Source: an uncultured Woeseiaceae bacterium
GTDB taxonomy: Bacteria; Pseudomonadota; Gammaproteobacteria; Steroidobacterales; Woeseiaceae
Direction: 5' to 3'
Length of the DNA stretch: 64,000 nucleotides
NCBI GenBank assembly: GCA_945788625.1
Contig: CALZMQ010000022.1
Location: 30,007-94,006, forward strand
Shown: in pieces, positions 1 through 64,000 of the stretch
Layout of the letters: the number at the start of each line of letters is the position of its first letter
Numbering within the stretch: the first letter of the stretch is position 1
Translations under genes and position numbers: made by a program
The notes under the pieces: generated by a model
Seen by the model: only the letters and a program-made list of their open reading frames with translations
The model's database searches: none
What the model was told of the DNA's origin: nothing

Positions 1-321
1 GATGGCAGGCGTATGGACCTTGCGCGGCTTCGACCAGCGCCGCAGCCGTTTCCTGCAGTAGGCGGCGTCCCCGCCGACGTAGGAAATCTCCGCGGTCCAC
101 GATTCGAGCGGCGGCTTGCCGAGATCCTGGTGCAGCGCTTCGGTTATCTCGGCTTCGCGCTCGGCCATCATGCGTTCCAGCGCGGCGAGTTGTGCATCGC
201 GCCACGCGAGATCGCGGCTGCGCCCGCTACGGAAAGTGGCCTGCAGGTCCTTGAAAACGGAGGTGTAGTCCGGCGCGGAGGCGGTCGATTGTTCGATATT
301 CTGGATGGCTGATTCGGTCAT
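1..321 (-). CDS. Aldehyde dehydrogenase (ALDH3/fatty-aldehyde type), N-terminal part; the gene runs off the left edge
   Basis: My translation of the minus strand from ATG at 321 gives MTESAIQNIEQS...FRSGRSRDLAWRDAQLAALERMMAEREAEITEALHQDLGKPPLESWTAEI, which resembles ALDH3 N-termini. There is no stop before the window edge, so it is absent from the ORF track. Confidence 0.55.
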   Translation of the reverse strand, partial: MTESAIQNIEQSTASAPDYTSVFKDLQATFRSGRSRDLAWRDAQLAALERMMAEREAEITEALHQDLGKPPLESWTAEISYVGGDAAYCRKRLRRWSKPRKVHTPAI

Positions 322-458
322 GGTCGGCAACTCATCGGTATTGATTCTGTGCGGGGTGATTCACCATTATATCGGAGTACCCCGGGCCATACTCGGTCGT
401 GCGGTTTCCGGCAGAGAACTTACGGTATGGTAGCGGGTCCTAAGACCACTGCCCATTC

Positions 459-3215
459 ATGGTTCTCGAGGTTCATTCCGTGACACACGCAAAACGCGCC
501 ATTTCCCTGCTGCTCGGCCTGGTCATGCTGTCCGCCCTGGCGGTCTCCGCGAATGCGGACGACGACATTTCGACGCAGGTCGATATTCCCTACGAGATGT
601 TCACGCTCGACAACGGGCTCACGGTACTCGTGCACAGCGACCATTCGACACCGACGGTGTTCGTCGGCATGTGGTACGGCGTCGGCTCGAAAGACGAGCC
701 GGAAGGCAAGACGGGATTCGCGCACCTCTTCGAACACCTGATGTTCCAGGGCAGCGAAAACAGGGAGGGCGAGTACTTCTCACCATTCACCGACGCGGGA
801 GCAACGGGAATGAACGGCACCACGGCGGAGGATCGTACGAATTACTATGCGACCGTGCCGTCGGGTGCGCTGGATATGGCGTTGTGGATGGAGAGCGACC
901 GCATGTCGCACCTGCTCGGGGCGGTCACACAGGAAGCGCTCGATGAGCAGCGCGGCGTCGTCCAGAACGAGAAACGGCAAGGCGAGACGCGGCCGTACGC
1001 GAAGATGTACGACAGGATTCGCGCCGGCCTGTATCCGGTCGATCACCCGTACAGGCACTCGGTCATCGGTTCCATGGAGGATCTCGATGCCGCGTCGCTG
1101 GAAGACGTGCACGAGTGGTTCAACAAGTACTACGGCGCGTCGAACGTCGTGCTGGTGCTGGCCGGAGACGTCAGCTACGACGATGCCAGGGCCAGGGTAG
1201 AGCATTACTTTGGCGAGGCGCCGGCCGGCGAACCCCTGGTGTATCCGCAAAAATGGGTGCCGATGCTGGCCGAAAACCGCGAAGAGGTGATGTACGACCG
1301 CGTCGGGCAGACGCGTATCGCCCGTGTATGGGCATTGCCGGGGCTCAATGACAGGGACACGTCGTTGATGTACCTCGTCAACGAATCGCTGGTCGGCAAC
1401 AAGAACTCACCGCTGCGCAAGAAACTGGTCGACGAACTGCAGTTGGCAACGCGCGTAACGGGCAGCGCTTACGGCCGGGTATTGAGCGGCGAATACAACC
1501 TTACCATCGATCTGCGCCCGGGCGTCTCTCCCGAGGAGGTCATGTCGATCGTTGACGAAACCATCTCCGACTACCTCGTGTCCGGCCCGGAACAGCAGCT
1601 TGTCGAGAACGCGAAGCTCGGTGTGAACATGTACATGCTGGGTGCGCTGGAAACCGGATCGTCGATCGGACGCATGCTCGCCGAAGGCTTCCTGTATTCG
1701 AGCGACCCGCTGTTCATCAACCAGGAACTCGAATGGCTCAACGCGGCGAGCGCGGAGGAACTGCGCCAGGTTGCGGAGCGCTGGCTGAGCCGTGGCTACT
1801 ACCAGTTGACGGTAGAGCCGTTCCCCGAGTACCGCAACGCCGCGGCGGTTGCCGACCGGTCGTCGATTCCGGCAGTGACGGCGAGTTCCGAAATCAACTT
1901 CCCCGAGATTGAGACCGCGACGCTCGAGAACGGCATGAAACTGGTCGTCGCGACGCGCGGCAGTATTCCCCTCATCGACATTTCGATACAGATCGAAACG
2001 GGCAACACGGCGGCTCCGTCGCAGGCACCGGGCATCCCGGCATTCGTGTTCGGCCTGCTGGATAAAGGCACGAAGAAATACGACCTGCACGAGCTTGCTG
2101 CCGCCAGGGACAAGATCGGCATGGCCGGTCAGTTCCAGGCAGGCGACGAACGCAGTTCCTTCGCGTATCGCATACTGGAAAACCACTTTGAATCCTCGCT
2201 TGGCCTTGCGGCGGAAATGCTGCGCAATCCGACGTTTCCCGAGGAGGAACTGGGCAAGTTCAAAGCGCGCATCTCGGCGTATCTCGCGACGCTCGAGAAA
2301 GCCCCGTCCAGGGCGGCGCGCAGCCTTTTCAACCGGGCGATGTACGGCGCCGAACACCCGTTGGGGGCTACCTGGAGCCCGCCGCTCGTCGAGCAGGTCG
2401 ACCGCACGATGCTCAAGGCGTTTCATCGCGCCGAGCTTACGCCGGACAACATTACGATCTACATGATCGGCGACTTACGTATAGAGGAGGCCGCGCAGGC
2501 GGTCCGGAAGGCTTTCGGCAAGTGGCGCGACAAAGCCAGCTCGGCACGCAAGGCGGTGGGCTCTGCGGCCGAATCCGCTGCACGAGTCATCCTCGTCGAC
2601 CACCCGGAAGCCGCCTCCAGCACGATATACGCGGGCCACGCAATCGGGCCTTATGACGCCTCTACCTGGACCGAGATTTCGGTGATGAACAGGGTATTCG
2701 GCGGGGGTTTCGAGTCGCGCCTCAACCTGAATCTTCGCGAAGACAAGAGCTGGTCTTACGGTTACCGTTCCCGCGTGGGAATGAACACCAGCGGCGACAT
2801 GACGTTCTCGTCGAGCGGGCAGGTGCAGACCGACAAGACCATGGCGGCGATGCAGGAGATCAGGCGCGAATTCGAAGAGTTCGTGTCCACGCGACCGGCG
2901 ACCGATGTTGAAGTCGAGCGTGTCAAACTCAATCGCACCCGGTCACTGCCGGGCTCGTTCTCGACTAACCGAGGCTTCCTCGGCAGCATAATTACTTCGG
3001 ATAGCTTCGGATTGCCGTTCGACTATGCGGAATCGAGTGCTGAGCGCGTGGCGGCGGTGACGACCGAGAATGTCGCCGCCCGCGCCCGCGAGTTGATCGA
3101 CCCGGACAAGCTGACCTGGGTCGTCGTCGGCGACCTCGAGAAAATCGAGGAGGACGTGCGTTCCCTCGGCTACGGCGAAGTAGAAACCTGGGATGCATAC
3201 GGTAACGCGCGGTAG
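459..3215 (+). CDS. Secreted two-module M16 (pitrilysin/PqqL-like) zinc peptidase
   Basis: 918-aa ORF with an N-terminal signal peptide (LLLGLVMLSALAVSANA) and the inverted zinc motif HxxEH (HLFEHLMFQGS). Two tandem M16 active/inactive halves. The start could be the GTG at 480. Confidence 0.9.
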   Translation: MVLEVHSVTHAKRAISLLLGLVMLSALAVSANADDDISTQVDIPYEMFTLDNGLTVLVHSDHSTPTVFVGMWYGVGSKDEPEGKTGFAHLFEHLMFQGSENREGEYFSPFTDAGATGMNGTTAEDRTNYYATVPSGALDMALWMESDRMSHLLGAVTQEALDEQRGVVQNEKRQGETRPYAKMYDRIRAGLYPVDHPYRHSVIGSMEDLDAASLEDVHEWFNKYYGASNVVLVLAGDVSYDDARARVEHYFGEAPAGEPLVYPQKWVPMLAENREEVMYDRVGQTRIARVWALPGLNDRDTSLMYLVNESLVGNKNSPLRKKLVDELQLATRVTGSAYGRVLSGEYNLTIDLRPGVSPEEVMSIVDETISDYLVSGPEQQLVENAKLGVNMYMLGALETGSSIGRMLAEGFLYSSDPLFINQELEWLNAASAEELRQVAERWLSRGYYQLTVEPFPEYRNAAAVADRSSIPAVTASSEINFPEIETATLENGMKLVVATRGSIPLIDISIQIETGNTAAPSQAPGIPAFVFGLLDKGTKKYDLHELAAARDKIGMAGQFQAGDERSSFAYRILENHFESSLGLAAEMLRNPTFPEEELGKFKARISAYLATLEKAPSRAARSLFNRAMYGAEHPLGATWSPPLVEQVDRTMLKAFHRAELTPDNITIYMIGDLRIEEAAQAVRKAFGKWRDKASSARKAVGSAAESAARVILVDHPEAASSTIYAGHAIGPYDASTWTEISVMNRVFGGGFESRLNLNLREDKSWSYGYRSRVGMNTSGDMTFSSSGQVQTDKTMAAMQEIRREFEEFVSTRPATDVEVERVKLNRTRSLPGSFSTNRGFLGSIITSDSFGLPFDYAESSAERVAAVTTENVAARARELIDPDKLTWVVVGDLEKIEEDVRSLGYGEVETWDAYGNAR

Positions 3216-3245
3216 CAATAAGCCGGACAGGATCGTCATGAAGCG

Positions 3246-4643
3246 CTAGTTGCGATTATCGCAATCAGCGTCCTGCCGACCCCTCAGTGCCCACAGGTGA
3301 GAAACGGCCAGGTCCCGATCCATCTGCTCGCCGCGCCACTGGGTCACACAGGTCTGTGAGTGGATGCGGCGGTCTTCGAGTCTTTCTTTGGCGTTCGTGG
3401 CGATGTCATCTGTCAGTTGCGGCAACGCGTGCCCCGATGCATCGATCTTGTGACCTATCGGGTTCCTGAAAACGATTTTCCCGTCGTTGTTCTTCTCACA
3501 GCCAAAGCCGCCGTCGTGTACCAGCGTATGGTGGAAGCGACACAACTGCACGAGATTGTCGAGGCTCGTTTCACCACCGTTGGCCCAGTGCTTTATATGG
3601 TGTCCGTCGATGCGGTAGCGGTGCGTACAGCCCGGGAAGCGGCAGTTTCTGTCTCTCGCCTTCAATGCGCGTCGCATGGCGGGCGGAATAACGCGGGATT
3701 TGCGGCCGATAGACAGCGGTTCGCCCTTGATATCCTCGACGAGCGTGCTGATGGAGGTGTCGCAGCAGATACGCCGCGACGTTTCCGCGGTAACGTGAGG
3801 ACCGACTTCCAATAAAGGGGTCAATAAAGGGGTCGGATCTATTTTCTCGGTCGGAGCACAACCTGGGTCGGGCGTTATCTCTCGAAAAGAAAATGGATCC
3901 GACCCCTTTATTACATGCAGCATCACCTGGTAGCGATCGGCGGAGGAGGACCTGGCCGGGCCTTTCTCGAGGTAAGTCTCGGCCATGGCAGCAAGCGCGT
4001 CCGCGCGTCGCTGGCCGATCGGCTCCCAGTCATCGCCCGAATCTTCATCTGCGGATGCCTCTCTTGATTCGTTGTCGATGGCACTCTCGAGTGCTTTCAA
4101 CAACATCGCACCGACCTCCGACGGTAAACGGCCTTTCAACAGCAGTGAACCGTCCTCGTCCCAGCGAAAGCTGAGTGAGCGGCTATCGAACTGTTGCGAC
4201 GCAATGTCCTCGTCGTTCAATCGCTCTGCGCGTCGATAGCCACGAACCAGTGTCTCCACATGATGCGCCGTACCGTTGCGCGCGATCATCAGCAGGTAGT
4301 CTTCATTTTCCGGTGTTGCTACACGTGTAATGGCCCGCACTTTCGAGTAGCTGATCTCACCCGAGCGAAACGCTGCACTGATCTTCGGCAGCGCACCCAG
4401 CGCATTGGCTACCCGAACTTTTTCACGCCCGGCGTTCATGCCGATGCCGCACTTCCAGTTGAGCCAATGCGCACAGGAACACACCCCTTCCAGTTTCCAC
4501 AGGCCTTCCTGGTCGAACTCGCGGATCTTCACGAGGAGATCGTAGGTGGCGGCGGTGATGAAGCCGAAGAGCTCGGTGATCTCGTCGCCGAGCGACTCGG
4601 AGCGGGTGTACCTGGGGTGCAAAGCAATGGCGGTAGAGGACAT
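3246..4643 (-). CDS. DUF222 (REP13E12-like) protein with C-terminal HNH endonuclease domain
   Basis: 465 aa. The C-terminus carries CRFPGC...HHIKHWANGGETSLDNLVQLCRFHHTLVH (HNH/CxxC zinc finger). The N-terminal ~300 aa have DUF222-type organisation. Confidence 0.85.
   Translation of the reverse strand: MSSTAIALHPRYTRSESLGDEITELFGFITAATYDLLVKIREFDQEGLWKLEGVCSCAHWLNWKCGIGMNAGREKVRVANALGALPKISAAFRSGEISYSKVRAITRVATPENEDYLLMIARNGTAHHVETLVRGYRRAERLNDEDIASQQFDSRSLSFRWDEDGSLLLKGRLPSEVGAMLLKALESAIDNESREASADEDSGDDWEPIGQRRADALAAMAETYLEKGPARSSSADRYQVMLHVIKGSDPFSFREITPDPGCAPTEKIDPTPLLTPLLEVGPHVTAETSRRICCDTSISTLVEDIKGEPLSIGRKSRVIPPAMRRALKARDRNCRFPGCTHRYRIDGHHIKHWANGGETSLDNLVQLCRFHHTLVHDGGFGCEKNNDGKIVFRNPIGHKIDASGHALPQLTDDIATNAKERLEDRRIHSQTCVTQWRGEQMDRDLAVSHLWALRGRQDADCDNRN
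3811..3912. repeat. AT-rich palindromic insert inside the HNH-gene linker
   Basis: A perfect 17-bp inverted repeat, aataaaggggtcggatc (3823-3839) and gatccgacccctttatt (3896-3912), plus a tandem 12-mer aataaaggggtc (3811-3822, 3823-3834). Much lower GC than the flanks. It is read through in frame as ...SDPFSFREITPDPGCAPTEKIDPTPLLTPLL... Confidence 0.5.
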
Positions 4644-4672
4644 GGCAGGCGCTCTCGGGAGATGGACGATAA

Positions 4673-4692
4673 ACTGTTTTTATATACAGTAG
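4673..4692. promoter_or_regulatory. Candidate LexA (SOS) box upstream of the DUF222-HNH gene
   Basis: aaCTGTttttatatACAGta has CTGT-N8-ACAG with an AT-only spacer. It matches 17 of 20 positions of TACTGTATATATATACAGTA and lies 30 bp upstream of the ATG at 4643. Confidence 0.6.
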
Positions 4693-4776
4693 TATACCCC
4701 TATGCCACTGTTTTTCCTATCATTAATCTACTCCGAGCACAGAGATTCGGACACGAAAAACGTCACCCCAGCCGCT

Positions 4777-4832
4777 ATACGCGGGTAAGCCGCCGGTCGA
4801 ATGTCAGGATTGCGACGGGCTTCATGTGACCC
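4777..4832 (+). repeat. Possible degenerate copy of the 56-nt intergenic repeat seen at 60955-63185
   Basis: Aligned in register with copy 63130-63185, positions 14-22 (ccgccggtc) and 51-56 (tgaccc) match, and 29 of 56 positions are identical overall. Weak evidence. Confidence 0.25.
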
Positions 4833-5039
4833 AGACTTGCCGTTGTAGGTACATCCCAGAATTGATCATTATCGAACATATGCGAGCATTGTTCGGTTGA
4901 TAAGGGCAAACCTGACGAAAGTCAGGGACGCAAAGCCGCGGGTCCTCGCTTCCTCCGCGACGCTTCCTGCTACGCCACGAAGGACCCCAAGATCGCCGGG
5001 CTACCGCACTACCAATACTGAATGTGCGAGGCACGCGAA

Positions 5040-5594
5040 ATGAGCAAGAAGATAGTGGTCGTAATAGGTGCGTTTCTCTTGGCGCTGGCTGCAATGCAAC
5101 CCGCTGGCGCTCAAGATGAAGAAACACAATGCAAAAAGGTTCGAGGTCACGGGGAGGTCGTTGCTTATCAGATTCCGTGTCTAGAAGACCCTGAGTTCTA
5201 TTTCTGCATTGTCTCGGAGACGCGTGGAGGACTCAAAGGAAAATGGGTGTCCTACCAGCAAGAAGACTGGGGGAGCATGTTTTTGGGAGACGCCGGGCTA
5301 CCCGTCCCACCTGGCGCTCCTGTAACGTGGTACATCCGTGAATTCGAGGTCTTTTCGACGAAGAAGGGTACGGTCTACGGTGACATGCAGGCTACATTTG
5401 ACGCCCGCATTTTCGATTCGGGCGGAGGCGCTGCGCTACCAACAATAGTCACGGGTGGAACTGGTATCTACGAGGATGCGACGGGCTGGATCGTCGTCAT
5501 ACTTACAGACGAATCACTTGAAAATTTCAAGATTCTAGGTCGAATCTGTGGGCCGAATATTCCGTCTGATGATGATGACAGTGACGACGACTGA
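5040..5594 (+). CDS. Small secreted hypothetical protein with an acidic C-terminal tail
   Basis: Signal peptide MSKKIVVVIGAFLLALAAMQPAGAQ, a GAGG Shine-Dalgarno 8 nt upstream, and a C-terminus of SDDDDSDDD. Lies in a low-GC patch. No recognisable family. Confidence 0.55.
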   Translation: MSKKIVVVIGAFLLALAAMQPAGAQDEETQCKKVRGHGEVVAYQIPCLEDPEFYFCIVSETRGGLKGKWVSYQQEDWGSMFLGDAGLPVPPGAPVTWYIREFEVFSTKKGTVYGDMQATFDARIFDSGGGAALPTIVTGGTGIYEDATGWIVVILTDESLENFKILGRICGPNIPSDDDDSDDD

Positions 5595-5906
5595 AAGATA
5601 GTAAGCTGACGTTTCCAAACAACCCTGCTACGGCGGGGTCCTTGTCGATTGGCCGATGTTTGCTTCTCTAATCGGGTATTGAAGTCAAGCCAGCATTGAT
5701 AGTGGCAGTTTGTTGGTCGCGTCTTGGTGCGGGTCACGCTTCTGTACGCAGTCGGTACCGGCTGCAACCAGCCGCAGCGGGCATAGGTCGGACGGTGCGG
5801 AGAGGCAGGTTTTTTGACGTGCTCTACGGTACAGAGATCGTATTCGGTTTCATCCGGGCCACGTCCGCGTCAGGACGCTTCTTCTGGGGTGGAGCGAGTC
5901 GTTACT

Positions 5907-6053
5907 TCATGACCTGACTCTCTCCATGCCCCAATTGGAACTGCGTTTCGTCGAACCACATTCGGTGTAGGAGGACGGCAGAGCTTTCTGCCAACGATCC
6001 CGCATCAATGCCTTTTGTTCGTCTGAGTAGTAGACCCTAGGTCTTTGATTCAT
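5907..6053 (-). pseudogene. Short remnant resembling an IS30-family transposase N-terminus (HTH region)
   Basis: The minus-strand translation MNQRPRVYYSDEQKALMRDRWQKA... fits the S-x-x-QK-x-x-L/M-x-x-RW-K/Q pattern I recall for IS30-family N-termini. Similarity then breaks and there is no catalytic domain downstream. Confidence 0.3.
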
Positions 6054-6330
6054 CTCCAACAACCTCCTCTCTATGCTGTGAGATCAGATGTTTTGACGAC
6101 CTGATGAATCCGCAGCGAAAAGCGGACGTTCAAGGCACGATCCGACCAGACATAGTATGCAGGGTTGGATACCGGATTCCGTCGGATCCAGGCGCGTTCT
6201 GTCCATAAAACCCGGCGCCTACATACTTTATGGTACGTAGTGTTTCACACGATAGACGTAGGTGATAACTGGCTTTTAAATAGGCGCCATGACCAACAGA
6301 TGCCGGAAACGGCGGTTCGGAGCTATTGGA

Positions 6331-8013
6331 ATGGCTGGATTAACACAGAGTTACACCTGCGGTGGGTCGAGCGACCCGATCATCTACAACACGATCGGCA
6401 ACTACTTCGAAGAGGTCGCCAGGCAACACCCGGACACGGAAGCGCTGGTCGTTTGCCACCAGGAAATTCGCTGGACCTACGCGGAGTTCAACCGCAGGAT
6501 CGACGAGCTTGCCGCCGGATTGCTGCATCTCGGCATCGAGACGGGCGATCGCGTGGGAATATGGGGACCCAACAGCTATGAGTGGGTGCTCACGCAGATG
6601 GCCACCGCCAAGATCGGTGCGATCCTGGTCTGCATAAATCCCGCCTACCGCCTTTACGAACTCGAGTACGCACTGAACAAGTCGGGCTGCCGCGCCATAG
6701 TGAGCGCCGAGCAATTCAAGTCCAGCAAGTACCTGGAAATGCTGTACGCCCTGGCGCCTTCGCTCAAGACCTGCCCCCCCGGCAGACTCCGCTCGCACAA
6801 GATACCGGCGCTCGAAATGGTCATCCGTATGGGCGATTCGGAATCGCCCGGTATGTTGAATTTTCCGTCGGTTTGCGCAGCCGGCACCGAGGAAGATCGC
6901 AAGCGCCTCGAGGAGCTTCGACGCGAGCTGCGCCCTGACGACGCTATCAACATTCAATTTACGTCGGGCACTACAGGCAACCCGAAAGGGGCGACGCTCA
7001 CGCATTGCAATATCCTCAACAACGGTTACCTCACGGGGGCCGGCATGCAGTTGTCAGCGACGGACCGCCTGTGTATTCCGGTGCCGCTCTACCACTGCTT
7101 CGGAATGGTCCTGGGCAACCTCGCGGTCTTCTCACACGGCGCGACCGCAGTGTATCCCAGTGAGGTTTTCGATCCGGAGGCGACGCTGCGAGCGGTCGAG
7201 TCGGAACAATGCACGGCCTTGCATGGCGTGCCGACCATGTTCGTTACGGAACTCGCTCATCCCGACTTCGAGAAATACGACCTTTCCACTCTGCGGACAG
7301 GGGTCATGGCAGGCGCGCCTTGTCCGGTCGATGTCATGAAGCGCGTGATTTCCGACATGAACATGAAACACATACTCATCGGCTACGGCCAGACGGAAGT
7401 CAGTCCCATCAATCACCTCACGCTGCCCGAGGACCCGATCGAGAAACGCGTCGAGACCGTCGGCCGCGCCGTGCCCTGGGTGGAGATCAAGCTGGTCGAC
7501 CCGGACGGGCGCGTTGTGCCGATCGGCGAAAAGGGCGAGGTCTGCACTCGCGGGTACTCGGTCATGCTGGGGTACTGGAATGACGAGGAGCAGACGAGGG
7601 AGACTATCGACGTGGCGCGCTGGCTGCACTCGGGTGACTTAGGCATCATGGATGACGAGGGCTATTTGCGCATCGTCGGCCGCATCAAGGACATGATCAT
7701 TCGCGGTGGCGAGAACATCTATCCGCGCGAGGTCGAGGAGTTTCTCTACACGCACCCGAAGATCAAGGAAGTGCAGGTGTTCGGCATTCCGGAGCCGAGA
7801 ATGGGCGAAGAGGTGTGTGCCTGGATTCAGCTTCGCAAGGGTGAATCACTCACGGAAGAAGAGGTGAAGGCTTTCTGCAAGGGCCAGATCACGCATTTCA
7901 AGGTCCCGAAACACGTTCGATTCGTCGACGAATACCCGATGACGGTCACCGGCAAAATCCAGAAATTCCGGATGGCCGAAATAATGTCCGAGGAGTTGCA
8001 GAACGCCGCCTGA
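6331..8013 (+). CDS. AMP-dependent acyl-CoA synthetase/ligase (ACSF2/medium-chain type)
   Basis: AMP-binding signature [16 protein letters not shown] plus YGQTE and the C-terminal GKIQKF. The ORF track opens at 6289, but ATG 6331 has a GGAG Shine-Dalgarno. Confidence 0.9.
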
Positions 8014-8040
8014 GCGGCGCTTGCCTTGCCGCGAGCGGCG

Positions 8041-8571
8041 CTAGGATGCCGTCGGCAGGATTATGAGGTCGCCGTCAATGCCGATGAAGCGGCTTTCATT
8101 GGCAGCGCGCGGTGCCGTGGCTGACTGGAGTGTGATATCCCGTATGTTGCCGGGCGCATGACCGCCTCGACAATTGTCCACTTTCAGCTCCAGCAGCGAG
8201 TCGTTGTCGCGAAACAGCAGTGAGCGGCGCGGGTCGTGACTGGACCAGCCGACGAACTTGCGGGCATCTGCCAGGGGTACCTTGCGTCGATCCGAAAGCA
8301 GGGCGAAGCACTCGGCATAGCGCATCGGGATTTCGACGGAATAGGCGATGACGTCGGCGTGGCTGGCGCCCTGCAGCGGAATGACGTCGTCGAGAATGTT
8401 GACGGCGTGGTCGAATACTTCGATGGTTCTGACCGCCTCACGGCCGCGACGGCGTTCGATGGCGGTGCGGCGCTCGTCGTGCCTGGTGCCGTTCATGTTC
8501 AGGCCATACAGCGCGTCGATCAGGCTCCCGCAGAGCGAATCGGGCATCAGTAGCTGTTGTTGCTGCGTCAT
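8041..8571 (-). CDS. Hypothetical cytoplasmic protein
   Basis: Clean ORF. A GAGGGA Shine-Dalgarno precedes the internal ATG (MTQQQQLL...). No family recognised. Confidence 0.5.
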   Translation of the reverse strand: MTQQQQLLMPDSLCGSLIDALYGLNMNGTRHDERRTAIERRRGREAVRTIEVFDHAVNILDDVIPLQGASHADVIAYSVEIPMRYAECFALLSDRRKVPLADARKFVGWSSHDPRRSLLFRDNDSLLELKVDNCRGGHAPGNIRDITLQSATAPRAANESRFIGIDGDLIILPTAS

Positions 8572-8718
8572 GTCGTTTTCCCTCGTTGTATCAGGTTCCG
8601 GGATCAATGAGCTTGTTTCCTGATTCCGATACTACGAAAGATCGCTATGAAATTTCACAGAAAAAATTTCACAGTGTTAATTTTACACATGGATCCTGTG
8701 CCCGCCGGCATCGGGACC

Positions 8719-8756
8719 AAAAAAAGAGGCGGTGGCGCCGTCAAAGCACCACCGCC
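8719..8756 (-). terminator. Rho-independent terminator downstream of the PG-binding lipoprotein gene
   Basis: On the minus strand, ggcggtggtgc / gcgccaccgcc forms a stem followed by tcttttttt. Confidence 0.6.
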
Positions 8757-8781
8757 CAAACGAGCCGGTTGAATCGCGTCC

Positions 8782-9927
8782 TTAGAGGCTCAGATTCAGG
8801 CTCTTCACAACCTCCACGGGGACATAATTGCTGCCAGCGGGGAGGTTATTCTCGATCGCGTACTTCTGTGCTGCCGCAAGCGTTTGACCGCCGATGATGC
8901 CGTCCAGGCCGGCCTTGTAGTAACCCTCGTCGGCGAGTGCCTTCTGCAGGGCCAGGACGTTGTCGCGCGTCATGTTGACTTCGCACATCACCTGGCGCCA
9001 CTCCATGCGCTCGTCGCTGGTCTTGTCGGTGCGGGTTACGGTCTGGTATTCGGCTGGAATGACAGAGCGTTGCTCGTTCGCGGGGGACACCAGTTTCGTC
9101 ACGGAAACCGTGTCGTACTTCGCCGGAATGACGACCTCGCGAGCTGTAGCCGGTTGCTTGACGACCGTCCTTGTGACCGTCTTGTACTCGGCAGGGATCT
9201 CGATGCTCTTCGTGTGTGCGGCTTCGACCAGCACGCGCTTCTCGATCGTCTTGTAACTTGCCGGCACTTCGACCAGGCACATGATCTCACCCGTGTCAGT
9301 GGTCGACTGTGACAGGACGGTCGCAGACTGCATCGCCGCCGGGCCCTTCTTCCAGGCGGTGTGAGCCGGCTTGTCGAGGACGCGCTCCGTTACCGTTTCA
9401 TAGACCGCCGGGACTTCGACGATTTTCTTCGATGCCGGCTTGACCAGAACCCGTTCTTCGACCTCACCGTATACGGCGGGGACGACTTCCAGCTTCGTGG
9501 AGGCTTCCTTCACCAGCACGGTCTCTTCGCCCATCTCGTAACGCGCGGGGATGATCTCGATACGTTCCGAGGCATCGCGGGTCATTACCTGCTCTGAAAC
9601 CGTCTGGTAGGTGGCCGGAATCAGTACCCGTGCGTAGCACTGGCCGGGCTTGGGATTCGGCGGAAACAGGCTCGCGTCGGCGGGCATCGAACGCGACGTT
9701 GAGTTGCTGTCGCTGATACGCGCCTGGGCATTGGCCAGGTCCCGATCCTTTGAAGCCAGCGCGGATTCGAGCTCGCTGATTCGTTGCTTCGACGCCTGCA
9801 ATTCGGCCGCCGTGATCGAGCTGCTGCCCGAGTCCATGCTTGAAGATTCTGCTGCCAGTGTAGAACAGCCGCTGGCGATGGCGGCACCCGCCACGATTGC
9901 CAGCGTCCTGACGTAAATTCTGTACAT
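8782..9927 (-). CDS. Lipoprotein with repeated (V/I)PAxYxTV modules and a C-terminal peptidoglycan-binding domain
   Basis: Lipobox AIASGC after MYRIYVRTLAIVAGA, with an AGGAG Shine-Dalgarno. About 8 copies of an approximately 19-aa repeat. C-terminal PG_binding_1-like motif LQKALADEGYYKAGLDGIIGGQTLAAAQKY. Confidence 0.8.
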   Translation of the reverse strand: MYRIYVRTLAIVAGAAIASGCSTLAAESSSMDSGSSSITAAELQASKQRISELESALASKDRDLANAQARISDSNSTSRSMPADASLFPPNPKPGQCYARVLIPATYQTVSEQVMTRDASERIEIIPARYEMGEETVLVKEASTKLEVVPAVYGEVEERVLVKPASKKIVEVPAVYETVTERVLDKPAHTAWKKGPAAMQSATVLSQSTTDTGEIMCLVEVPASYKTIEKRVLVEAAHTKSIEIPAEYKTVTRTVVKQPATAREVVIPAKYDTVSVTKLVSPANEQRSVIPAEYQTVTRTDKTSDERMEWRQVMCEVNMTRDNVLALQKALADEGYYKAGLDGIIGGQTLAAAQKYAIENNLPAGSNYVPVEVVKSLNLSL

Positions 9928-10026
9928 ACCCCTAACTCCTGTGTCTGACTCTTGTGAAAGTCGGCGGAGTATAGGTACTGGACCGTGCGACTCGTCGCAC
10001 TGTAACAATCGTTAACAATCGCTCCG

Positions 10027-10365
10027 TCAGTCGGACTTGGCGACGAGTTCGATGCGTTCCTCGATCATTTCGTAGCCGACGACCGTGTTCGATACGGGGT
10101 CGATGACCGGATCGCCCTGGGTAAGGCAGGTTGTGGAACTATCGCGGTTGTTCTTGAAACACAGATCGGCGCTGGAGTGGATGGTCTGCTTGATGACCGA
10201 TCCATCGTCCAGGCTGACGAGGAGAATCGTTTCGTGCGCGGTGGCGGCTACAGGCGATGCGGCTTCATTGAACGCGACCTGCGTCGCGGCCGCCGGCAGC
10301 AGGCTATTGGCGCCGCAGCCCGTCAGGACGGCTGCAAGCAGTAATGCCAGGGACAGGTTTTTCAT
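10027..10365 (-). CDS. Small lipoprotein, hypothetical
   Basis: MKNLSLALLLAAVLTGCG lipobox with a GGAG Shine-Dalgarno. The 167-aa ORF in the track is over-extended upstream. Confidence 0.6.
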   Translation of the reverse strand: MKNLSLALLLAAVLTGCGANSLLPAAATQVAFNEAASPVAATAHETILLVSLDDGSVIKQTIHSSADLCFKNNRDSSTTCLTQGDPVIDPVSNTVVGYEMIEERIELVAKSD

Positions 10366-10632
10366 AGTTCGCTCCGTGATCAATGGTGACCCCGAAACGC
10401 CCGGGGCCTGCCCCCTGTTCCTGTGCCGGTCTGTATTGTCCAATCGCCCGCTTATTAAGGAGACTAGCAGCAAGGTCACGGCCCGAAGCGTGACCGATCT
10501 CTCACAACGCGGCGTCCCGCCAGTCCTCAAGCGGCTTTGTCAACAAATGTCACAAACGGCAAAACAACCGCGAGGCTGGCATAGACTGCGCCGCAGTTAT
10601 TCACACCCACACATTCGAAGAGAGAACGAACG

Positions 10633-11040
10633 ATGTCAAAGAGTATTGAACAAATCGAAGGTATCGGCCCGAAATTCGGCGCCACACTGCGTAAAGCCGG
10701 CATACGAACGGTGGAGAGCCTTCTGGACGCGGCCGCCGACAAGAAATCACGCGCCGCACTGGCCGCGCGTACCGAAATCAGCGAGGCGCGGCTTCTGAAG
10801 TGCGTCAACATGGCGGACCTGTTCCGTATCAACGGCGTGGCCAGCCAGTACGCACAGCTGCTGGAATGCGCCGGCGTCGACACGGTCAAGGAACTGAAGC
10901 ACCGCAATGCGGAGAACCTCGCAACGAAGATGGCTGAAGTGAACGATGCCAAGAACCTGGTGCGTCGTCCGCCGTCGAGCACGGTGGTCAGTGACTGGGT
11001 CGCCCAGGCCAAGAAGTTGCCGGCAAAGGTTTCCCACTAG
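10633..11040 (+). CDS. DUF4332-like helix-hairpin-helix protein
   Basis: Two HhH-like segments (IEGIGPKFGATLRKAGIRTVESLL and INGVASQYAQLLECAGVDTVKEL), as I recall for DUF4332. Confidence 0.7.
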   Translation: MSKSIEQIEGIGPKFGATLRKAGIRTVESLLDAAADKKSRAALAARTEISEARLLKCVNMADLFRINGVASQYAQLLECAGVDTVKELKHRNAENLATKMAEVNDAKNLVRRPPSSTVVSDWVAQAKKLPAKVSH

Positions 11041-11052
11041 GGAATACGCTAC

Positions 11053-11080
11053 TGCCCGCCGCAAGGGATTGCGGCGGGCA
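11053..11080 (+). terminator. Stem-loop after the DUF4332 gene
   Basis: tgcccgccgcaa-ggga-ttgcggcgggca forms a 12-bp stem. There is no clear T tract. Confidence 0.4.
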
Positions 11081-11114
11081 ATTGTAAGAGAAAAATCGCG
11101 AGAGGAGATTCAAC

Positions 11115-12581
11115 GTGAGCATCGATTCGGTAATGGAATCACTTCAGGGAACGCTTAGCAGCACACTACCAAGCCTGCTCGCTGCCGTCGGCATCCTGGT
11201 CGTCGGCTGGCTGGTTGCCGTAGTGCTGCGCGCAGGTACGCGGCGTCTCCTGGGCCTGGCGAATCTCAACGAGCGTATAGCAAGCAGTACCGATAGCGAC
11301 ATCAACGCCGAGTCGTGGGGCGCTTCCGGCGTCTTCTGGATAGTCATGTTCCTCGTCCTCATCGCGTTCTTCAACGTGTTGGACCTGCAAATCGTTTCCG
11401 AGCCGCTGCGCGCGCTGGTGACCAAGGTGTTCGAGTTCGGTCCGAGTTTGTTCGCCGGTGCCATCCTGGCATTGATCGCCTGGATACTGGCCAACGTCGT
11501 CCGAACATTGACTACAAGCGCGCTCTCCAAAACCACGATCGACGAAAAGGTCAGCAAGGCTGCGGAGATGAGGCCCGTCAGCGACAGCATTGGCGACGTC
11601 CTTTACTGGCTGATCATGCTCATGTTCCTGCCGGCTATTCTCGGTACGCTGAAAATGGAGGGCTTGCTCGTGCCCGTCCAGGGCATGGTCGACAAGATAT
11701 TGGCGATGCTGCCCAACATCCTCGCGGCTGGCGTCATCGGTCTCATAGGCTGGTTCGTGGCAGGCATACTGCGGGACCTCGTGCAAAACCTGCTGCAAAT
11801 CGTGGGTTTCGATCGCCTTGGCGAAAAGGCAGGACTGACGGGTAACGTCAGCCTGTCGCAACTGAGCGGCCTGCTCGTCTTCATATTCGTTTTCGTTCCC
11901 GCGCTCGTTGCAGCTTTGAACACATTACAGATCGAGGCGATTTCCGGACCCGCAACGGAAATGCTGGGCGCCTTCATGGCCGCCATTCCGGACATCTTCG
12001 CCGCCGTCATCATCTTGTCGATTTCATTCGTGCTGGCGCGGTTCGTGTCGGGCCTGATATCGAGGATGCTGGATGGACTCGGCGCGAATTCACTACCCGA
12101 AAAACTCGGCCTTGCCGCGGGGCACAAGGACGGTTTTTACCTCTCGAGCTTCGTCGGCAAGGTGGTCAGCGTATTCATCATGTTGTTTGCGAGCGTCGAG
12201 GCCGCGAATCAACTCGGTTTTGGCCAGGTGTCGGAAATCGTGTCCACGTTGATCGAATTTGCTGGCCAGGTACTCCTCGGCGGCGTCATTCTGACAGCGG
12301 GTTTCTGGATTGCCGGGCTGGCCCAGGCGGCCGTCGTTAAAGTCAGCGGCGAGTCGGCGACGGCGCTTGCCGGCATACTGCGAGCTGCGATTCTCGGGCT
12401 CGTGCTTGCAATGGGCTTGCGCGCCATGGGCATCGCCGACGATATCGTGAACCTGGCATTCGGGCTGGTACTCGGTGCGATTGCCGTCGCGTTCGCGCTG
12501 TCATTCGGGCTCGGAGGCCGCGAGGCGGCCGGCAGGCAAATGGAGCACTGGCTCGCTCGCCTCAGGAATGACGATGACTGA
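11115..12581 (+). CDS. Multi-pass membrane protein of the conserved TM-helix-repeat (mechanosensitive-channel-related) type
   Basis: 488 aa with repeated glycine-rich TM hairpins and internal repeats. GTG start 7 nt after AGGAG. Confidence 0.7.
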   Translation: MSIDSVMESLQGTLSSTLPSLLAAVGILVVGWLVAVVLRAGTRRLLGLANLNERIASSTDSDINAESWGASGVFWIVMFLVLIAFFNVLDLQIVSEPLRALVTKVFEFGPSLFAGAILALIAWILANVVRTLTTSALSKTTIDEKVSKAAEMRPVSDSIGDVLYWLIMLMFLPAILGTLKMEGLLVPVQGMVDKILAMLPNILAAGVIGLIGWFVAGILRDLVQNLLQIVGFDRLGEKAGLTGNVSLSQLSGLLVFIFVFVPALVAALNTLQIEAISGPATEMLGAFMAAIPDIFAAVIILSISFVLARFVSGLISRMLDGLGANSLPEKLGLAAGHKDGFYLSSFVGKVVSVFIMLFASVEAANQLGFGQVSEIVSTLIEFAGQVLLGGVILTAGFWIAGLAQAAVVKVSGESATALAGILRAAILGLVLAMGLRAMGIADDIVNLAFGLVLGAIAVAFALSFGLGGREAAGRQMEHWLARLRNDDD

Positions 12582-12651
12582 TTACGCCGAACCGGCCGGC
12601 AACACTGTCAAGAACACACCGCCAATGGGAAGGTAAACTATCGCGAATGGG

Positions 12652-12972
12652 ATGGAGTTGGGCAAAGTGAACGACAAGCAAGGCAAGCCAATCGAGATCG
12701 AAGATCCGTTCGCCCGCCGACTGATGGGCAAGTACCTCGGTCACCGCAAGGATGACGTCGACAAGCTGAGGACCGCACTGGCCGCCTCGGACTTCGACAC
12801 GATCCGGATCACAGGGCACAACCTGTACGGTTCCGGCGCCGCCTACGGACTCGACGATATTTCGTGGCTCGGCGCGAGCATAGAGCGTGCTGCCGAGTCG
12901 AAAGACGTCCCCGATACCGAACGCCTGATCGGCGAACTGGAGTTGTTTCTGCGCAAGCTCAACGTCTATTAG
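12652..12972 (+). CDS. Hpt (histidine phosphotransfer) domain protein
   Basis: 106 aa, predicted helical, with ITGHNLYGSGAAYG matching the HxLKGSxxxxG phospho-His motif. Confidence 0.6.
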   Translation: MELGKVNDKQGKPIEIEDPFARRLMGKYLGHRKDDVDKLRTALAASDFDTIRITGHNLYGSGAAYGLDDISWLGASIERAAESKDVPDTERLIGELELFLRKLNVY

Positions 12973-13109
12973 GGCGGGTTACCCGGGCCGGAATTTGAAA
13001 TAATCTCCAATATTTTCCGGTCCTTGCCAGCGATATCGCTATAATCAGTAAAAAGCCGCCACCATGGGGCTGCCCGGCGATACCATTATTTCCCTGGACT
13101 GGAGCAACG

Positions 13110-13802
13110 TTGCGAGTAGCAATTCTTGAGGACGATCCCGATCAGGCGGAGATTACCGGACTTTGGCTGAGTCACGCGGAACACACGGTCGATAGTTTTG
13201 CGAACGCGACCGACTTCCTGCGCGCCGTGAAACGCGACAGCTTCGACTTGTACGTGCTCGACTGGATGCTTCCGGACCTGAGTGGAATCGAAGTACTCAA
13301 GAAGCTGCGCACGGAGATGGACGACTACACGCCGGTCGTAATTGCAACTGCGAAGGACGAAGAGCAGAGTATCGTACGAGGGCTCGAGGCGGGCGCCGAC
13401 GACTACATCGTGAAACCCATTCGGCAGGCCGAACTGGTGGCGCGAGTATCGGCGGTATTGAGACGGGCAACGGGCGGCAAACCGGATGACGAGGGACTGG
13501 ATGTCGCGCCGTACTCAGTGCACCTCGCGAACAAGACTGTAAGCCTGGGCGATGAAAAAATCGCCCTGACGAACAGGGAATTTGAACTGGCGCTGTTCTT
13601 TTTCCGCAACGCTGGAAAAATGGTATCAAGGGGCCACATTCTGCAGGCGATCTGGGGAATCGAGAATCGATCGGTATCGACACGAACGGTGGATACGCAT
13701 GTGAGCCGACTGCGAAAGAAGCTCAAGCTGTGCGAGGCAAACGGCTGGGTACTTTCGGCGATTTACCAGCACGGTTATCGTATTGAGCGCGTTGCCGCAT
13801 AA
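13110..13802 (+). CDS. OmpR/PhoB-family response regulator
   Basis: Receiver features (DLYVLDWMLPDLSG, K in DYIVKP) plus a winged-helix output (LTNREFELALFF...VDTHVSRLRKKL). TTG start after GGAG. Confidence 0.9.
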   Translation: MRVAILEDDPDQAEITGLWLSHAEHTVDSFANATDFLRAVKRDSFDLYVLDWMLPDLSGIEVLKKLRTEMDDYTPVVIATAKDEEQSIVRGLEAGADDYIVKPIRQAELVARVSAVLRRATGGKPDDEGLDVAPYSVHLANKTVSLGDEKIALTNREFELALFFFRNAGKMVSRGHILQAIWGIENRSVSTRTVDTHVSRLRKKLKLCEANGWVLSAIYQHGYRIERVAA

Positions 13803-13838
13803 GAGCGCCGCGGCGCCGGGAGAGAAAAGGTACATTTT

Positions 13839-14399
13839 ATGGCCAGAAAACAAACACAGAATCAATCCGGTTTGACCACAGATAACATGGACGGCAACGT
13901 CGACAAGATCCGCGAAATCCTTTTTGGCGGACAGATGCGCGACTACGAGCAACGCTTTGCGGATCTCGAGAAGCGGCTGTCGAGAAACATCGAGCTCATG
14001 TCGAGCAATCTCGAGAAAAAAGTGGAGCGCCTGAATACCTACGCAAAGCGAGAGATCGAGAAACTCTCCGTGCAGATCAAGGAAGAGCGCAAGGCACGCA
14101 GGGATGACGGCAAGCAGGGCTCCAAAGATCTCAAGGAACTCTCGCAACAGGTCGAGTCCTGGTGTGCGGAACTCGAAGAGCATATCGGTAGCGAATCACA
14201 CGACCTTCGCGGCATTCTGCAGGAGCAGAGTGAGGAGCTCTCAGGGATGATCCACGACACGCACGATCAGCTCAGCAAGACGATGGCCGCCGAAACGCGC
14301 AATCTCGCCGACGACAAACTGGCGAGAGACGACCTGGCCGCGTTGCTGACCGAGGTCGCCCTGCGCCTGAAAAAAGATTTCAAGCTGCCGGACGCCTGA
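13839..14399 (+). CDS. Coiled-coil hypothetical protein
   Basis: 186 aa, charged heptad-rich. The N-terminal motif KIREILFGG is shared with the next ORF (LKELLFGA). Confidence 0.6.
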   Translation: MARKQTQNQSGLTTDNMDGNVDKIREILFGGQMRDYEQRFADLEKRLSRNIELMSSNLEKKVERLNTYAKREIEKLSVQIKEERKARRDDGKQGSKDLKELSQQVESWCAELEEHIGSESHDLRGILQEQSEELSGMIHDTHDQLSKTMAAETRNLADDKLARDDLAALLTEVALRLKKDFKLPDA

Positions 14400-14423
14400 G
14401 ACAGCGCCTGAGGTGGCGTTATC

Positions 14424-16127
14424 ATGAACGATCTCGATCAGCTAAAAGAGCTGCTGTTTGGCGCTGAGAAACAGACTCTCGACACGATCTCGAAGCGCGT
14501 CGAACAACGCGAAGTGCGTACCGTAGACGTTGCCGATATCCTGCCCGAGGCCATTTATCAGAGCCACCGCAAGGACGGCGAGCTTGTCGAGTCGCTGACG
14601 CAGCCGGTGGGTGAATGCCTGCAGCAAGCCCTCCGTGACGATCCGCAGACTTATGGTGACGCGCTGTACCCGGTTATGGGTCCGGCGATTCGCAAGTCGA
14701 TCATGCACGCATTGCGCACGTTCGCCCAACAGATCAACGAGGCCGTCGAGCACAGCGTGAGTCCGAAAGGACTCCGGTGGCGCTGGCAGGCCATGCGCGC
14801 CGGTGTCCCCTTCGGCGAATTCGTACTGCAAAAAACGATGCGCTATCGCGTCGAACAGGCCTACCTGATCAGCCGGGAAAACGGATTGCTCGTCGGGCAC
14901 GTCCACCACGAGGCGTCGAAGATAAAGGACAGTGATGCCGTTTCCGCGATGTTCACGGCCATACAGGATTTCGTCAAAGAGTCGTTTTCGCCGGATCGCA
15001 CGGGGCGACTCGAATCCGCTGATATGGGTGACTTCACCTTGTGGGCGGTACACGGGCCGCATGCATTGCTGGTATGCGTCATACGCGGTGTACCGCCAAA
15101 GAGTCTGCGCGCTGACCTGAGCGCGATTCTCGAGCGTATTCACTTCCGTTACGGCGAGGCAATCAGGGAGTACAAGGGGGATACGTCCACCGTTCCGGAC
15201 GTCGAAATCGAACTGGGGCGTTGCCTGCGTTTCGAGGCGCGCCAGGAAAGCAGCGAAAAACGCAAGGGGCCGCCGGTACCGATCATTGTCCTGTTGCTCC
15301 TGTCAGTCGCTGCGGTTGCGTTTCTCGGCATCCGCAGCTGGCTGTATGCGCAACAACTCGAGCGGCTCGCCGAAGCGCTCGAGAGCACCCCGGGAATTCA
15401 CGTCTCGCAAATCGAGCGTAGCGGCGGCGACGTATCCGTGCGCGGCCTGAGGGATCCGCTCGCCATCGGTGTTGCGGATGTTGCGGCGAGCGTCGACGTG
15501 CCGGCGGATCGGCTTAGCGTTTTCATGCAGCCTTTTCAGTCCCTGCAACCCGAGATCGTGGCCCTGCGCGCGGCGCAGACGTTCGGTCAGCCGGGATCCG
15601 TTAAGTACGACGTCGCGGGCACAACCCTGCTCGTGACCGGTGACGCGCCGTGGTCGTGGCGACAGCGAATACAGTCCGGTTTCGTCAACCTGGCTGGCGT
15701 AGATGTGCTGGATTTGAGCGGCCTGACGTCCGGTGACCGGCAACGGTTCGTCGAGCGCGTCGAAAACATCGAGCAAAAGAAGTTCTACTACGCGGATGAC
15801 GTCGAATTCGCCCGGGGCAATGCGGATGCGTTACGCCAATACTCCGATGAGCTACGTGCGGTTGCCGACCAGGGGTCCGGTTACGGTTACGCAATAACCA
15901 TTACCTTGCAGGGGTCAGCCGATGCTGCCGGCACTTTGGCGGAAAACGAGGTACTGGCGCAGCGCCGCGCGACACATGCGGCAGGATTACTCGAATCCTA
16001 CGGACTCGACACGCAAATAGTTTCGCCACCGGCAGATTCTATCAAGGGCGGTCAGACCCGGGAGGACGCTGCCAGGCGGTACGTGCAGATCGACGTGCAG
16101 CTGCAGCTATTACCGGAATCGCCGTGA
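14424..16127 (+). CDS. Membrane protein: cytoplasmic Roadblock/LC7-like domain, one TM helix, periplasmic BON-like and OmpA-like domains
   Basis: VEQAYLISRENGLLVGHV...DSDAVSAMFTAIQDFV...GDFTLWAVHGPHALLVCVIRG fits the Roadblock/MglB pattern. The TM helix is PVPIIVLLLLSVAAVAFLGI. The C-terminus ITITLQGSADAAGTLAENEVLAQRRATHAAGLL is OmpA_C-like. Confidence 0.6.
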   Translation: MNDLDQLKELLFGAEKQTLDTISKRVEQREVRTVDVADILPEAIYQSHRKDGELVESLTQPVGECLQQALRDDPQTYGDALYPVMGPAIRKSIMHALRTFAQQINEAVEHSVSPKGLRWRWQAMRAGVPFGEFVLQKTMRYRVEQAYLISRENGLLVGHVHHEASKIKDSDAVSAMFTAIQDFVKESFSPDRTGRLESADMGDFTLWAVHGPHALLVCVIRGVPPKSLRADLSAILERIHFRYGEAIREYKGDTSTVPDVEIELGRCLRFEARQESSEKRKGPPVPIIVLLLLSVAAVAFLGIRSWLYAQQLERLAEALESTPGIHVSQIERSGGDVSVRGLRDPLAIGVADVAASVDVPADRLSVFMQPFQSLQPEIVALRAAQTFGQPGSVKYDVAGTTLLVTGDAPWSWRQRIQSGFVNLAGVDVLDLSGLTSGDRQRFVERVENIEQKKFYYADDVEFARGNADALRQYSDELRAVADQGSGYGYAITITLQGSADAAGTLAENEVLAQRRATHAAGLLESYGLDTQIVSPPADSIKGGQTREDAARRYVQIDVQLQLLPESP

Positions 16128-16648
16128 CGCCGGTCACTAGCAAAGTATGCGTCGTCGGCGATTTTGCCGTTGGCAAAACCAGCGTCGTCGAACGTTTTGT
16201 GAACAATCATTTTTCCGAGAAATACCTCACCACCGTCGGAGTCAAGATCGATACCAAGGAGATCGAGTCTGCGGGAACGGGCATAGCGCACAAGCTGGTA
16301 ATCTGGGACGTTGCGGGATCCGACAGGTTCGGCGATACCGAGTTCGCCTATCTTCGCGGCGCTAGCGGCTACATCTATGTCGCGGACGGCACGAGGCCTG
16401 CGACCCTGGGCGCGGTCGAAAACCTGCGCGAGCAAATTGCCGGGAAATACGGTCCTGCGCCGAGCGTACTGCTGGTCAACAAGCGCGATCTAACGTCCGA
16501 ATGGTGCATTAGCGACGAGCGTATCAGTGGTGTTTCCGGCGCATATGACGATCTGTACCGGACTAGCGCAAGAACCGGAGAGGATGTCGAACATGCACTG
16601 ACGCGCCTTGCCGGGCTTATCATAGACAACGATTTTCGCGGCGCGTAA
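16124..16648 (+). CDS. Ras/Rab-like small GTPase
   Basis: G1 GDFAVGKTS, G3 WDVAGSD, G4 NKRD, G5 SAR. GTGA overlap with the upstream gene and TAATG overlap with the downstream kinase. Confidence 0.85.
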   Translation: MTPVTSKVCVVGDFAVGKTSVVERFVNNHFSEKYLTTVGVKIDTKEIESAGTGIAHKLVIWDVAGSDRFGDTEFAYLRGASGYIYVADGTRPATLGAVENLREQIAGKYGPAPSVLLVNKRDLTSEWCISDERISGVSGAYDDLYRTSARTGEDVEHALTRLAGLIIDNDFRGA

Positions 16649-18198
16649 TGGAGCTGCCTGCGCCCGTCGTCGACTACCTGCAAAGCGAGTTCCTTTCGCA
16701 AACCAGGCCGTTCTGTTTCCTGATCGACGACAACTACCGACTCATTGAAAGCTGGGGCCGCAACGACTGGTGTGGCCTGACCGGACTCGAAACGGCCGTG
16801 GATATGCGCGAGCCGGCGCCGTTTCTCGTAGGTATTGATATAAGCGCGTTGCAACAGTTCGAATTCATTGAGACGTCCGGCCGGGCCGTGGTGAATGTGC
16901 ACGTGATTCCGGCAGATGGCCAGTGCTACATCGTATTGCTCGACGCACACAGGGACCATGCTTCGCTGCAGTCGAAACAGCAGTCGGTGAATGAGCTGCG
17001 ATTGATGCACGGCCGCCTGCACAAGCTGATCGAACGCCAGCGCGAACTCATCAGCGAGCTCATCGAGACACGGTCTGAGCTGGATCATCATCGCCGCGAC
17101 GCCGAGCGCATCAGTGCCAACAAGAGTCGATTCATCGCCATGATGTCGCACGAATTTCGCACGCCCCTCGCGTCCATCATCAACTATGCAACACTCGCCG
17201 GCGAAGAGCCGACAAGCAGCAACGACGTTCAGAAGAGCATCGAGACGATATCCCGCTCTGCGCGGCACCTGACGTCCATGGTCGAGGCCGTGCTCGACGA
17301 TGCAAGCCTCGATGCCGGCCAGGTGCGCCTGGTCGAAGCCGACTTCGAGATATACAGTCTTCTCGATGACGTAGCGGCAATGATGGCGCCGCTCGCTGCG
17401 GAAAAAGGACTGTCGTTCGCGACGCAGATCGACCCCGATGTACCCGAAGTCATTCACGCTGACGAGGTTCGCCTGCGCCAGGTGTTGATCAACCTGCTCG
17501 GCAATGCAGTGAAGTTCACGCTCGATGGGGGGGTGCGGTTGGTGGCCACCTACAACGATGGCCGGCTGGTGATAACGGTCAGCGACAGTGGGCCGGGCAT
17601 CAGCCTGGAAGACCAGGAGCGGGTATTCCAGGCGTTCGAGCGCGGCAGTCGCCAGGACGCGACCGGCGCAGGGCTTGGCCTCACGATTACGCTGCGCCTC
17701 GTCGAACTCATGCGCGGCGAGGTATCGCTGGACTCATTGCCGGGCGAGGGATGCACGGTCAGTGTTCACTTGCCCGTCCAGTCTGCGGCAGGCGATGCCG
17801 CCAGGAGCGCTCCGGTATTGCCGACACCCAGCAACGACACCATCGCGACGAAGGCTTTGAGCATCCTCGTCTGCGACGATGACGACGATATGATTGCACT
17901 GGTCGAGCATTACCTGCATCGCTCCGGATACGGGTTGATTACGAGCTCGGACAGTTCCGAGGCGATCGCGAAAACGCTCAAGTACGATCCCGACCTGGTA
18001 CTGATGGATTGCAACGTGCCGGGCGTCGGTGGTGTGGTCGCGGCAAGGGTCCTGCGTGAACGCGGTTATGCCAAGCCGATTGTTGCGCTGACGGCCTCGA
18101 AACTCAGCGACGAGGAAAAGGCCGAGTTTACGCACTTCTTTCGAAAACCGGCGCCGATGCAGCAGCTTCTTACCGAAATCAAGCGCCTGACCCACTAA
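16648..18198 (+). CDS. Hybrid sensor histidine kinase/response regulator with a cytoplasmic N-terminal sensor
   Basis: HisKA H-box MSHEFRTPL, HATPase N/G boxes (NLLGNAVKFT, DSGPGI, GAGLGL), and a C-terminal receiver (ILVCDDDDDM...LVLMDCNVPG). Confidence 0.9.
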   Translation: MELPAPVVDYLQSEFLSQTRPFCFLIDDNYRLIESWGRNDWCGLTGLETAVDMREPAPFLVGIDISALQQFEFIETSGRAVVNVHVIPADGQCYIVLLDAHRDHASLQSKQQSVNELRLMHGRLHKLIERQRELISELIETRSELDHHRRDAERISANKSRFIAMMSHEFRTPLASIINYATLAGEEPTSSNDVQKSIETISRSARHLTSMVEAVLDDASLDAGQVRLVEADFEIYSLLDDVAAMMAPLAAEKGLSFATQIDPDVPEVIHADEVRLRQVLINLLGNAVKFTLDGGVRLVATYNDGRLVITVSDSGPGISLEDQERVFQAFERGSRQDATGAGLGLTITLRLVELMRGEVSLDSLPGEGCTVSVHLPVQSAAGDAARSAPVLPTPSNDTIATKALSILVCDDDDDMIALVEHYLHRSGYGLITSSDSSEAIAKTLKYDPDLVLMDCNVPGVGGVVAARVLRERGYAKPIVALTASKLSDEEKAEFTHFFRKPAPMQQLLTEIKRLTH

Positions 18199-18314
18199 GG
18201 CAAATGTCAACGATTGTTGCAAAACGCGGATGCAGCTCGCGTAGCCGATAACATCCCCGACCGAATCACAATCAATCGGGGCCCTGAGCCTCGTGGTCCA
18301 ACAGGGGAATCAAC

Positions 18315-18734
18315 ATGTTAAACGAATTCAAGAAGTTTGCGATGCGCGGCAATGTCGTCGACATGGCTGTCGGTATCATTATCGGTGCAGCGTTCGGCAA
18401 GATAATCAGTTCTCTGGTCGCCGATGTCATCATGCCGCCCATCGGGCTGTTGATGGGCAAGGTCGATTTCAGCCAGTTGTTCATCAACCTCGGCGAGACG
18501 AAGTACGAGACGCTGGTCCTCGCCAAGGAAGCCGGTGCCGCGACCATCAACTATGGCGTGTTCCTGAACACGGTGCTCAATTTCCTGATCGTCGCTTTCG
18601 CCATTTTCATGGTCATCCGCGGCATGAACAAATTGAAGAAGAAGGAAGAGGAGAAACCGGCAGAGCCGGCAAAGCCGTCGGAAGAGGTTCAACTGCTCAC
18701 GGACATTCGCGACGCACTCAGTAACCGCGCTTAA
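18315..18734 (+). CDS. mscL: Large-conductance mechanosensitive channel
   Basis: [31 protein letters not shown] is the canonical MscL N-terminus. 139 aa. Confidence 0.95.
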
Positions 18735-18760
18735 CAAAACAGGGTTACGTTACGGAGATG

Positions 18761-18791
18761 TCGGGCGCTCTTCGCGGGGCGCCCGATTTTT
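18761..18791 (+). terminator. Rho-independent terminator after mscL
   Basis: tcgggcgc...gcgcccga stem followed by ttttt. Confidence 0.7.
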
Positions 18792-18830
18792 ACGTTTAGT
18801 GCAGGCGGTATTTGCGGTACCCTCACGCGC

Positions 18831-20864
18831 ATGTCCCGACTCTTGATACTACTGGCGGCAACGCTTGCGCCACACCCCGCTGCGGCCGACGATTCCGAAA
18901 TAGAGGAAGTGCTGGTGACGGCGACGCGCCGTGCGGTCAGCAGTGAAGAGGTATCGTCCGGACTTACGCTTGTCGACCGCGAGCGCGTGCAGGCGAATGA
19001 ACTGGTCACTGATGCGCTGGCCGGCGAGGTCGGCGTTTTTCTTCAGCAAACGACCCCGGGGCAGGGGGCCGCAATCATCCGCGGCCTGAAGGGGTCGGCG
19101 ATATTGCACCTCGTCGATGGGATGCGACTGAATAACGCGATATTCCGCAGCGCGCCGACGCAGTATCTCGCTTTGGTGCCGACGTCGGCCATTGAGCGCA
19201 TCGAAGTGCTACGCGGCACGTCGGCCTCCCTGTACGGCAACGATGCCGTTGGCGGCGTCGTGCAACTGGTCACGCGCGTTCCGAAGTTCGAGTCGCTCGA
19301 GACGGAGCTGCGGGGTGAGGCGCTGCTCGCATTCGACACTGCCGAGCTTGCGAAGACGTTTCGCACCAGCGTCGATTTCGGTAACAGCGAACTGGCCTCG
19401 TCCTTCAGCGCGGAGTACGTCCGGACAGGAAATCGCCGCACGGGTGGCGGTGAGCGCACCGGGCCGGGTGCTTACGAGTCCAGGGCGGCGCGCTACGTGC
19501 TGTCGGCGAATCCGCGGGACGATCGCTCGTGGCTGTTCGACGTTCAGTATCTCACGCAGCCGGAAACGCCACGTATCGACGAACTGGTGGCCGGTTTCGG
19601 GCAGACAGAACCGTCGTCTTCCGAATTCCTGTTTGCACCCAACCGCCGAATTTTCGCCCACGGCAAATACACGGTCACCGGTGGATTTGCAGGGCTCGAC
19701 TGGAACACCGACCTCGCATGGCAACGTATCGATGACGATCGCGTGACGCGCGATACAGGCGCCCCGAATCGGCGCCGCGAAGCGAACAGCAGCGATCTCT
19801 TTGGGCTAACTTTCAGCGGCTCGAGGATCAACGACGACGGCTCGTGGATTGTCGGGGCCGAGGTCTACTACGACAAGGTCAGGAGCGCGCGTATCGACGA
19901 GGACGTCACGACCGGCCTGCAGGTGGGCGTACCGTCGAGGTTTCCCGACGGCGCTACGGTCCGCCAGGCCGCGCTGTACGCGAACGTGTTGAAAGTTGTC
20001 GGTGACCGCCACCGGTTCAGCGGCGGACTTCGCATCAGCAACGACGAGGTCACGTTGCCGACGACGACAGTTTCGGGTGCGGCGACCATCGACGGCACCG
20101 ACCTGAGCGGCGACCTGGGGTGGATATTCGATGCCGGCCGCAATCTGCAACTCGTCGCAAATGCCGGGTTCGGATTCAGGGCACCGAACGTGTTCGACGT
20201 CGGAACGCTCGGAAACCGCCCGGGCAATCGTTTCAATATTCCGAATACGGCGCTCGACGCGGAACGTGTCGTGCAGGCGGATTTCGGTATTCGCCAACAC
20301 TCGGAGCGAGCCAAACTCGAGCTGATGGCGTACGCGTTGCGCTACACGGATCGCATCACGTCGATTGACACGGGTGTCGTAACGCCCGAAGGGCGCGATA
20401 TCGTGCAAAGCGTCAACGCCGCGGAGACGTCGATCCGCGGTGTCGAAGCGGGACTCGAGTATCGCTTCAGCGACACGGTCAATGCGCGGGTGGTCCTCAA
20501 CTACACGTGGGGCGAGCAGATTGTGTCAGGTGCCGACCCCGAGGCGGCCGGGCGTATACCGCCCCTCAACGGCGTGGTCGAAATTTCCTACGATGCTGGC
20601 GAGAAATTCCACATTGAGGGCTGGGTGCGATTCGCGGACGAACAAGATCGGCTCAGCGCGCGGGACGTCAGGGACGTGCGCATCGACCCCGCAGGAACCG
20701 ACGCATGGGCGTCAGTCGGTGCGCGCTTACACTGGCAGGGCGACGGGAACTGGCGGCTTGCCGCAGGTGTCGATAATCTTCTCGACGAACGTTATCGCGT
20801 CCATGGTTCTGGACTCGATGCGCCGGGGCGAAATCTGTCGTTCAGTGTGCACCGCTCGTGGTAG
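18831..20864 (+). CDS. TonB-dependent outer-membrane receptor
   Basis: Signal peptide, TonB box EEVLVTATR, plug domain motifs (IRGLKGS, RIEVLRG) and a C-terminal beta-barrel ending in W. Confidence 0.9.
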   Translation: MSRLLILLAATLAPHPAAADDSEIEEVLVTATRRAVSSEEVSSGLTLVDRERVQANELVTDALAGEVGVFLQQTTPGQGAAIIRGLKGSAILHLVDGMRLNNAIFRSAPTQYLALVPTSAIERIEVLRGTSASLYGNDAVGGVVQLVTRVPKFESLETELRGEALLAFDTAELAKTFRTSVDFGNSELASSFSAEYVRTGNRRTGGGERTGPGAYESRAARYVLSANPRDDRSWLFDVQYLTQPETPRIDELVAGFGQTEPSSSEFLFAPNRRIFAHGKYTVTGGFAGLDWNTDLAWQRIDDDRVTRDTGAPNRRREANSSDLFGLTFSGSRINDDGSWIVGAEVYYDKVRSARIDEDVTTGLQVGVPSRFPDGATVRQAALYANVLKVVGDRHRFSGGLRISNDEVTLPTTTVSGAATIDGTDLSGDLGWIFDAGRNLQLVANAGFGFRAPNVFDVGTLGNRPGNRFNIPNTALDAERVVQADFGIRQHSERAKLELMAYALRYTDRITSIDTGVVTPEGRDIVQSVNAAETSIRGVEAGLEYRFSDTVNARVVLNYTWGEQIVSGADPEAAGRIPPLNGVVEISYDAGEKFHIEGWVRFADEQDRLSARDVRDVRIDPAGTDAWASVGARLHWQGDGNWRLAAGVDNLLDERYRVHGSGLDAPGRNLSFSVHRSW

Positions 20865-20923
20865 GTATTCGCGCCTCTACCGCGTGCTAGACTGGCGGCG
20901 CAAAAAACCACAGGCGGAAATAA

Positions 20924-23071
20924 GTGCTGAAAAAGTTCGTCAGGGAGTTGCGGCGCCGCGAAGTTTTTCGCGCTACCGGACTGTACGTTGGAATTTGCTG
21001 GCTGCTGATCGAGGTCAGTAGCACCGTACTGCCTACCTTCGATGCGCCGGAGTGGATCGTGCGGGCGATAATCATCGTCAGCATCATCGGGTTTCCGGTC
21101 GCTGTCGTGCTGGCCTGGATATACGATTTCACCGATCACGGTATTGTCGTGCAGGCCGACCCTACGGATACCGTCGTGCCGCCGGTCGGCAGCCGCAAGA
21201 TGGACTTCGTCGTCATCGGCATACTGTCGGTGGCCTTAATGGTTTCGGTGTACCTGAACGTCACGGGTCGCCCCGGCGACGTTGCCGAGCCGCAGCAGCC
21301 GGTCTCGGTGCTGATTGCGGATTTCGACAATGCCACCGGTGATCCCGTCTTTGATGGTTCCATCGAACAGGCGCTGCAGATCGGCCTCGAGGGCGCCTCG
21401 TTTATTACGACGTTTCCGCGTGCGTCCGCAGAACGTGCAGCAAGGACTTTGCAGCCGGGGTCGATGGGATTATCTGCGGAACTCGCGAGGCTGGTTTCGG
21501 TGCGCGAAGGCATCAACGTAATGCTGGACGGCGAAATCAGTACCAAAGGCGATGGATACGTACTGGTGATCAGGGCCAGTGACGGCGCCGCGGGTGAAGA
21601 GCTTGTCAACGCAAGCGCCGATGTCGACAGCAAACTGGATGTGCTGTCTGCCGTTAACAGGTTGACCGGCGAAATCCGTGAAGCCCTGGGTGACGAGAGC
21701 GTCGATGGTCGTGTCATGGAGACGTTCACCGCGCACTCGATCGAGGCTATGCAGGACTACACGACCGCACAACAGCTGGTGTTGGCGGGCAAGCGCGATG
21801 AAGCCGTGGCCTACTATGCGAGCGCCGTCGAGCAAGACCCGGATTTCGGCCGCGCGCTGTCGGGTTGGGCGTTGACGCTCTTCAACCTGGGGCGCACGGA
21901 AGAGGCGAACGCCTTGTGGGAGCGGGCGCTGTCGAAGATGGACACGATGACGGCGCGCGAACGCTACCGGACGCTTGGCTTGTACTACATGAGGGTAACC
22001 GGCAACTACGAGAAAGCCATCGAGAATTACCAGGCGCTGGTCGACGCATATCCCGCCGATAATTCAGCACACAACAACCTGGCGGTCGCGTATTTTGCGA
22101 CGCTAAATTTTGACAAAGCGCGCGATCACGGCCGCCAGGCGCTGGAGGTATATCCGAATAACGTAATCATGCGGTCGAACTACGCGTTGTTCGCCATGTA
22201 CGCCGGAGATTTCGCGACCGCTACGGCCGAAGCAGAACAAACCCTGGCCCTCGAAGAAAACCGCCATGTCGCGTGGTTGCCGATCGCTATGGCGAACGCC
22301 GCTGAAGGGGACCTCGGGGGCGCCCAGGCCGCTTTCGACAGCATGATGACGCTCGGTGACGGAGGTCGTTCGCTGGCCAACCTGGGAAGCGCGGATCTGC
22401 AGATAGTGCGCGGTGACTACGTGGCTGCAATCGAGACGCTGCGGGCCGGCATTGCGCATGACGAAGAAACCGGCAATGCACGAACACGCGCTACCAAGGA
22501 GGTCATGCTCGCGGACGCTCTTGCAGCAGGCGGCGCGTCAAAAAGCGCGACGGAAGCGCTGGCGCCCGCGATCGAAGCGGGCGGGCTCGGCCGGCTGGTG
22601 CCGGCCGCACTGATCAGTATTCAGATCGGCGACACGGAAACGGCCTCCGCCATTGCCGAGTCGCTTGGCCAGAAGCTGCAATCCCAGAGTCGGGCATACA
22701 GTCTCATGATCGCAGGTATCCTGGAACTCGAGGCCGGCAAGCAGGTTCCCGCTATCGACAAGCTCCGGGCTGCCATAGAGATGTCGGACCTGTGGCTGAT
22801 CCGCTTCCATCTCGGCAGGGCCTACCTGGAAGCTGGCTTTGCGGCCGAGGCGGTGGGGGAGTTCCAGATCTGTCAGGACCGCATCGGAGAGGCCACGGCG
22901 ATGTTTCTCGATGACCGCCCGACCTGGCGTTACACCGCGACCTTATCCTACTGGTCCGGGCGGGCCGAAGAAGGACTCGGCATGGCTCATTCGGCCAGGG
23001 AGAAGTACCGACTGTTCCTGCAAACGCGGCCAAACGGCCCTTTGGCAGACGATGCCAAAGGGCGCTTGTAA
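20924..23071 (+). CDS. Membrane-anchored TPR-repeat protein
   Basis: N-terminal FVRELRRREVFRATGLYVGICWLLIEV anchor and multiple TPR units in the C-terminal half. GTG start. Confidence 0.75.
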   Translation: MLKKFVRELRRREVFRATGLYVGICWLLIEVSSTVLPTFDAPEWIVRAIIIVSIIGFPVAVVLAWIYDFTDHGIVVQADPTDTVVPPVGSRKMDFVVIGILSVALMVSVYLNVTGRPGDVAEPQQPVSVLIADFDNATGDPVFDGSIEQALQIGLEGASFITTFPRASAERAARTLQPGSMGLSAELARLVSVREGINVMLDGEISTKGDGYVLVIRASDGAAGEELVNASADVDSKLDVLSAVNRLTGEIREALGDESVDGRVMETFTAHSIEAMQDYTTAQQLVLAGKRDEAVAYYASAVEQDPDFGRALSGWALTLFNLGRTEEANALWERALSKMDTMTARERYRTLGLYYMRVTGNYEKAIENYQALVDAYPADNSAHNNLAVAYFATLNFDKARDHGRQALEVYPNNVIMRSNYALFAMYAGDFATATAEAEQTLALEENRHVAWLPIAMANAAEGDLGGAQAAFDSMMTLGDGGRSLANLGSADLQIVRGDYVAAIETLRAGIAHDEETGNARTRATKEVMLADALAAGGASKSATEALAPAIEAGGLGRLVPAALISIQIGDTETASAIAESLGQKLQSQSRAYSLMIAGILELEAGKQVPAIDKLRAAIEMSDLWLIRFHLGRAYLEAGFAAEAVGEFQICQDRIGEATAMFLDDRPTWRYTATLSYWSGRAEEGLGMAHSAREKYRLFLQTRPNGPLADDAKGRL

Positions 23072-23079
23072 CGACTGCC

Positions 23080-26000
23080 TTAGCGAAGCCGGATCGGCGG
23101 CGACTCGAGGAACTGGCCGGTAATCGAACTCGTCACGCGGGCACAATACGTGCCTTTCGGCAACGGGTTACCGGCGCCATCGTCGGACTGCCAGTTGAAT
23201 TCCCAGGTATTATCGGACTTGACGCGGAAGCCGCTGCTGCCGGGGTCGCCGGCCATCGACAGCACTGTCGATCCATTGCCACAAGAGCGAATCTCCAGCA
23301 ATTGCTGGTCGTCGGAACTGTCGATGATAGCGCCGTTGGAGTCCAGCCAGCCCCAGGTCAGCGGGTTGCTGCTGCCCGCTTTGCTGTTGAGCTTCGTCGG
23401 TGTGATACCGACGCCGCCGGCGTAACCGACGCGCACTTCGAAGCTGGCGGTGCTGGCGTTGCCCGCGCTATCGGTCGCCGTGCAATCGACAGTTGTAGCG
23501 CCCGGCGGGAACAGGGTCCCGGATGCCGGCGTGCAGAGGAGATTCGGCGAAGGATCGATGTTGTCACTGACCGTGACATCGGAGCTGTAGTCGACGATCG
23601 CTCCTGACGTGTTTTGCAGGTCCGCGTCAAGGCCGCCGACCGGCACGTTGATCACCGGCGGCACAGTGTCCGTTACGGTAACCACGAAGCTCGCCGTCGC
23701 CGTGTTCCCCGAGTTGTCGGTTGCGGTGCACGTTACGCTCGTATCGCCTATCGCAAAGACCGTGCCCGAGGGTGGCAGGCAACTCACCGAAGGTGTGATA
23801 CCGCTGGTGTCCGAGGCCGCCGGCAACGCATAGCTCACAGTAGCGCCATTGATGCCCGTAGCAGGAACCGTCACGTCCGGCAGCGGCAAATCGATGAACT
23901 GTGGTGCGGTGACGTCATTGACCTGCACGACGTAACTTTGCGTCGTCATGTTGCCGGACGCGTCCGACACCGTGCAGTCGATCGTCGTTGCGCCGATTGG
24001 CAGCGGTTCACCCGAAATCTGCCCCGATTCCGCGGTGCAGCTAATCACAGGCGTCGGGTCGACATCGTCGACGTCGGCCGCCGCAAGTCCGCTCTCGAAA
24101 TCGAGACTGGCCGTACCGCTGACGGCATCCGCATCGACGTTGACCGGCTGTGACGGGAAACTCGTAAACAGCGGCGCCTGGTTGTCCCGTACGTCGACCA
24201 GTAAGTTGATCGTCGCGGTATTGCCCGCGTCATCCGTAGCGCTGCACATGATCGGGGCCGGGTTAGGGTTGGCAAGCGTAATGACGGGAATCGACTGGCC
24301 GGGTTCCATGCTCGTACAAATCGTTTCGCCGAGGCTGTCGGTACAGCTCACCGCGACAGGTTCGCCGTTGTCGCTGGCGCTCACGATACCCGCGCCGACC
24401 AGGTCCACGCAGGCGCCGCCGGGACGATTCGCCTCGATGGCCGGAACCGGAATCACGTCGCCGTCCGTCAGGCCGCCGAACTCGGGAGGCGCGGTGTCCA
24501 GCAGGATGCGCTCACGTTCATCGGCGAGATCCAGCTGGCAGAAGTAAGGATCGGTATTGCCCGGCGGCCTGTCCGTCTGGCTGCAGTTGGCGGCTTGCGA
24601 TGCCGACGTGAATCCACTGACCTGGATATTGTCGAGTTCTTCCTGCGTCCCGAACACACGACGTGTGAAGAACAGCGTCTGGCCAGGGACCGCGATCGCG
24701 CTGATTTCGCCGTCGAAAGGAGATTCGATCGTCGCAACGTCCAGCGCGTCGTCTGGATTGTCGACCATGGCAAGTACGCGCCGCTCGACCTGGGGCAGAT
24801 AATCGCAGTCGCGCGATGTCGGCGTGATGTACAGCGTCCATGCCACCAATTGCGAATCGACGTCGTCTGCTGCGGGACCGGAGAGAGCGATGTCCGCGTC
24901 GAACGACGTCGTGACATTGCCCGTGTTCCTGACGGCAAACGTGTAGTCGGTCCAGGTGACGCCTTCGCCTTCGGCAATGGTCGAGTTGATGAGTTCCGGA
25001 TTGATGAGTTCGGGGTTGATGAGTTCCGGATTGATCAACTCGGGATTGATGAGCTCGGGATTGATCAGTTCGGGGTTGATCAACTCCGGGTTGGCGAAGC
25101 CGAGATTGATGAGTTCCGGATTGATGAGTTCCGGATTGATCAGCTCGGGATTGATGAGTTCGGGGTTTATGAGCTCGGGATTGATGAGTTCGGGATTGAT
25201 CAATTCGGGGTTGATCAACTCCGGGTTGATGAGTTCGGGATTGTGCAGTTCGGCTTGCAGGACGTCATCCGTGCAGTCCGGATCGGCCGCGTCGCAGACG
25301 GGACTCTGGTAATTCGGCTGCTGCAGCACACCGGACGGACCCATGCCGCCCAGCGTGATGCTCGTCACGATGGGACAGGCGCCCAGGTAGTAATCGGCCG
25401 GGTTCGAATCGACGCAAGATTGCGTGAATACCTGCACGCCGGTCGTGGCATCGGGCAGATTGGAAACCAGGAATACCGTGCGTGCGAGCGCCGACTTCGC
25501 CGGCACGACCAGGTCTTCCGTTACGACCGGCGCGGGTATGTCGGGGCCGTCGAATGGCGGCACCGCCGGCAGCTGCCGGAACGACGCGCGGCCCAGCAAC
25601 GGGGCGTCGGCGGGCTGCCCGGTTATACGCATACGGTAGGCTTGTTCGACGTTGTTGGCGTTGCTCAGCGCGATTGGTATTGCACGTTGCAGATTCGTAA
25701 GTGGTTTGCTCGGTGTCGGTGCGGTCAGGCGCACCTGGTCCCGTATACGGGCGCCGTAGATATTCGCGTTGCGGGTGCGGTCCTGCGGGTCCAGCGGCGC
25801 ACACACGTCGGGCATGGGATCGAACGGATCTTCGATGCCTTCGGTCGTTCGAGTCGTGCCATCGAGTTCGGCGGGCGGCCCGCCGGCATCTGCCAGCATG
25901 GGTTTCTCGGGCCGTTCATGCGGTGGCAGCAATTTCGAAGGGACGGTTCTGCTTCCGGGTCCCGGCGTGTTCTCCGGAGGTGAGTAGGGGACTGTGTTTT

Positions 26001-27768
26001 CGAGGGTCGTGGGATCGAAAATATTGCCGCGCACGTCACGATTGTCCGCCCAGGCGATGAAGAAGTCCGTGTTGTCGGCGGCAGCGCTCGATATCGGTGT
26101 CGCGTTGCTGATGACCTTGCCGTTCGTGTCGTAACGGAATTCCTGCGCGGCGACAGCGAGGTAATCGCCCAGGAACGAAAGGCTGCCGGAGGCATAGAGT
26201 TTCGCATTGCCGAAGGACGCTTCTCCCTCGATAGCAATGCTCCCGGCCGTCGTTCCTCCACCACCCGTATTCTCGACGCGTGCGCCAATACGGAACTGCG
26301 ATACGCGCACCGCCGGCGAAATCTCGACGTTGTTGCCGGTCGAATCGGAAATCACCCGGGCCGTGTAGACGTCGACACGGCGATTGATCTGCGCGCTCGA
26401 ACCCGGGTCGAAATAATCGGCAATCACCGGAGGACCGCCGGCGATTCCCTCGCGCCGTGTGTCGTACCAGGCGATCTGTACCTTGCCATTGGCACCGAAT
26501 GCCGCCGGCATGAACTGGAAGCTGCCACCCGCATCCTCGGTGGTCATCGGGTTGCCGTCGTCGGAGTCGTCGATTGCAATAACGGCGGCAGCGTCGAGAT
26601 TGGCGGCGGACGTCGAGTGCTTCATTACGATGCGTGGGCGGCCGAGTGTGCAGTCGCTGGCGCCATCCCAGTTACGGTCCGAATAGAAGACGTAGAAATT
26701 CTTGCCGTCGTTGGCGGCCCAGGGGAAGTCATTGGTCCTGAAGGTCACCGCCGTCGGCGTCGATGCGCTGATCTGGTCGAAACTGCAGATGTCGGCGAGC
26801 ACGGCGCCCTTGGTCCATTTCTTGCCGCGATTCGTCGTGTAGGCGTACATGATCGAATCGAAATCGTTGTTGTCGCCGGCGCGGCGCCAGACGGCGAGGA
26901 CGGTATCGTCCATGGCGGTCATCGAGATGCCGGATACGAGATTCTGGTCTTCCGACAGCTTGACGACCTGGTTTTGCCAGGTCTGGCCCCAATCGTCGGA
27001 ATCCTTCACGAGGACCTTGACGCTCTGGTTGTTGTTGCCGCCCTGGTTGCCCGTGAAAACGGCGAAAGCGGCGAACAGTTTGCCGGTCGGGAAATCGCGC
27101 GTGATGGTGCCGAGAGCCTCGTTCTCCATGAGCGTGGACAGCGTGATCGTGCCCTGCTGCTGTGACTTGTCCAAAAGGGCGACGATGTCGGGCTTGTCGA
27201 TGAATCGTCCGCTCGTGCCGAGGTCGGCGATCACCGTGTCACGGCCGGGCTCGTAGAAGTCAGCATCTTCCTTGTTGACTTCGAGCCAGTGCTGGATGGC
27301 GAGGACACCGCTGTCCTGGTCCCTGTCACCGCCGATGAAATTGAATATCGCCATTCCGGGCAGCGCGATCATTCGCGGGTCGGCCGCGAACTCCGTGCCG
27401 ATCGGGGACGGGTGCAGCGCGTGCCCGGGCGCGATGCGGCTGGTCCAGGTCGTGCCCGCGTCACAGCTCATGGCGACGCCCTGCCAGGCGTCTGCGATTT
27501 CCGGAACGTCGACCGTGCGGTAATCGTTGAACGCGCAAATGATGCATGCCGAGTCGCCGGGTCGCCATGCGCAGGCCGGTTCGTTCTGTTGTTTGAGCCC
27601 GTCGTCGCGGATGTCGTCCGGATCCGGTGTCGGGCCGACGACATTGACGTTGGCCCCGGGGTCGCCCGGGTTAACCTCGGACAATGCCGGTTGGGGGGCA
27701 AACATCAGGTACGCAGCTGCGGCCGTAAAGATGAATGAAATGCGACGATTTGCGCACGGATTCTGCAT
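23080..27768 (-). CDS. 1562-aa secreted/surface protein: BNR (sialidase-like) propeller, NPELI repeat array, several HYR/Ig-like domains
   Basis: Signal peptide, then Asp-boxes SCDAGTTW and SDDWGQTW. HYR-like units (e.g. ATVSYALPAASD...VSCLPPSGTVFAIGDTSVTCTATDNSGNTATASFVVTV) occur at least three times. Its own AT-rich upstream region lies at 27769-27978. Confidence 0.85.
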   Translation of the reverse strand: MQNPCANRRISFIFTAAAAYLMFAPQPALSEVNPGDPGANVNVVGPTPDPDDIRDDGLKQQNEPACAWRPGDSACIICAFNDYRTVDVPEIADAWQGVAMSCDAGTTWTSRIAPGHALHPSPIGTEFAADPRMIALPGMAIFNFIGGDRDQDSGVLAIQHWLEVNKEDADFYEPGRDTVIADLGTSGRFIDKPDIVALLDKSQQQGTITLSTLMENEALGTITRDFPTGKLFAAFAVFTGNQGGNNNQSVKVLVKDSDDWGQTWQNQVVKLSEDQNLVSGISMTAMDDTVLAVWRRAGDNNDFDSIMYAYTTNRGKKWTKGAVLADICSFDQISASTPTAVTFRTNDFPWAANDGKNFYVFYSDRNWDGASDCTLGRPRIVMKHSTSAANLDAAAVIAIDDSDDGNPMTTEDAGGSFQFMPAAFGANGKVQIAWYDTRREGIAGGPPVIADYFDPGSSAQINRRVDVYTARVISDSTGNNVEISPAVRVSQFRIGARVENTGGGGTTAGSIAIEGEASFGNAKLYASGSLSFLGDYLAVAAQEFRYDTNGKVISNATPISSAAADNTDFFIAWADNRDVRGNIFDPTTLENTVPYSPPENTPGPGSRTVPSKLLPPHERPEKPMLADAGGPPAELDGTTRTTEGIEDPFDPMPDVCAPLDPQDRTRNANIYGARIRDQVRLTAPTPSKPLTNLQRAIPIALSNANNVEQAYRMRITGQPADAPLLGRASFRQLPAVPPFDGPDIPAPVVTEDLVVPAKSALARTVFLVSNLPDATTGVQVFTQSCVDSNPADYYLGACPIVTSITLGGMGPSGVLQQPNYQSPVCDAADPDCTDDVLQAELHNPELINPELINPELINPELINPELINPELINPELINPELINPELINLGFANPELINPELINPELINPELINPELINPELINPELINSTIAEGEGVTWTDYTFAVRNTGNVTTSFDADIALSGPAADDVDSQLVAWTLYITPTSRDCDYLPQVERRVLAMVDNPDDALDVATIESPFDGEISAIAVPGQTLFFTRRVFGTQEELDNIQVSGFTSASQAANCSQTDRPPGNTDPYFCQLDLADERERILLDTAPPEFGGLTDGDVIPVPAIEANRPGGACVDLVGAGIVSASDNGEPVAVSCTDSLGETICTSMEPGQSIPVITLANPNPAPIMCSATDDAGNTATINLLVDVRDNQAPLFTSFPSQPVNVDADAVSGTASLDFESGLAAADVDDVDPTPVISCTAESGQISGEPLPIGATTIDCTVSDASGNMTTQSYVVQVNDVTAPQFIDLPLPDVTVPATGINGATVSYALPAASDTSGITPSVSCLPPSGTVFAIGDTSVTCTATDNSGNTATASFVVTVTDTVPPVINVPVGGLDADLQNTSGAIVDYSSDVTVSDNIDPSPNLLCTPASGTLFPPGATTVDCTATDSAGNASTASFEVRVGYAGGVGITPTKLNSKAGSSNPLTWGWLDSNGAIIDSSDDQQLLEIRSCGNGSTVLSMAGDPGSSGFRVKSDNTWEFNWQSDDGAGNPLPKGTYCARVTSSITGQFLESPPIRLR
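24985..25242 (-). repeat. Coding tandem array of 16 NPELI pentapeptides (15-nt units) with one degenerate unit (NLGFA)
   Basis: Read directly: 9 units, then NLGFA, then 7 units. The DNA units differ at synonymous positions (gagttccggattgat, gagttcggggttgat, caactcgggattgat and others). Confidence 0.95.
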
Positions 27769-27978
27769 TGACGATCCCCCCCATAGGGACGAGGCTTGCC
27801 GAGAAATTCGCGGACCTCTGATTCTTATTATTGCGGACTTTTGTTTTGTTTCTGGTGCCGCTTATTTATTGATTCGTCGAAAGATTATAGAACACACGAG
27901 CACCGCGTATTATAGTTTCTGCGCTATCGGCTTATGTAAAGCTTTGGGGCGTTGCGCAACGAAACCGCAGAACTCCGT

Positions 27979-29307
27979 CTATTTGAAAAACGTCTCCATC
28001 TCGTCGTTGAAGGCATCGGCGTCCGAGCTTTGCCGCTGTTCCATGTAATCGATGATCTCGATGGTGTCTTCGTCGACCTCCTCGGTTTCGGCGCTGAGTA
28101 TCGTCGGCGTGATGAGCACTACCGTTTCGGTGTTGACCTTGGTTTGCTCGCGGTTCGAAAACAGGCGCCCGAGGACGGGAATGCGGCCTATTACTGGCAC
28201 TCCGCGTTTGCTTTCCTCAATGCGATGCTTGATGAGTCCGCCGACGAATATGGTTTTGCCGTCCGGCACGATCATTCTGGTCGTTACCTCGGTCGTGGTT
28301 TGCGAGGGAATGCCGGTTATCGGATCGATAATACCGGTACTGACTTCCGGATGGATATCCATCATTACCTTACCGTTTGCATCGACCGACGGGGTTACAC
28401 GGAGAATGACACCCGACTCGAGGAACTCGATGCTCTCGGTCGTTACCTGGTTGATGGTCGTGATGACACTGTAGCCGCGGCGATCGCCGATGATCACCGA
28501 TGATTCCTGGTCTTCGACGGCCAGCAGCTTCGGTGACGACAGGGTGCGCACGCGTCCCTGCGATGTGAGCGCATCCAGTACCGCGGAGATGTCGGTGTTC
28601 GCATAGCTGAAGAACAGTCCCGGGCTACCCGCGTTGCCGAGCCCCTGGGTACCGAACGAGCCGCTGCCACCGTCACTGTCGAAGAATTTCGTCCAGTCGA
28701 GCCCGTACGAGTCCTCGTCGGTGAGCGATACTTCGAGAATCTTGGCCTCGATCAAGATCTGCGTAGGCTGCCTGTCGATTTCGAGCACGAGCGCGGCCGT
28801 CCGATGCAGGAATTCCGGGGTGTCTTCAATCAGAAGAATATTCCTGTCGTTGAAAACAGTGATCTCGCCGTATTCCGAGAGGTAGGGTTGAAGCAGCGAT
28901 TGCATTTCGTCGACAGCGACGTATTGCAGCTCGAAACTTCGGACCTTCGTCAATGTGTCCGGAGCATACTTACCTGCCTCGTCGCGGTCGACAATGAAGT
29001 AGTTACCCTCGTAGTGCTCGACCGCAAGTCCGGCCGCGTTGGCAATTGCGCGAATAGCGTCCGGCAGCGTCATGTCGTAAAGGCTGAAGGAGACTTGTTC
29101 GTTGGAGTCCGTGGAAACGAAGATGTTGACTCGTTGCTCGCGCGAAATCATGTCCATCACGTCAACGAGGTCGGCGTCTCTCATGGTCATGCTGATGCGG
29201 TGCTCGACCTCCTGCGCGCAGGCAAGCGACGAAATCAGGAGGGTTACGGCCAGGAGCCCGTGAACGAAAGTCCTTGTCAGGAAGCCTGGAATTGTATGTC
29301 TACTCAT
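27979..29307 (-). CDS. Secretin (GspD/PilQ/MshL family)
   Basis: C-terminal secretin signature GVPVIGRIPVLGRLFSNREQTKVNTETVVLITPTI, with an N-terminal signal and secretin-N-like domain. Confidence 0.9.
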   Translation of the reverse strand: MSRHTIPGFLTRTFVHGLLAVTLLISSLACAQEVEHRISMTMRDADLVDVMDMISREQRVNIFVSTDSNEQVSFSLYDMTLPDAIRAIANAAGLAVEHYEGNYFIVDRDEAGKYAPDTLTKVRSFELQYVAVDEMQSLLQPYLSEYGEITVFNDRNILLIEDTPEFLHRTAALVLEIDRQPTQILIEAKILEVSLTDEDSYGLDWTKFFDSDGGSGSFGTQGLGNAGSPGLFFSYANTDISAVLDALTSQGRVRTLSSPKLLAVEDQESSVIIGDRRGYSVITTINQVTTESIEFLESGVILRVTPSVDANGKVMMDIHPEVSTGIIDPITGIPSQTTTEVTTRMIVPDGKTIFVGGLIKHRIEESKRGVPVIGRIPVLGRLFSNREQTKVNTETVVLITPTILSAETEEVDEDTIEIIDYMEQRQSSDADAFNDEMETFFK

Positions 29308-29668
29308 TGTCTTCTGCCAAGTTCGGTCTCACGTACACGGTTATCGTTCTGCTGTCTCGTTTGAAAACGGCGTATTCTTCATGGACGGCGACCAGGACGT
29401 AACCTTGAATCTCGTCGCCCGGTTTGAGGATTCGTCCCGCGACGTTCGCGAGCTCGCTGACTTTGCCCACCATGGTGGCTTGCAATTCCAGGGCGACGCC
29501 GGTGTCGTCACCCCGTTCGATGGGGCCACGCTCGCTGCGAATGACTTCGGACGGCGGCCTCGAAAACGGATTGTGCGCAAGGGCGGGCGGCTCGTCGGCC
29601 GCGTGCGCAATCGGAAGCAAAGCGGACAATACCGCAAGGCCGATTGCCCGATAAGCCGCGACCGTCAT
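29300..29668 (-). CDS. PilP/MshK/GspC-HR-like small periplasmic protein
   Basis: Signal peptide, then LQATMVGKVSELANVAGRILKPGDEIQGYVLVAVHEEYAVF, which resembles the PilP/GspC HR beta-domain. Sits immediately upstream of the secretin with an 8-nt overlap. Confidence 0.5.
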   Translation of the reverse strand: MTVAAYRAIGLAVLSALLPIAHAADEPPALAHNPFSRPPSEVIRSERGPIERGDDTGVALELQATMVGKVSELANVAGRILKPGDEIQGYVLVAVHEEYAVFKRDSRTITVYVRPNLAEDNE

Positions 29669-30222
29669 TCCTGCACCCGGTACGAAGCAAGGCTGACCTC
29701 GGCAAGCAGTTTCGGATTGTCGTCAATGGCGTCGCGCCGGCTCATTCCGTACTCCTTGACAACGACGAATCCGAGCTCGTTCTTCGCATCCCAAAGCCAG
29801 CGATAAATATTGTCGTACTCGCCGACCAGTTCGATATTGAAAAGAATCTCGCTGAATACCTGTACCTGCTGCCCCAGGGCCGGCTTCACGCTGACGAGCT
29901 CGACGTCGTTTCGCCACGAGATGTTCTGCAGCCGCCCGATGACGTATGACTCGACCTGCTTCAGGGGAAGGTTGGCCATATCCCCGTGCAGCCGGAACTT
30001 GAGATCTTCGATCTTTGCGTGGCGTTCCTGCAGTTGCTGCTCGAGATTGGCGCTGTTTTGCCGGGCGCCCTCGAGAACGGCAACGGCCCTGGACGTCGCC
30101 CGATACTCCTTGACGACGGGGAGCAGTGCAGCGGTCACCGCGATCGATGTGAGTACCAGGCCAAGCCCCAGGAGAAGCATTCGAAACTCGCGCTCGCCGA
30201 GCTTTTTCAGGGACGACAACAT
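29665..30222 (-). CDS. PilO/GspM/MshJ-like bitopic inner-membrane protein
   Basis: N-terminal TM helix, a coiled coil, then a ferredoxin-like C-terminus. Called from position and architecture. Confidence 0.6.
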   Translation of the reverse strand: MLSSLKKLGEREFRMLLLGLGLVLTSIAVTAALLPVVKEYRATSRAVAVLEGARQNSANLEQQLQERHAKIEDLKFRLHGDMANLPLKQVESYVIGRLQNISWRNDVELVSVKPALGQQVQVFSEILFNIELVGEYDNIYRWLWDAKNELGFVVVKEYGMSRRDAIDDNPKLLAEVSLASYRVQE

Positions 30223-30878
30223 CAGGCACCCTCGATGTCGCTGTTGAGAATAATCGTCAGGTCAAAGCTGACGACGCGGCCGTTCGCATAGTCGATCAGG
30301 GAGGTCCTTTGCACGCTGACGTCCTTGATGTCGGGCTGCTCGAACAGCGAGCGCACGAACGTCGACAACGCCTGGTGATCACGCGCCTGACCTTCCAGCG
30401 ACATATGGGTTTCAACCTGCCAGTCAACTGCTTCGTTGCTGCGATCTTCGGCCGGCACGATCACGAAATAGCCGGTCTCGATGCCGCGCGTCTTTCCGTC
30501 GACGACAACACCGGCTCTGCGGAAGCTCCAATCGACGAACCAGAGATCATCGTCGACCAAAGCGCGGTCGATGATCCTGAAAATATCTTCCACGGCAGCA
30601 CCCGCGCGCAGTCCGCGCAGTTGGGACCAGCGTTGCTCGTATTCTGATTGCCGGGCCGACAGTTGCTCCAGCTGACCCTGCTGTTGCTCTGTAATTGCGC
30701 TCTGCGATTTGAGTTCCTGTACGCGTTCGCTTGCCTGCCGTGACAGGTGTGCGAAAAAGCCGGTGGACGAGAGAATGACGACGTTCAGCACAACAAACGC
30801 GATGAGGTACTGGCGCATCATCGAGCGCCGATTGATCCAGTCTCGGTAATCTTGCGGGATCAGGTCGAGTTCAGCCAC
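30222..30878 (-). CDS. PilN-like (fimbrial assembly/GspL C-terminal half-like) protein
   Basis: LDLIPQDYRD matches the PilN INLLP motif, followed by a TM helix and a coiled coil. Confidence 0.6.
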   Translation of the reverse strand: MAELDLIPQDYRDWINRRSMMRQYLIAFVVLNVVILSSTGFFAHLSRQASERVQELKSQSAITEQQQGQLEQLSARQSEYEQRWSQLRGLRAGAAVEDIFRIIDRALVDDDLWFVDWSFRRAGVVVDGKTRGIETGYFVIVPAEDRSNEAVDWQVETHMSLEGQARDHQALSTFVRSLFEQPDIKDVSVQRTSLIDYANGRVVSFDLTIILNSDIEGA

Positions 30879-32040
30879 GGTCCGTTATCCCCCGTAGCGC
30901 AAGTCCCGTTGCCACGGCGATCTCGGGCGCGGAGCCGCTGGCGTCGGCACGCGCTGCTTTGTCGCTGGCAGGGAATAGCGACAAGGGATCGGGAATTTTC
31001 GAAACTTCCGATCCGGTCAGCGAGCTCAAGAGTTGGTCCGAGCCCGGCCAGCGCGCAATACTTCCCAGCAAATACACCCTGGTAACGCCGCGGCCGCGCG
31101 TTTCGGACGCGGCATACAGAAACGCGCGCTTGATTTCCTCGACGAGTTTCAGGAACTGCGGTTTGAGAATCTCCGACAAGGTATTGAACAGTCCGCTTTC
31201 ATCGATCGCGTCGGATACGACATCGCTGTTCCCGGTTGATTGCACCCCAGTGCGGACGACCAGTTGTCGTGCTGTCTCCTCCGGCATGTCGAGCGTCTCG
31301 CAGATATGCTGGATGAGGCTCTGTTCGCCGACCGCGACTTCCTGGTCGAACAACAAGTCGTTCCCCGATATCAGGGTCAGGTAACTGGCGCGTCTGCCCG
31401 AGTTGATGACGAGAGTATTGGCCGAATCCGATTCGCCGGACATCGCTCGGGCCAGGCGGCTAATCGCCAGCGGCCCGATCTCCAGTGCGGAAACATCCAG
31501 GCCCGCCTTGCGCGCCAATTCCAGGTAGTTGACGACGGGCTCGCGCTCACTGACGGCAACGAGGGCCAGCCGTTCGTCGCTCTTCGAACGGCCCCGCACC
31601 GGCATGTAATCGAGGACGTAATTGCCGAGGTCGCCGTCCAGCCGGTCCTTCATGATGCGTACGATCGCTGCGGCTTCGTTCTTCTCCCCGCCGGCGACCT
31701 GGTAGTTGATTGACACGGTGCGGAACATGCCGGAGGGCATTGCGAGCACCGCCTTGTTGCCGTAAAAGCGGTCCGAATCCAGCGCCTTCCTGACCAGGGA
31801 CCGGAATCGCTGCGGCTGTTCCAGCAGCTCGCGGCGCGAGCCGCCGATGTCCACAGAGGCTCTGGCCCGCACGACGGGCGCGTTTTCGCCGGACCGCTCG
31901 AGTTGCACGAGGTGAACTGCTTCCAGCGCAACGTCCAGCCCGATGGGACCGACCTGCACGGCTGAAGAGCGCCGAAAACTCGTCGCAGACAACGCATTGC
32001 TCAGGAAGTTTCTAACGGCCAAGGCTTCGCCCCACTGCAA
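30871..32040 (-). CDS. PilM-like actin-fold assembly protein (GspL cytoplasmic-domain equivalent)
   Basis: GLDVALEAVHLVQLERSG resembles the PilM GIDIGSSSIKLVEL motif, with actin/FtsA-like length. The TTG start is uncertain. Confidence 0.7.
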   Translation of the reverse strand: MQWGEALAVRNFLSNALSATSFRRSSAVQVGPIGLDVALEAVHLVQLERSGENAPVVRARASVDIGGSRRELLEQPQRFRSLVRKALDSDRFYGNKAVLAMPSGMFRTVSINYQVAGGEKNEAAAIVRIMKDRLDGDLGNYVLDYMPVRGRSKSDERLALVAVSEREPVVNYLELARKAGLDVSALEIGPLAISRLARAMSGESDSANTLVINSGRRASYLTLISGNDLLFDQEVAVGEQSLIQHICETLDMPEETARQLVVRTGVQSTGNSDVVSDAIDESGLFNTLSEILKPQFLKLVEEIKRAFLYAASETRGRGVTRVYLLGSIARWPGSDQLLSSLTGSEVSKIPDPLSLFPASDKAARADASGSAPEIAVATGLALRGITDRG

Positions 32041-32127
32041 AATGACAGCTATCTCTAAATACAGCGGCCGAAAACGTTAAATCTTTAATATTTAGCGGTT
32101 TTTTCGACCCCAATTACCCCGGTATTG

Positions 32128-35100
32128 CTAGGGCGCGCAGGTGATTTCGACGTTGTCGAACCAGACCTTGTTGCTGTTGCTCATACCGCTGTTCGGCGTC
32201 CGGAAACGAATGCGGGTACTCGAGCTCAGTGAGCCTGCGTTCAGCGGGTAGCTGGCGCCGGTATAAGATCCATCGGTCGCCGTACCGATAAAGCGATCGA
32301 GCTCCGACCAATTATCCCCGCCGTCGTAGGAGACCTCGACGGCGACGTAGTCGTTGCTGCCACTCAGGTTCTGGCGACGATAGTCAAAGCTCAGCGTCGC
32401 ACTCGTGGCACCGCTCAGGTCGGCCTCGCGCCACACGGTCTGGCCATCGTCGCGAACCTGCAGCTGGTAGTTGCTGATGTCATTAGCAATTTGAATATCG
32501 CCGCCGGAGGCGCTGGTTGCTTCGCCGGTCTCCTGCCAATCGGTCTTCCAGTTCGTCGAGCCGCCGCCGTAGTTCACGGCATCGAAACTATCGGTGAAGG
32601 GACCATTACAGCCGCCACCACCACCACCGCCGCTACCACCGCCAGCGGTGAATAAATCGGAAACCTCCGTTGCGCTCATCGGATAATCGTAGAGCCGAAT
32701 GTCGTCGAGCATCCCCGGCCAGTAGGTGCCGGCGTCGGGGGTTCCCCCTATCGTGAGCGGTTCGGTATTCGGCAGCGGGTGGTATGGCGTTGTGGTGTTG
32801 TATATCGATGTCCCGTCGACATAAATGTTGATGTCACCTGTGGTGTCATCAAGCGTCGCGGCGACGTGATACCACTGGTTGGTCGTTAGATTCGCGTTGG
32901 TGGTTTGAAACAGCTTCATTCCCGAGCCGTCGTTGAACGCAAATACAATTTCGTCGCTCCAGGTGGTGAGCTGATAGTTCGCTTGCTGCTTCTTTCGTAC
33001 CATCGTCTGGTATACGTTATTCAGAGCGGACGTTTTCAGCCAAAGACTGATCGTCATGTCGGTCAGCGAGAGTGCATCGTCGTGCGGCACATTGACGTAA
33101 TCATCGTTGCCCGGAAAACTAAGCGCATCACCGAGCTGACCTGCCACCCACACCGGGCCATTCGCCAGCGTTCCGTCGTGGCCGCCCTCGGAATCGATTG
33201 CCGTTAGTCCCGTGCCATCATCCAGTTTCCAATGCGCGATCGGACCTGTCGTGGTGGTTTCGGCCGCCAGCGTGGCAATTTCGACGGCGCTCAAGGCGAC
33301 ATCGTAGATGCGCAGGTCATCGAACTTGCCGTGGTAATCGCTGACCCATTGAGGATTTCCGAGTCGCAGGTTGCCGGTATTTGTTGGCGGTGTGAGACCT
33401 GTCGTGTCGCTCAGTACCTCTGTTCCGTCGAGATAGAGCCTGACGGCGTCACCAGAGTTATCGAATACACCGGCGATGTGATACCAGGTTCCTGACTGTA
33501 AGCCGAGTCCGGTGGTCTTGAATTCGATCCAGGCGCCGTCGTACCAGCCAAACGCGAGGTCCCCGTCAACCGTGCCGAAAAAGTAGTTGGAGTCGTAACC
33601 GACCTGGCCCTTATTGAAAATCTGATCGTAATAATCAACGGATGATTTGTTGATCCACGCAGTCAATGTGAATGCATCAGTGAGAGATAGCGATTCATCG
33701 TGCGGTACGACAATTACGTCGTCGACGCCATCGATATCCAGGGCACCATCGAGATAACCTGTACTCCAGGCCGGGCCGTTCTGCAGAGTGCCATTGTGTC
33801 CACCTACTGAATCGAGGGCCGTCGTGCCACTTGTCTCGTCCAGCTTCCAATGTGCAATCGGTCCTGTGTCCGTACTGCCTGCCCCCCACTCGATGGCGCG
33901 CTGCATAATCGTGAGACCGTCATCGGTGAGGAGATTGACGTCGAAATTGTACGATCCCCACGGTAATTTCACGCGGCGCGCCGGCGCCGGCGTACTGTCG
34001 TTGCGTAGCTCTCCGGATTCGAGATAAGCAAGACCCGGGTCGGTTCCACTCAGTTCGCCGAGGACATGCAGGTCGACAGCCAGCGTTCCCTGCAGCACCC
34101 ACATGGACTGGATCGCGGTGGAGAGTTGCACATTGCCGATAGCCAACGTCTCTGTAATGTAGTGAGAATTGTCAGTGAGGTTTATCGAGTCGGTATCGAC
34201 GAACGGGAACAGCGCGAAACCGCCAAGCAGCAACGCGCGCCTGGCCTCTTCTGTAATTACACCAACCGCGAGGTTATCCGCTTTATTGCCAAGCTCGTTC
34301 ATCGGCGTAGTGCCGAGCTCCGGAATGTAGACTACGTCGACTGCTCCTGCTGCCGTATCAAAGGCGGCCTGCGTGTCGGCCGTGGCGATCAGCGATATCG
34401 TGTGCCCCCAGCCCTCCATAAGAGCCTTTTTGTCGGCTTGCTCGATGGTCAGGTTGGCAGTATCACCCACGACCAGCAGGACCTTTTTGCCGTTGCTGGC
34501 CTTGCCCGCCCCCATCGCCCAGTCCAGCGAACGCTGCATAATCAATTGACCGCTGTTGTTGACCTCGGTCCAATCGATCTGCGTGTCGCGCCCGAACGGC
34601 AACATGACACGCCGCCCTGCGGCTGTTCCGCCGGTGGCGGACTTCGCGCCCGCGTCCAGCAAGGTAATCGTCAAACCGCCGCCCCAATCGGCCAGAGACC
34701 GTGCGTCGGGCGCGGGTGTTCCACCGATGGTCAGTCCACCCATGTCGGCGTTGTAGATCTCCAGTGCACCTGCAGCGAACGGCGCCGTGATGTAGTGGTC
34801 AGTATCGGTAACGGTAATACTCCGACCAACGGGCCAGCTACTCGAATTGCCCAATTCGAAGCCGAGTTCATCGTTCATCCAGCCATCTTCGTTGACCACG
34901 CCGATGGGCACGTCGCTCACCTTGGTGCCCAGACTGGTCGGATCGACGGTCTCCGATATATACACGACATCGCGGTCAGCAAGCTTGGTCTCATAGGAGT
35001 TCGCGCCGGCGCCATCGTTTATTACCTCCACGCTGTAGCCCCAGGCCTCGAAAAGAGCTTTCTTGTAGGCGTCTTGCGGATCGCTGAGGTTCGACTCCGC

Positions 35101-36603
35101 TACGATCATCAGGATGTTGCCGCTACCGCGTGGTGCGAGGCAGGCGTTACCGCACTCGCAGGCATAGGTGATTGTCAGCTTCGGACGGAGCGTGTAATCG
35201 CTGGTCTCGCGGGAGGCGAACTTTGCCTGCCTCAGACCGTCGGTGCTCCGGATCAGGAGACCATTGTTGGCCGTGCCATTCAGCCAGGCATTAGCCAGTG
35301 AGGTGACGTCCCAGGACACCCAACCGCTGGATGCGTCGATATTCGCTGTTGCAACGGGCGCCGGGTCAAAATCGCCGCCCGGCGAAGTCCAGGCAGCCGA
35401 TCCGTCGTGTGTTGACCAGGTCGCGCCATCGGCCACGCCCCCGCCGGTTCGTGTGCCCTCAACAAAGCGCTGTGTAAGCCGATGGACAGTGGCCGTGCCA
35501 GCGGTGTTAGTGGCCGAATTATTGAGTTGCAGCGTCGCCGTGAGGACTTTAGCTCCATACGGCAGGGTGGCAAGGTTGAACCTGAGCAACGGGTACTGCT
35601 GCCAATTTGACTCGTCATTGATCTGCAGGTAGTCGGCTCCGCCGTAATTGCGCTCATAGAACGAGTCTATCAGCGCATCCGCGCCGGAGTCGGCACCGAG
35701 CTGCAGTGTTACGGTTCCTGGCGCCTGGTAGGCGGCGGCAAGCTTATCCTTCAACTTCCGGGCGACGCCATTATCGAGCTTGCCCGTTGCTTTGATCGTA
35801 ACGGGCGATGCCGGCCCGCTGCCGACGACCACCTCGAGGCGTGGCGGATTCGTGCCATCTTCGCGCGACGTGTACTCGGTGTGCGTTCCGTCGGCTTGCG
35901 GGTTGAACAGGATGCCGTAGTTCGGTTGGCCGTTGATCCAGGCCTGAACCTGGGCTGTCAGGTTTATCCCCACCCACACGTCGCCCGTATCCTGGGCGGA
36001 TATCATGCCGATGGGGCTGCTGCCGTAAGCACCGGCGAATGACTCCCATGTGACGGTTGTTTCGGTCCAATCCGCGGTGATTTCGTGAATTGTTATCGGG
36101 CCTTCCGGATGCATTTTGCCGGCCTTGATGTGGAACCAGGCAATCGCTGAACTGATCTGCGCCTTGGCGGCAATGGAGGAAACGTCGAAGCGCGTCAGTA
36201 CCAGTTCGGTTCCGGCAGCCTCGCGCCTGACGTGATTCCACGTGGTCTTGCCGTTGTTCATCGAAACAGCGTCGCTGCGTATCCAGGCATCCTTATCAGC
36301 AGTAAATGAGAGTGCCGTACCCGGCGCTGCACCAGTAATCGTCGCGTTGTAGCTATCGGCGCCGAGCGAGGTGTCAGGAATCGTTACGTCGCCCATGCAG
36401 GCGTTGTTCTGCGCGCGCCACAGCGCATGCTGCGATCCGGCTTGTGCCACATAGTCCACACGTGCTGCGTCAAGCTCTCCGGACGATGCGTTTGCGCTTA
36501 CCGCGGAGTCGTAGTTCAACAGCAGCGAGATCGACGCAACCAGAAACAACATCACGACTACGGTGATGAGAAGATAGCCGCGTTGCTGAGTGCGTGTGCT
36601 CAC
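32128..36603 (-). CDS. 1491-aa GspK/PilX-like minor pseudopilin fused to DNRLRE-like, LamG/ConA-like and other modules (MshQ-like adhesin candidate)
   Basis: N-terminus QRGYLLITVVVMLFLVASISLL is a pseudopilin-type helix without Glu5, as in GspK. Two DNRLRE-like units (LTRFDVSS..., LLRFNLATLP..., WDVTSLANAWLNGTANNGLLI). Two duplicated alpha/beta modules. Two LamG units (GPIAHWKLDETSGTTALDSVGGHNGTL..., GPIAHWKLDDGTGLTAIDSEGGHDGTL...). A poly-Gly linker and a C-terminal beta module. GTGA overlap with the upstream pilin gene. Confidence 0.8.
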   Translation of the reverse strand: MSTRTQQRGYLLITVVVMLFLVASISLLLNYDSAVSANASSGELDAARVDYVAQAGSQHALWRAQNNACMGDVTIPDTSLGADSYNATITGAAPGTALSFTADKDAWIRSDAVSMNNGKTTWNHVRREAAGTELVLTRFDVSSIAAKAQISSAIAWFHIKAGKMHPEGPITIHEITADWTETTVTWESFAGAYGSSPIGMISAQDTGDVWVGINLTAQVQAWINGQPNYGILFNPQADGTHTEYTSREDGTNPPRLEVVVGSGPASPVTIKATGKLDNGVARKLKDKLAAAYQAPGTVTLQLGADSGADALIDSFYERNYGGADYLQINDESNWQQYPLLRFNLATLPYGAKVLTATLQLNNSATNTAGTATVHRLTQRFVEGTRTGGGVADGATWSTHDGSAAWTSPGGDFDPAPVATANIDASSGWVSWDVTSLANAWLNGTANNGLLIRSTDGLRQAKFASRETSDYTLRPKLTITYACECGNACLAPRGSGNILMIVAESNLSDPQDAYKKALFEAWGYSVEVINDGAGANSYETKLADRDVVYISETVDPTSLGTKVSDVPIGVVNEDGWMNDELGFELGNSSSWPVGRSITVTDTDHYITAPFAAGALEIYNADMGGLTIGGTPAPDARSLADWGGGLTITLLDAGAKSATGGTAAGRRVMLPFGRDTQIDWTEVNNSGQLIMQRSLDWAMGAGKASNGKKVLLVVGDTANLTIEQADKKALMEGWGHTISLIATADTQAAFDTAAGAVDVVYIPELGTTPMNELGNKADNLAVGVITEEARRALLLGGFALFPFVDTDSINLTDNSHYITETLAIGNVQLSTAIQSMWVLQGTLAVDLHVLGELSGTDPGLAYLESGELRNDSTPAPARRVKLPWGSYNFDVNLLTDDGLTIMQRAIEWGAGSTDTGPIAHWKLDETSGTTALDSVGGHNGTLQNGPAWSTGYLDGALDIDGVDDVIVVPHDESLSLTDAFTLTAWINKSSVDYYDQIFNKGQVGYDSNYFFGTVDGDLAFGWYDGAWIEFKTTGLGLQSGTWYHIAGVFDNSGDAVRLYLDGTEVLSDTTGLTPPTNTGNLRLGNPQWVSDYHGKFDDLRIYDVALSAVEIATLAAETTTTGPIAHWKLDDGTGLTAIDSEGGHDGTLANGPVWVAGQLGDALSFPGNDDYVNVPHDDALSLTDMTISLWLKTSALNNVYQTMVRKKQQANYQLTTWSDEIVFAFNDGSGMKLFQTTNANLTTNQWYHVAATLDDTTGDINIYVDGTSIYNTTTPYHPLPNTEPLTIGGTPDAGTYWPGMLDDIRLYDYPMSATEVSDLFTAGGGSGGGGGGGCNGPFTDSFDAVNYGGGSTNWKTDWQETGEATSASGGDIQIANDISNYQLQVRDDGQTVWREADLSGATSATLSFDYRRQNLSGSNDYVAVEVSYDGGDNWSELDRFIGTATDGSYTGASYPLNAGSLSSSTRIRFRTPNSGMSNSNKVWFDNVEITCAP

Positions 36604-37583
36604 AACATACCGCCCACCCGGACCCGGGCGCCGAGGCTGACGACGGCGCCGCCCGGACCCGTGAGTTCGAGTTCGATGGCGACCAGTTGCGGGGAACCGG
36701 CAGCAGAGGGAATTCGTTCGACGCGAAATCGCGTCACGTTTTCCGCGATCACGGATTCTACGAAGTCACGGCCGTCGACAGGGCCGTCTGGTACGCTGAT
36801 GCCGTCCTCGTTCCACGGCACGGGCATACGCTCGATCAACGACGAGCCGTCGAGGTAGTAGACGACCGGGTCGTAGGGGTCGTCAAACGAGCCGCCGTCT
36901 TCATCGTCGTCATCGTTCGTGCCGTCGTCGATCGTAGCGTCGGAATCGTCATCGACACCGCAGCGGCCGGGACAACCGTCTCCGTTGTTGTCGCTGGGCG
37001 GATCCTCATCGATGCTACCGTCGCCGTCGTTGTCGATGCCGTCCAGAGGATCCTCGTTTTGAGCGCCGTCTTCGTCGTCCTCGGCCCAGCCGGATCCATC
37101 GTCCACGGTGCCGTCACCGTCGTCGTCGATCAGCATGATCCCCGGCTGGAAGTCGTGGTGAATGTCGTTCGGGAGGTCCTCGTCGATCAGGCCGTCCCTG
37201 TCATCGTCAGCGTCGGGGAACCCGTCTGCGTCGAGATCGATGGACACGGGTAAGGTAATCGCCAGCACTGCCGTCGCGAGTGTGCTGTTGCCGACAGGGG
37301 CAGAAGGAGGCACGGTCTGTTCACGAAAATTCTCGGGCCAGTTCGTCGCCGGGTTGTCGGCGAGCGGCAGCAGCAGGCGACGCGACTCGCTGCTGACTCT
37401 CACCATTCGGTTGAGCCCAAAGCGTGCGTCTCGAAGCAGTTGATTCCGCTCTGCAACGAGTTCGTCGGTGCCCAGTGCATGCTTGGCGATACTTGCGACG
37501 GCGCCGAGCACAAGTCCGGCGAGCAGCATTGCGACCAGGAGCTCGACGAGCGTGAATCCGGATTGTCGTTTTCCGCGGCGCAT
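36600..37583 (-). CDS. Minor (pseudo)pilin, GspJ/PilW position, with an acidic DxDxDG calcium-binding-type repeat region
   Basis: Prepilin motif QSGFTLVELLVAMLLAG. The central region reads DLDADGFPDADDDRDGLIDED...DDDGDGTVDD...DNDGDGSIDED... Confidence 0.8.
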   Translation of the reverse strand: MRRGKRQSGFTLVELLVAMLLAGLVLGAVASIAKHALGTDELVAERNQLLRDARFGLNRMVRVSSESRRLLLPLADNPATNWPENFREQTVPPSAPVGNSTLATAVLAITLPVSIDLDADGFPDADDDRDGLIDEDLPNDIHHDFQPGIMLIDDDGDGTVDDGSGWAEDDEDGAQNEDPLDGIDNDGDGSIDEDPPSDNNGDGCPGRCGVDDDSDATIDDGTNDDDDEDGGSFDDPYDPVVYYLDGSSLIERMPVPWNEDGISVPDGPVDGRDFVESVIAENVTRFRVERIPSAAGSPQLVAIELELTGPGGAVVSLGARVRVGGML

Positions 37584-37585
37584 GG

Positions 37586-38014
37586 CTAGAAACCACGTGC
37601 GGTCACGGTCTGAATCGAGTGTACGGTCCCTTCGATTTCGACTCGGATCCAGACGAGATCCGCATCGCCGCCGGTAAACGTGTCGTTGTCGGCATCCGCG
37701 TTGTCGCCGTCATAGAGAGACAGATAGACGAGCAAGCGGACAGGCGGTCCGGCTGGATCGGAATAGCTACTGGGTGTTGTCGGCGCGCCCGCAGCGATCG
37801 CCGCATCCGACAGATCCGCAAACGGCTCGGCGAGCAGTTCCTCGAGTCGCGAGGACAATCGATAATGTCCTGACGCGAGACTCGCGTGAATATCGGTGCC
37901 AACGACGCTGGTCTGCAATGCGTGCATGGCCGGCACCAGGGCGATCGCCAGCAATGCTATCGCGATCAGCACTTCGATTAGCGTAAGACCGCTCTCCATT
38001 CGTCGTACCGTCAC
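37586..38014 (-). CDS. Minor (pseudo)pilin, GspI/PilV-like
   Basis: Prepilin motif ESGLTLIEVLIAIALLAIAL. 142 aa. Confidence 0.75.
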   Translation of the reverse strand: MTVRRMESGLTLIEVLIAIALLAIALVPAMHALQTSVVGTDIHASLASGHYRLSSRLEELLAEPFADLSDAAIAAGAPTTPSSYSDPAGPPVRLLVYLSLYDGDNADADNDTFTGGDADLVWIRVEIEGTVHSIQTVTARGF

Positions 38015-38568
38015 TGGATCGTTACCCGGCCGGTTATTGGGGCCACACTAACGAGGCTCCGTTGATTCCCGTAGCTCAGCTCGATGATTCCATCGCCGAG
38101 CAGATAAGTGGTGGGGCCAGAACCGACAATCCACTTGGGCGTGCCGTAAGCGTCGAAGATCAAACTTCTGCGCCGGCCCAGGCCTGTGAAGTTGAACACG
38201 TCCTGACTGTTACTGATGGTTACGCCTTGAGTGGTTGATCCGGTGGCGACATTGAAATCGTAGGGCTGCTTGTCGACGGGGTGGACCAGGGTATAGAGCG
38301 TGCTGATCGGGGCTGTGGTCATGTCGTACTTGTTGACCGTTACTTTCTGTGTGGCCTGGCTGACCGTAAGCCCATGTTCTTCGCCGGTACGGATTGCTTC
38401 ATCGCGGGCGAAGCGAATCGCGCTTGCGACTTTGTTTGCGGCCAGGTGCAGCCGCTTGTCGTGACTTGACGAGAATCCCGGTACTGCAATAGCAGCGACA
38501 ATTCCGAGAATCGTAATGACGACGACAAGTTCCACCAGCGTATAGCCGCGCTCCACTCGTGCCTTCAT
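38011..38568 (-). CDS. Minor (pseudo)pilin, GspH/FimT-like
   Basis: Prepilin motif RGYTLVELVVVITILGIVAAIAVPGF, then LAANKVASAIRFARDEAIR, which is typical of GspH/FimT. Confidence 0.8.
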   Translation of the reverse strand: MKARVERGYTLVELVVVITILGIVAAIAVPGFSSSHDKRLHLAANKVASAIRFARDEAIRTGEEHGLTVSQATQKVTVNKYDMTTAPISTLYTLVHPVDKQPYDFNVATGSTTQGVTISNSQDVFNFTGLGRRRSLIFDAYGTPKWIVGSGPTTYLLGDGIIELSYGNQRSLVSVAPITGRVTIQ

Positions 38569-38588
38569 CGTGTTCTCTCCACGAAAAC

Positions 38589-38658
38589 GGGGACATTCCT
38601 GATTCAGCCTGACCGGGCCAAACCAGGAATGTCCCCATGTGCAATCAGGAATGTCCCC
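38589..38658 (-). terminator. Stem-loop/attenuator between the major and minor pilin genes, with a duplicated 5-prime arm
   Basis: ggggacattcctg (38589-38601) is the exact reverse complement of caggaatgtcccc, which occurs twice (38624-38636 and 38646-58). On the minus-strand RNA the hairpin is followed by GUUUUCG and then the Shine-Dalgarno of the next gene. Confidence 0.5.
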
Positions 38659-38667
38659 GGATCGGGT

Positions 38668-39180
38668 TTACTCGTCGCCGATGAACTCGCCGGTGACCGA
38701 GTCGAAGCGCCAGCCGCCCGTCGAGCCGCTCGTCAGCCCGAGTACACCGGTGTTGACGACCGCCAGCGTGTTGACCGTGCCGAGCGGGTTCACCGGTAGA
38801 TCGTCCTTCAGGTACGGGCCGTACTTGAACTCGTTCGGGTCCGTACCGGTGCAGGCAAGGCCCGCCGCATTGGTGTAATTCTTGAGCTGGGCGATAAACG
38901 CCGGTTCGCCGACCGCACCGGCGACCGCGACACCGTTTATGCAGGTTGCGCCAGATGACGCGACAGCGCCCGGATACGCGTTGTGCTGTTGCCGGTACAA
39001 ATCGACAGCAGAGCGGATATTGGCGATATTCGTGTCATAGGCCGACTGATTCGCATCGTCCGTGGCTGCCGAGAATTGGGGCACGATGATTGCTGCCAGG
39101 ATTGCCAGGATAATGACGACAATCAGCAACTCCACCAACGTGAAACCATCCTGGTCTCTGGATCTTACAAGCGAAATCAT
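38668..39180 (-). CDS. Major (pseudo)pilin, GspG-like
   Basis: Leader MISLVRSRDQDG, then FTLVELLIVVIILAILAAIIVPQF. The following DTNIANIRSAVDLYRQQHNAYPG resembles the GspG ...LxLYxLDNGxYP motif. A GGGAG Shine-Dalgarno precedes this ATG; the ORF track starts at 39201. Confidence 0.85.
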   Translation of the reverse strand: MISLVRSRDQDGFTLVELLIVVIILAILAAIIVPQFSAATDDANQSAYDTNIANIRSAVDLYRQQHNAYPGAVASSGATCINGVAVAGAVGEPAFIAQLKNYTNAAGLACTGTDPNEFKYGPYLKDDLPVNPLGTVNTLAVVNTGVLGLTSGSTGGWRFDSVTGEFIGDE

Positions 39181-39293
39181 AGACTTATCTCCCGTATGCA
39201 TATCTTTAGTCCGCTACTGCAAGGGTTGTCGGCGCCTGGGCCGGAATCTTTAGGGGCTGCGTCGCTTTTTGAGCATCTGTACGGCTTCTCAAA

Positions 39294-40421
39294 TCAGGAA
39301 ACCGCGCGCGACAGCTTGAAGATCGGCAGGATGAGCGAGCTCACGAGTACGCCGACGACGACGCCCATCACGAGCAGCATGATTGGTTCGGCCAGTTTCG
39401 ACAGGGAATCCAGCTTCTTGGCCAACTGGACCTCGTAGTACTCGCAGATTCGCCCGGCTACTTTGCCGAGATTGCCGGTCTGCTCGCCCGTGGCGATCAT
39501 GTGTTTGGCCAACTCGGGCAGGAAGGTGGAGTCGGCGAATCCGGCGGCCACGCCGGCGCCCGCCTGCACGGATTCCTCGACTTTCATTATGAGTTTGCGA
39601 AACAGGGAGTTGCGCACAACGTCGCGGCAGGCTTCGAGGCTCTCCATGACCGAAACGCCGTTATTGAGCGACAGGCTGAGCACCTGCAGCGACTGCACGA
39701 GATAGATCTGCGTGAAGATGTCACGCAGCCCCGGCGTGCGCAGCTTCATGCGATCGACCGTCGTCACGCCACCGTCGCTGGCCAGCCACTGACGCAGCCC
39801 GACGACAAAGACACCGAGCCCGCCCAGCAGGACGAACCAGTACTGGCGCAACAGATCGCTCACGGCCATGAGTGCTTTCGTGGACATGGGCAGCTGGTCG
39901 TAGATCGACTCGAACATATCGCCGAATTTCGGAAACACGGCGACCAGCACGAACACGACGACTGCGAGCGAGAACGCGATCAGGAACATCGGGTAGGTGG
40001 CTGCCGACACCAGGGTGTTGCGTAACTGCTCGCGTTTCTGGTCCATGTGCAGCAACTGCTCGAGGACTTCGTGCATGAAGCCGCCGGCCTCGCTGGCCGA
40101 AATCAGGTTGACGTAGGTCGAGGAGAAAATGTGGTCGTGATCGGCCAGGGCGCTGCCGAACGAGCGACCTTCACTGATGTTCTGTGCGACGGTTTCGACC
40201 ACGGAACGCATTTCCGCGTTCTCGGTTTGTTTGACGATCGTAGTCAGTGCGCCGAACAGGCTCTCACCCGTTTCGAGCAACAGCGCAAGTTGTTCCGTGA
40301 AGAACATGCGGTCCGATGCGCTGGCACGCCTGCCGTTTCCCGGCATGCGCAGTTTGAAGCCGGCGTCTTCGTTGCCGCCGGTAGTCTCCTCGAGTTCTTC
40401 AGTGTCAAGTTGAATCGCCAA
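39294..40421 (-). CDS. GspF/PilC/MshG-family inner-membrane platform protein
   Basis: Two T2SSF repeats. A TTG at 40421 just after the ATPase stop is the likely start; the 402-aa track ORF overlaps the ATPase gene by 71 nt. Confidence 0.85.
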   Translation of the reverse strand: MAIQLDTEELEETTGGNEDAGFKLRMPGNGRRASASDRMFFTEQLALLLETGESLFGALTTIVKQTENAEMRSVVETVAQNISEGRSFGSALADHDHIFSSTYVNLISASEAGGFMHEVLEQLLHMDQKREQLRNTLVSAATYPMFLIAFSLAVVVFVLVAVFPKFGDMFESIYDQLPMSTKALMAVSDLLRQYWFVLLGGLGVFVVGLRQWLASDGGVTTVDRMKLRTPGLRDIFTQIYLVQSLQVLSLSLNNGVSVMESLEACRDVVRNSLFRKLIMKVEESVQAGAGVAAGFADSTFLPELAKHMIATGEQTGNLGKVAGRICEYYEVQLAKKLDSLSKLAEPIMLLVMGVVVGVLVSSLILPIFKLSRAVS

Positions 40422-40431
40422 TGCCGGGTAC

Positions 40432-42459
40432 CTAGGTGCTGGTGGCGCGCGAGACTTCCTCGATCGTGGTCTTGCGATCGAGCGCCCGCTGCAGGCCGTC
40501 ATGGAAAAGGTTATGGAAGCCGCGGCGGTCGAGGTAATCGCTCAGCTCGTCACGAGTCGGGCTGGAGATAATCAGTTTCTGCAGGTCGACGTCCGTCTTC
40601 AGTACTTCGTGTATGCCGATGCGGCCCTTGTGCCCCGAGTCATAGCATTGCTCGCAGCCTTTACCTTTCGCGAGCTTGACGTCGCCCTGGTCCTGCCAAC
40701 CGTATTGCTGCACGAGCTCGGGCGGCGCGAGAAACTCGTACTTGCAGTTGGAGCATATCGTTCGCACCAGGCGCTGGCCGACGACGCCGAGCAGTGCAGA
40801 CGACAGGAGATAGGGCTCGACGCCCATATCGATGAGGCGCGTAATCGCGCCGACCGCGTCGTTGGTATGCAGGGTCGAGAGAACGAGATGACCGGTCAGC
40901 GCGGCCTGCACCGCAATTTCCGCGGTCTCGCGTTCACGGATCTCGCCGACCATGACGATGTCCGGGTCCTGCCTGAGTACGTGTTTAAGAATCTTCGCGA
41001 ACGACAGCCCTATGCCGTCGCGGACTTCGTTCTGGTTGATGATGTCGAGCTGATACTCTACCGGGTCTTCGATCGTGACGATGTTCTTCTCGATACTCTT
41101 CAAGTAGTTGAGGGCCGCGTACAGGCTCGTCGTCTTGCCGCTTCCGGTCGGTCCGGTTACGAGAATGAGGCCGTGACTCGCATCGAGGAGATTCTTGAAT
41201 ATGCCTAAGTTGTCGCTCGCCATGTTGAGCTTGTTGACGTCGAGTATCGCCTGGTTCTTGTCGAGTATTCTCAACACCACCTTTTCGCCGTACAGGCCGG
41301 GCAGGGAGCTGAATCTGAGGTCGACCGAGCGCCCCTGCGTGTGCACCTGGATGCGGCCGTCCTGTGGCATGCGCCGCTCGGCGATATCGAGGTTTGCCAT
41401 AACTTTCAGGCGGGAGATCAGCGCCGGGTGCAGTTCCACGCGCGGTGCGGTGAATTCGTACAATAGACCGTCGATGCGAAAACGGATACGCGAGTGCGTG
41501 CGAAACGGCTCGAGGTGTATATCCGATGCGCCGTCATGGACCGCGCGCTGAATGATGGAATTCACCAGGTTTACGACAGGGCTGCCGGCAGCGACTTCAT
41601 CGATCGTCGAGTGATCCTCGATCTGCATGCTTTCGACGACGGCAAAGTCCTCGTCGACGTCGCCGACCATGTCGAACTGCATGTCGGCAATGCCGAGCGA
41701 TTCGCTCAGGAGTTTCTGGATGTCCTGTTTGCGCGCCAGCACGGGCCGGACCTCGCACTGCAGACGCTCGGAGACTTCCTCGAAAGTCGGCATGTCCTGC
41801 GGTTTCGCGGTTGCCAGGTACAGGACGCTGCGCACCCTGAAGATCGGCATGACGCAGAGGCGTCGCGCGACGCCGACATCGAGCGTCGCCGCGGTGGTGG
41901 GGTCGAAGAGTCCCGGGCGCAGGCGCACGAACGGTACGCCGAGCTGCTCTCCCAGCGCGCGCAGGACGTCATACTCCTCGACCCATCCCTTGTCGATAAT
42001 GATTCGGCCCATGCGTTTGCCGAGACGATCCTGGAGTTTCAATGCCTCGTCGATTCTCGCCTGGGGCCTCGAGCCGGGACCGAAGCTCACGTCGTCCGGA
42101 TCTTTGCGTTCCTGGCGCCCATCGCTGTCGAGAAAGGAAATGTAGTCCGAAAGGCCGGTGATCGCGGCGATTTCGCCGATAATGGAGTTGTGAGTCGTGA
42201 TCTTGACCCAGCCGCCGATTTTCATCAGGCGATCCTGGAGGTCCGCAAGGCAGGACAGGGCCAGGCTGTCGATCGTCTGCACCGCGGAGAAGTCGATAAT
42301 GATCTTTGAATCGCCGGCGTCGATGGATTCGTCGATGGCCAGCATCAGGTCTTGCAGCGCGTCGTTGCCGACCAGCGAAAACTTCGGCGTCACATGTGTC
42401 GCGACACCGATTCTTACGCGGGCAATGGCCGACGATGCCGTTTTTGCGGGCTCGTTCAT
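40432..42459 (-). CDS. GspE/PilB/MshE-family secretion ATPase with an N-terminal STAS (anti-sigma-antagonist-like) domain
   Basis: Residues ~20-110, KIIIDFSAVQTIDSLALSCLADLQDRLMKIGGWVKITTHNSIIGEIAAITGLSDYISF, fit the STAS pattern. A GspE_N-type domain follows (RMGRIIIDKGWVEEYDVLRALGEQLGVPFV). Walker A GPTGSGKTT and the tetracysteine CSNC...CEQC are present. ATGA overlap with the upstream gene. Confidence 0.9.
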   Translation of the reverse strand: MNEPAKTASSAIARVRIGVATHVTPKFSLVGNDALQDLMLAIDESIDAGDSKIIIDFSAVQTIDSLALSCLADLQDRLMKIGGWVKITTHNSIIGEIAAITGLSDYISFLDSDGRQERKDPDDVSFGPGSRPQARIDEALKLQDRLGKRMGRIIIDKGWVEEYDVLRALGEQLGVPFVRLRPGLFDPTTAATLDVGVARRLCVMPIFRVRSVLYLATAKPQDMPTFEEVSERLQCEVRPVLARKQDIQKLLSESLGIADMQFDMVGDVDEDFAVVESMQIEDHSTIDEVAAGSPVVNLVNSIIQRAVHDGASDIHLEPFRTHSRIRFRIDGLLYEFTAPRVELHPALISRLKVMANLDIAERRMPQDGRIQVHTQGRSVDLRFSSLPGLYGEKVVLRILDKNQAILDVNKLNMASDNLGIFKNLLDASHGLILVTGPTGSGKTTSLYAALNYLKSIEKNIVTIEDPVEYQLDIINQNEVRDGIGLSFAKILKHVLRQDPDIVMVGEIRERETAEIAVQAALTGHLVLSTLHTNDAVGAITRLIDMGVEPYLLSSALLGVVGQRLVRTICSNCKYEFLAPPELVQQYGWQDQGDVKLAKGKGCEQCYDSGHKGRIGIHEVLKTDVDLQKLIISSPTRDELSDYLDRRGFHNLFHDGLQRALDRKTTIEEVSRATST

Positions 42460-44663
42460 GCCGAGACGGCGATGGCGCCTGCTTTGAGGCCATCCAGTAT
42501 TTCGATGATGGGAACCGGTTTGCCGATGCCGAATCCCTGCACGTAGTCGACACCGATTACACGGAGGGCTTCTTTCGTTTCTGCATCGCCAACGAATTCG
42601 GCGACCATCGAAAGTTGCATGGTTCTGCCGATCTGACAGATGGCCTCGACCATGGATTCCGACACTTCGTCCGTCGTAATCTCGCGGACGAAGCTGCCGT
42701 CGATCTTGAGGTAGTCCACCGGGAGTACCTTGAGATAGCCGAACGAACTCAGGCCCGCGCCGAAGTCGTCGAGGGAGAAGCGGCAGCCGATCTCACGCAA
42801 CGCGGTCATGAAGCGGACGGCATCGTCAATATTCGATATCGCCGCCGTCTCGGTCACCTCGAAGCAGATATTCTGCGCCGGTACTCCGGATTGCCGAATT
42901 TCATCGACGATAAAGGACTGGAATCCAGGATTGGCAAACGACTGCCCTGACAGATTGATGCAGAACACGGGTTCGTGAGTCGCTATCTCGGACCAGCCCT
43001 CACCGAGCGACACCAGCGCGTTGTGCACGACCCAACGGTCGACCAGGGGCATGAGCTGGTAGCGCTCGGCGGCCGGCAGGAACACGTTGGGGCCCAGAAT
43101 TTCGCCCTCTTCGCCGCGCAAGCGTATCAAAAGTTCGAAATGCGGAGATTTCGACTGATCCAGCAGCGGCAACACAGGCTGGCAATAGAGCGTGAAGCGA
43201 TCGCTGCGCAGGGCATCCTGGACACGGCCGATCCATTCGATCTCTTCGCTTCTGCGTACCAGCGTCGTATTGTCTTGTTCGAAAATCTGGATGCGGTCCC
43301 GGCCTTCTTCCTTGGCTGCCTTGCAGGCAATTTCGGCCGCAGCCATGACGCCGACGATACCGTCGGTATCACGGTTGACCTGGGCGATCCCGACGCAGGC
43401 GGATACGTCCAGCGTTCGCTGCGCTGACACGACGGTCAGCTCGTGAATGGCGCCGCGCAGTTTTTCCGCGACGGAAAAACCCTGGCGAATATCGCAGTTG
43501 AGCAGCAATACGCCGAACTCGCCGCCGCCTATGCGTGACATGACGTCCGCTTCGCGCAGAACGCCGGTCATGGTCCTGGCAACCCGGCGAATGAGCGCGT
43601 CGCCCTCCTGGTATCCCATGAGATCGTTGACGACATGCAGCTGATCGATGTTTATGTGCAACAAACAGTGCTGCAGGCTCTTGCTTTGCGTGCTGGCGAG
43701 CGACGCGATGAGCGATGACTCGAAACCGCTGCGGTTCATCAGGCCCGTCAGGGAGTCGTGATGTGTATGGATGATGCGGGACGCTTTCTTCGCCATGACC
43801 TCGAGGAGGTTGCGGTCGCCGTTCGAGAACGTGTGCATGTCGTGCCGCGCCACGACGGCCAGCAAACCGATTGCCGTGCCATGATTGTCGATGACGGGAT
43901 AAGCGAGCAGGTTTTCGTTTCTGCCTTCGAACAGGTGAATACGCTCTTCAGCATCCGTCGCGTTGAGAACGACGCTCTGAACCTGCGACTCGACGCGGTC
44001 GTATATGGTCGTTGCCAGCAATTCGAGCAGCTGTTCGACGCCAGGGGGCGATTCGGTGCCGTTGACGTTGTGGATTTTCAAGCCACGGTCCCTGCAGATA
44101 AGGGCGGCGAGGCCGACATCCAGGTAGTCCGCACAATTGTGGACCAGCCTGACCAGCGCTTCCTGGCCTTCTTCGAAAAATTCGACCTGGTCTTTCGTCG
44201 AATAGACGAGATTGAGTTCCTCGTAGCGTTCGCCGAGCTCGGCGGCGAGCTGGTTGCATTCCGACTGCAGTTCGATCTCTTCCTGCAGGAATACCGTCGC
44301 GTCTGCAAAAGCACGGCGCAACGGCTCGGGAGCGGTCTCCATCGCGATACTGGGTTGCGTATCGTAGGTTGTGATTAACCACCCGATGGGGCCGTAGTCT
44401 TTCTGTGCGAGAGACACTCGAAACTGCATCCGCGTATCGGGCAACTGGCGCTTTTCGATGCCCGCTCCGAACGGCGACCAGACCACGACCGGATTGTCGT
44501 CCTGCGTTTCTGCGTCGGTCTGCCCTGCTACCGGAGGCAACCAGGCCCAGAACGACTCACCCTGGCGATCGCGGATTTCGAGGCCGGCGACGCCGGGAAA
44601 CACACGCGGCAACAGCCGCGCGTATTTCTGCATCGACAACGATTTGAGGATTCTCGCGCTCAC
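42456..44663 (-). CDS. GGDEF-EAL protein: degenerate cyclase motif (GGGEF) with an intact RxxD I-site, and an apparently competent EAL phosphodiesterase
   Basis: READVMSRIGGGEFGVLL. The EAL domain carries FELLIR, EVTE, DDFGAG, KIDGSF and QGF. A GAF-like N-terminal region is present. GTGA overlap with the receiver gene. Confidence 0.9.
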   Translation of the reverse strand: MSARILKSLSMQKYARLLPRVFPGVAGLEIRDRQGESFWAWLPPVAGQTDAETQDDNPVVVWSPFGAGIEKRQLPDTRMQFRVSLAQKDYGPIGWLITTYDTQPSIAMETAPEPLRRAFADATVFLQEEIELQSECNQLAAELGERYEELNLVYSTKDQVEFFEEGQEALVRLVHNCADYLDVGLAALICRDRGLKIHNVNGTESPPGVEQLLELLATTIYDRVESQVQSVVLNATDAEERIHLFEGRNENLLAYPVIDNHGTAIGLLAVVARHDMHTFSNGDRNLLEVMAKKASRIIHTHHDSLTGLMNRSGFESSLIASLASTQSKSLQHCLLHINIDQLHVVNDLMGYQEGDALIRRVARTMTGVLREADVMSRIGGGEFGVLLLNCDIRQGFSVAEKLRGAIHELTVVSAQRTLDVSACVGIAQVNRDTDGIVGVMAAAEIACKAAKEEGRDRIQIFEQDNTTLVRRSEEIEWIGRVQDALRSDRFTLYCQPVLPLLDQSKSPHFELLIRLRGEEGEILGPNVFLPAAERYQLMPLVDRWVVHNALVSLGEGWSEIATHEPVFCINLSGQSFANPGFQSFIVDEIRQSGVPAQNICFEVTETAAISNIDDAVRFMTALREIGCRFSLDDFGAGLSSFGYLKVLPVDYLKIDGSFVREITTDEVSESMVEAICQIGRTMQLSMVAEFVGDAETKEALRVIGVDYVQGFGIGKPVPIIEILDGLKAGAIAVSA

Positions 44664-45049
44664 TGCGCCGCCACCGGCCTGTCGGGTTGCTCGAGGCTCT
44701 TGCCGATATAGGACACCAGGCGCCGCACGCTGACCGGTTTTTCCATGAACAACAGGTTGTCGATGCCCGTGGTCCAGGTGCGGTGCTCAATCTCCGTTCG
44801 CGATGTCAGTACAACGATTGGAAACGTCCTGTCCGGGAACTGCTCTTCGATTGTAAGGCAGAGTTCCTTGCCGCCCATACGCGGCATATCGATATCCGTG
44901 ATCAGGAAATCGGGATGGCCGTTGCATAGCTTCACCAGGCATTCGGAGCCGTTCGCCGCAGTGTCGACGTCATAGCCGGCGTCCTCGATACCGAGTTTCA
45001 ACACGCGCACGACCGGTGGGTGATCGTCGACAATGAGAATTCGTTTCAT
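44660..45049 (-). CDS. Stand-alone CheY-like receiver protein
   Basis: MKRILIVDDHP...FLITDIDMPRMGG...MEKP. 129 aa with no output domain. Confidence 0.9.
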   Translation of the reverse strand: MKRILIVDDHPPVVRVLKLGIEDAGYDVDTAANGSECLVKLCNGHPDFLITDIDMPRMGGKELCLTIEEQFPDRTFPIVVLTSRTEIEHRTWTTGIDNLLFMEKPVSVRRLVSYIGKSLEQPDRPVAAQ

Positions 45050-45051
45050 AC

Positions 45052-46896
45052 CTAGATAACCTGTTTAACCGCGGTCGACTCGGCCCAGAGATTGATGATG
45101 AATTCGGCACCTTCGTCCCGGTCCCGATTGAGCGACAGCGTGCCGTGATGTAATTCGACGATTTGCCTCGCAAGCGCTAACCCCAGGCCATGACCCCCGA
45201 TCGCCTGAACTCGCTCATCAGCAGAGCGGTAAAACTTGTCGAAGATGCGGGCTTCCTCGGCGTCGCTGATGCCGATGCCGGTGTCGGCAACGCGAACCTG
45301 TACGGCGTCGCCGGTGTCTTCGAGCGTCACGGTCACCTTGCCGTCTTCCTTGTTGTACTTGACGGCATTGCTCATCAGGTTGGTGATGGCGACGCGAATG
45401 AGGTCCTTGTCCACCATGACCGGGTTCATTTCCTTCGGCACGTCGAGTTCGAGATCGCAGTTCGTGCCGGCGGCCATGTAGCAGGCCTCGTCATAGGCCG
45501 CGCGGACGACGTCCTGCAGTTTCACGAGGCTCCGCTCGGGCGAGATGCTGCCGCTCTCGATCTGGGTCATGTTCAGCAACCCGGTAATCAGGGTGCCCAA
45601 TCGGTCGACCTCTGCAGCGATGACGTTGGCCGCCTCGATCTGGTGTTCCCTCGACTTGCCTGCATCGCTCAAGAGCGACTCGCTGTAAAGGCCGAGTACG
45701 TTGAGCGGCGACTTCAGCTCGTGGGACAGGTGGGAGACAAACTCGGTTCTCGCTTTCCTGGCGAGTGCCTCCTGGGTTTCGTCGCGAAAAACAATCAGCG
45801 TGCCGATGGCGGATGCCGGGTTCTTCGGCGAGAACAGGGGATAGGTCTTCGTGGCGATCGACTTCGAGTACGCGGTTCGCGTATCGAAGCGAATGGTCTC
45901 GCTGAAGTTGCGCGAATTGCGCTTTGCCTGGAACTTCATGATGAGATCGAGCACGTCGGGGTGCTCGCACCAGCTTTGCGGCGCCTGGGACAACAGCGTT
46001 TCCTGCGTCACGTCGAACAGCGCGGCGAGCTTCTGGTTAGCAAACGTAACGGTCCCCGATTCGTCGAGAATCATTACGGCCTCGGGCAGGGTTTCGAGCA
46101 CCGTTTCAACGCGGTTTTTGCGGTAGGTCAGCAGCTTGCTGGAGGTGAGCAGGCGGTCCTTGTCCTGCTCCAGCAACTGGATCTTCGAGGAGGCCATCTC
46201 GACGAAGTGGTTGAAACGCCGCATGAACTCGCCGAGTTCACCGGTCGCCGAGACTTGCACCGACTGGAAGCCGTCGCCATCGATCAGCTTGCTGATCTCG
46301 TCGTTGGCGGCCCTGATTGGCCGCACTTCCATTCTCAGCAGGAAGTAGAAGAACGGGGCAAGCAGGAAAACGGGCAGTGCGACCATGGCGAGGAATGGCA
46401 TCTGCGCGAGGCTGAGTCCGGCTGACGGGTGGAGGTAGCCAAGCCGAACGAAACCCCTCAAGTCGCCGTCTTGCAGGAGCGGCGCATGGAATTCGATGAA
46501 GCGCTGGTCGCCCGAGCGTAGTTCCATATTGCCGAGCCAGGCGCTGGGTTCTGCCGGGATTTTCGCCACTGGCACAATCGAACCGCCGGCCGCGGCTTCC
46601 GCCACGGTGCGGCCGTCGCCGTCGCTGATCGTTACATAAGCGAGCCGTGTATTCGCGGCACCGTGGTGCAGCGCCTGTACGACGCCCTGCTGCTGGCCGC
46701 CCGGAACGAGCTGCTCGTAGGGTATGGCCGATATCGCGCGGGCCAGGCTCACACCCTGCGTGCGAATCTCCGCCAGCTGGTCGTCCTTCTGGTTTTGAAA
46801 CAGCAAAAACACTATCGTTGCTATAGCAAGCAATGATGCAACCACGACGACGAGGCCAATTCGATCGGCTTTTGGCAACGGACTAATCCAATTCAA
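45052..46896 (-). CDS. Membrane sensor histidine kinase (periplasmic loop, HAMP, PAS, HisKA, HATPase)
   Basis: H-box SHELKSPLN, N box NLMSNAVKYN, G boxes DTGIGI and GHGLGL. Two TM segments. TTG start. Confidence 0.9.
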   Translation of the reverse strand: MNWISPLPKADRIGLVVVVASLLAIATIVFLLFQNQKDDQLAEIRTQGVSLARAISAIPYEQLVPGGQQQGVVQALHHGAANTRLAYVTISDGDGRTVAEAAAGGSIVPVAKIPAEPSAWLGNMELRSGDQRFIEFHAPLLQDGDLRGFVRLGYLHPSAGLSLAQMPFLAMVALPVFLLAPFFYFLLRMEVRPIRAANDEISKLIDGDGFQSVQVSATGELGEFMRRFNHFVEMASSKIQLLEQDKDRLLTSSKLLTYRKNRVETVLETLPEAVMILDESGTVTFANQKLAALFDVTQETLLSQAPQSWCEHPDVLDLIMKFQAKRNSRNFSETIRFDTRTAYSKSIATKTYPLFSPKNPASAIGTLIVFRDETQEALARKARTEFVSHLSHELKSPLNVLGLYSESLLSDAGKSREHQIEAANVIAAEVDRLGTLITGLLNMTQIESGSISPERSLVKLQDVVRAAYDEACYMAAGTNCDLELDVPKEMNPVMVDKDLIRVAITNLMSNAVKYNKEDGKVTVTLEDTGDAVQVRVADTGIGISDAEEARIFDKFYRSADERVQAIGGHGLGLALARQIVELHHGTLSLNRDRDEGAEFIINLWAESTAVKQVI

Positions 46897-46937
46897 TGAT
46901 CCTTAGGTGATATCGACGGAAATCGCTGATTCTTTAG

Positions 46938-47669
46938 ATGAAAATCAACAATATTGTCGTAGTTGCCAGCTTTGTCTGCTTGGTAGTGTCGTTCTGGAAC
47001 CGCAACGACCTGCCGGGCAACGTCGAGTTTCTGCCCGAGCTGATGGCCGAGCCCTTGCAGACGGCGACCCTGGCCGAGCCGTTCGATGCGCTCTACAACG
47101 ACGTCGAATATTATGTCGAGCCGGAGTACGAGTACGATCTGTACGGCATGGTGGTGTCCTACCGGCACCATGACGGCAAAAGCCGCATGCACTTTCTGGC
47201 TAACGATCACCTCAATATGCTCGACGTCTGCGTTGTCTGGGGCGAGAACGCAAAGGGCCGGTGGCTGCACAAGATCAAGTTCTGGAACGGCATCTTCACC
47301 TGCAATGTCAGCACCCGGGACAACGACGCCTGGGCGGCCTTCAACATGGAGCAATTGTCGAACAATCACCTGATTTCCAACGATGATTACATTCGTTCGC
47401 GGGTGAAAGACATTCGCATTGGCGACCAGATTCGCGTACGCGGATACCTGGCAAGTTACAGCAGTGCCAACGGCGGCAAGCGCGGCACGAGCACGACGCG
47501 CACGGACACCGGCGACGGCGCATGTGAGACCCTGTTCGTCGAACGCTTCGATATCGTCGCTCCGGCGACGAGCTACTGGCGCATATCGATGTACGCGTCG
47601 CTCGCAGTGCTTGCAATCGGCCTGATTTTTCACTTCAGGCGCCCCTACCGGCCCTACCAGGGCGATTGA
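46938..47669 (+). CDS. Hypothetical membrane protein (TM helices at both ends)
   Basis: 243-aa ORF convergent with the GT2 gene. No family recognised. Confidence 0.55.
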   Translation: MKINNIVVVASFVCLVVSFWNRNDLPGNVEFLPELMAEPLQTATLAEPFDALYNDVEYYVEPEYEYDLYGMVVSYRHHDGKSRMHFLANDHLNMLDVCVVWGENAKGRWLHKIKFWNGIFTCNVSTRDNDAWAAFNMEQLSNNHLISNDDYIRSRVKDIRIGDQIRVRGYLASYSSANGGKRGTSTTRTDTGDGACETLFVERFDIVAPATSYWRISMYASLAVLAIGLIFHFRRPYRPYQGD

Positions 47670-47679
47670 AACCTCGGCG

Positions 47680-49095
47680 TCAGGTCTCCTCGTCGGCGAG
47701 ATTATCGCTGCGCGTTAACGTCTCCCACTTGTGTTCGCGGCCCCGCAACCACCGCATCAGACCCTGAAAGCGCCAGACCGCCGTCAGCTGGCGAAAACCG
47801 AAATTCTCGAAAATGGCGACCAGGTACAGAAGGGCGAGCTGCTTGAAGCGTGGATACATGTGAAACGACTGTTCCTCGAGCATGATCGCGCTCGTCGAGA
47901 GCAGAACACCGAGTCCTATTGCAAGGCCGAGAAAAATGGCCGCCTGCGGCCAGGCGATCCAGCCCATCAGCGCGCAAATAATGATGAACAGGTACCCGGC
48001 GACCTCGATGATCGGCCCGAATAACTCGAAAATTACGTAAAAGGGGATGGCGACCCACGTGACGGTGCCGCCGCGCGGATCGGTGATCAGTTCCCTGTTC
48101 AGGGCGAGCGCCTGCCCCAGCCCATTTTGCCAGCGAACGCGTTGACTTTTCAGGTCACGCAGGTTCGACGGCGCGTCGGTCCAGCAGACCGGGTCGGGGA
48201 CGAAAGTAATACGGTAGGGTTTTCGCTTCGACTTCATGAGCCGATGCAGGCGCAACACCAGTTCCATGTCCTCGCCGACGGCTTTCGGGTTGTAGCCTCC
48301 CGCTTCGACGAGTGTTTCCTTGTGAAACAGGCCGAACGCCCCGGAGATGATCAGCAGGCCGTTGATGGGCGACCAGCCCATGCGCCCGAAGAGGAAGGCG
48401 CGCAAGTACTCCACCACCTGGACGAGGGCGAGGAAATTGCTCGGCAGACCGACTTTCTCGAGGAAACCCTGCCGTATGGTACAGCCGTTCGATATCCGCA
48501 CGGTGCCGCCGACTGCGACCGTCGTAGGATCTTCCAGGAACGGGCGTACGACGCGCCGCAGGCTGTCGGGCTGCAGGACGGAATCGGCGTCCACAATGCA
48601 CACCAGGGGGTAGCGGGCGATATTGATACCGGCGTTCGCGGCGTCGGCTTTGCTGCCGCCGTTTTCCTTGTCCACGACGCGCAGGTTGCCCTGCTGTGTC
48701 GAGCGGAAGACGCCACGAACCTGCGCGCACGGGACCCGCGCGCGATAGGCTTCCGGAAACTCCTGCATGCGAAACTCGTCGACCAGTTTTTGCAGCGTGT
48801 CGTCCGTCGAGCCGTCGTTGACGACGATCAGTTCGTACTGGGGATACTCGAGCTGCAGCATTGCCTTGACCGACGTAATGATCGATGCCGACTCGTTGAA
48901 GGCCGGTACGATAACGCTGATCGGGATATCCAGCGACGAAAACACGCTCTCGGCCTCGAATTGCTCGGCCGTTTGCAGGTAGCGGCGAATACCCCAGGCG
49001 GCGATAACGTTCTGCAGCAGATAGCCGACATTGATCCCGATGAAATAGGCGAGAAACACCCACTGTCCCGACAAAACGAAGTCCTGCAGCGTCAT
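47680..49095 (-). CDS. Processive family-2 glycosyltransferase (PgaC/IcaA/NfrB-like polysaccharide synthase)
   Basis: VIVPAFNES, VNDGSTDDT, DADS, GEDMEL and QRVRWQNG (the QxxRW motif), with multiple C-terminal TM helices. ATG 49095 forms an ATGA overlap with the upstream gene; the track ORF is over-extended. Confidence 0.85.
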   Translation of the reverse strand: MTLQDFVLSGQWVFLAYFIGINVGYLLQNVIAAWGIRRYLQTAEQFEAESVFSSLDIPISVIVPAFNESASIITSVKAMLQLEYPQYELIVVNDGSTDDTLQKLVDEFRMQEFPEAYRARVPCAQVRGVFRSTQQGNLRVVDKENGGSKADAANAGINIARYPLVCIVDADSVLQPDSLRRVVRPFLEDPTTVAVGGTVRISNGCTIRQGFLEKVGLPSNFLALVQVVEYLRAFLFGRMGWSPINGLLIISGAFGLFHKETLVEAGGYNPKAVGEDMELVLRLHRLMKSKRKPYRITFVPDPVCWTDAPSNLRDLKSQRVRWQNGLGQALALNRELITDPRGGTVTWVAIPFYVIFELFGPIIEVAGYLFIIICALMGWIAWPQAAIFLGLAIGLGVLLSTSAIMLEEQSFHMYPRFKQLALLYLVAIFENFGFRQLTAVWRFQGLMRWLRGREHKWETLTRSDNLADEET

Positions 49096-50165
49096 GCGAG
49101 GCCAACCTCCGCGAACGATTGCTGCAAGATGTCGCTTGCATAGCGGTCGGACTGCCGCTCGCGCAGCCGCCTCAAGCAGTTGGGACCCAGGAACGGCAGG
49201 GACGCGATCGCCTGGGCAGCACGGTAGCGGACCCACCATTCGGGGTCGTCGAGCAGGGATTCGAGTAGCGACAAATGCTCTTCCTGACCGATACGCCCCA
49301 GGACTTTTGCAGCCTGCATGCGTACGAACCAGGCATCGTGCTGTGTCAGTGCCGCGATACGCGGCACGCCGCCAAAGCCGCCGACCAGTTTGAGCGCAGC
49401 GTTCAGCACTCCGGGGTCGTTACTGTCCCTGATGAGATCTTCAAGTAGAGCGTCGAGTACTTCGGCCTCGATCAGCCGGGAGAACTGCAGCAGGTAGGTT
49501 CTATTGGCATTGTTGGCCGAGCGAATAGCGCGGTACATGGGCTCGCTTATGCGCTCGCTGCCTGCCATGCGCAGCATGATAGAGATGCGGTTTCTCGGCC
49601 AGTCGCGACGTTTCTCGATCATCGGTATGACGATCGGGACCGCGTAGCTCGGGTCGATATCGACGAGGGCAACCGCCGCTGTAATCGAAAGCGCCGTGTT
49701 TTCGTGGTCCAGAAGCGACCGGATGTCGTCTCGCCGCCGGGAGTCGCGCAGGTGGCCGAAGGTTTGAACCGCGAGAATCCGTGGTCGCACACGGCGTTTG
49801 TGCAACAGATTGAGTGCGAGGCCCGGTATACCGGTTCGCCGCGCAAGGACGATCAGGTTTTCGGCGGCCGTACCGTCGACCATGCTGCGGGAGTGGTTCC
49901 ATTCCTCGAGCAGGTCCGTGCGGCTACTGCGACCGACGGGCGGCAACGTGCATTGCCGGGCAGCGTCCTCCGACAACATCGCGCTTGCGAATACGTCGCG
50001 CCAGGCCCTGATGAAACGCGCACGTCGCCTGTCGCTGGCGAGAGTCGCGAATCGCAAACCGAGCGTGTAGACGAACAGGACGATCGTCGTCGCAACGACC
50101 ACGGCGATGGACCACAACGCAACGGTTGTAATGGCGTCAAATTCGGATCGAAACAGCCATTCCAA
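49092..50165 (-). CDS. Membrane-anchored HEAT/PBS-lyase-repeat protein
   Basis: N-terminal TM helix. HEAT-like units such as DAWFVRMQAAKVLGRIG and DPEWWVRYRAAQAIASL. A TTG at 50165 lies 7 nt after AGGAGG; the alternative ATG is at 50207. Confidence 0.6.
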   Translation of the reverse strand: MEWLFRSEFDAITTVALWSIAVVVATTIVLFVYTLGLRFATLASDRRRARFIRAWRDVFASAMLSEDAARQCTLPPVGRSSRTDLLEEWNHSRSMVDGTAAENLIVLARRTGIPGLALNLLHKRRVRPRILAVQTFGHLRDSRRRDDIRSLLDHENTALSITAAVALVDIDPSYAVPIVIPMIEKRRDWPRNRISIMLRMAGSERISEPMYRAIRSANNANRTYLLQFSRLIEAEVLDALLEDLIRDSNDPGVLNAALKLVGGFGGVPRIAALTQHDAWFVRMQAAKVLGRIGQEEHLSLLESLLDDPEWWVRYRAAQAIASLPFLGPNCLRRLRERQSDRYASDILQQSFAEVGLA

Positions 50166-51291
50166 GGTAATGCCTCCTGTAGTAATCGCCCTGGTCGTGC
50201 ACGCCAAGCCACCATTGAAGGCCGAAACGATCGCTCAGCTTGCGGCGACCGCTCACCGAGAAACCACGCACCTCCGTCTCCAGCACACGGCCGTTGCCGA
50301 CGGCCTCTGCTTCTTCGCCCGTACTCAGCGTGAAGCCGACACTCGCGTTGTCGTTGTAGTACCAGTTCGCCGTAAGTCCGTGGTTCAGGGAGTTCGACGC
50401 GCCTTGCAGCCGGGACATCCCGAGCGCATAACTGATGCGAAAGTCACCGAAGTAATTTTCGACGGTGCCTGTTAGCGAATCGACCGTCGCAGAGGGGTAT
50501 TGCCGCCGGCGATATCGAAGGTCGACAACCCATCCGTCGGCGAGCGGCGTGCCGGCGTGGCCGCCGTAGCCGAGTTCGGGCTGGAATTCGGCGCCGCCGG
50601 CCGTGGTCAGGTCGAGGCCCGCAAACCAGCCACGTTTCCATGCGTGTTCGATTCCCACGCCAACAGTAGAATCGGCCCCCGCATACCGCTCGTCGCGCGC
50701 TAGCCGGAACAGGTATCGCCGATCCGGATCCGGGTCGAGAGAAAGCTCCACGAACTGGCCGTTCCAGCCCGGCAGGCTGTTGCTGAGCGCATCGTGGCTC
50801 GCGCCAAGCAACAGCGTCCATCGTGACGCCTCGCGCCGGTCTGCTGCGCGCCACCAGTCGGCATCCGGGAATCGCTCGGCCGCCTCGAGACGCAAGGATT
50901 CGTGGTCTGTGTTTTCTGTTCCCGATTGCCCGCGTGCGAGCAGGTTCAACCTGAGTTTCCAGACATCCTCGTAGTGCGGAGCGAGTTCGGTTGCGGCTTC
51001 GAGTTCGCGTAATGCGTCATCGACCCGTTCCAGCCGTGAGTAGATCTGGGCACGCGCCAACGCGTAGTCCACGTCGAAGGGATAATCGTCGCGCAGGGCG
51101 TCCAGGCACGTTAATGCGGCGTCGAGGTTACCGGCATCGCGCCACGAGAGAGCCTGTCTGAATCGCTGCGCGGGGATCGACGAGGCGCATTCTGCACCGT
51201 CGTTTGCCATCGCATCTGCAAGCGCAGGCGGGGCGCCCGAGAACATGCCGAAAAGAACAACCAAAGCGCCGATTTTTCGAATGTTGTTCAT
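50137..51291 (-). CDS. Outer-membrane TPR plus beta-barrel protein (YaiO/PgaA/NfrA-like exopolysaccharide porin candidate)
   Basis: Signal peptide MNNIRKIGALVVLFGMFSGAPPALA, TPR-like helices, then alternating beta-strand sequence to the C-terminus. The 569-aa track ORF is an over-extension into the receiver gene. Confidence 0.6.
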   Translation of the reverse strand: MNNIRKIGALVVLFGMFSGAPPALADAMANDGAECASSIPAQRFRQALSWRDAGNLDAALTCLDALRDDYPFDVDYALARAQIYSRLERVDDALRELEAATELAPHYEDVWKLRLNLLARGQSGTENTDHESLRLEAAERFPDADWWRAADRREASRWTLLLGASHDALSNSLPGWNGQFVELSLDPDPDRRYLFRLARDERYAGADSTVGVGIEHAWKRGWFAGLDLTTAGGAEFQPELGYGGHAGTPLADGWVVDLRYRRRQYPSATVDSLTGTVENYFGDFRISYALGMSRLQGASNSLNHGLTANWYYNDNASVGFTLSTGEEAEAVGNGRVLETEVRGFSVSGRRKLSDRFGLQWWLGVHDQGDYYRRHYLGMAVSIRI

Positions 51292-51707
51292 GACGGCGGC
51301 ATCAGGCGTTCGTGATCCGCAACCACCCGGCGCAACCGGGCGAGCAGCTCTTCGGGCCGAAATGGTTTCGTAACGTAGTCGTTTGCACCCAGGTCGAGCG
51401 CTTTGACGATGTCGTGCTCCAGCACTTTTCCCGACAACACGACGATTGGGACATGCTGCCAGAGCGGGTCCTCCCTGATCTCGGTGATGAGCTGATAGCC
51501 CGAGATGTAAGGCAGCATCAGGTCCAGGAGGACAACATCGACGGGCTCGAGATTCTCGATTGCGGCCTGCGCGTCCCTGCCATTCGGCACCGCATTCACA
51601 TCGTAGCCGGCGCGCCGCAGGATGAATTCGAGCATATAGCAAACGTGCTCGTTGTCCTCGACGACGAGCGCTCGATGCGTGCTGAATTGTTGGGCTCGTG
51701 CCACCAC
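51288..51707 (-). CDS. Stand-alone receiver-domain response regulator
   Basis: ALVVEDNE...VVLLDLMLPYISG...DYVTKPF. ATGA overlap with the porin-like gene. GTG start. Confidence 0.85.
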   Translation of the reverse strand: MVARAQQFSTHRALVVEDNEHVCYMLEFILRRAGYDVNAVPNGRDAQAAIENLEPVDVVLLDLMLPYISGYQLITEIREDPLWQHVPIVVLSGKVLEHDIVKALDLGANDYVTKPFRPEELLARLRRVVADHERLMPPS

Positions 51708-51905
51708 CGTCAGAAAGTCCCGTCTGTTTCACATAATGTTCGGTCGCCCCGATCGTTACGGGCGGTATTCCATAACGAATTGTCGGCAAGGGGGCCGAAT
51801 TCTGAATACCCGACCGGACCGGGTTGCGGTCGATACCACTGTGCAACGGCCTGAAAACCGTGGAAAATCCGGCCCTCTTAGCACGAGTTCTCCGAGGGCG
51901 GCATC

Positions 51906-53063
51906 TTGAGTTTCTTCGAACGGTACCTGACGGTGTGGGTCTTGTTGTGCATCGTCGCGGGAATCGCGCTCGGCAAGATCGCGCCCGAAGTCGCCCAGGC
52001 GCTGGACGGAATGGCGATCACGGTAAACGGGGCTCCGGTGATTTCGGTGCCGATCGCCGTTTGCCTGTTCCTCATGATGTACCCGATCATGGTGAAGATC
52101 GATTTCCACGAGGTGGTAAAGGCCGGCAAGGCCGCGCGCCCTGTGGGCCTGACGCTGTTCATCAACTGGGCCGTCAAGCCCTTCACGATGTACGCGATCG
52201 CGAGTTTCTTCCTCGGCACGCTGTTCCTCGCGTTCATAGGGCCCGATGCCGTCGATCTCGTCAAAATGCCGCTGGGTGAGAGCCTCGTCGTCGGAGATAC
52301 CTACGGCGCCGGACGCGTTGTGCTCGTCGACGGCGTGAAGATGCTCGAAGTGCCGTTGTGGCGCAGCTACCTCGCCGGCTGCATCCTGCTGGGTATTGCC
52401 CCCTGCACGGCCATGGTGCTCGTGTGGGGCTACCTGTCGAAGGGGAACGACGGCCACACGCTGGTCATGGTGGCAATCAACTCGCTCACGATGCTATTGC
52501 TGTTCGGCTTTCTCGGCGGTTTCCTGCTGGGCGTGGGCAAGTTGCCCGTGCCCTGGGAGGCCCTGTTGCTCTCGATCGGCGTCTACGTTGCTCTGCCGCT
52601 GGTCGCCGGCTACGGGTCTCGAAAATGGATAATCGCGGCAAAAGGCGAGGAGTGGTTCCGCGAGAGGTTCCTGCATTTTCTCACGCCGGTCACCATTACC
52701 GCGCTGCTGGTCACGCTGGTCCTGTTGTTCTCTTTCAAGGGCGAGACGATCGTGCAGAAGCCGCTGACGATACTCTGGATCGCTATTCCGCTGTTCATTC
52801 AAACGGTCGTCGTTTTTGCGCTTGGCTATGGACTGGCGAAGCTGTTGCGGCTCAGTTACGAGAATGCGGCGCCCACTGCGATGATTGGTGCGTCCAACCA
52901 CTTCGAGGTAGCCATTGCCACCGCGGCCATGCTGTACGGGCTGTCGTCGGGCGCCGCACTCGCTACGGTTGTCGGCGTCCTGATCGAGGTGCCACTCATG
53001 TTAATGTTAGTCAGGGTCTGTCTGGCGACGCAGGACTGGTTTCGCCATGAAACTGCAAACTAG
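51906..53063 (+). CDS. acr3: ACR3-family arsenite efflux permease
   Basis: [24 protein letters not shown]-terminus and [14 protein letters not shown] with the conserved Cys. TTG start. Carries an extra ~40-aa loop ([38 protein letters not shown]). Confidence 0.8.
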
Positions 53064-54219
53064 CCCGCTGTTTGCGCTGGGCTTTCGTCCGTTCTACCTG
53101 TTTGCAGGCCTGTTTGCGATTGTGTCGATAGCGTTCTGGTTGCTGACCTACGTGGGTGACATCCAGGCGGGCGGATACCTGCGTGGGGTTTTCTGGCACA
53201 GGCACGAAATGGTGTACGGCTTCGCGATTGCCGTGATGGCTGGCTTTCTGCTGACCGCCGTGCGCAACTGGACAGGACTGCCGACGCCTACCGGATTGGC
53301 CCTTGCCGGTCTGGCCGCAGTATGGCTCGCGGGACGCGTTTTTATCGTTACGGGACCGCCGATGCTGGCAGCGCTCGTGGACGTAACGTTCATTCCACTA
53401 CTCGCTGTTGCCATCGCCGTGCCGATAATCAGGAGCCGCAACGGTCGTAACTACAAGATCGTCGCTTTGTTGGCCCTCATTGCGATCGCACACCTCGTGT
53501 ACCATCTTGCGTTTCTCGGTTCTTTCCCGTCCTGGCTCAACCACACATCGGTCATCTCGGCGATCGAACTCATTACGCTAGTGTTCGCCATCGTAGCCGG
53601 CCGGGTAATACCGGCATTTACGAGAAATGCGATCCCCGGATCGGACCCGAAAAACGAAACGTGGCTGGAGACACTGGCATTCGGGTCGCTGGTGCTGATC
53701 GCCATCGCAACAGTGAGCAGCGATTGGGTATCTGTACCGGTGCTCATCCCCACCGTCTTGCTCGTCATTGCCGCGGTATCGCATTCGCTGCGGCTCGCCC
53801 TGTGGCAACCGCACCTGACGGTCACCAGGCCCTTGTTGTGGATGATGCCGGTGGCGTATTCCTGGTTGCCGCTGGCGCTGTTCCTGCGCGCGTTGGCCGG
53901 ACACGCGGTCGTCGGCCAGGGGGCGTGGATACATGCGCTAACGGCCGGTGCCATCAGCGGCATGATGCTCGCAATGATGATGCGAAGTTCGCTGGGCCAT
54001 ACGGGCCGGGCGCTCGAGGCGACGAGTGTGGATATGAGCGCGTTTCTGCTGTTGCAACTGGCAGCAATCGTCCGCGTGACCGCCGGGTTCTTTTCGGCGG
54101 ACCTGTACCGGCCGCTCGTTATTTTTTCGGGCGTGTTATGGGTTCTGGCATTCAGCGTTTTCGTTGCGCGCTATCTGCCGATGTTCGTAAAGCCACGGAT
54201 TGACGGCCGCCCCGGGTAA
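53047..54219 (+). CDS. nnrS: NnrS-family membrane protein
   Basis: [19 protein letters not shown]...[10 protein letters not shown] is the characteristic NnrS N-terminus. Multi-TM. 17-nt overlap with acr3. Confidence 0.85.
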
Positions 54220-55383
54220 TTACCCATAAAGTTCGGCGATGCTGTGCCTTGCCAAATCGACCAGTTCCGGCACTGCGCGATCGAGTTCTTCCTTTATGGC
54301 CGCCGAGCGATCGAGCGTTTCTAGCGCAAGTTCGACGATCTTGCCGGCGTCCCAGTCCGCATCCTCCACGACTTGCCCGGCGAGTCCCAGGGAGCCCAGG
54401 TAGGCGGCGACTTTTGCGTCGTAAGCCAGGCCGATGGCCGGCACGCGTTCACTCGCGGCGAAGATTACCGAATGCAGGCGGGCGCCGATGAGCAGGTCGA
54501 GTTCGGCGACAATCGATTTGATGGCGCCCGGCGACAGTTTTCCCGGAACGACGGTTATGTGTTCTGCAACGGGCATTGACGACAGCAGGCGCTCGCCAAT
54601 CGCGTCGTCCTGGTCCGGATGCATGGAGACGAAGACAATGTGTGCGGCGTGTTCGTCGACGAGACGCTTCGCAACGTCGGCCGCTGCACGAAAGGTCTCT
54701 TCGAATTCCGCCGAGTACGCGGAGCGCTGCTTCGCATTGCCGACGGGCGGGCGCAGAGATAAACCGATCAGGCGCCGGCCCTGCTGCCTGGCCTTTGCGA
54801 GCGAATCGACGATTGCGCCGGTCGCATGCTCGCCGGTCACGGCCAACAGGTGCGCGAGATCGGCCGTGATTTCGGCGCGCTCGGCCTTTATACCAATGTC
54901 GGCCAGCAGCTCAGCCGATTTCCGGTCACGGACGCTGATTGACCTGGCGTGCCGACAGGCCGACGCCGTCAGGCGCCGTGAGATCGACCGGCGCAGCGGA
55001 CCGATACCGACGCCACACAATGCATAGGGTGTTCTTGCCAGCCTTGCCATCCAGGTGCGACTCATGTGGAACAACAGGTTTCCGAGGCTGGTCGAGTCCT
55101 GGATGATGCCGCCGCCACCAACGACCAGGAGGTCGGCTTGTCGAATCGCGTTGAATGTCGACATTGCGCCGCGAAGGACGCCGGAACGCACCACGCCGGC
55201 GCCTGCCTGGCGCTTGCCAGTGGCTTCAGGAGTGAACGTGAGGATATCCACCGTATGGCCGCGATCGACGAGTTCGCGAACCAGCACGGAGAGTATTGCC
55301 TCGTCGCCGACGTTCAGGGTGCCGTAGGAATTCGACAGTACTATTCGCAATCTTTCAGAGCCGCCAGTGACGTGTGGGTCCAT
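54220..55383 (-). CDS. Polysaccharide pyruvyl transferase family protein
   Basis: RIVLSNSYGTLNVGDEAILSVLVREL and GGGGIIQD motifs. The start is uncertain (ATG 55383 or GTG 55455). Confidence 0.7.
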   Translation of the reverse strand: MDPHVTGGSERLRIVLSNSYGTLNVGDEAILSVLVRELVDRGHTVDILTFTPEATGKRQAGAGVVRSGVLRGAMSTFNAIRQADLLVVGGGGIIQDSTSLGNLLFHMSRTWMARLARTPYALCGVGIGPLRRSISRRLTASACRHARSISVRDRKSAELLADIGIKAERAEITADLAHLLAVTGEHATGAIVDSLAKARQQGRRLIGLSLRPPVGNAKQRSAYSAEFEETFRAAADVAKRLVDEHAAHIVFVSMHPDQDDAIGERLLSSMPVAEHITVVPGKLSPGAIKSIVAELDLLIGARLHSVIFAASERVPAIGLAYDAKVAAYLGSLGLAGQVVEDADWDAGKIVELALETLDRSAAIKEELDRAVPELVDLARHSIAELYG

Positions 55384-55476
55384 TGTAACGACATTTGGCA
55401 GCGACGAAACGTGCCAGAAGCACGACGAAGCGTGGGTGCGGTAACGGTCGAACACCTATAATCGGCAATTCGACAG

Positions 55477-56559
55477 GTGGGAGCGCACATCTTGAATCTT
55501 GACCAGTTGTTCCGGGACAGGGGCCGCCTGTTCTGGATACTGAATATTTCCGGTTGGGTCGGCTATACCGTGGCCGCCTGGTTGGGTGCGCTCGCCCACG
55601 AAAAACCAGAGTCCTATTTCGCGGTCATAGCGGTCACGGCCGTGGCAGGATTCCTGCTCACGCTCGTATTGCGCGCGATAAACCGTCGCCTCTGGGCGCA
55701 GTCGCCCGCGATCCTCGCATTGGGGCTCATCGTCAGCTGCTACGTCATGGCCATCGGCTGGCGCTGGTTGCAAAACGTCCTTTACTACGACTGGGTAAAG
55801 CAAAACTGGCAGCCCGAACACCTGATGGACTATGTCGGCGGTGTGATGGGTTCGTTTTATATATTGCTGTGCTGGAGCGGCCTGTATTTCGGCATCAAGT
55901 ACTACCAGAAACTGCAGGAGCAGACGGAACAGACCCTGAAGGCGACAGCCGCCGCGCACCAGGCGCAATTGAAGATGCTGCGCTACCAGCTCAACCCGCA
56001 TTTCCTGTTCAATACGCTGAACGCAATTTCGACGCTGATACTGGATGGTGCGAACGATACGGCCAACAAGGCGGTGAGTCGCTTGAGCGATTTCCTGCGT
56101 TACACGCTCGACAACGATCCAATGAGCCGCGTGACGCTCGGCTCCGAACTCGGCGCCATCGATCTCTATCTTGAAATAGAGAAAGTCCGCTTCGGCGATC
56201 GCCTCGTGATCGAAAAAGCGGTCGAGGATAAAGCGCTGCAGGCGCTGCTGCCGAGCCTGATACTGCAACCCCTGATCGAAAACGCGATCAAGCACGCCAT
56301 TTCGCCCAGCGAGGAAGGGGGCACGCTTCGAATCTCGGCGAAGGTGCAGCGCGACACGCTTGTGTTGCAGTTGACCGATACAGGGCCCGGACTCGGGAAC
56401 GGCGGGACGGCAAAGAAGTCCAGCGGCGTGGGGCTCAAGAACACGCGGGAGCGACTGCAACAGCTCTATGGAGAGCGGCAGGCGTTCACACTGGCGCCCA
56501 ATGAACCGTCCGGCCTAACGATTACGATCAATATCCCCTACGAGGTAGAGCATGCTTAA
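55477..56559 (+). CDS. LytS/YehU-type sensor histidine kinase
   Basis: Multi-TM N-terminus. His_kinase motif LRYQLNPHFLFNTLNAISTLI and a C-terminal HATPase (GVGLKNTRERL). Confidence 0.85.
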   Translation: MGAHILNLDQLFRDRGRLFWILNISGWVGYTVAAWLGALAHEKPESYFAVIAVTAVAGFLLTLVLRAINRRLWAQSPAILALGLIVSCYVMAIGWRWLQNVLYYDWVKQNWQPEHLMDYVGGVMGSFYILLCWSGLYFGIKYYQKLQEQTEQTLKATAAAHQAQLKMLRYQLNPHFLFNTLNAISTLILDGANDTANKAVSRLSDFLRYTLDNDPMSRVTLGSELGAIDLYLEIEKVRFGDRLVIEKAVEDKALQALLPSLILQPLIENAIKHAISPSEEGGTLRISAKVQRDTLVLQLTDTGPGLGNGGTAKKSSGVGLKNTRERLQQLYGERQAFTLAPNEPSGLTITINIPYEVEHA

Positions 56560-57358
56560 GGCGCTTATTGTCGACGACGAGGAACTCGCGCGTCGCGGTC
56601 TTGAAATACGGCTTGAACAGTTCCCCGATATCTCGATCTGCGGACAGAGCCGCAATGGCCGCGAGGCGCTTGCTGCCGTGCGTGAACATTCACCGGACCT
56701 GATGTTCCTCGACGTGCAGATGCCCGGGATGGACGGTTTCGAGGTGTTGCGCCGGCTGTCAGGAAGCAAGATGCCGGCGATCATCTTTGTCACGGCTTAC
56801 GACGAGTTCGCGTTGCAGGCCTTTGACGCCAATGCCCTCGACTACCTTCTGAAACCGATCAATGACGAGCGCCTCCTCGAGGCCATCGAACGCGCGCGCA
56901 AGATCAGCGACGAACGGCTCGCCAACGAGCACCGCAGTAAGCTGCTCAAATTCGTGTGTGAACTGACCGGCCGGGAGCTGACGCTCGAATCCGCCCTGGC
57001 GGCGGCCGGCGGCGACGGACCGTCGTACCCCAAGCGCATTGCGATTCGCGACGGCAGCGAGACAACGTTTGTCGACGTGGATGCCATCGACTGGATCGAC
57101 GCGGCCGGAGACTATATGTGCGTGCACGCACACGGCGACACGCATGTACTGCGCGGCACGATGAAGCACCTCGAGGAGCTGCTGAGCCCCGAGGTCTTCG
57201 TGCGCATTCACCGCTCTGCGATCGTCAACCGGCACCGTGTGACCTCCATGCGACCGCATCGTAACGGCGAGTATTTCCTGAGGCTCGACACGGACACGGA
57301 GCTCAAGCTGAGTCGCAAATACAAGGGGAACCTCGAACGTCTCGCGAATCAGATGTAG
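56552..57358 (+). CDS. LytTR-family response regulator
   Basis: Receiver (LIVDDEELAR...MFLDVQMPGMDG) plus a LytTR domain (IAIRDGSETTFVDVDAIDWIDAAGDYMCVH...RIHRSAIVN). Confidence 0.9.
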   Translation: MLKALIVDDEELARRGLEIRLEQFPDISICGQSRNGREALAAVREHSPDLMFLDVQMPGMDGFEVLRRLSGSKMPAIIFVTAYDEFALQAFDANALDYLLKPINDERLLEAIERARKISDERLANEHRSKLLKFVCELTGRELTLESALAAAGGDGPSYPKRIAIRDGSETTFVDVDAIDWIDAAGDYMCVHAHGDTHVLRGTMKHLEELLSPEVFVRIHRSAIVNRHRVTSMRPHRNGEYFLRLDTDTELKLSRKYKGNLERLANQM

Positions 57359-57487
57359 GAATCCGGGCCCGTAGCAGGGCACCGCACGTTTCGTCGTGAG
57401 CGCGAAACGGCTCGTCGCAAACCGTTAAACGCCGGATCAGCAGCCAGACTCTAAAGGGCATTGCGTCATCGCCTTTGGGGAAACGAC

Positions 57488-64000: not shown

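What the first reader, a model, noticed from the sequence alone, without database searches (positions are those of the whole stretch)
3246..4692. DUF222-HNH endonuclease gene with a near-consensus SOS box
A CTGT-N8-ACAG palindrome with an all-A/T spacer (17 of 20 matches to the E. coli-type LexA consensus) sits 30 bp upstream of the start codon. From memory, members of the related mycobacterial REP13E12 family were reported as DNA-damage/LexA regulated through a completely different LexA motif. A gammaproteobacterial-type box on this gene would suggest that SOS control of the family recurs across phyla. Its function is unknown (selfish nuclease, repair factor or abortive-infection element).
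Basis: partly seen in the sequence, partly recalled or inferred. Interest (0 to 1): 0.6.

Follow-up and report, generated by a model that had tools for sequence, protein, structure and literature searches.

The report
SOS-controlled multicopy DUF222-HNH nuclease gene
A DNA-cutting gene of unknown role, present in at least eight copies in this marine-type gammaproteobacterium, sits behind one of the genome's two best binding sites for the DNA-damage repressor LexA, the same wiring known for its relatives in tuberculosis bacteria but through a different operator sequence.

Summary
Window 3246-4643 (minus strand) encodes a 465-aa DUF222 + HNH protein. The palindrome CTGTTTTTATATACAG (4674-4689) lies 30 nt upstream of its ATG.

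The site ties for the highest score in the 4.67-Mb genome (29.8 bits; recA 26.1, lexA 22.7).

- All six paralogues with an assembled upstream region have a box at the same place. They take 6 of the 11 strongest sites.
- 44 of 79 homologous loci from other genomes, all labelled Gamma-, Beta- or unclassified Proteobacteria, carry a box 1-62 nt (mostly 10-28) before the start. No control window scored above 12 bits.
- Two actinobacterial copies carry near-consensus actinobacterial boxes instead.
- LexA control of the M. tuberculosis 13E12 family is published (PMC3381160).

So this is a LexA-repressed, intragenomically amplified nuclease gene. It is a proteobacterial variant of a known arrangement.

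The gene family also carries an 18-20-bp parS-like palindrome in frame, under DNA-level selection. Its N-terminal half weakly resembles ParB. This scan had noted both features on other DNA.

No expression or binding data could be obtained. What the nuclease does remains inferred.

The parts
3246..4643 (-). DUF222-HNH (13E12/REP13E12-type) nuclease gene, 465 aa plus stop
   Evidence: ORF list and translation; Pfam DUF222 5.1e-23 and HNH 3.5e-5; dN/dS 0.12-0.18 against its paralogues
4672..4691 (-). LexA operator (SOS box), TACTGTATATAAAAACAGTT in gene orientation; core CTGT-N8-ACAG at 4674-4689
   Evidence: At 29.8 bits it ties for the top of the genome. All paralogues have a box at the same position. 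Box arms are 92% identical among paralogues, against 54% for the next 14 nt. 44 of 79 related loci carry a box.
4691..4696 (-). -10-like hexamer TATACT, ending on the first base of the operator (inferred promoter element)
   Evidence: Read from the sequence. At this position the box-aligned consensus of the 44 box-bearing loci is T-A-t-n-A-T, with a weak T-G 17 nt further up. The simple promoter scan called nothing at its threshold.
3651..4526 (-). DUF222 region (aa 40-331); aa 10-230 fold as a confident helical domain
   Evidence: Pfam. AlphaFold2 of aa 1-232 gives pLDDT 93.6. The top PDB folds are ParB, Spo0J and Noc, probability 0.96-1.00 but E 0.1-0.5.
3516..3644 (-). HNH nuclease motif (aa 334-376) with the Cys and His residues conserved
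   Evidence: Pfam HNH. C334, C339, H348, H349, N363, H371, H372 and H376 are invariant in 42 sequences and C368 is nearly so. The fold matches the IscB, ScoMcrA and Gme HNH domains at rmsd 1.3-2.7 A.
3779..3796 (.). Family palindrome acGTTTCCGCGGTAACgt (one asymmetric position), read in frame as HVTAETS
   Evidence: Across 80 family genes there are 89 copies, against 6 expected after synonymous-codon shuffling. Compensatory symmetric variants occur.
3811..3912 (.). In-frame mini-element with about 17-24-bp inverted arms inside the disordered linker
   Evidence: Full-length copies occur only in the five close paralogues. The interior is inverted in two of the five. The linker has pLDDT below 50.

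Best explanation
The gene is one copy of a chromosomal, intragenomically amplified DUF222-HNH nuclease gene of the REP13E12 type. It is kept silent by LexA.

The 20-bp operator begins on the last base of a -10-like TATACT, so it would cover the likely transcription start. Bound LexA would block RNA polymerase. DNA damage activates RecA, LexA cleaves itself, and the nuclease gene is expressed together with recA, lexA and a few helicase and repair genes.

Shown by sequence comparison:
- the operator, its rank in the genome, and its conservation in paralogues and in Gamma- and Betaproteobacterial relatives;
- intact catalytic residues and purifying selection;
- amplification within this lineage.

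Inferred:
- The protein's N-terminal ParB-like domain docks on the family's 18-20-bp parS-like palindrome. That palindrome lies inside its own gene copies and at about eight other sites of this genome.
- The HNH domain nicks or cuts there.
- The breaks feed RecA-dependent recombination. This would copy or homogenise the gene, and possibly rearrange the chromosome, at the moment recombination functions are induced.
For: Operator:
- Searches show the site.
- recA and lexA use the same motif.
- the genome has one lexA.
- 29.8 bits, tied for the top of the genome.
- a box lies at -48 in all six paralogues with an assembled upstream region, including the 42%-identical C2 copy and the frameshifted C14 copy.
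- box arms are 92% identical, the flanking 14 nt 54%.
- boxes stand at most homologues (21 of 27 rows, some loci counted twice, reach 15 bits or more) in related genomes, at 36-85% protein identity.
- 44 of 79 loci reach 16 bits or more, 1-62 nt (mostly 10-28) before the start. The maximum in 1823 control windows is 12.05.
- box-bearing genes fill several deep proteobacterial clades.

Precedent: PMC3381160.

Actinobacterial copies carry near-consensus boxes of their own type.

Gene:
- Pfam domains and conserved HNH residues.
- dN/dS is 0.12-0.18 with dS 0.6-0.75.
- The four intact copies form one clade with 100% support.
- Homology between copies runs only from about -85 to -135 to a few codons before the stop.
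- The family is patchy in the genus: 11 of 24 genomes have it.

Docking-site inference:
- Palindrome enrichment and covariation.
- 12 copies of GTTACCGCGGTAAC in the genome, where about 0.02 are expected (the expectation is my own arithmetic).
- ParB, Noc and Spo0J are the top fold matches.
Against: - There is no expression, transcription-start or LexA-binding data.
- The -35 is weak (3 of 6), and the simple promoter scan found no site at its threshold.
- Some proteobacterial homologues lack the box (L039, L040, L053, L085, L097, the Foliamicus clade, L111). So does the whole non-proteobacterial clade. SOS control is therefore not obligatory for the family.
- The ParB likeness is weak: Foldseek E 0.1-0.5 and hhalign probability 1.3%.
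- No empty site, target-site duplication or terminal repeat was found, so how copies arise is unknown.
- This copy keeps only one slightly asymmetric palindrome.
Confidence: 0.75

Rival explanations
1. It is a domesticated SOS repair nuclease. The family is an ordinary host DNA-repair or fork-processing enzyme that belongs to the LexA regulon. The several copies are plain gene duplicates, not a selfish element.
For: - Strong purifying selection, dN/dS 0.12-0.18.
- Regulation conserved over many lineages.
- No transposase, terminal repeats or target duplications.
- Almost never found on plasmids (1 of 72,556) or phages (1 of 50,697).
- The other strong LexA sites in this genome serve helicase and repair-type genes.
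Against: - Patchy even within the genus: 11 of 24 genomes, with 1-7 matches each.
- One copy is a decaying pseudogene, C14.
- The window copy lies at a synteny break, and several copies lie at contig ends.
- The homologous unit ends exactly around the gene.
- The gene tree mixes phyla.
- The M. tuberculosis relatives are described as repeat or insertion elements (PMC3381160).
Confidence: 0.15
2. It is an SOS-triggered toxin or defence nuclease. The gene would be a suicide or abortive-infection nuclease, in the manner of the LexA-controlled HNH colicins, fired when damage or prophage induction is sensed.
For: - An HNH nuclease sits under a very strong operator, the kind of tight repression expected for a toxic product.
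- The HNH domain resembles the McrA and ScoMcrA restriction nucleases.
Against: - No match to any of the 5027 PADLOC defence models.
- No conserved neighbour that could act as an immunity, antitoxin or lysis gene; the flanks of all copies differ.
- Several intact copies per genome, all under purifying selection.
- The in-frame palindromes are not explained by this reading.
Confidence: 0.07
3. The box is a chance or relic sequence without regulatory function.
For: The bare pattern CTGT-N8-ACAG is not rare: 10 of 100 shuffles of the window reach the observed 2. No wet-lab evidence exists.
Against: - It ties for the highest score in the genome and ranks above recA and lexA.
- It keeps the same position in six paralogues despite dS 0.6-0.75.
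- 44 independent loci carry a box, against none above 12 bits in 1823 control windows.
Confidence: 0.03

Closest known systems
LexA-regulated 13E12 (REP13E12, DUF222) genes of Mycobacterium tuberculosis (Rv0336, Rv0515, Rv1702c, Rv2100, Rv1588c, Rv0095c; Smollett et al. 2012, PMC3381160)
   Same: Both have the same Pfam domains (DUF222 plus HNH). Both are multicopy dispersed chromosomal genes. Both have a LexA operator on the promoter. In both, the family makes up a large share of the LexA regulon.
   Different: The operator here is the gammaproteobacterial CTGT-N8-ACAG palindrome, not the actinobacterial TCGAAC-N4-GTTCGA box. The host is a gammaproteobacterium, probably Woeseiaceae. No RecA-independent promoter or phage attachment function was examined here. 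Induction is inferred, not measured.
ParB-parS and Noc-NBS (ParB-family HTH proteins and their 14-16-bp palindromes; site sequences from my own knowledge)
   Same: The family palindrome GTTTCCGCGGAAAC differs from parS (GTTTCACGTGAAAC core) only in its central bases, and it resembles the Noc site ATTTCCCGGGAAAT. The best fold matches of the N-terminal domain are ParB, Spo0J and Noc.
   Different: The fold match is partial (TM 0.3-0.4, E 0.1-0.5), and profile comparison is not significant. The protein carries an HNH nuclease instead of a partition function. The sites lie inside its own coding sequence.
LexA-controlled mobile-element functions (integron integrases, SXT/ICE SetR, temperate phage and colicin promoters; from my own knowledge)
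   Same: A non-core, horizontally spreading gene ties its expression to the host SOS response through a strong LexA operator.
   Different: No integrase, transposase, immunity or lysis genes accompany it. The unit is a single nuclease gene.
Free-standing HNH homing endonucleases
   Same: It is a single HNH nuclease gene that multiplies within and between genomes.
   Different: There is no intron, intein or defined target-gene context. No empty target allele was found. The presumed recognition palindromes lie within the gene itself.

Membership tests
DUF222 / 13E12 (REP13E12) family | Pfam DUF222 (PF02720) domain above the gathering score | tested here: met
   82.3 bits against a cut-off of 24.4, aa 40-331
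DUF222 / 13E12 (REP13E12) family | C-terminal HNH nuclease motif with the catalytic His/Asn/His and the zinc cysteines | tested here: met
   Pfam HNH scores 24.3 bits against a cut-off of 21.4. C334, C339, H348, H349, N363, H371, H372 and H376 are invariant, and C368 is at least 90% conserved, in 42 sequences.
DUF222 / 13E12 (REP13E12) family | Dispersed multicopy repeat in the chromosome | tested here: met
   Eight places in G000: four intact close copies, one pseudogene, one cut by a contig end and two distant copies
DUF222 / 13E12 (REP13E12) family | Induction by DNA damage | not testable with these tools
Only the operator is shown.
Gammaproteobacterial LexA (SOS) regulon | Host has LexA and uses CTGT-N8-ACAG at its own recA and lexA promoters | tested here: met
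Gammaproteobacterial LexA (SOS) regulon | High-scoring 20-bp operator in the promoter region of the gene | tested here: met
   29.8 bits, tied for the genome top, 28 nt before the ATG, abutting a -10-like TATACT
Gammaproteobacterial LexA (SOS) regulon | Operator conserved upstream of orthologues | tested here: met
   Six of six paralogues. Most relatives' loci (21 of 27 rows at 15 bits or more). 44 of 79 public loci against zero of 1823 control windows.
Gammaproteobacterial LexA (SOS) regulon | LexA binding and RecA-dependent induction | not testable with these tools
   Needs EMSA, a reporter assay or RNA-seq
ParB/Noc-type HTH protein with a palindromic site | ParB-like DNA-binding fold | tested here: inconclusive
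   Foldseek's top hits are ParB, Spo0J and Noc: probability 0.96-1.00, rmsd 2.6-2.8 A over 80-108 columns, but E 0.1-0.5. hhalign against ParB gives probability 1.3%.
ParB/Noc-type HTH protein with a palindromic site | Cognate palindrome of 14 bp or more conserved at the DNA level | tested here: met
   89 observed against 6.05 expected under synonymous shuffling. Codon bias and compensatory symmetric variants are present. That the protein binds the palindrome is not tested.
Free-standing homing endonuclease | Defined target allele that lacks the gene (empty site) | tested here: not met
   The flanking genes lie on different contigs in the relatives that carry both, and no empty site was recovered
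Known anti-phage defence systems | Match to a PADLOC model or a conserved partner gene | tested here: not met
   No PADLOC hit. The flanks of the copies are unrelated.

The most novel reading that the evidence does not exclude
The family is a so far undescribed kind of self-propagating chromosomal element. It would consist of a single gene encoding a ParB-like palindrome reader fused to an HNH nuclease, which writes its own recognition palindromes into its coding sequence and is fired by the SOS response. Damage-induced cutting at these palindromes, in its own copies and at orphan sites, would drive RecA-dependent copying, homogenisation and chromosomal rearrangement between copies. This would fit the report that 13E12 genes sit at most large inversion breakpoints in M. 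tuberculosis (PMC13157036). On this reading, SOS control was re-created with each host's own operator type whenever the gene crossed phyla.
Probability: 0.2. Interest if true: 0.8.

Novelty: new variant of a known kind. Interest (0 to 1): 0.5.

Why it matters
LexA control of DUF222-HNH (13E12) genes is documented only for M. tuberculosis. My searches of the held library found no paper describing it in Proteobacteria.

Here the same gene family is tied to LexA through the unrelated gammaproteobacterial operator. It takes 6 of the 11 strongest operators of the genome. The link holds in dozens of Gamma- and Betaproteobacterial lineages, while actinobacterial copies use their own box.

A regulatory link that survives a complete change of operator sequence is unlikely to be accidental. 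It implies that expression during DNA damage is central to what this widespread, uncharacterised nuclease family does.

The E. coli-type box makes this directly testable in E. coli with standard lexA mutants. The in-frame parS-like palindrome gives a concrete candidate substrate.

Tried and rejected
- Empty-site search: the flanking M16 peptidase and acyl-CoA synthetase genes are not adjacent in relatives, so the element's ends could not be defined. Alignments of the copies show decaying homology, not sharp ends, and no repeats or duplications.
- Defence-system reading: no PADLOC hit.
- Solved structures by sequence: none.
- Whole-protein fold search: nothing at E <= 0.001.
- Profile comparison with ParB: not significant.
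- A LexA motif in the non-proteobacterial homologues: no gamma-type, Cheo-type or GTTC-N7-GTTC site. For one Rokubacteria genome and one Acidobacteriota genome, the palindrome or repeat seen at their own lexA promoter is absent from their DUF222 promoter.
- A second LexA box upstream: the conserved AAAAACAGTG stretch scores only 0.7-8.7 bits. It lies in the presumed promoter spacer, so I do not call it an operator.
- The multicopy repeat next to the gene (window 4846-5009) is not part of the element. It is a c-di-GMP riboswitch.
- The PSSM was built from 20 E. coli LexA sites recalled from memory. Its scores are relative ranks, not calibrated affinities.

Full report
**Observation.** The minus strand of window 3246-4643 holds a 465-codon ORF. 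It matches Pfam DUF222 (5.1e-23, aa 40-331) and HNH (3.5e-5, aa 334-376). The sequence CTGTTTTTATATACAG lies at 4674-4689. In gene orientation the 20-mer reads TACTGTATATAAAAACAGTT, which is 17 of 20 matches to the E. coli consensus. Its core lies 30 nt, and the 20-mer 28 nt, upstream of the ATG.

**Does the organism use this kind of box?** The window is contig C22 of a 4.67-Mb, 59.4% G+C, 107-contig genome. The genome has one lexA and one recA. The recA promoter carries TACTGTTTATATCAACAGTA. The lexA promoter carries TACTGTGAATTCATACAGGA and a second weaker box.

I built a symmetrised PSSM from 20 E. coli LexA sites recalled from memory, so it gives ranks and not affinities. With it the window site scores 29.8 bits. 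It ties for first place in the genome, above recA (26.1) and lexA (22.7). Only 11 sites reach 19.8 bits or more.

**Paralogues.** The gene has relatives at eight places in the genome:
- four intact copies at 82-85% protein identity (C22, C63, C55, C7);
- one frameshifted and deleted copy (C14);
- one copy cut by a contig end (C1);
- two distant copies (C2 at about 42% identity, and C38).

All six copies whose upstream region is assembled have a LexA box ending 28-29 nt before the ATG. This includes the distant C2 copy and the C14 pseudogene. These six account for 6 of the 11 strongest sites in the genome. The other five serve recA, lexA, a radical-SAM protein, a DEAD-box (Lhr-like) helicase and a UvrD-like helicase.

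Among the five close copies, the ten arm positions of the box are 92% identical pairwise. The 14 nt just downstream are 54% identical, although synonymous divergence between the genes is 0.6-0.75.

**Relatives elsewhere.** In a draw of 40 related genomes, 11 of 24 same-genus genomes have homologues, often several each. Most of the loci recovered from related genomes (21 of 27 rows, with some loci counted twice, at 36-85% identity) carry a box of 15 bits or more, usually 11-37 nt before the start.

A scan of the species-representative genome collection gave 80 loci. The closest are Woeseiaceae MAGs, so the window's organism is probably of that family; this is inferred from the titles of the best hits. 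Of the 79 loci that could be scored, 44 have a site of 16 bits or more, 1-62 nt (mostly 10-28) upstream of the start. The maximum in 1823 equal-sized control windows from the same loci was 12.05 bits.

All 44 carry a Gammaproteobacteria, Betaproteobacteria or unclassified Proteobacteria label (families named include Woeseiaceae, Steroidobacteraceae, Halieaceae, Wenzhouxiangellaceae and Burkholderiaceae). Aligned on the box, they share a T-A-t-n-A-T hexamer ending on the first box base, and a weak T-G 17 nt further up. That is a -10 element abutting the operator. In the window this hexamer is TATACT (4691-4696) with a poor -35. The simple promoter scan called nothing at its threshold.

On a maximum-likelihood tree of 80 family members, box-bearing genes occupy several deep proteobacterial clades. 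A few proteobacterial lineages lack the box. A well-supported clade from Acidobacteriota, Methylomirabilota, Spirochaetota, Myxococcota and Gemmatimonadota has no gamma-type box.

**Across phyla.**
- The literature confirms the recalled precedent. [quoted passage not shown]
- The Burkholderiaceae genome of locus L043 uses CTGT-N8-ACAG at its lexA.
- An Actinomycetota MAG has cGAACagatGTTTg at lexA, and tcGTACgtgtGTTCta overlapping a TAAAAT before its DUF222 gene.
- A Rhodococcus erythropolis plasmid copy has TCGAACgtacATTCGA 30 nt before its ATG.
- In a Rokubacteria genome and an Acidobacteriota genome, the motif seen at lexA is not present before the DUF222 gene.

So the link recurs in at least Actinomycetota and in Gamma- and Betaproteobacteria through unrelated operator sequences, but it is not universal. 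I found no paper describing it in Proteobacteria.

This scan's own notebook holds more than 100 notes on LexA boxes at DUF222 genes. The eight shown were all from Actinobacteria or Dormibacterota. A separate query turned up two gamma-type notes that had not been followed up.

**What the gene is.**
- The four intact copies form one clade with 100% support, so the family amplified within this lineage.
- They are under purifying selection, dN/dS 0.12-0.18.
- DNA homology between copies runs only from about 85-135 nt upstream of the ATG to a few codons before the stop. The flanks are unrelated, and there are no terminal repeats or duplications.
- The flanking genes of the window copy are not adjacent in relatives.
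- The family is almost absent from plasmids (1 of 72,556 records) and phages (1 of 50,697).
- It matches no PADLOC defence model, and no solved structure by sequence.

**Structure.**
- AlphaFold2 gives a confident helical N-terminal domain (aa 10-230; pLDDT 93.6 when folded alone).
- It gives a disordered linker (aa 233-314) and a confident HNH and C-terminal part.
- The HNH part superposes on the IscB, ScoMcrA and Gme HNH domains.
- The best PDB matches of the N-terminal domain are all ParB, Spo0J and Noc: probability 0.96-1.00, rmsd 2.6-2.8 A over 80-108 columns, but E 0.1-0.5.
- A profile comparison with ParB is not significant, at probability 1.3%.

The ParB likeness is therefore suggestive only.

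**An in-frame palindrome.** I noticed that GTTTCCGCGGAAAC, read as V-S-A-E-T, recurs inside almost every family member. It usually extends to (G)ACGTTTCCGCGGAAACGT(C).
- In 80 non-redundant genes there are 89 copies with at most one mismatch. Synonymous-codon shuffling gives a mean of 6.05 and a maximum of 13.
- At VSAET sites Val is GTT in 65 of 70 cases (background 14%) and Glu is GAA in 65 of 70 (background 38%). Ser is never AGC (background 26%).
- Changes are symmetric: TCC pairs with GCG, TCA with GCT, and GTC with GAG. Symmetric variants include GTTCCAGCTGGAAC, GTTCCCGCGGGAAC and GTTACCGCGGTAAC.
- The palindrome is read in two frames and sits at five hot spots, including 5-13 codons before the stop.

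That is selection on DNA symmetry, not on the peptide.

The window gene has one copy, at 3779-3796. The genome has 12 copies of GTTACCGCGGTAAC where about 0.02 are expected by my arithmetic. Six of them lie outside DUF222 genes, one at window 59675. The Rhodococcus copy has the variant ACGTCCCCGCGGGGACG beside its promoter.

From my own knowledge, the palindrome resembles parS and the Noc site. Earlier notes of this scan had reached the same reading on other genomes. My tests here are independent of them, but they show only conservation, not binding.

**Mechanism.** The step from LexA to transcription rests on strong comparative evidence and on established SOS biology; I put it at about 0.85-0.9. 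The following steps are inference:
- the protein docks on its palindromes through the N-terminal domain;
- it cuts or nicks with HNH;
- it thereby provokes RecA-dependent copying or rearrangement.

These steps are consistent with the amplification, the pseudogene, the position at a synteny break, and the report that 13E12 genes mark inversion breakpoints in M. tuberculosis (PMC13157036). The rivals are a domesticated repair nuclease, an SOS-fired toxin or defence gene, and a chance box. They are weighed in the fields above.

**Verdict.** This is a proteobacterial variant of a known arrangement. Its interest lies in showing that the SOS link follows the gene family across phyla, and in being easy to test in E. 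coli. No expression or binding data could be obtained, and the function remains open.

Noticed in passing
window 3779-3796, and L033-L112 generally: An 18-20-bp parS-like palindrome, (G)ACGTTTCCGCGGAAACGT(C), is written in frame (as VSAET or RFRGN) 1-5 times into most DUF222-HNH genes across phyla. It shows strong codon bias and compensatory symmetric variants: 89 observed against about 6 expected.
   Followed up: yes
window 3811-3912; G000 C55:19250-19335, C63:15890-15970, C7:9419-9502, C1:27-113: The in-frame mini-element in the disordered linker occurs full-length only in the five close paralogues. Its interior of about 51 bp between the inverted arms is inverted in C7 and C1 relative to C22, C55 and C63. 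The reverse complement of the C63 interior equals the C7 interior but for one base. The frame stays open both ways. It looks like an invertible or foldback segment. It sits at the hot spot where the C14 copy and other relatives carry the family palindrome.
   Followed up: partly
window 4896-5009 (+): A c-di-GMP-I-GGC riboswitch (Rfam RF03167, 68.7 bits) lies just before a 190-aa ORF (5022-5594) that has no Pfam match. About 15 similar copies exist in this genome, and 80-92% identical copies occur across the genus. This is the 'repeat' next to the nuclease gene.
   Followed up: partly
window 59675-59688 (G000 C22:89681); also C2:55400, C19:83198, C31:28426, C34:14594, C38:14040, C40:27937, C19:141904: Orphan copies of the family palindrome (acGTTACCGCGGTAACgt or GTTTCCGCGGAAAC) lie outside any DUF222 gene, several close to ORF ends. 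They are candidate target sites or remnants.
   Followed up: partly
G000 C14:36043-37260: A frameshifted, internally deleted DUF222-HNH pseudogene keeps a 22.3-bit LexA box and two palindromes 54 nt apart, and lacks the mini-element.
   Followed up: partly
G000 C31:35101, C97:3546, C16:53759 and 53741: Apart from recA, lexA and the DUF222-HNH genes, the strongest LexA boxes precede a radical-SAM protein, a DEAD-box (Lhr-like) helicase and a UvrD-like helicase (the last with a tandem box). No box of 19.8 bits or more lies anywhere else in the genome. I did not locate classic SOS genes such as uvrA, recN, dinB or imuA-imuB-dnaE2 to check their promoters.
   Followed up: partly
G000 C1:1-791: The paralogue at the start of contig C1 ends 74 nt from a tRNA-Val gene, which is followed by tRNA-Leu and tRNA-Cys (aragorn).
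   Followed up: no
L122 (Rokubacteria lexA locus): This lexA promoter has the palindrome CTCAACGTATGTTGAG between a TTGACT and a TAGAGT. It is a candidate LexA operator of CAAC-N4-GTTG type for that phylum.
   Followed up: no

Follow-up and report, generated by a model that had tools for sequence, protein, structure and literature searches.

The locus at positions 12652-18198 of the window (the whole 64,000-nucleotide stretch of DNA that was analysed) raises the question of why a membrane protein with a predicted hold on the cell wall, a small Ras-like GTPase and a hybrid histidine kinase are encoded side by side, and what might pass between them. We identify it with high confidence as a gammaproteobacterial (Woeseiaceae-like) member of Group 1 Rup (Rup1), and with the same confidence regard the separate Hpt and OmpR-type regulator as extending the Rup1 core here into one six-gene unit. 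This identity, coupled with a mechanism that we infer to lead from the envelope to the phosphorelay via the GTPase, is the best explanation of the locus and, taken as a whole, a reasonably probable one.

A conserved six-gene unit

Six open reading frames, all on the + strand, were found where the earlier note had placed them, and their products and domains are as follows.

12652..12972, + strand: stand-alone Hpt phosphotransfer protein, 106 aa (Pfam Hpt, E 4e-8)
13110..13802, + strand: OmpR/PhoB-type response regulator, 230 aa (Pfam Response_reg 7e-27, Trans_reg_C 2e-20)
13839..14399, + strand: coiled-coil protein, 186 aa, the "DUFY" counterpart (coiled-coil-type noise in Pfam)
14424..16127, + strand: bitopic inner-membrane protein, 567 aa, the "DUFX:OmpA" counterpart
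14802..15173, + strand: longin/roadblock-type alpha-beta-alpha sandwich of the 567-aa protein, residues ~127-250 (AF2 and Foldseek)
15270..15338, + strand: its single TM helix, residues ~283-305 (hydrophobic run 287-303; AF2 helix 285-321)
15387..15764, + strand: its periplasmic BON-like region, residues ~322-447 (AF2 pLDDT >90; Foldseek)
15771..16118, + strand: its OmpA-like, predicted peptidoglycan-binding domain, residues ~450-565 (Foldseek, invariant columns)
16124..16648, + strand: Rup1 Ras/Rab-like small GTPase, 174 aa (Pfam Ras 4e-27)
16648..18198, + strand: hybrid histidine kinase, 516 aa (Pfam HisKA, HATPase_c, Response_reg)
16648..16947, + strand: N-terminal PAS-like domain of the kinase, residues 1-100, the proposed GTPase-receiving module (AF2, Foldseek)
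16978..16983, + strand: Q111-Q112 of the QQxxNE motif (conserved columns among homologues)
17110..18186, + strand: kinase core (HisKA with His168, HATPase_c) and C-terminal receiver (Asp454) (Pfam, motif positions)

The gene content and tight coupling described in the earlier note are borne out by the reading frames, the Pfam assignments and both start/stop overlaps, which in the sequence are a GTGA between the membrane protein and GTPase genes (GTG start 16124; TGA stop 16125-16127) and a TAATG between the GTPase and kinase genes (TAA 16646-16648; ATG 16648-16650). The His-Asp-His-Asp relay that it had called complete is also encoded in all its components, as judged by Pfam domains and motif positions: the kinase carries HisKA (1.6e-16), HATPase_c (1e-26) and Response_reg (3e-14), a motif scan places the phospho-accepting His56 of the Hpt protein within GHNLYGS, and the OmpR-type regulator combines a receiver (Asp51) with a winged-helix DNA-binding domain, its best NCBIfam match being PhoB-like and under the equivalog cut-off. 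In the coiled-coil protein Pfam finds only apolipoprotein/coiled-coil noise, and PADLOC likewise coiled-coil-type noise; its N-terminal motif IREILFGGQ (residues 24-32) is conserved and is also present in the DUFY proteins of Mesorhizobium and Nostoc.

Synteny was assessed in 80 related loci, with the per-gene counts limited to those with sufficient flank (71 or 63). The Hpt gene was present in order in 64 of 71, the response regulator in 68 of 71, the coiled-coil gene in 69 of 71, and the GTPase and the kinase in 62 of 63 each, so that these last two are co-conserved, a point on which the earlier proposal could have failed. The 4-nt and 1-nt overlaps are also conserved, and both order and overlaps are kept with membrane-protein identity as low as 32%; the six-gene arrangement is far beyond chance. 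Further afield, the order DUFY, DUFX:OmpA, GTPase, output recurs in Mesorhizobium and Nostoc plasmids, with a class III cyclase as the output in the former and a hybrid kinase with a fused Hpt in the latter, and a tblastn search with the DUFX domain found "OmpA family protein" genes adjoining "Rab family GTPase" genes (36% identity in Mesorhizobium, 24% in Nostoc).

Assignment to Rup1

The core four-gene layout was reported computationally as "Group 1 Rup" by Wuichet & Sogaard-Andersen 2014 (Genome Biol Evol; PMC4316618), in the order DUFY coiled coil, DUFX-TM-OmpA, Ras-like GTPase without the G3 Gln, and an output enzyme, the N-terminal domain of which bears an invariant glutamine and which may be a GGDEF/EAL protein as well as a kinase. 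The missing G3 glutamine, the idea of a partner acting in trans and the analogy with conservons were all published there, DUFX was left as a domain of unknown function, and MglB homologues were not predicted as partners of the Rup GTPases (PMC4316618). The Rup1 architecture itself is not new, and the suggestion in the earlier note that it had not been characterised holds for experimental work, as no study of interaction, GTPase activity, exchange or phosphotransfer in any Rup1 member was found in the literature.

In the window, the GTPase consists of one Ras-superfamily domain, in which the G1-G5 motifs are eukaryote-like and G3 has no Gln. Neighbouring genes encode the 186-aa cytoplasmic coiled-coil protein (DUFY) and a protein in which an inner-membrane helix separates DUFX from an OmpA domain at the C-terminus, and the gene downstream encodes a hybrid kinase with an invariant Gln in its N-terminal region. 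The placement of the GTPase in Rup1 derives from synteny with the same-layout loci of Mesorhizobium and Nostoc, which agree with Table S2 and the text of the 2014 paper (PMC4316618).

A proposed route from envelope to phosphorelay

The N-terminus of the 567-aa protein is polar and its one hydrophobic helix, IIVLLLLSVAAVAFLGI (residues 287-303), is preceded by KRK, which indicates an N-in/C-out topology. Residues ~127-250 are modelled by AF2 with moderate confidence (pLDDT 55-82) as a beta-beta-alpha-beta-beta-beta-alpha domain with a five-stranded antiparallel sheet between helices (H130-138, E142-150, E156-161, H170-187, E197-200, E204-210, E214-221, H227-248), in which a helix at residues 169-184, DSDAVSAMFTAIQDFV, is hyper-conserved. 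The best Foldseek match of this domain is the Sec22b longin (TM 0.80, rmsd 2.6), and AP sigma, LAMTOR/Ragulator, Ego3, Mon1-Ccz1, VAMP7, CopZ1 and MglB, the last with a TM of only 0.40, are also matched, all at a probability of 1.00. In sequence, Robl_LC7 (PF03259) gives no Pfam match in the window protein and an E of 0.038 in only one of 38 family members, and the profile of the cytoplasmic domain has no match among PDB sequences and no sequence link to longin families. The domain, the family of which comprises 4228 clusters (50% identity) at E<=1e-3, belongs by its predicted structure to the roadblock/longin superfamily, at the fold level only; of the MglB-type Roadblock/LC7 segment that had been proposed, the sandwich fold is retained and the specific likeness to Robl_LC7 and MglB is not.

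On the periplasmic side, the BON-like plus OmpA-like arrangement put forward earlier agrees with the Foldseek results, in which the top match is Rv0899 (BON plus OmpA-like; 272 aligned columns, E 4.5e-5), accompanied by OsmY and, in a strong structural match of the OmpA-like domain, by many OmpA/Pal structures. Distant homologues give a marginal match to Pfam BON and pass the Pfam OmpA (PF00691) cut-off of 27.2 bits with scores of 35-42, whereas the window protein itself reaches 18.5 bits, below that cut-off. Across 74 homologues there is no variation at D500, G503, N508 and R515, the signature positions for peptidoglycan binding.

The 174-aa protein is recognised by Pfam Ras (4e-27) and Roc (6e-23), and among PDB entries it matches Rab23, Rab7L1 and a Thorarchaeota (Asgard) Rab best, its homologues being labelled "Rab family GTPase" by NCBI; it is thus Ras/Rab-like and neither Era-like nor translational, either of which would have undone the earlier reading. 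Its motifs are G1 GDFAVGKT (12-19), G2 with the Thr in YLTTVG (34-39), G3 DVAGS (62-66; codons at 16307-16321), G4 NKRD (119-122) and G5 TSAR (147-150), with G1, G4, G5 and the Ser at the Gln61 equivalent present as first described. The Ras-Q61 position is S, T or A in 67 of 67 homologues and never Gln, and the Ras Gly12 position is taken by Phe14, which is invariant among homologues. The sequence contains no lipidation motif or lipid anchor, so that a partner must bring the GTPase close to the membrane. Membership of the MglA family was considered and rejected, the G3 reading WDVAGS with Asp62 and the best 60 PDB matches listed being all Rabs, with no MglA among them.

The N-terminal domain of the kinase is modelled at pLDDT 91 and weakly matches PAS domains in Foldseek (E from 2.6e-3 up to 1e-2), and a homologous module is present on the Mesorhizobium cyclase, the Nostoc kinase and an RsbU-like fragment. 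The QQxxNE motif starts the helix that joins this PAS-like domain to the kinase core, with Q111 conserved in 62 of 62 and Q112 in 60 of 62 gammaproteobacterial homologues; Q112 is furthermore invariant in all 11 full-length sequences from gamma, alpha and cyanobacteria, does not vary across three phyla or between kinase, cyclase and RsbU-like outputs, and corresponds to the "invariant glutamine" of the 2014 study (PMC4316618). Its conservation could be structural, since its helix probably forms the kinase coiled-coil.

In the model that we favour, a signal from the envelope or peptidoglycan most likely passes through the GTPase switch to the kinase, and from there via Hpt to the OmpR-type regulator. 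The 567-aa protein would span from the inner membrane to the peptidoglycan, held by its BON-like and OmpA-like domains, and the coiled-coil protein, which shares its N-terminal motif, probably assembles with it. The state of the envelope (wall attachment, spacing, osmotic-mechanical stress) would be passed over the single TM helix to the longin/roadblock-type domain, which would dock the Rab-like GTPase and control its nucleotide state, most likely as an exchange or recruitment factor; Rab, Rag and MglA GTPases repeatedly have longin or roadblock dimers as their GEF/GAP platforms. The GTP-bound GTPase would then bind the PAS-like domain of the soluble hybrid kinase and alter its autokinase activity, so that phosphate would travel from His168 to Asp454 of the kinase receiver, to His56 of Hpt and to Asp51 of the regulator, with a change in transcription as the outcome. 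As the GTPase lacks the catalytic Gln and has Phe at the Ras-Gly12 position, GTP hydrolysis is proposed to need a carboxamide in trans, for which the invariant Gln112 of the kinase is the candidate. TBC RabGAPs provide a Gln in trans and Rap1GAP an Asn, while substitutions of Ras G12 block arginine-finger GAPs. If Gln112 does act in trans, the kinase effector would double as the off-switch.

The wiring may also run in reverse, as in conservons, with the N-terminal domain of the kinase sensing a cytoplasmic cue and controlling the GTPase as its GAP, the membrane/coiled-coil complex serving as the GTPase effector (e.g., in envelope remodelling or tethering) and the phosphorelay forming a parallel branch. 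The conservon kinase acts on a GTPase/roadblock complex with the GTPase thought to be the output (PMC4316618), the PAS-like domain could bind a ligand, and at one Thiotrichaceae locus (L079) the DUFY-DUFX pair is present with no GTPase or kinase adjacent, so that the pair may have a function of its own. We nevertheless consider this arrangement unlikely, since the N-terminal module stays constant while the outputs vary (kinase, cyclase, RsbU-like and, in published work, GGDEF/EAL), which is the pattern expected of a receiver module placed before interchangeable outputs, and the PAS-like core shows poor sequence conservation and a reduced helical region, unlike a ligand pocket.

Doubtful to the same degree is the view that the GTPase is a slow or non-hydrolysing nucleotide-bound adaptor (a pseudo-switch or a sensor of the guanine-nucleotide pool) which simply links the soluble kinase with the membrane protein. 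In its favour are the absence of the catalytic Gln (S/T/A/E), the bulky invariant Phe at Ras-G12, which disfavours canonical GAP chemistry, and the lack in the sequence of an MglA-like intrinsic Arg finger. Against it, each of the motifs G1 to G5 is intact and strongly conserved, the partner Gln is conserved across phyla, as expected of a trans-catalytic residue, and Rap and Rab GTPases of this kind do cycle.

That the locus is a polarity or localisation module (MglA/MglB-like, or an envelope anchor of the Tol-Pal/Mot type) that marks a place in the cell and carries the kinase along as a passenger is quite improbable: the likeness in fold to MglB and further roadblock proteins and the resemblance of the OmpA-like anchor to Pal- and MotB-type peptidoglycan tethers are outweighed by a GTPase outside the MglA family, with Asp in G3 and no MglA among the best 60 PDB matches listed, by the absence of motility, Tol or stator genes adjacent to the locus, and by the tight translational coupling with signalling enzymes. 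A Zorya-type anti-phage defence system (peptidoglycan-binding membrane anchor plus long coiled coil) is effectively refuted, as the PADLOC/NCBIfam ZorA-tail matches of the coiled-coil protein and the membrane-protein N-terminus (E 6e-4 to 9e-3) are low-scoring coiled-coil similarity only, neither ZorB, ZorC, ZorD, ZorE nor another defence component was found by PADLOC/NCBIfam, and the chromosomal synteny of the locus is stable across a whole family, with housekeeping genes adjoining.

Comparison with known systems

The locus shares with MglA/MglB of Myxococcus xanthus and Thermus thermophilus the adjacency of genes for a small Ras-superfamily GTPase and a roadblock-type sandwich protein. It differs in that MglA-type GTPases have Thr instead of Asp in G3 and an intrinsic Arg finger, whereas the GTPase here has the canonical Asp, lacks the intrinsic Arg and Gln of MglA and is closest to Rabs; in that its partner, a membrane protein of 567 aa, gives no Robl_LC7 match and fits a longin better (TM 0.80 vs 0.40); and in that the predicted output is a phosphorelay and not pole-to-pole oscillation. 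The actinobacterial conservons (CvnA-D, Mfp operon) likewise have a histidine kinase in one operon with a small GTPase, a roadblock-type protein and one more conserved protein. CvnA, however, is a HAMP kinase of the membrane that carries an LPxR tail and lacks a cognate regulator, and CvnD is an MglA-group-2 GTPase, whereas here a soluble kinase with a PAS-like N-terminus stands beside a Rab-like GTPase, the membrane anchor lies on the longin-like protein, a full Hpt/OmpR relay is present, and no Pfam match to CvnC (DUF742) was found at the locus.

With Mon1-Ccz1/Rab7, Ragulator-Rag, DENN, TRAPP and the Sec22b longin, the cytoplasmic domain would have in common its predicted fold and its pairing with a Rab/Ras-like GTPase; it differs from these eukaryotic regulators in having no detectable sequence homology to them and in being fused to TM and peptidoglycan-binding domains. 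The periplasmic part resembles Rv0899/ArfA (OmpATb), OsmY and the Pal/OmpA C-terminal domains in its BON-like and OmpA-like composition and in the conserved Asp/Arg, predicted to bind peptidoglycan, although those proteins have no cytoplasmic signalling domain or GTPase partner. The conserved QQxxNE may parallel the partner-supplied catalytic carboxamide of TBC RabGAPs and Rap1GAP, from which the kinase module differs in lacking homology to the TBC or RapGAP fold, the catalytic role of Q112 being putative.

The closest system is Rup1 as described in 2014, with which the locus shares the order DUFY, DUFX-TM-OmpA, GTPase, output, a phylum range that includes the Gammaproteobacteria, and a proposed conservon-like role (PMC4316618). 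It departs from that description in its soluble hybrid kinase output, in the inclusion of Hpt and the OmpR-type regulator in the conserved unit (64-68 of 71 loci) and in its Woeseiaceae lineage, absent from the 2014 genome set; new relative to that paper are the fold assignments of DUFX as longin/roadblock-type, of the periplasmic part as BON-like and of the output N-terminus as PAS-like.

Gene content and neighbourhood of the locus

ORF calls, Pfam searches and direct reading of the DNA confirmed in every particular the six-gene content, the start/stop overlaps and the GTPase motifs described in the earlier note. The membrane-protein and GTPase genes overlap at GTGA (16124-16127) and the GTPase and kinase genes at TAATG (16646-16650), and gaps of 36 nt and 24 nt separate the coiled-coil gene from the regulator gene before it and the membrane-protein gene after it. 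The His-Asp phosphorelay is likewise complete as claimed, with all phospho-residues found in the kinase (His168 and Asp454), the Hpt protein (His56) and the regulator (Asp51), and the N-terminal ~150 residues of the kinase have no Pfam match.

Genes of the locus at 12652-18198 in order, and their presence among compared loci with enough flanking DNA (same order and strand required)
Hpt protein, + strand, 106 aa; Pfam Hpt, E 4e-8; present at 64/71 loci
OmpR/PhoB-type response regulator, + strand, 230 aa; Pfam Response_reg 7e-27, Trans_reg_C 2e-20; present at 68/71 loci
13839-14399, + strand, coiled-coil protein (DUFY), 186 aa; coiled-coil-type matches only; present at 69/71 loci
14424-16127, + strand, membrane protein (DUFX:OmpA, DUFX being its cytoplasmic domain), 567 aa; sole Pfam signal OmpA at 18.5 bits, sub-threshold (cut-off 27.2)
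Ras/Roc-type GTPase, + strand, 174 aa; Pfam Ras 4e-27, Roc 6e-23; present at 62/63 loci
Hybrid histidine kinase, + strand, 516 aa; Pfam HisKA, HATPase_c and receiver; present at 62/63 loci

Scanning genomes, one per species, gave 180 loci with a relative of the 567-aa protein, 80 of which, mostly from Woeseiaceae and other gammaproteobacterial MAGs and with 87% to 32% identity to that protein, were compared. The GTPase and the kinase are co-conserved in these genomes, a point on which the earlier reading had been made to depend. The membrane-protein stop and GTPase start overlap by 4 nt in 49 loci; between GTPase stop and kinase start the overlap is 1 nt in 27 loci and 4 nt in 15. The six genes are translationally coupled and conserved as a unit. 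Only one locus with room for adjacent GTPase and kinase genes lacks them, a Thiotrichaceae MAG locus (L079, 5199-8658) whose DUFY and DUFX:OmpA pair is neighboured by DUF945, DHODH, ABC transporter and methyltransferase genes. In some genomes the pair may work independently or be independently wired. Mirror-tree analysis (distance-matrix and partial correlations of ten protein segments over 37 complete loci) gave no partner-specific signal, all ten segments correlating via shared phylogeny.

Other features of the window
8782-10008, - strand, 408-aa protein whose C-terminus (…LQKALADEGYYKAGLDGIIGGQTLAAAQKY…) resembles a PG_binding_1-type peptidoglycan-binding motif; no Pfam match at E<=0.001
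10633-11040, + strand, DUF4332/HhH protein (E 7e-40), between the 408-aa gene and the six-gene locus
11115-12581, + strand, 488-aa multi-pass membrane protein directly upstream of the Hpt gene; four copies of the PF05552 "mechanosensitive ion channel, conserved TM helix" repeat (E 4e-46)
18315-18734, + strand, mscL (Pfam MscL 5e-49), 116 nt downstream of the kinase gene
18760-18787, terminator-like hairpin past mscL
23080-27768, - strand, 1562-aa secreted-looking protein with the tandem pentapeptide NPELI; repeat at 24986-25253, 15-nt unit, about 18 copies (TRF: period 15, 17.9 copies, 78% matches)

In this lineage the locus is flanked on both sides by genes of mechanosensitive-channel type, and mscL may be co-transcribed with it, since the hairpin is the only + strand one of its kind within 12400-18900. 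A functional tie to such channels was considered and rejected, with mscL lying downstream in just 28/60 loci, its adjoining position confined to Woeseiaceae-like ones, and the PF05552 protein lying upstream in 13/58; both adjacencies are treated as lineage synteny outside the system.

Relation to Group 1 Rup systems

The locus is very probably a Group 1 Rup (Rup1) system, a small-GTPase gene neighbourhood described in 2014 (PMC4316618), with which it agrees on every criterion of membership that was tested; the GTPase itself was placed through synteny with Mesorhizobium and Nostoc loci of like layout. Group 1 Rup GTPases have no conserved G3 glutamine, and their neighbourhood holds three further conserved genes, one of which encodes the cytoplasmic coiled-coil protein DUFY; a glutamine of the neighbourhood was proposed to be supplied to the GTPase in trans, and the system was likened explicitly to the actinobacterial conservon by its authors (PMC4316618). 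Table S2 of that work lists the order "DUFY>DUFX:OmpA>Rup>" in Alteromonas, Glaciecola, Marinomonas, Pseudoalteromonas, Nostoc, Anabaena, Mesorhizobium loti, Sorangium and others (PMC4316618), so that the suggestion of an undescribed architecture has to be withdrawn, its core layout being already on record.

A tblastn search of the DUFX domain against plasmids returned five records from cultured organisms, in which the layout is seen in both annotated records and, by ORF calls, in two more. The order on the plasmid of Mesorhizobium sp. WSM1497 is hypothetical protein, OmpA family protein, "Rab family GTPase" and adenylate/guanylate cyclase, and that of Nostoc flagelliforme is hypothetical protein, OmpA family protein, Rab family GTPase and hybrid kinase. 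Two overlapping genes (176 aa and 622 aa) are annotated for the output kinase in Nostoc flagelliforme (L082, 8204-10596), where Nostoc sp. UHCC 0926 (L084, 8200-10668) has a single 822-aa ORF; the split probably reflects either a frameshift or a real separation of the GTPase-receiving module from the kinase.

In later literature Rup1 appears as the eubacterial group that clusters with eukaryotic Rab/Ras/Rho/Ran and Asgard RasL GTPases, more tightly than any other bacterial proteins do. Our literature searches, which covered Rup1, six locus tags from Table S2 and small GTPases with a link to OmpA or diguanylate cyclase, turned up phylogenetic mentions only and no experimental work on a member of any Rup1 neighbourhood.

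The membrane protein, the GTPase and the output enzyme

The 567-aa protein was modelled with AlphaFold2 from 74 homologues, with a mean pLDDT of 74 and values above 90 in the periplasmic part.

Segments of the membrane-protein model
Residues 1-125: low-confidence helices
Residues ~130-248: helix, two strands, helix, three strands, long helix (pLDDT 55-82)
Residues 285-321: membrane helix and extension
Residues 325-565: three confident alpha/beta modules

The BON-like plus OmpA-like periplasmic domains proposed earlier are upheld by a Foldseek search of the PDB, in which the top match is Rv0899/OmpATb, itself BON plus OmpA-like (E 4.5e-5, 272 columns), followed by many OmpA, Pal, YiaD and YfiB domains and by OsmY. 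In the homologue alignment the GxxDxxGxxxxNxxLxxxRA signature is invariant at D500, G503, N508 and R515, and distant family members score above the Pfam OmpA threshold and graze that for BON. In the same search the cytoplasmic domain matched the longin domain of Sec22b (TM 0.80-0.81, rmsd 2.5-2.7 A, ~130 columns), as well as AP-1/AP-2 sigma, the roadblock proteins of LAMTOR/Ragulator and Ego3, the Rag C-terminal domains, Mon1-Ccz1, VAMP7 and CopZ1, and these matches place the modelled domain in the longin/roadblock class of alpha-beta-alpha sandwiches. Thermus MglB matched at a TM of 0.40 only, and a longin is the better fit to the model. Hence the Roadblock/LC7 (MglB-type) segment of the earlier note survives as a predicted longin/roadblock-type fold and not as a sequence match: Robl_LC7 has no Pfam match in the window protein, a 38-sequence profile of the domain found nothing among all PDB sequences, and Pfam searches of 38 diverse members at E<=10 yielded nothing significant (isolated values of 0.038 for Robl_LC7, 0.057 for Intu_longin_1 and 0.24 for Fuz_longin_1). 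Membership of the Roadblock or longin families by sequence was accordingly rejected and the resemblance in fold retained. As modelled, the membrane protein combines a periplasmic wall-binding architecture with a cytoplasmic fold like that of small-GTPase regulators elsewhere.

The most conserved stretch of the protein, DSDAVSAMFTAIQDFV (residues 169-184), is the central helix of the cytoplasmic domain. The DUFX family counts 4228 clusters (50% identity) at E<=1e-3 and 1429 at E<=1e-30, and members of up to 1500 aa retain the C-terminal OmpA domain. The motif (D)ALYPVMGPAIRKSI at 14661-14702 (residues 80-93), whose conservation reaches from Woeseiaceae as far as Mesorhizobium (DILYPVFLPAIRKSI) and Nostoc (DALYPIIGSTIAKYM), is modelled with pLDDT <50 and may be an interaction or membrane-associated segment. 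A further N-terminal motif of ~30 residues is common to the coiled-coil protein (20-53, IREILFGGQ, pattern xDxIRExLFGxQ) and the membrane protein (3-36, LKELLFGAE, pattern xDxLKELLFGAE; pairwise BLASTP E 0.011), and recurs in both proteins of Mesorhizobium and Nostoc, suggesting a shared binding partner or hetero-oligomerisation of the two.

The GTPase carries G1 GDFAVGKT (12-19), the G2 Thr in YLTTVG (34-39), G3 DVAGS (62-66), G4 NKRD (119-122) and G5 TSAR (147-150), and has no C-terminal lipidation cysteine in its sequence. Its closest PDB sequences are Rab23 (1e-20), Rab7L1, a Thorarchaeota Rab and Rab38, so that it is Rab-like by sequence and not an ordinary translation or Era-like GTPase. 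The Ser at the Ras Gln61 equivalent is as first read, and in 67/67 homologues this position is S, T or A and never Q; G3 reads DLAGE in the Mesorhizobium GTPase and DIEGS in that of Nostoc. The GTPase has no catalytic carboxamide of its own. Its P-loop, GDFAVGKTS (16157-16183, residues 12-20; pattern G-x-F-x-V-G-K-T-S), places a Phe at the Ras Gly12 position, which is invariant in the 67 gammaproteobacterial homologues and also found in the Mesorhizobium and Nostoc GTPases, and which may be a second Rup1 hallmark beside the missing Gln. A bulky residue at this position of Ras is incompatible with an arginine-finger GAP, and the invariant Phe fits a non-canonical, partner-dependent GTP hydrolysis.

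The model of kinase residues 1-150 (pLDDT 91) shows a helix, two strands, a long loop, three strands and a continuous helix (101-149), and its Foldseek matches, while weak, are all to PAS domains (phytochrome PAS, BvgS, FlrB, PYP; E 2.6e-3 to 1e-2), which suggests with moderate confidence a PAS-like N-terminus. The modelled exit helix has Q111 and Q112 in its first turns. In an alignment of the window kinase with distant gammaproteobacterial kinases and the Mesorhizobium and Nostoc outputs, Gln112 (window numbering), within a QQxxNE motif, is the sole residue invariant in all 11 full-length output N-termini, and within the clade Q111 is kept in 62/62 and Q112 in 60/62; the putative partner of the GTPase thus carries a Gln conserved across phyla. 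A fragment with the annotation of an RsbU-type phosphatase has the motif too, and a profile search with the domain found just 25 proteins, mostly fragments, confirming kinase, cyclase and RsbU-like contexts. The N-terminal module is constant and the catalytic output behind it varies between kinase, class III cyclase, RsbU-like and GGDEF/EAL, the last known from other Group 1 neighbourhoods (PMC4316618).

Proposed mechanism and comparison with known systems

In the model proposed here, the membrane protein, probably together with the coiled-coil protein, would sense a property of the envelope via its BON and OmpA-like domains, and its longin/roadblock-type domain would recruit the GTPase and set its nucleotide state. 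The GTP-bound GTPase would then bind the PAS-like module and modulate the kinase, from whose receiver phosphate would pass to the Hpt protein and on to the OmpR-type regulator. Gln112 of the kinase may complete the GTPase active site, in which case effector engagement would also time the off-switch; carboxamides are supplied in trans by TBC RabGAPs (Gln) and Rap1GAP (Asn). We put forward the full mechanism, from envelope through GTPase and kinase to relay with a trans Gln, tentatively and with a little less than even confidence; identity and mechanism taken together are judged rather probable.

Three other readings, all judged improbable, stand beside this one, namely that the GTPase is a non-cycling adaptor, that the locus serves polarity or tethering, and that the wiring is reversed and conservon-like, with the GTPase and membrane complex as the output. 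Outputs that interchange behind a constant N-terminal module argue for a GTPase acting upstream of the enzyme. A Zorya-like, anti-phage role was rejected, the PADLOC matches being weak coiled-coil noise only.

The cytoplasmic domain may be a genuine longin/roadblock-type GEF or GAP platform for a Rab-like Rup1 GTPase that couples wall state to the phosphorelay, the kinase giving the trans Gln, a proposal that we consider plausible without yet calling it probable. If true, bacteria would already hold the pairing of a longin/roadblock platform with a Rab/Ras-like switch that is found in eukaryotic membrane traffic and Rag signalling, the view of Rup GTPases as having no MglB-like partner (PMC4316618) would be revised, and the ancestry of Rab/Ras regulation could be studied in a tractable bacterial system. 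It would also amount to a hitherto untested envelope-signalling route for Gram-negative bacteria and to a precedent among prokaryotes for Rab-like switches under longin/roadblock control; should the model fail, the locus is an ordinary instance of a catalogued gene neighbourhood.

The comparison with MglA/MglB and the conservon drawn in the earlier note is reasonable as analogy, and does not extend to membership. The locus is not an MglA/MglB pair, because its GTPase belongs to another family and the partner has no Robl_LC7 match, and not a conservon, because it lacks DUF742 and has a soluble kinase and a regulator. It works like the Group 1 Rup systems and is a compact case of them, its relay complete, from a widespread family (DUFX, >4000 clusters at 50% identity). 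Four points go beyond the 2014 description: the assignment of DUFX, at fold level, to the longin/roadblock class; the predicted BON-like module in the periplasmic part; the apparently PAS-like N-terminus of the output, whose exit helix bears Q112; and the stable inclusion, in this gammaproteobacterial clade, of a separate Hpt protein and OmpR-type regulator. These were not found in the searchable literature and may still have been published. The predicted folds turn a neighbourhood of "domains of unknown function" into specific steps, with a longin/roadblock-type platform, a BON plus OmpA-like anchor and, on the output enzyme, a PAS-like receiver bearing the trans-Gln candidate. The Rup1 system carries some weight because no other bacterial proteins are as closely related to Rab/Ras as its GTPases, and a longin/roadblock-type partner would link it meaningfully to eukaryotic GTPase regulation.

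Follow-up and report, generated by a model that had tools for sequence, protein, structure and literature searches.

Pentapeptide-repeat proteins (PRPs; Pfam PF00805 and PF13599) form a very large family of about 39,000 sequences, and a protein is counted among them when it has at least eight contiguous five-residue repeats (PMC8145042). The solved examples include Rfr23 (2O6W), Np275/276 (2J8K), HetL (3DU1), MfpA, Qnr proteins and the designed beta1 (4YFO). Which residues face inwards and which outwards is described in PMC2964730; position i-2 is A, C, S, T or V in the published consensus sets, with L and I added in the extended set (PMC2964730, PMC8145042). Position i is a hydrophobic L or F, and the other positions admit D, N, S, K, E and more at i-1, S, T, R, E, Q, K, V or D at i+1 and G, D, E, N, R, Q or K at i+2 (PMC8145042). 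Proline has never been part of this consensus, and a review of the family does not mention it (PMC8145042). In Qnr proteins, proline put at i, i-1 or i+2 was inactivating, position i-2 being untried there (PMC2964730). PRP helices outside the cytoplasm, as proposed here, are represented by the secreted YjbI-type envelope PRPs of Caulobacter; as summarised there, these are dedicated PRPs and not modules in giant propeller/HYR proteins (PMC12864828). How does an array in which nearly every unit reads NPELI, with a proline each time, relate to this family?

The array lies in a 64,000-nucleotide window of a Woeseiaceae genome (the window being the whole stretch of DNA analysed; features in Table 1). 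Residues 838-932 of the host protein read QAELH, nine NPELI, NLGFA, seven NPELI and NSTIA, and the translation thus agrees with the first-pass annotation, which had reported 9 + 7 perfect NPELI units with one NLGFA break (aa 843-927). QAELH and NSTIA continue the NPELI register, giving 19 units in total. The host protein consists of a signal peptide, a BNR/Asp-box propeller half (Asp-box motifs SCDAGTTW at aa 101 and SDDWGQTW at aa 257), beta-sandwich domains, the pentapeptide module and HYR/Ig-like domains; PxKF/OmpL47-type NCBIfam matches are weak, including a PxKF-type match at the C-terminus. The array had been placed between the propeller and the HYR domains; its direct flanks are two beta-sandwich domains. 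The C-terminal of these (aa 933-1090) has no informative fold match in the PDB. Between the N-terminal one and the array, a Cys-X6-Cys element, with a helix at segment residues 131-137 of the AF2 model (low to moderate confidence), is possibly an N-terminal cap or disulfide bracket of the module. More than 100 full-length homologues of the 1562-aa protein were found. The secretin gene is the direct upstream neighbour in several orthologous loci too, and the TPR gene is a syntenic neighbour at most orthologous loci (L001, L002, L004, L005, L006 and L008).

Table 1. Features of the array, its host gene and the neighbouring genes (positions in the window)
Feature	Positions	Strand	Basis or remark
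Host gene, 1562-aa secreted multidomain protein	23080..27768	minus	ORF and translation
Beta-sandwich directly N-terminal of module, aa 700-824	25297..25671	minus	AF2 pLDDT mostly 87-98, all-beta; conserved in homologues
Cys-X6-Cys element and short helix CDAADPDCTDDVL, leading into module, aa 825-837	25258..25296	minus	Cys pair conserved in family alignment
Lead-in unit QAELH, degenerate	25243..25257	minus	'ELH' or 'EVH/EVY' then N, family-wide
Block 1, nine NPELI, aa 843-887	25108..25242	minus	Translation
Interrupter NLGFA, aa 888-892	25093..25107	minus	Tenth unit in every case
Block 2, seven NPELI, aa 893-927	24988..25092	minus	Translation
Closing unit NSTIA, aa 928-932	24973..24987	minus	Family pattern N[ST][AST][LIF]x
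Beta-sandwich directly C-terminal of module, aa 933-1090	24499..24972	minus	AF2 pLDDT 88-96, all-beta; conserved in homologues
Best-scoring HYR domain of C-terminal Ig-like/HYR region, aa 1303-1365	23674..23862	minus	Pfam PF02494, 4.8e-23
Secretin gene of type IV filament operon, directly upstream	27979..29307	minus	Pfam Secretin 1.3e-36
715-aa TPR protein gene, convergent	20924..23071	plus	Pfam TPR families

Is a tandem repeat this perfect at the peptide level the product of recent replication slippage or unequal recombination, or even an assembly artefact, with no selected function? The DNA units say otherwise. The 16 NPELI units comprise 10 distinct 15-nt sequences, the units differ by 2.5 nt per 15 on average, and the longest exact DNA repeat within the array is only 25 nt; Tandem Repeats Finder reports a period of 15 with 78% matches. 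Compared with the consensus unit AATCCCGAACTCATC, all 29 differences are synonymous, although only 10 of the 45 possible single changes in that unit would be (P of about 1e-19 by a naive calculation). In the window the codons are CCC or CCG for Pro, GAA or GAG for Glu and CTC, CTG or TTG for Leu, and those for Asn (AAT, AAC) and Ile (ATC, ATA) vary as well. Synonymous variation had been recognised in the first-pass annotation, with details that need amending: the Pro codon CCA occurs in the arrays of orthologues and is absent from this one, and the caa and cag taken for Glu variants are plus-strand complements of Leu codons. The gene is single-copy in the 4.67-Mb assembly, where no other perfect period-5 peptide array of at least 20 residues exists in any frame. 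Assemblies made independently, some with contigs of 355 kb to 2 Mb, have the same 9+1+7 layout, which makes a misassembly unlikely.

Comparison with seven orthologues (65-74% overall identity) leads to the same answer. Over the whole protein 43% of the columns are invariant, and the array is its most conserved stretch: 91 consecutive residues (aa 839-929) are invariant, against 11 for the second-longest such run. Across orthologues, units of the same index are no closer in DNA than units of other index (2.76 vs 2.75 nt per 15; p = 0.61 by permutation), which means that the synonymous sites are saturated. Units with identical peptides differ in DNA at all 27 loci examined, by 1.5-3.7 nt per 15 in 26 of them; the exception, L035, gives 0.8 on the five units of a truncated contig. 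Purifying selection acts on every residue of the array, and that the NPELI units are held letter-perfect by selection on the protein is strongly supported. With the same peptide and unit count found in many independent assemblies and in orthologues saturated at synonymous sites, the slippage or artefact reading is refuted, and we give it practically no credence. Selection for the exact peptide, not recent slippage, had been proposed from the window alone, with a hypervariable count of identical DNA units, or a segment missing from orthologues, named as signs to the contrary. Neither sign is seen: the array is 100% identical in the seven orthologues, its unit count is fixed and not hypervariable, and essentially all orthologues have the segment.

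Several other processes at the DNA level were considered. Concerted evolution or recent homogenisation is ruled out by the DNA differences at 27 of 27 loci and the missing same-index closeness. Codon use for Asn, Pro and Glu is more even inside the array, which could hint at selection for codon 'scrambling'; when arrays are simulated with the codon usage of the gene in question, the unit diversity comes out as observed (longest exact repeats of 20-26 nt observed, simulated medians 20-29), and therefore no special selection is needed for the codon mix. A 45-nt super-period suggested by Tandem Repeats Finder was rejected, since DNA similarity is not consistently raised at lag 3 or at any other lag in the seven orthologues. 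An overlapping plus-strand gene or a function at the DNA or RNA level is unsupported, because either would constrain synonymous change, and the synonymous sites are saturated.

The module is found well beyond the NPELI clade. A period-5 module stands at the equivalent position in nearly every true homologue, with a distance of 83-124 aa between the flanking domains in most of them, and the unit type varies by lineage (NPELI, NPLIE, NPDIT, NPAIL, NANLL, ADIEN and others). The 9+1+7 count is fixed in about 30 sequences: every one of the 20 sequences in two NPELI clusters (90% identity) has it, as do other NPELI orthologues and NPLLE, NPLIE, NPQLI, NPDIT and NPDIS relatives that are about 30-50% identical. 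One strain cluster carries a 3-unit indel in the array. Relatives carry N[LYFV]G[FY]x as their tenth unit, or else a hydrophobic one, for example NTVLL. When 262 distinct unit types were parsed with N as position 1, position 2 was P, A, S, L, T or V, 88% had L, I, V, F or Y at position 4, and positions 3 and 5 were variable and mostly polar, which is the inward/outward pattern of PRPs described in PMC2964730. In Acidobacteriota orthologues with 62-78% identical flanks, the modules align free of gaps (YPDIENPDFENPDFENPDFEN / YADIENADIENADIENADIEN / SLDIENLDYENLDYENLDFEN), Pro, Ala and Leu interchanging unit for unit at one position. A degenerate DNA pattern for four tandem NPELI units matched only five MAGs among the species genomes searched, and all five matches are orthologues of the host gene, so NPELI arrays were found in no other protein context; in the full-text literature the string NPELI gave chance matches only. 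The Pro-type modules match 2428 representative clusters with a threshold of E<=1e-3 and 609 with one of E<=1e-10, though some of the matches are unrelated low-complexity proteins. The array most likely belongs to a secreted-protein family of sediment bacteria that is very large and unstudied.

Are these arrays pentapeptide repeats? For the Ala-type relatives the answer is straightforward. Protein P0100 scores 27.1 bits on PF00805 (cut-off 20.2) and P0072, with 38 bits, just reaches the PF13599 cut-off; both match solved PRPs, 4YFO at 2e-17 and 8e-18, HetL, Np275/276, Rfr23, QnrB1 and MfpA. By these matches, the Ala-type family members are bona fide PRPs. JGI names such arrays 'YjbI with pentapeptide repeats'. 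The Ala-type arrays (NANLL, NASLL and NAGLL in Woeseiaceae, ADIEN in Acidobacteriota) share with NPELI the flanking domains, the position and the ELH/EVH lead-in, and they align unit for unit with Pro-type orthologues. They differ in having Ala at i-2 and in passing the Pfam thresholds, and the NANLL arrays are three to four times longer and broken by Cys-containing loops.

For the Pro-type arrays the direct test is by profile. The Pfam Pentapeptide models give no match to the NPELI array above the gathering score or even at E<=10, and are negative for other Pro-type relatives too; the array alone, as a single-sequence query against the PDB, finds nothing. The A3 profile, made from Pro-type modules only with NPELI included, matches 4YFO (3e-12), Rfr23 (2O6W, 1e-4) and Np275/276 (2J8K, 4e-4), and more weakly Alr5209, 6FLS, EfsQnr, SV2A and HetL; nearly all of its matches are PRP structures. 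In these alignments Pro stands opposite Ala(i-2) and Leu opposite Leu(i). A control profile, A4, in which two positions are swapped inside every A3 unit, has zero PRP matches among the solved structures. In this register P is i-2, E is i-1, L is i, I is i+1 and N is i+2, and the lead-in, interrupter and closing units read as canonical pentapeptides (AELHN, LGFAN and STIAE). The lead-in, with A(i-2), E(i-1), L(i), H(i+1) and then N(i+2), aligns to 'ELTNASL' of solved PRPs, and the closing NSTIA offers S(i-2), T(i-1), I(i) and A(i+1).

The resemblance to PRPs is therefore of several kinds: a period of five, a hydrophobic L/I/F centre with a small inward residue two before it, Asn where the consensus has G or N at i+2, an acidic or amide residue at i-1, the register-specific profile similarity and the canonical-looking first, tenth and last units. 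The 19 units in register, 16 of them identical, exceed the number that the family definition asks for, and the hydrophobic centre is Leu in each of the 16 NPELI units; the interrupter has Phe there and the closing unit Ile. The 2019 extended consensus accommodates Glu at i-1 and Asn at i+2. Against this, Pro occupies i-2 in all 16 units and Ile at i+1 lies outside the published sets; PRP repeats are usually degenerate; the array is missed by Pfam and left unfolded by AF2; and it is a fixed 19-unit module inside an extracellular protein of 1500-2500 aa. The first-pass annotation was thus literally correct that the unit does not fit A(D/N)LXX, and its implication that this is not a PRP is not supported, the module being homologous in position and register to Pfam-positive Ala arrays and its profile finding PRPs.

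Structure prediction is less helpful. With a family alignment, AF2 models both flanking domains at pLDDT >90 and the NPELI array at 31-45; a second run on a heterogeneous NP[TN]LI relative gave 29-46. The low-confidence model has one helical turn at P-E-L in many units and no strands there, and its PDB fold search returned weak beta-sandwich matches only, none for the array. AF2 tends to over-predict beta-solenoids for perfect repeats (PMC11795689), and its failure on NPELI therefore weighs against a solenoid.

Could the array instead be an extended, semi-rigid stalk? Each NPELI would then make an Asx-Pro turn and a one-turn helix, a turn spiral like that of Plasmodium NANP, keeping the halves of the protein separated by many nanometres. 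Low AF2 confidence is typical of non-globular segments, the three-residue helical turns fall exactly at P-E-L with a period of five, Pfam has no match on the array, and a fixed unit number also fits a spacer of set length. The (NANP)n of the Plasmodium circumsporozoite protein likewise has Asn-Pro in each short unit, is predicted to be non-globular, and is uniform within a protein and different between lineages; it has a period of four and lacks hydrophobic core residues, and in the NPELI family the Pro is replaceable by Ala or Leu. Asn-Pro opens every NPELI unit, but close orthologues swap the Pro for Ala or Leu unit for unit along the whole array with nothing else altered, and therefore the turn-forming Pro is not essential. 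Linkers normally evolve fast, whereas the array is the protein's most conserved stretch; a stalk would leave sixteen Leu-Ile pairs solvent-exposed and would hardly explain conserved irregular units at set places (unit 10, and unit 6 in the NPLIE group) or the register-specific match of the Pro-type profile to solved PRP helices. We consider a stalk unlikely.

An undescribed solenoid or intermolecular assembly, for example a three-sided coil of 15 residues or strands contributed by several chains, is a good deal less probable still. It would account for the failed AF2 monomer runs, for three-unit patterns (.o..o..o. in P0009; the order APVLQ-APSLQ-APGFQ in P0097), for the 3-unit indel of one strain cluster and for invariant residues predicted to point outwards, which suggest contacts beyond the monomer core. 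The profile similarity is specifically to four-sided PRPs, though, the DNA has no 3-unit periodicity, and irregular units are found four apart in P0041 (NLGFE-NSGYA-NTAYA), the NPLIE group (N[MV]ELE-NYGFE) and P0056 (NYYLT-NYALA). Irregular units are most often 4 or 8 apart, in counts that are not phylogenetically independent; two-state unit mixtures have lags of 2, 3 and 4 depending on lineage, and no consistent 4-unit period was found in the unit-variant patterns, the signals being ambiguous. A broader departure from the classical PRP helix has a small chance, slightly better than that of the stalk: the Pro-type module (N-P-x-hydrophobic-x) might have a fold or assembly absent from the PDB and beyond AF2, with all residues fixed by a specific contact of the whole surface. 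Examples of such contact are self-association and docking to the neighbouring type IV filament machinery. The N-P-x-hydrophobic-x module is present in hundreds to thousands of protein clusters.

We prefer to read the array as a fixed 19-unit, proline-type pentapeptide-repeat module that probably belongs to the known PRP fold family. The alternatives put forward at the outset, a rigid spacer or a novel solenoid, are thus narrowed: a solenoid is the best reading, and it is probably the known four-sided PRP helix and not a novel one. What follows on the fold, dimensions and role of the module is inferred. It would be a right-handed four-sided beta-helix with four units per coil, some 4.75 coils and about 2.3 nm tall. 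P (i-2) and the core residue L (i) would face inwards, E (i-1) and I (i+1) outwards, and N (i+2) would make the turn. Some features sit uneasily with a PRP helix. AF2 leaves the array at low pLDDT in both runs, and the Pfam and single-sequence PDB searches are blind to it. Pro at i-2 costs one backbone NH per unit, Ile at i+1 puts 16 hydrophobic side chains on the surface, and in a four-sided helix a 3-unit indel would mean a rotation of three quarters of a turn.

Such a PRP helix would serve as a rigid connector of fixed length and rotation from the propeller half to the Ig-like/HYR stalk, in a protein that is secreted or on the surface and whose gene lies next to that of a type IV filament secretin. 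As the putatively outward Glu and Ile are invariant, the outer faces, which would bear stacked Glu and Ile ladders, may be a surface for binding or self-association. For PRPs at large, the family would add a large set of proteins with Pro at the inward i-2 in every unit. Since Pfam is blind to Pro-type arrays and AF2 fails on them, current PRP censuses and structure databases overlook these proteins. In the NPELI clade, selection has kept 16 units letter-identical while their DNA has drifted to saturation, an unusually clean example from nature and a good test case for why some solenoids need identical rungs and for the compatibility of Pro with the Rfr fold. Residues 825-945 are a small, well-delimited target for structure work, and the fixed 19-unit module is a handy marker for this unstudied family of secreted propeller/HYR proteins.

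How strictly is the NPELI peptide kept, and at which level? Translation of the ORF bears out the array reported by the first-pass annotation: residues 838-932 read QAELH, nine NPELI, NLGFA, seven NPELI and NSTIA. Its codon list was slightly wrong, as CCA is absent from the window and plus-strand caa/cag are complements of Leu codons. Ten distinct 15-nt sequences code for the sixteen NPELI units, and none of their 29 differences from the consensus DNA unit alters the peptide, although just 10 in 45 possible single changes are synonymous (P ~1e-19 in a naive calculation). No other perfect period-5 peptide array occurs in any frame of the 4.67-Mb assembly, in which the gene is single-copy. Six orthologues compared as DNA (65-74% identical overall) all have the 9+1+7 layout and the identical peptide. 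Residues 839-929 form 91 consecutive invariant columns of an alignment that has only 43% invariant columns overall and a second-longest invariant run of 11. Between species, unit k differs from unit k by 2.76 per 15 nt and from other units by 2.75 (permutation p = 0.61); same-index units being no closer than others, synonymous sites are saturated, with no recent DNA homogenisation. This saturation also argues against a second coding constraint from the plus-strand ORFs across the array, which are antisense ORFs of the kind usual in GC-rich genes. Codons drawn at random according to each gene's usage give the observed unit diversity and the observed longest exact DNA repeat (20-26 nt), so deliberate codon scrambling, an early impression, is unneeded.

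Features of the array gene and its surroundings
Feature	Window position	Strand	Remark
TonB-dependent receptor	18831-20864	plus	beside TPR gene
715-aa TPR protein gene	20924-23071	plus	neighbour of array gene
ORF of 1562 aa	23080..27768	minus	contains NPELI array
NPELI units	25242..24988	minus
Antisense ORF, 462 aa	24595-25983	plus	over array
Antisense ORF, 118 aa	24956-25312	plus	over array

The 91 invariant residues and the saturated synonymous sites thus uphold the earlier claim of selection on the peptide over recent slippage. The comparison of repeat number among strains agrees: count and sequence are unchanged across the 20 sequences of two NPELI clusters at 90% identity. Only one of six strain-level clusters examined, that of P0026 vs P0175/P0177 (90% identity), varies in length, through a 3-unit indel: the second block is longer by three units (NPELLNPELANPELA, 15 aa) in two of its eight full-length members. 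Four tandem NPELI, sought as a degenerate DNA pattern, occur in only five MAGs among the species genomes searched, each time in an orthologue. Slippage or artefact as the source of the array is extremely improbable. At the loci L012:4546-4605 and L021 (MAG HOU_bin.0018, contig CALODT010000005.1), frameshifts disrupt the orthologue's array, which reads …NPELINPELINPELINPELINPDTHQPGAD and then passes into other frames, reflecting either a pseudogene or assembly indel errors inside the repeat.

A clear period-5 array lies at about residue 800-950 in 102 of the 120 homologues listed and an imperfect one in six more; the rest are similar through HYR domains only. The unit is constant inside one protein and lineage-dependent between proteins (among them NPELI, NPELA/L, NPLLE, NPLIE, NPLIQ, NPQLI, NPALI, NP[NT]LI, NPDLL, NPDIQ, NPNLQ, NLTLG, NANLL, NAGLL, ADIEN). 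An exhaustive search with the 111-aa segment gave 2428 representative clusters at E<=1e-3, of which 609 reach E<=1e-10, some of the matches being unrelated low-complexity proteins; most of the best 150 also possess the propeller or the flanking domains and show other NP-type units, among them NPDIT, NPDIS, NPDIA, NPAIL, NPALL and NPDFL. Even at ~30% identity, NPDIT and NPDIS members repeat the 9 + 1 + 7 layout, opening on an 'E[LV][HY]' lead-in and ending in an 'N[STG]xx' closing unit, and this recurrence marks the module as a domain of defined length and not as a repeat that runs freely. The MAGs that host it belong to Woeseiaceae, other Gammaproteobacteria and Acidobacteriota. Five Acidobacteriota loci (L028, L031, L032, L035, L036) have the propeller / pentapeptide-module / HYR architecture of the gammaproteobacterial ones, so that two phyla have it in common, their members being ~26-31% identical to the window's protein. 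In NANLL-type relatives (loci L025, L037, L039; proteins P0063-P0085) the module has grown three- to four-fold, to three or four long blocks of up to ~60 units, between which lie conserved inserts of 45-60 aa that contain paired Cys (…PTLVALA.EG..CC…). The orthologue at L007:5313-6311 (MAG MFD03551.bin.1.75) is short, 1436 aa, with a separate HYR-domain ORF 1 nt downstream, which points to gene splitting or frameshifting within the C-terminal stalk.

Which fold would suit such units? The 262 unit types start with Asn, with P, A, S, L, T or V at position 2; 88% of them have L, I, V, F or Y at position 4, and the variable positions 3 and 5 are mostly polar. In the helix of pentapeptide-repeat proteins (PRPs), the central hydrophobic residue i and residue i-2 pack inside while i-1, i+1 and i+2 are exposed (PMC2964730). 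The family unit follows this inward/outward pattern, with position 2 as i-2 and position 4 as i. Members with Ala-type units are recognised by Pfam: P0100 (ADIEN) scores 27.1 bits on PF00805 (cut-off 20.2), and P0072 (NANLL) reaches the 38-bit cut-off of PF13599. Ala-type arrays match solved PRP structures, the designed 4YFO at 2e-17 and 8e-18, then HetL, Np275/276, Rfr23, QnrB1 and MfpA. Three Acidobacteriota orthologues (flanks 62-78% identical) align gap-free as ...YPDIENPDFENPDFENPDFEN..., ...YADIENADIENADIENADIEN... and ...SLDIENLDYENLDYENLDFEN..., with Pro, Ala and Leu interchanging in one structural slot. A gap-free 95-column profile from ten Pro-type modules only, NPELI among them, retrieves from the PDB almost nothing but PRP structures: 4YFO (3e-12), Rfr23 (1e-4) and Np275/276 (4e-4), then Alr5209, 6FLS, EfsQnr, SV2A and HetL, placing Pro on Ala(i-2), Glu on D/N(i-1) and Leu on Leu(i). 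A control profile with two positions exchanged within every unit, composition and period unchanged, retrieved no PRP structure from the PDB (sole match fibromodulin, E = 8), so the similarity depends on residue order within the unit. In the predicted register, which the Pfam, PDB, interchange and profile tests all support, the irregular units (AELHN, LGFAN, STIAE) look like ordinary pentapeptides.

Several results speak against a PRP helix. Pfam Pentapeptide models do not match the NPELI array even at E<=10, other Pro-type relatives are negative too, and a PDB search with the array as a single sequence found nothing. AlphaFold2 (AF2), given a 59-sequence family alignment, reaches pLDDT above 90 for the beta-sandwich domains on either side but 31-45 for the array, where it places isolated helical turns at P-E-L; a second run, on the heterogeneous NP[TN]LI array of a relative, gave 29-46. 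Since AF2 is prone to predicting too many solenoids for perfect repeats (PMC11795689), the unfolded array does count as negative evidence; units with proline may also simply be outside what AF2 has learnt. Pro is missing from every published i-2 consensus (PMC2964730 among the sources), and Qnr proteins are inactivated by Pro at other positions, i-2 having been left out of that study (PMC2964730). Is the array instead an extended stalk of Asx-Pro turns? Weighing these models against the order-dependent PRP matches, we consider this unlikely. A consistent 4-unit period in unit variants was looked for and not found, irregular units being four apart in some lineages and in three-unit patterns in others. 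Another solenoid or an intermolecular assembly, set against the same PRP matches, is more doubtful still.

A proline-type PRP helix serving as a rigid joint between propeller half and HYR stalk is probably the correct reading. PRP coils advance by about 4.8 Å each, and with about 4.75 coils the module would span roughly 2.3 nm, linking the propeller half to the Ig-like/HYR stalk of the secreted protein at fixed length and rotation. A PRP-related module with Pro at i-2 is a new form of a known PRP kind, and no description of one was found in the searchable literature; Pro-type modules are unseen by Pfam and AF2, yet they occur in hundreds to thousands of protein clusters. The gene directly follows the secretin gene of a type IV filament operon. 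Across orthologous loci its upstream neighbour is a secretin, a PDZ protein or a TonB-dependent receptor, and the TPR gene adjoins it in most of them despite this difference; a TonB-dependent receptor adjoins the TPR gene in the window and in locus L001. What, then, is the surface of the module for? The fold alone does not explain the invariance of the outward-predicted Glu and Ile or the identity of all 16 rungs, and the perfect uniformity of the units remains the unexplained part. We infer that the outer surface would be functional, for binding or self-association, and the TPR protein is a conceivable partner for it.

Follow-up and report, generated by a model that had tools for sequence, protein, structure and literature searches.

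We propose that 15 genes in the window (the whole 64-kb stretch of DNA analyzed), which derives from a marine-sediment bacterium of the family Woeseiaceae, form one operon and encode a self-contained type IV filament machine. This machine would represent an unnamed lineage within the T4aP/MSH/T2SS radiation, one typical of Woeseiaceae, and it most likely builds a signal-gated adhesive filament. We assign this reading a probability of approximately 0.55. The sequence-only reading had described a complete type IV filament system fitting no canonical layout, and profile searches led to the same view: the core proteins all scored below the NCBI curated equivalog cut-offs for T2SS, T4aP, and MSH (GspE/F/G/D, PilB/PilQ, and MshL). 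Judged by its sequences, the locus fits none of the named type IV filament families and appears to be a conserved variant of an established kind of system. The genes (27979-46896) are tightly packed, all ORFs are intact, and every gene lies on the minus strand at the position first read; sixteen had been claimed in this range. They are listed below in operon order, together with a hairpin between G and H.

45052..46896, minus strand: membrane sensor histidine kinase, first operon gene (Pfam HATPase_c 94 bits, HisKA 50, PAS 28)
44660..45049, minus strand: stand-alone CheY-like receiver (Pfam Response_reg 79.6 bits)
42456..44663, minus strand: GAF-GGDEF*-EAL protein (Pfam EAL 199 bits, GGDEF 100 bits)
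40432..42459, minus strand: extension ATPase with N-terminal STAS, MshEN, and T2SSE core (Pfam T2SSE 444, MshEN 46.8, STAS 30.9 bits)
39294..40421, minus strand: inner-membrane platform protein F, divergent member of the GspF/PilC/MshG family (Pfam T2SSF 155.8 bits, two repeats)
38668..39180, minus strand: major pilin G, 170 aa (N_methyl 35.7 bits; longest ORF 38668-39201)
38589..38636, minus strand: GC-rich hairpin of 20-21 bp in the G-H spacer, followed by a short U tract (GUUUUCGUGG; terminator scan)
38011..38568, minus strand: minor pilin H, GspH/FimT family, G|YTLVE (Pfam GspH 24.1 bits, cut-off 21; N_methyl 32)
37586..38014, minus strand: minor pilin in the I position, G|LTLIE (N_methyl 30 bits)
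36600..37583, minus strand: minor pilin in the J position, G|FTLVE (N_methyl 34 bits)
32128..36603, minus strand: giant K-position subunit, 1,491 aa (Pfam Laminin_G_3 188 bits, CBM96 107 bits)
30871..32040, minus strand: PilM-type cytoplasmic actin-like protein (Pfam PilM_2 64.3 bits, cut-off 27)
30222..30878, minus strand: PilN-type bitopic protein (Pfam PilN 27.9 bits, cut-off 22.8)
29665..30222, minus strand: PilO/GspM-type bitopic protein (Pfam PilO 19.4 bits, below 22; NCBIfam GspM_XpsM 21.4 bits, below 60)
29300..29668, minus strand: small periplasmic PilP/MshK/GspC-HR-like protein, 122 aa (hhalign)
27979..29307, minus strand: short secretin, 442 aa (Pfam Secretin 126 bits, Secretin_N 35 bits)

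Eight junctions overlap (five by 4 nt, two by 8 nt, and one by 1 nt) rather than approximately ten; the five 4-nt junctions are the ATGA/GTGA overlaps already recognized, and the two 2-nt gaps were also recovered. The receiver gene begins 2 nt after the histidine kinase gene and overlaps the next gene by a 4-nt GTGA, and PilN overlaps PilM by 8 nt. Of the spacers reported on either side of the major pilin gene, that between G and H is 99 nt, as described. However, the 92-nt F-G spacer holds only for the longest G ORF, and measures 113 nt from the start that NCBI annotates and that all homologues share (170 aa, RBS GGGAGA). The platform ORF has its 5' end at 40421 or 40502; TTG 40421, which fits the 372-375-aa calls in relatives, leaves a 10-nt gap after the ATPase gene, whereas the longest ORF overlaps it by 71 nt. 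PilM starts at TTG 32040 or GTG 31959, and 87-168 nt separate it from K.

Approximately 29 Woeseiaceae species share the locus. Outside this family, single relatives were found in a Desulfuromonadales MAG and a Pseudomonadales MAG. The question of synteny in related genomes, raised with the original reading, was answered by a gene order kept over approximately 30 independent loci, which rules out chance. Two lineages (L002/L017 and L023) lack H-I-J-K altogether; the machine can, therefore, be kept without the adhesin.

The ATPase and platform protein, initially labeled GspE and GspF, fall into clades of their own. In neighbor-joining trees of 12-22 taxa, whose deep nodes lack resolution, the STAS-bearing ATPases formed one clade (94% bootstrap; all members STAS-fused) outside the PilB (99), MshE (99), and GspE (75-90) clades, and the platform protein also formed its own clade (91%). 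The ATPase scored 558.8 against GspE (cut-off 630.25) and 546 against PilB (cut-off 675.65). Its GspE-minus-PilB difference was +13, versus -2 and +17 for MshE-type ATPases and +145 to +170 for true GspE. The platform protein scored 273 against the GspF equivalog (cut-off 424) and was 23-27% identical to GspF, PilC, and MshG references. The STAS domain contains a conserved Ser, which we take to be the equivalent of the phospho-Ser in SpoIIAA-type STAS proteins.

A rearranged but otherwise ordinary locus of the MSH (mannose-sensitive haemagglutinin) pilus family would account for the MshEN domain on the ATPase and for the weak sister relationship of the ATPase clade to MshE (21% bootstrap). It would also account for the lack of both a prepilin peptidase and PilT: Pfam searches of the other ORFs and tblastn with reference A24 and PilT proteins detected neither Peptidase_A24 nor PilT in the window, in agreement with the sequence-only reading. 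All MSH loci likewise contain no peptidase (PMC6668835), and we count this parallel in favor of the adhesive filament as well. However, the ATPase core is 41-44% identical to MshE, less than to GspE or PilB, MshE has no STAS fusion, and the gene order differs. Furthermore, the MshM, MshN, and MshF genes of the Aeromonas and Legionella MSH loci are absent, and the secretin scored 145 against the MshL equivalog (cut-off 250). We consider this explanation highly improbable.

PilM and PilN are encoded separately, as in T4aP, and Pfam supported the initial assignment of both. PilM scored 76.6 against TIGR01175 (cut-off 133) and has 538 homologues, nearly all Woeseiaceae-like. PilN has a conserved N-terminal [IL]DLIPxDYR motif, the counterpart of the INLLP peptide by which T4aP PilN binds PilM; its core, DLIPx[DES]YR, was found in the window and in 13/13 related loci checked, preceded by Ile, Leu, Met, Val, or nothing. 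The PilO gene position is conserved in all loci. The PilP-like protein has a signal peptide, an invariant NPFxRP motif, and a C-terminal beta domain, and yielded no Pfam, NCBIfam, or PDB sequence match. It aligned by hhalign with the protein in the MshK position of an MSH-type locus from Legionella (95% probability, 101 columns), a full-length match that also favors the MSH family, and with the XpsC-position protein of the Comamonas/Skermanella T2SS (92%). These alignments indicate that it is homologous to both. The secretin comprises a signal peptide, an N0-like region, one Secretin_N, the secretin domain, and an acidic tail; Pfam identified no AMIN domains and no N2/N3. It scored 181.9 against PilQ (cut-off 284) and 167 against GspD (cut-off 351), and its best PDB match was M. 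xanthus PilQ (107 bits), followed by XcpQ (88).

The T2SS-like order that had been noted for the pilins is real; however, it is not limited to them. The entire series E-F-G-H-I-J-K-[M+N]-O-P-secretin runs collinear with Xanthomonas xpsE, xpsF, xpsGHIJKLMCD (PMC11981180), with L unfused as PilM+PilN, and also with T2SS loci on plasmids of Comamonas and Skermanella. GspL corresponds to PilM and PilN fused together (PMC10191384), which places the T4P-like genes exactly in the L-M-C-D slots. A variant T2SS with the Xps layout, in which GspL stayed or became split into PilM+PilN, is a serious rival that we nevertheless regard as unlikely. In such a system, G would form a short periplasmic pseudopilus, and a carbohydrate-binding H-I-J-K tip would engage glycoprotein or polysaccharide cargo and push it through the secretin. 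Besides collinearity, it is favored by the GspH Pfam match of H above the cut-off, the slightly better match of the O protein to GspM_XpsM than to PilO, and the absence of PilT from the window. A co-oriented, secreted 1,562-aa HYR-repeat protein encoded after the secretin, both in the window and in its three closest loci, also favors it; however, this protein is absent beside most related loci. The GspE, GspF, GspD, and GspG equivalog scores far below their cut-offs, the ATPase score profile unlike that of true GspE, the placement outside the GspE clade, and the secretin without N2/N3 also argue against a T2SS. No profile match to the GspC PDZ/coiled-coil, GspL, GspK, or GspJ was obtained, and the MSH-like module order of the relative L040 indicates that the clade does not keep strictly to the Xps order.

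Five proteins have N_methyl/prepilin N-termini; Glu5 is present in four and missing from K, the H/I/J/K pattern described in PMC13533445. G has a 12-residue leader, the cleavage site G|FTLVE, and two invariant Cys. GspG was the best match of its helix, another point for the T2SS, but this match was limited to residues 19-78 (54 bits, cut-off 88.85). The GspG-like, GspI-like, and GspJ-position labels reflect only the generic N-terminal helix and need revision. The GspH equivalog score of H was 49.6 (cut-off 80). I matched PilV (23 bits) and GspI (22.6 bits) weakly and aligned with GspI references over the N-terminal 40 columns only, while J aligned with GspJ references over 70 N-terminal columns only (both hhalign). 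J carries an Asp-rich insert of approximately 130 residues with DxDxDG-type repeats, in which 15 homologues share many invariant Asp/Gly columns, and which probably binds Ca2+. G homologues are 170 aa long and 77-94% identical, and no other protein of the locus is as conserved as G (median identity 78% versus 73% for the ATPase and 39-43% for H and K). Periplasmic T2SS pseudopilins typically show such strong conservation, which would be unusual in exposed pilins, and it is in line with a variant T2SS. The AlphaFold model of G (pLDDT 51) was unusable.

K begins with a GspK/PilX-type prepilin sequence (QQRG|YLLIT). Two CBM96/DNRLRE domains (DNRLRE 144 bits), two unassigned repeats of approximately 200 aa, two LamG domains, and a conserved MAM/choice-of-anchor-J-like C-terminal domain follow (choice_anch_J E = 4.4e-4, 20.5 bits, below the cut-off of 30), and the protein ends in ...VWFDNVEITCAP. 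A QRG|[YF]xx N-terminus without Glu5 was present in 14/17 recovered K homologues, and 10 had the C-terminal motif; between these ends, length and domain content vary (approximately 1,120-1,660 aa in total). GspK and CpaL are reported to supply their own C-terminal strand (PMC13533445), and the constant ends and variable middle of K fit an adhesin of this kind. From its sequence, K is a putative GspK-type tip pilin fused to lectin-like domains; this modular architecture, variable among species, resembles an adhesin more than a T2SS component. A large LamG protein after the minor pilins speaks for MSH, and K had been called MshQ-like. However, MshQ has been modeled as a tip protein of the PilY1/PilC kind, which contributes a strand to a separate PilK homologue, MshP (PMC13533445). 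In a Vibrio MSH locus, PGAP assigns DUF6701 to a fragment that lies downstream of mshP. We take this domain to be a marker of MshQ, and it was not found in K. With its prepilin N-terminus lacking Glu5, K is a pilin fusion, and we rejected it as an MshQ homologue.

In the adhesive filament that we favor, a prepilin peptidase encoded elsewhere would cut all five pilins (G, H, I, J, and K) just past their conserved Gly. H-I-J-K would form the priming tip, with K, lacking Glu5, at the apex; the lectin-type domains of K (CBM96/DNRLRE, LamG, MAM-like) share its polypeptide, such that tip pilin and tip adhesin may be one protein. G would polymerize beneath this tip on platform F, driven by the hexameric STAS-MshEN ATPase docked on the unfused PilM-PilN-PilO-PilP alignment complex, and the filament would exit through the short secretin. 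The output may be attachment to polysaccharide or particle surfaces, a working similar to that of the MSH pilus outside the MSH family. Woeseiaceae are mostly surface-attached (PMC12175321). Gene content and order, conservation, motifs, and clade separation are observed, whereas assembly order, surface exposure, adhesion, and regulation are presumed. The high conservation of G, Xps collinearity, and dispensable H-I-J-K count against an adhesive filament.

The kinase, receiver, and GGDEF-EAL protein encoded upstream would set the signal. A histidine kinase gene also lies upstream of the ATPase gene in L001, L002/L017, L023, and L040. In relatives, MshEN has both 24-residue c-di-GMP motifs (defined in PMC5013675) and would read c-di-GMP; the STAS domain may add a partner-switch type input. 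In the window, 11 residues are deleted in frame between R131 and P132 (DNA ~42066/42067); this deletion, called against ten aligned relatives of 673-686 aa that have motif I, removes the first half of the motif. The ATPase has 675 aa, versus 684-690 aa in the full-length matches listed. The cyclase motif reads GGGEF, in accordance with its earlier description as degenerate, and the RxxD I-site is kept (READ); motif scans revealed an intact GGDEF in L001, L002, and L023, and the degeneracy is specific to the window genome. Since its EAL motifs (ELLIR and DDFGAGLS) are intact, the protein is likely a phosphodiesterase. An extra GGDEF gene is present inside 19 related loci; the K-PilM GGDEF gene is absent from the window locus and from its nearest subclade. 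Three c-di-GMP features are, therefore, degraded relative to relatives. With MshEN motif I truncated and GGDEF mutated, c-di-GMP gating may not operate in this genome, where these inputs would be weakened. The three changes are independent of one another, and may reflect a decaying or rewired system that lost c-di-GMP control and kept its structural genes, under constitutive kinase/STAS control or en route to pseudogenization. We find this doubtful: all 15 ORFs and the EAL motifs are intact, translational coupling is conserved, and the deletion is in frame and could be a MAG assembly error. Moreover, such decay modifies the main explanation and does not replace it.

The G-H spacer folds stably (MFE -51 kcal/mol, z = -5.8). 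Its hairpin motif occurs nowhere else in the window and has no Rfam match. The same hairpin is present after G in 15/19 related loci folded, where both of its arms carry changes, and is lacking in L001, L002, L023, and L029. It is likely a partial terminator or mRNA stabilizer that sets the major:minor pilin ratio, and would hold major-pilin transcripts in excess. A spare copy of the left arm of the hairpin lies at 38648-38658.

The minus-strand operon at 27979-46896 is a real, conserved and previously unnamed variant in the type IV filament superfamily, and not a new category of machine. ORF calls combined with Pfam and NCBIfam searches identified 15 co-oriented genes, given here from first to last:

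(-) PAS histidine kinase, the first gene
(-) stand-alone receiver
(-) GAF-GGDEF-EAL protein
(-) ATPase of 675 aa with STAS, MshEN and T2SSE domains
(-) T2SSF platform protein, F
(-) G, H, I, J and K, five genes with prepilin-type N-termini
(-) PilM_2 protein and PilN protein, encoded by separate genes (Pfam)
(-) protein with a weak PilO/GspM match
(-) P protein of 122 aa without a family assignment
(-) secretin of 442 aa, the last of the 15 genes

A base-by-base check of the junctions found five 4-nt ATGA/GTGA overlaps, two of 8 nt and one of 1 nt, together with two 2-nt gaps; larger spacers occur only around the G gene and before PilM. The sequence-only reading had counted 16 genes and approximately ten overlaps, which was slightly high (15 genes and eight overlaps), and its description was otherwise accurate. 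It was also correct that a prepilin peptidase and PilT are both absent: neither was found within the 64 kb, and a tblastn search of the window with A24 peptidase, PilT and GspL/M/C/I/J/K references returned only an ATPase self-match. Neither a PilT retraction ATPase nor a PilY1/PilC tip adhesin was found within the 64-kb window. The machine is complete save for the peptidase. MSH loci likewise lack a peptidase of their own and borrow one (PMC6668835). Twitching-motility genes have been reported elsewhere in Woeseiaceae MAGs (PMC12175321).

Every core protein tested missed the curated equivalog cut-offs. The ATPase scored 558.8 on the GspE model TIGR02533 (cut-off 630.25) and 546 on the PilB model TIGR02538 (675.65). 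F scored 273 on the GspF model (424), and G scored 54 on the GspG model (88.85) and 20.1 on Pfam T2SSG, which is below the threshold of 21 and covers the helix only. The secretin reached 167 on the GspD model (351), 181.9 on the PilQ model TIGR02515 (284) and 144.9 on the MshL model TIGR02519 (250.2), and Pfam detected no AMIN domains in it. The GspE and PilB models were calibrated on reference proteins from annotated records, among which four GspE proteins scored 692, 691, 635 and 606 on the GspE model. The GspE-minus-PilB difference was +145 to +170 for canonical GspE, +65 for the ATPase of the Xps-order Comamonas locus, and -2 and +17 for MshE-type ATPases; that of the window ATPase was +13. 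Several PLSDB "plasmids" (NZ_AP026896.1, NZ_CP064203.1, NZ_CP119142.1 and others) are mislabelled chromosomes of 2-5 Mb (Aeromonas caviae, Acinetobacter baumannii and Neisseria gonorrhoeae), and these served among the sources of MSH, T2SS and T4aP reference genes.

A neighbour-joining tree of the ATPases was constructed from 380 core columns with PilT as the outgroup and labelled references for GspE (Vibrio, Acinetobacter, Pseudomonas, Ralstonia and Escherichia), PilB (Acinetobacter, Neisseria, Geobacter and Myxococcus) and MshE (Aeromonas and a Legionella MSH-type locus). It recovered PilB and MshE with 99% bootstrap each and canonical GspE with 75-90%. All STAS-bearing ATPases, including those of the two distant loci L040 and L041, formed a separate clade (94%). 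MshE was a weak sister of this clade (21%), with a core identity of 41-44%. The platform protein F also formed its own clade (91%), with 23-27% identity to GspF, PilC and MshG alike. On these alignments, the ATPase and platform lie outside the named clades; we claim no specific branching order because the deep nodes do not resolve. A canonical T2SS, a canonical T4aP and a plain MSH system were each rejected on the curated cut-offs and tree position. Neither the equivalog scores nor the trees placed all components inside a described subfamily, in keeping with the sequence-only reading, which could not fit the locus to a canonical layout.

The order E-F-G-H-I-J-K-[PilM+PilN]-PilO-P-secretin is collinear with the Xps layout E-F-G-H-I-J-K-L-M-C-D if PilM and PilN are read together as L, PilO as M, and the P protein as C. 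The same order was found in the plasmid T2SS loci of Comamonas odontotermitis and Skermanella mucosa, and the Xanthomonas cluster is arranged as xpsE, xpsF, xpsGHIJKLMCD (PMC11981180). PulL/GspL is accepted as a PilM-PilN fusion (PMC10191384). The mixture of T2SS-like pilin order and T4P-like assembly proteins proposed earlier is, therefore, real in its split PilM/PilN, and is more aptly called an Xps-type layout in which L is unfused. Both the split and an 8-nt overlap between the two genes are conserved. PilM_2 scored 64.3 (threshold 27) and PilN 27.9 (22.8) in Pfam, and PilO was just below threshold (19.4 against 22); the PilM subfamily model TIGR01175 gave 76.6 (cut-off 133), and GspM_XpsM gave 21.4 (60) on the O protein. 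The N-terminal motif core DLIPx[DES]YR of PilN is conserved and is usually preceded by Ile or Leu; it resembles, and is presumably the counterpart of, the INLLP peptide through which PilN contacts PilM in T4aP. The P protein had no database match, and its profile yielded nothing meaningful against PDB sequences. In hhalign, the P profile matched the MshK-position protein of the Legionella MSH-type locus, the only protein on which the MshK comparison rests, with 95% probability over the full length. Against the plasmid T2SS loci, the match was to the XpsC-position protein and covered the beta domain (92% probability).

The Xps gene order is among the strongest arguments for a rival explanation, namely, that the locus is perhaps a variant T2SS with a periplasmic pseudopilus. 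The likeness to the Xps T2SS extends from the ATPase to the terminal secretin and includes one major subunit, H, I, J and a K without Glu5, a small HR-type protein before the secretin, and an H that passes the GspH Pfam model. However, L is unfused and PilN carries a PilM-binding-type N-terminal motif, the Gsp equivalog scores are all below cut-off, the ATPase and platform fall in separate clades, and P shares only an HR-type beta domain with GspC. Moreover, the ATPase has STAS and MshEN domains, the secretin has a single N-domain, K is 4-5 times longer and has lectin domains, and a kinase/receiver/GGDEF-EAL module is attached.

G (170 aa) has a leader of 12 residues, and two of its cysteines are invariant. 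Its median identity among relatives (78%) was the highest of the locus, followed by 73% for the ATPase, 43% for K and 39% for H. This very high conservation is also among the strongest points in favour of a periplasmic pseudopilus. An AlphaFold2 model of G from 32 homologues gave a pLDDT of 50.8 and a pTM of 0.29, with a shallow alignment (at least 77% identity). G, H, I and J have G|[FYL]TL[VI]E cleavage sites with Glu5 present. Only H passed a specific pilin model, that of GspH (24 bits); the similarity of G, I and J to the T2SS proteins with the same letters is limited to the generic helix. The assignment of I and J as GspI and GspJ was rejected because hhalign matched only the generic N-terminal helix, and their names are thus positional. 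Residues ~110-240 of J (gene 36600-37583, minus strand) form an Asp-rich insert with DxDxDG-type repeats, in which many Asp and Gly columns are invariant among 15 homologues. This pattern suggests a putative calcium-binding module in a minor pilin.

K has the site QQRG|YLLIT and lacks Glu5, a lack that characterises the GspK/PilK/PilX subunit at the apex (PMC13533445). Its 1,491 aa contain two CBM96/DNRLRE domains, two unassigned repeats, two LamG domains and a MAM-like C-terminal domain. Among the 17 homologues recovered (~1,120-1,660 aa), 14 have a pilin-like N-terminus and 10 share the extreme C-terminus ...VWFDN[IV]EIxCxP. K had previously been described as MshQ-like in size and LamG content. 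The likeness does not extend to its kind: K is a pilin fusion with a prepilin N-terminus, and DUF6701 was not found in it. We took this domain as the MshQ marker because a fragment that follows mshP in a Vibrio MSH locus carries the annotation. The "plasmid" MSH locus of Vibrio taketomensis was pseudogenised and unusable as a reference. MshQ is modelled as a PilY1/PilC-like tip protein whose strand is donated to a separate K-type pilin, MshP, whereas CpaL of Tad pili is a minor-pilin-like tip subunit that includes the adhesin within one polypeptide and provides the C-terminal strand itself (PMC13533445). K is better compared with CpaL than with MshQ; the logic is the same, although the filament families are unrelated and no likeness in sequence is to be expected. 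The pilin-adhesin fusion agrees with the recent model in which tips assemble by C-terminal strand addition.

A hairpin of 20-21 bp with a short U tract follows G (38589-38658, minus strand, including a spare arm). Of 19 related loci that were folded, 15 have it, and both arms show changes; this is consistent with a device that makes major pilin transcripts outnumber minor ones. A spare copy of the left arm, GGGGACATTCC, lies at 38648-38658, and an alternative pairing could form; the related loci L003, L027 and L030 have a spare right arm instead. The hairpin and spare arm may act as an attenuator-like switch. The hairpin matched no Rfam family, and the motif was not found elsewhere in the window.

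For the ATPase, PilM and pilin alike, the closest homologues all belonged to Woeseiaceae or unclassified gammaproteobacterial MAGs. A PilM profile scan of one genome per GTDB species yielded 29 loci, 27 of which were in Woeseiaceae-like MAGs, with one each in a Desulfuromonadales and a Pseudomonadales MAG. When the window proteins were mapped onto these loci, the gene order was the same throughout, which answers the question of synteny in related genomes raised by the earlier reading. The kinase, receiver and GGDEF-EAL genes were upstream in every locus in which that side was visible. An extra GGDEF gene lies between K and PilM in 19 related loci and is absent from the window and its nearest subclade. 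H-I-J-K are missing entirely from two lineages, L002/L017 (Woeseia sp. OFTM247, GCA_021773015.1) and L023. These natural "tip-less" variants keep the kinase, receiver, GGDEF-EAL protein, ATPase, F, G, PilMNOP and secretin; in L002/L017, a 98-aa ORF and a GGDEF gene lie between G and PilM. The distant locus L040 (Logan SRR33375164) has the order PilMNOP-secretin-x-kinase-ATPase-F-pilins, which is MSH-like, and lacks the giant K. In L041 (JGI 3300023283), a distant orphan STAS-MshEN-ATPase has as its neighbours an FHA protein and a gene for a HisKA-receiver-guanylate cyclase. The natural variants, without minor pilins, with or without the internal cyclase, and with a truncated c-di-GMP motif (the window), provide a comparative series.

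The STAS domain of the ATPase scored 30.9 in Pfam (threshold 22.6) and also matched an anti-sigma antagonist structure. In an alignment of relatives, a Ser was nearly invariant at the position that we take to be the phospho-Ser site of SpoIIAA-type proteins. Such N-terminal modules are rare: among 1.84 billion representatives, a query with STAS and MshEN had matches at E <= 1e-30 in 32 of the 50%-identity clusters, and most of these matches started within the first 20 residues of the query. Our literature search found no description of STAS together with MshEN or of STAS fused to an extension ATPase. In ten aligned relatives of 673-686 aa, both 24-residue MshEN c-di-GMP motifs, as defined previously (PMC5013675), are present with the canonical five residues between them. 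In the window, motif II is intact (RMGRIIIDKGWVEEYDVLRALGEQ); however, 11 residues (LGDILVxxxLI) are missing, and the first half of motif I is consequently gone. The corresponding in-frame 33-nt deletion at ~42066/42067 in the ATPase gene, relative to the ten relatives, could be real or, since this is a MAG, an assembly error. The full-length ATPase homologues listed are 684-690 aa against 675 in the window. The GGDEF-EAL protein has GGGEF where three relatives have GGDEF, and its I-site and EAL motifs are intact. Based on the partial loss of motif I, the GGGEF substitution and the missing internal cyclase gene, c-di-GMP synthesis and sensing appear to be weakened at this locus in the window genome.

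The locus shares several features with MSH (mannose-sensitive haemagglutinin) systems of Vibrio, Aeromonas and Shewanella: an MshEN ATPase with equal GspE and PilB scores, a small MshK-like PilP, the absence of a prepilin peptidase and PilT from the locus, a large LamG protein with tip pilins and a probable role in surface attachment under c-di-GMP control. In contrast, mshM (AAA ATPase), mshN (TPR) and mshF, which the Legionella and Aeromonas loci have, are absent from and beside the 15 genes; the ATPase carries STAS and lies outside the MshE clade, the secretin fails MshL, the adhesin is fused to K rather than divided between MshP and MshQ, and only the distant relative L040 has a similar gene order. 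With T4aP, the locus shares separate PilM and PilN, PilO/PilP-like partners, a secretin and an H-I-J-K-type priming set. It differs from T4aP in being one compact operon instead of scattered loci, in the absence of PilT and a separate PilY1/PilC from the window, in lacking AMIN domains, in failing the PilB and PilQ models, and in its highly conserved major pilin.

We favour a signal-gated adhesive filament on account of a tip fusion that is variable and rich in lectin domains, a c-di-GMP/MshEN type of control layer, and hosts that are mostly surface-attached. Woeseiaceae reportedly live mostly attached to surfaces in marine sediments, biofilms and particles (PMC12175321), and their attachment machinery has so far been known from automatic annotation only. 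Sequence alone cannot decide between an adhesive filament and the variant T2SS, which may serve a secreted HYR-repeat protein of 1,562 aa. This protein (23080-27768, minus strand) is co-oriented with the operon, 210 nt beyond the secretin gene, and could be a cargo or a co-adhesin. Its C-terminus weakly matches PxKF ("rightmost"), and a 15-nt unit for NPELI is repeated ~18 times in tandem within the gene (24986-25253). Its position downstream of the secretin is kept only in the three closest loci, L004, L007 and L027.

In classification schemes, hundreds of systems still lack an assignment and are termed "generic" (PMC6668835); the present locus is probably one of the many that current models treat in this way. 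It mixes features that discriminate between pili and secretion systems (an unfused PilM/PilN with the Xps order, and a conserved G with a variable adhesin-like tip), and is thus a useful test case for classification and for ideas on the origin of T2SS from T4aP. Its interest lies mainly in the STAS-ATPase fusion, the pilin-adhesin fusion and the intermediate layout. We consider it unlikely, at about one chance in five, that the locus represents a distinct unnamed family with a STAS-gated, c-di-GMP-reading ATPase and a tip pilin-adhesin, which would also be intermediate between pili and secretion systems in combining the Xps/T2SS order, a pseudopilin-like conserved G and an ancestral unfused PilM/PilN. 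If so, it would offer a living model for the origin of T2SS from T4aP-like ancestors and would show that filament extension takes a partner-switch (STAS) input of a new kind.

An exopolysaccharide-type cluster, separate from the filament operon, is located directly upstream at 47680-51707 (minus strand):

51288-51707 (-), receiver
within 50137-51846 (-), TPR and YaiO-family outer-membrane barrel; the first ~190 codons of the ORF are probably not real
49092-50207 (-), HEAT-repeat protein
47680-49239 (-), PgaC-like GT2 synthase

This cluster resembles Nfr/Pga-type synthase-porin systems, and was not next to the filament locus in the related loci L001 or L002. Between the operon and the cluster, on the opposite strand, 46938-47669 (+) encodes a 243-aa protein that has hydrophobic segments at its N- and C-terminal ends and matched no family; the 246-aa ORF that overlaps it on the minus strand (46893-47633) seems to be spurious. 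A DUF222-domain protein (82 bits) is encoded at 3246-4643 (-), where the GC content is 0.55 against ~0.60 elsewhere, and this stretch may be a mobile-element remnant.
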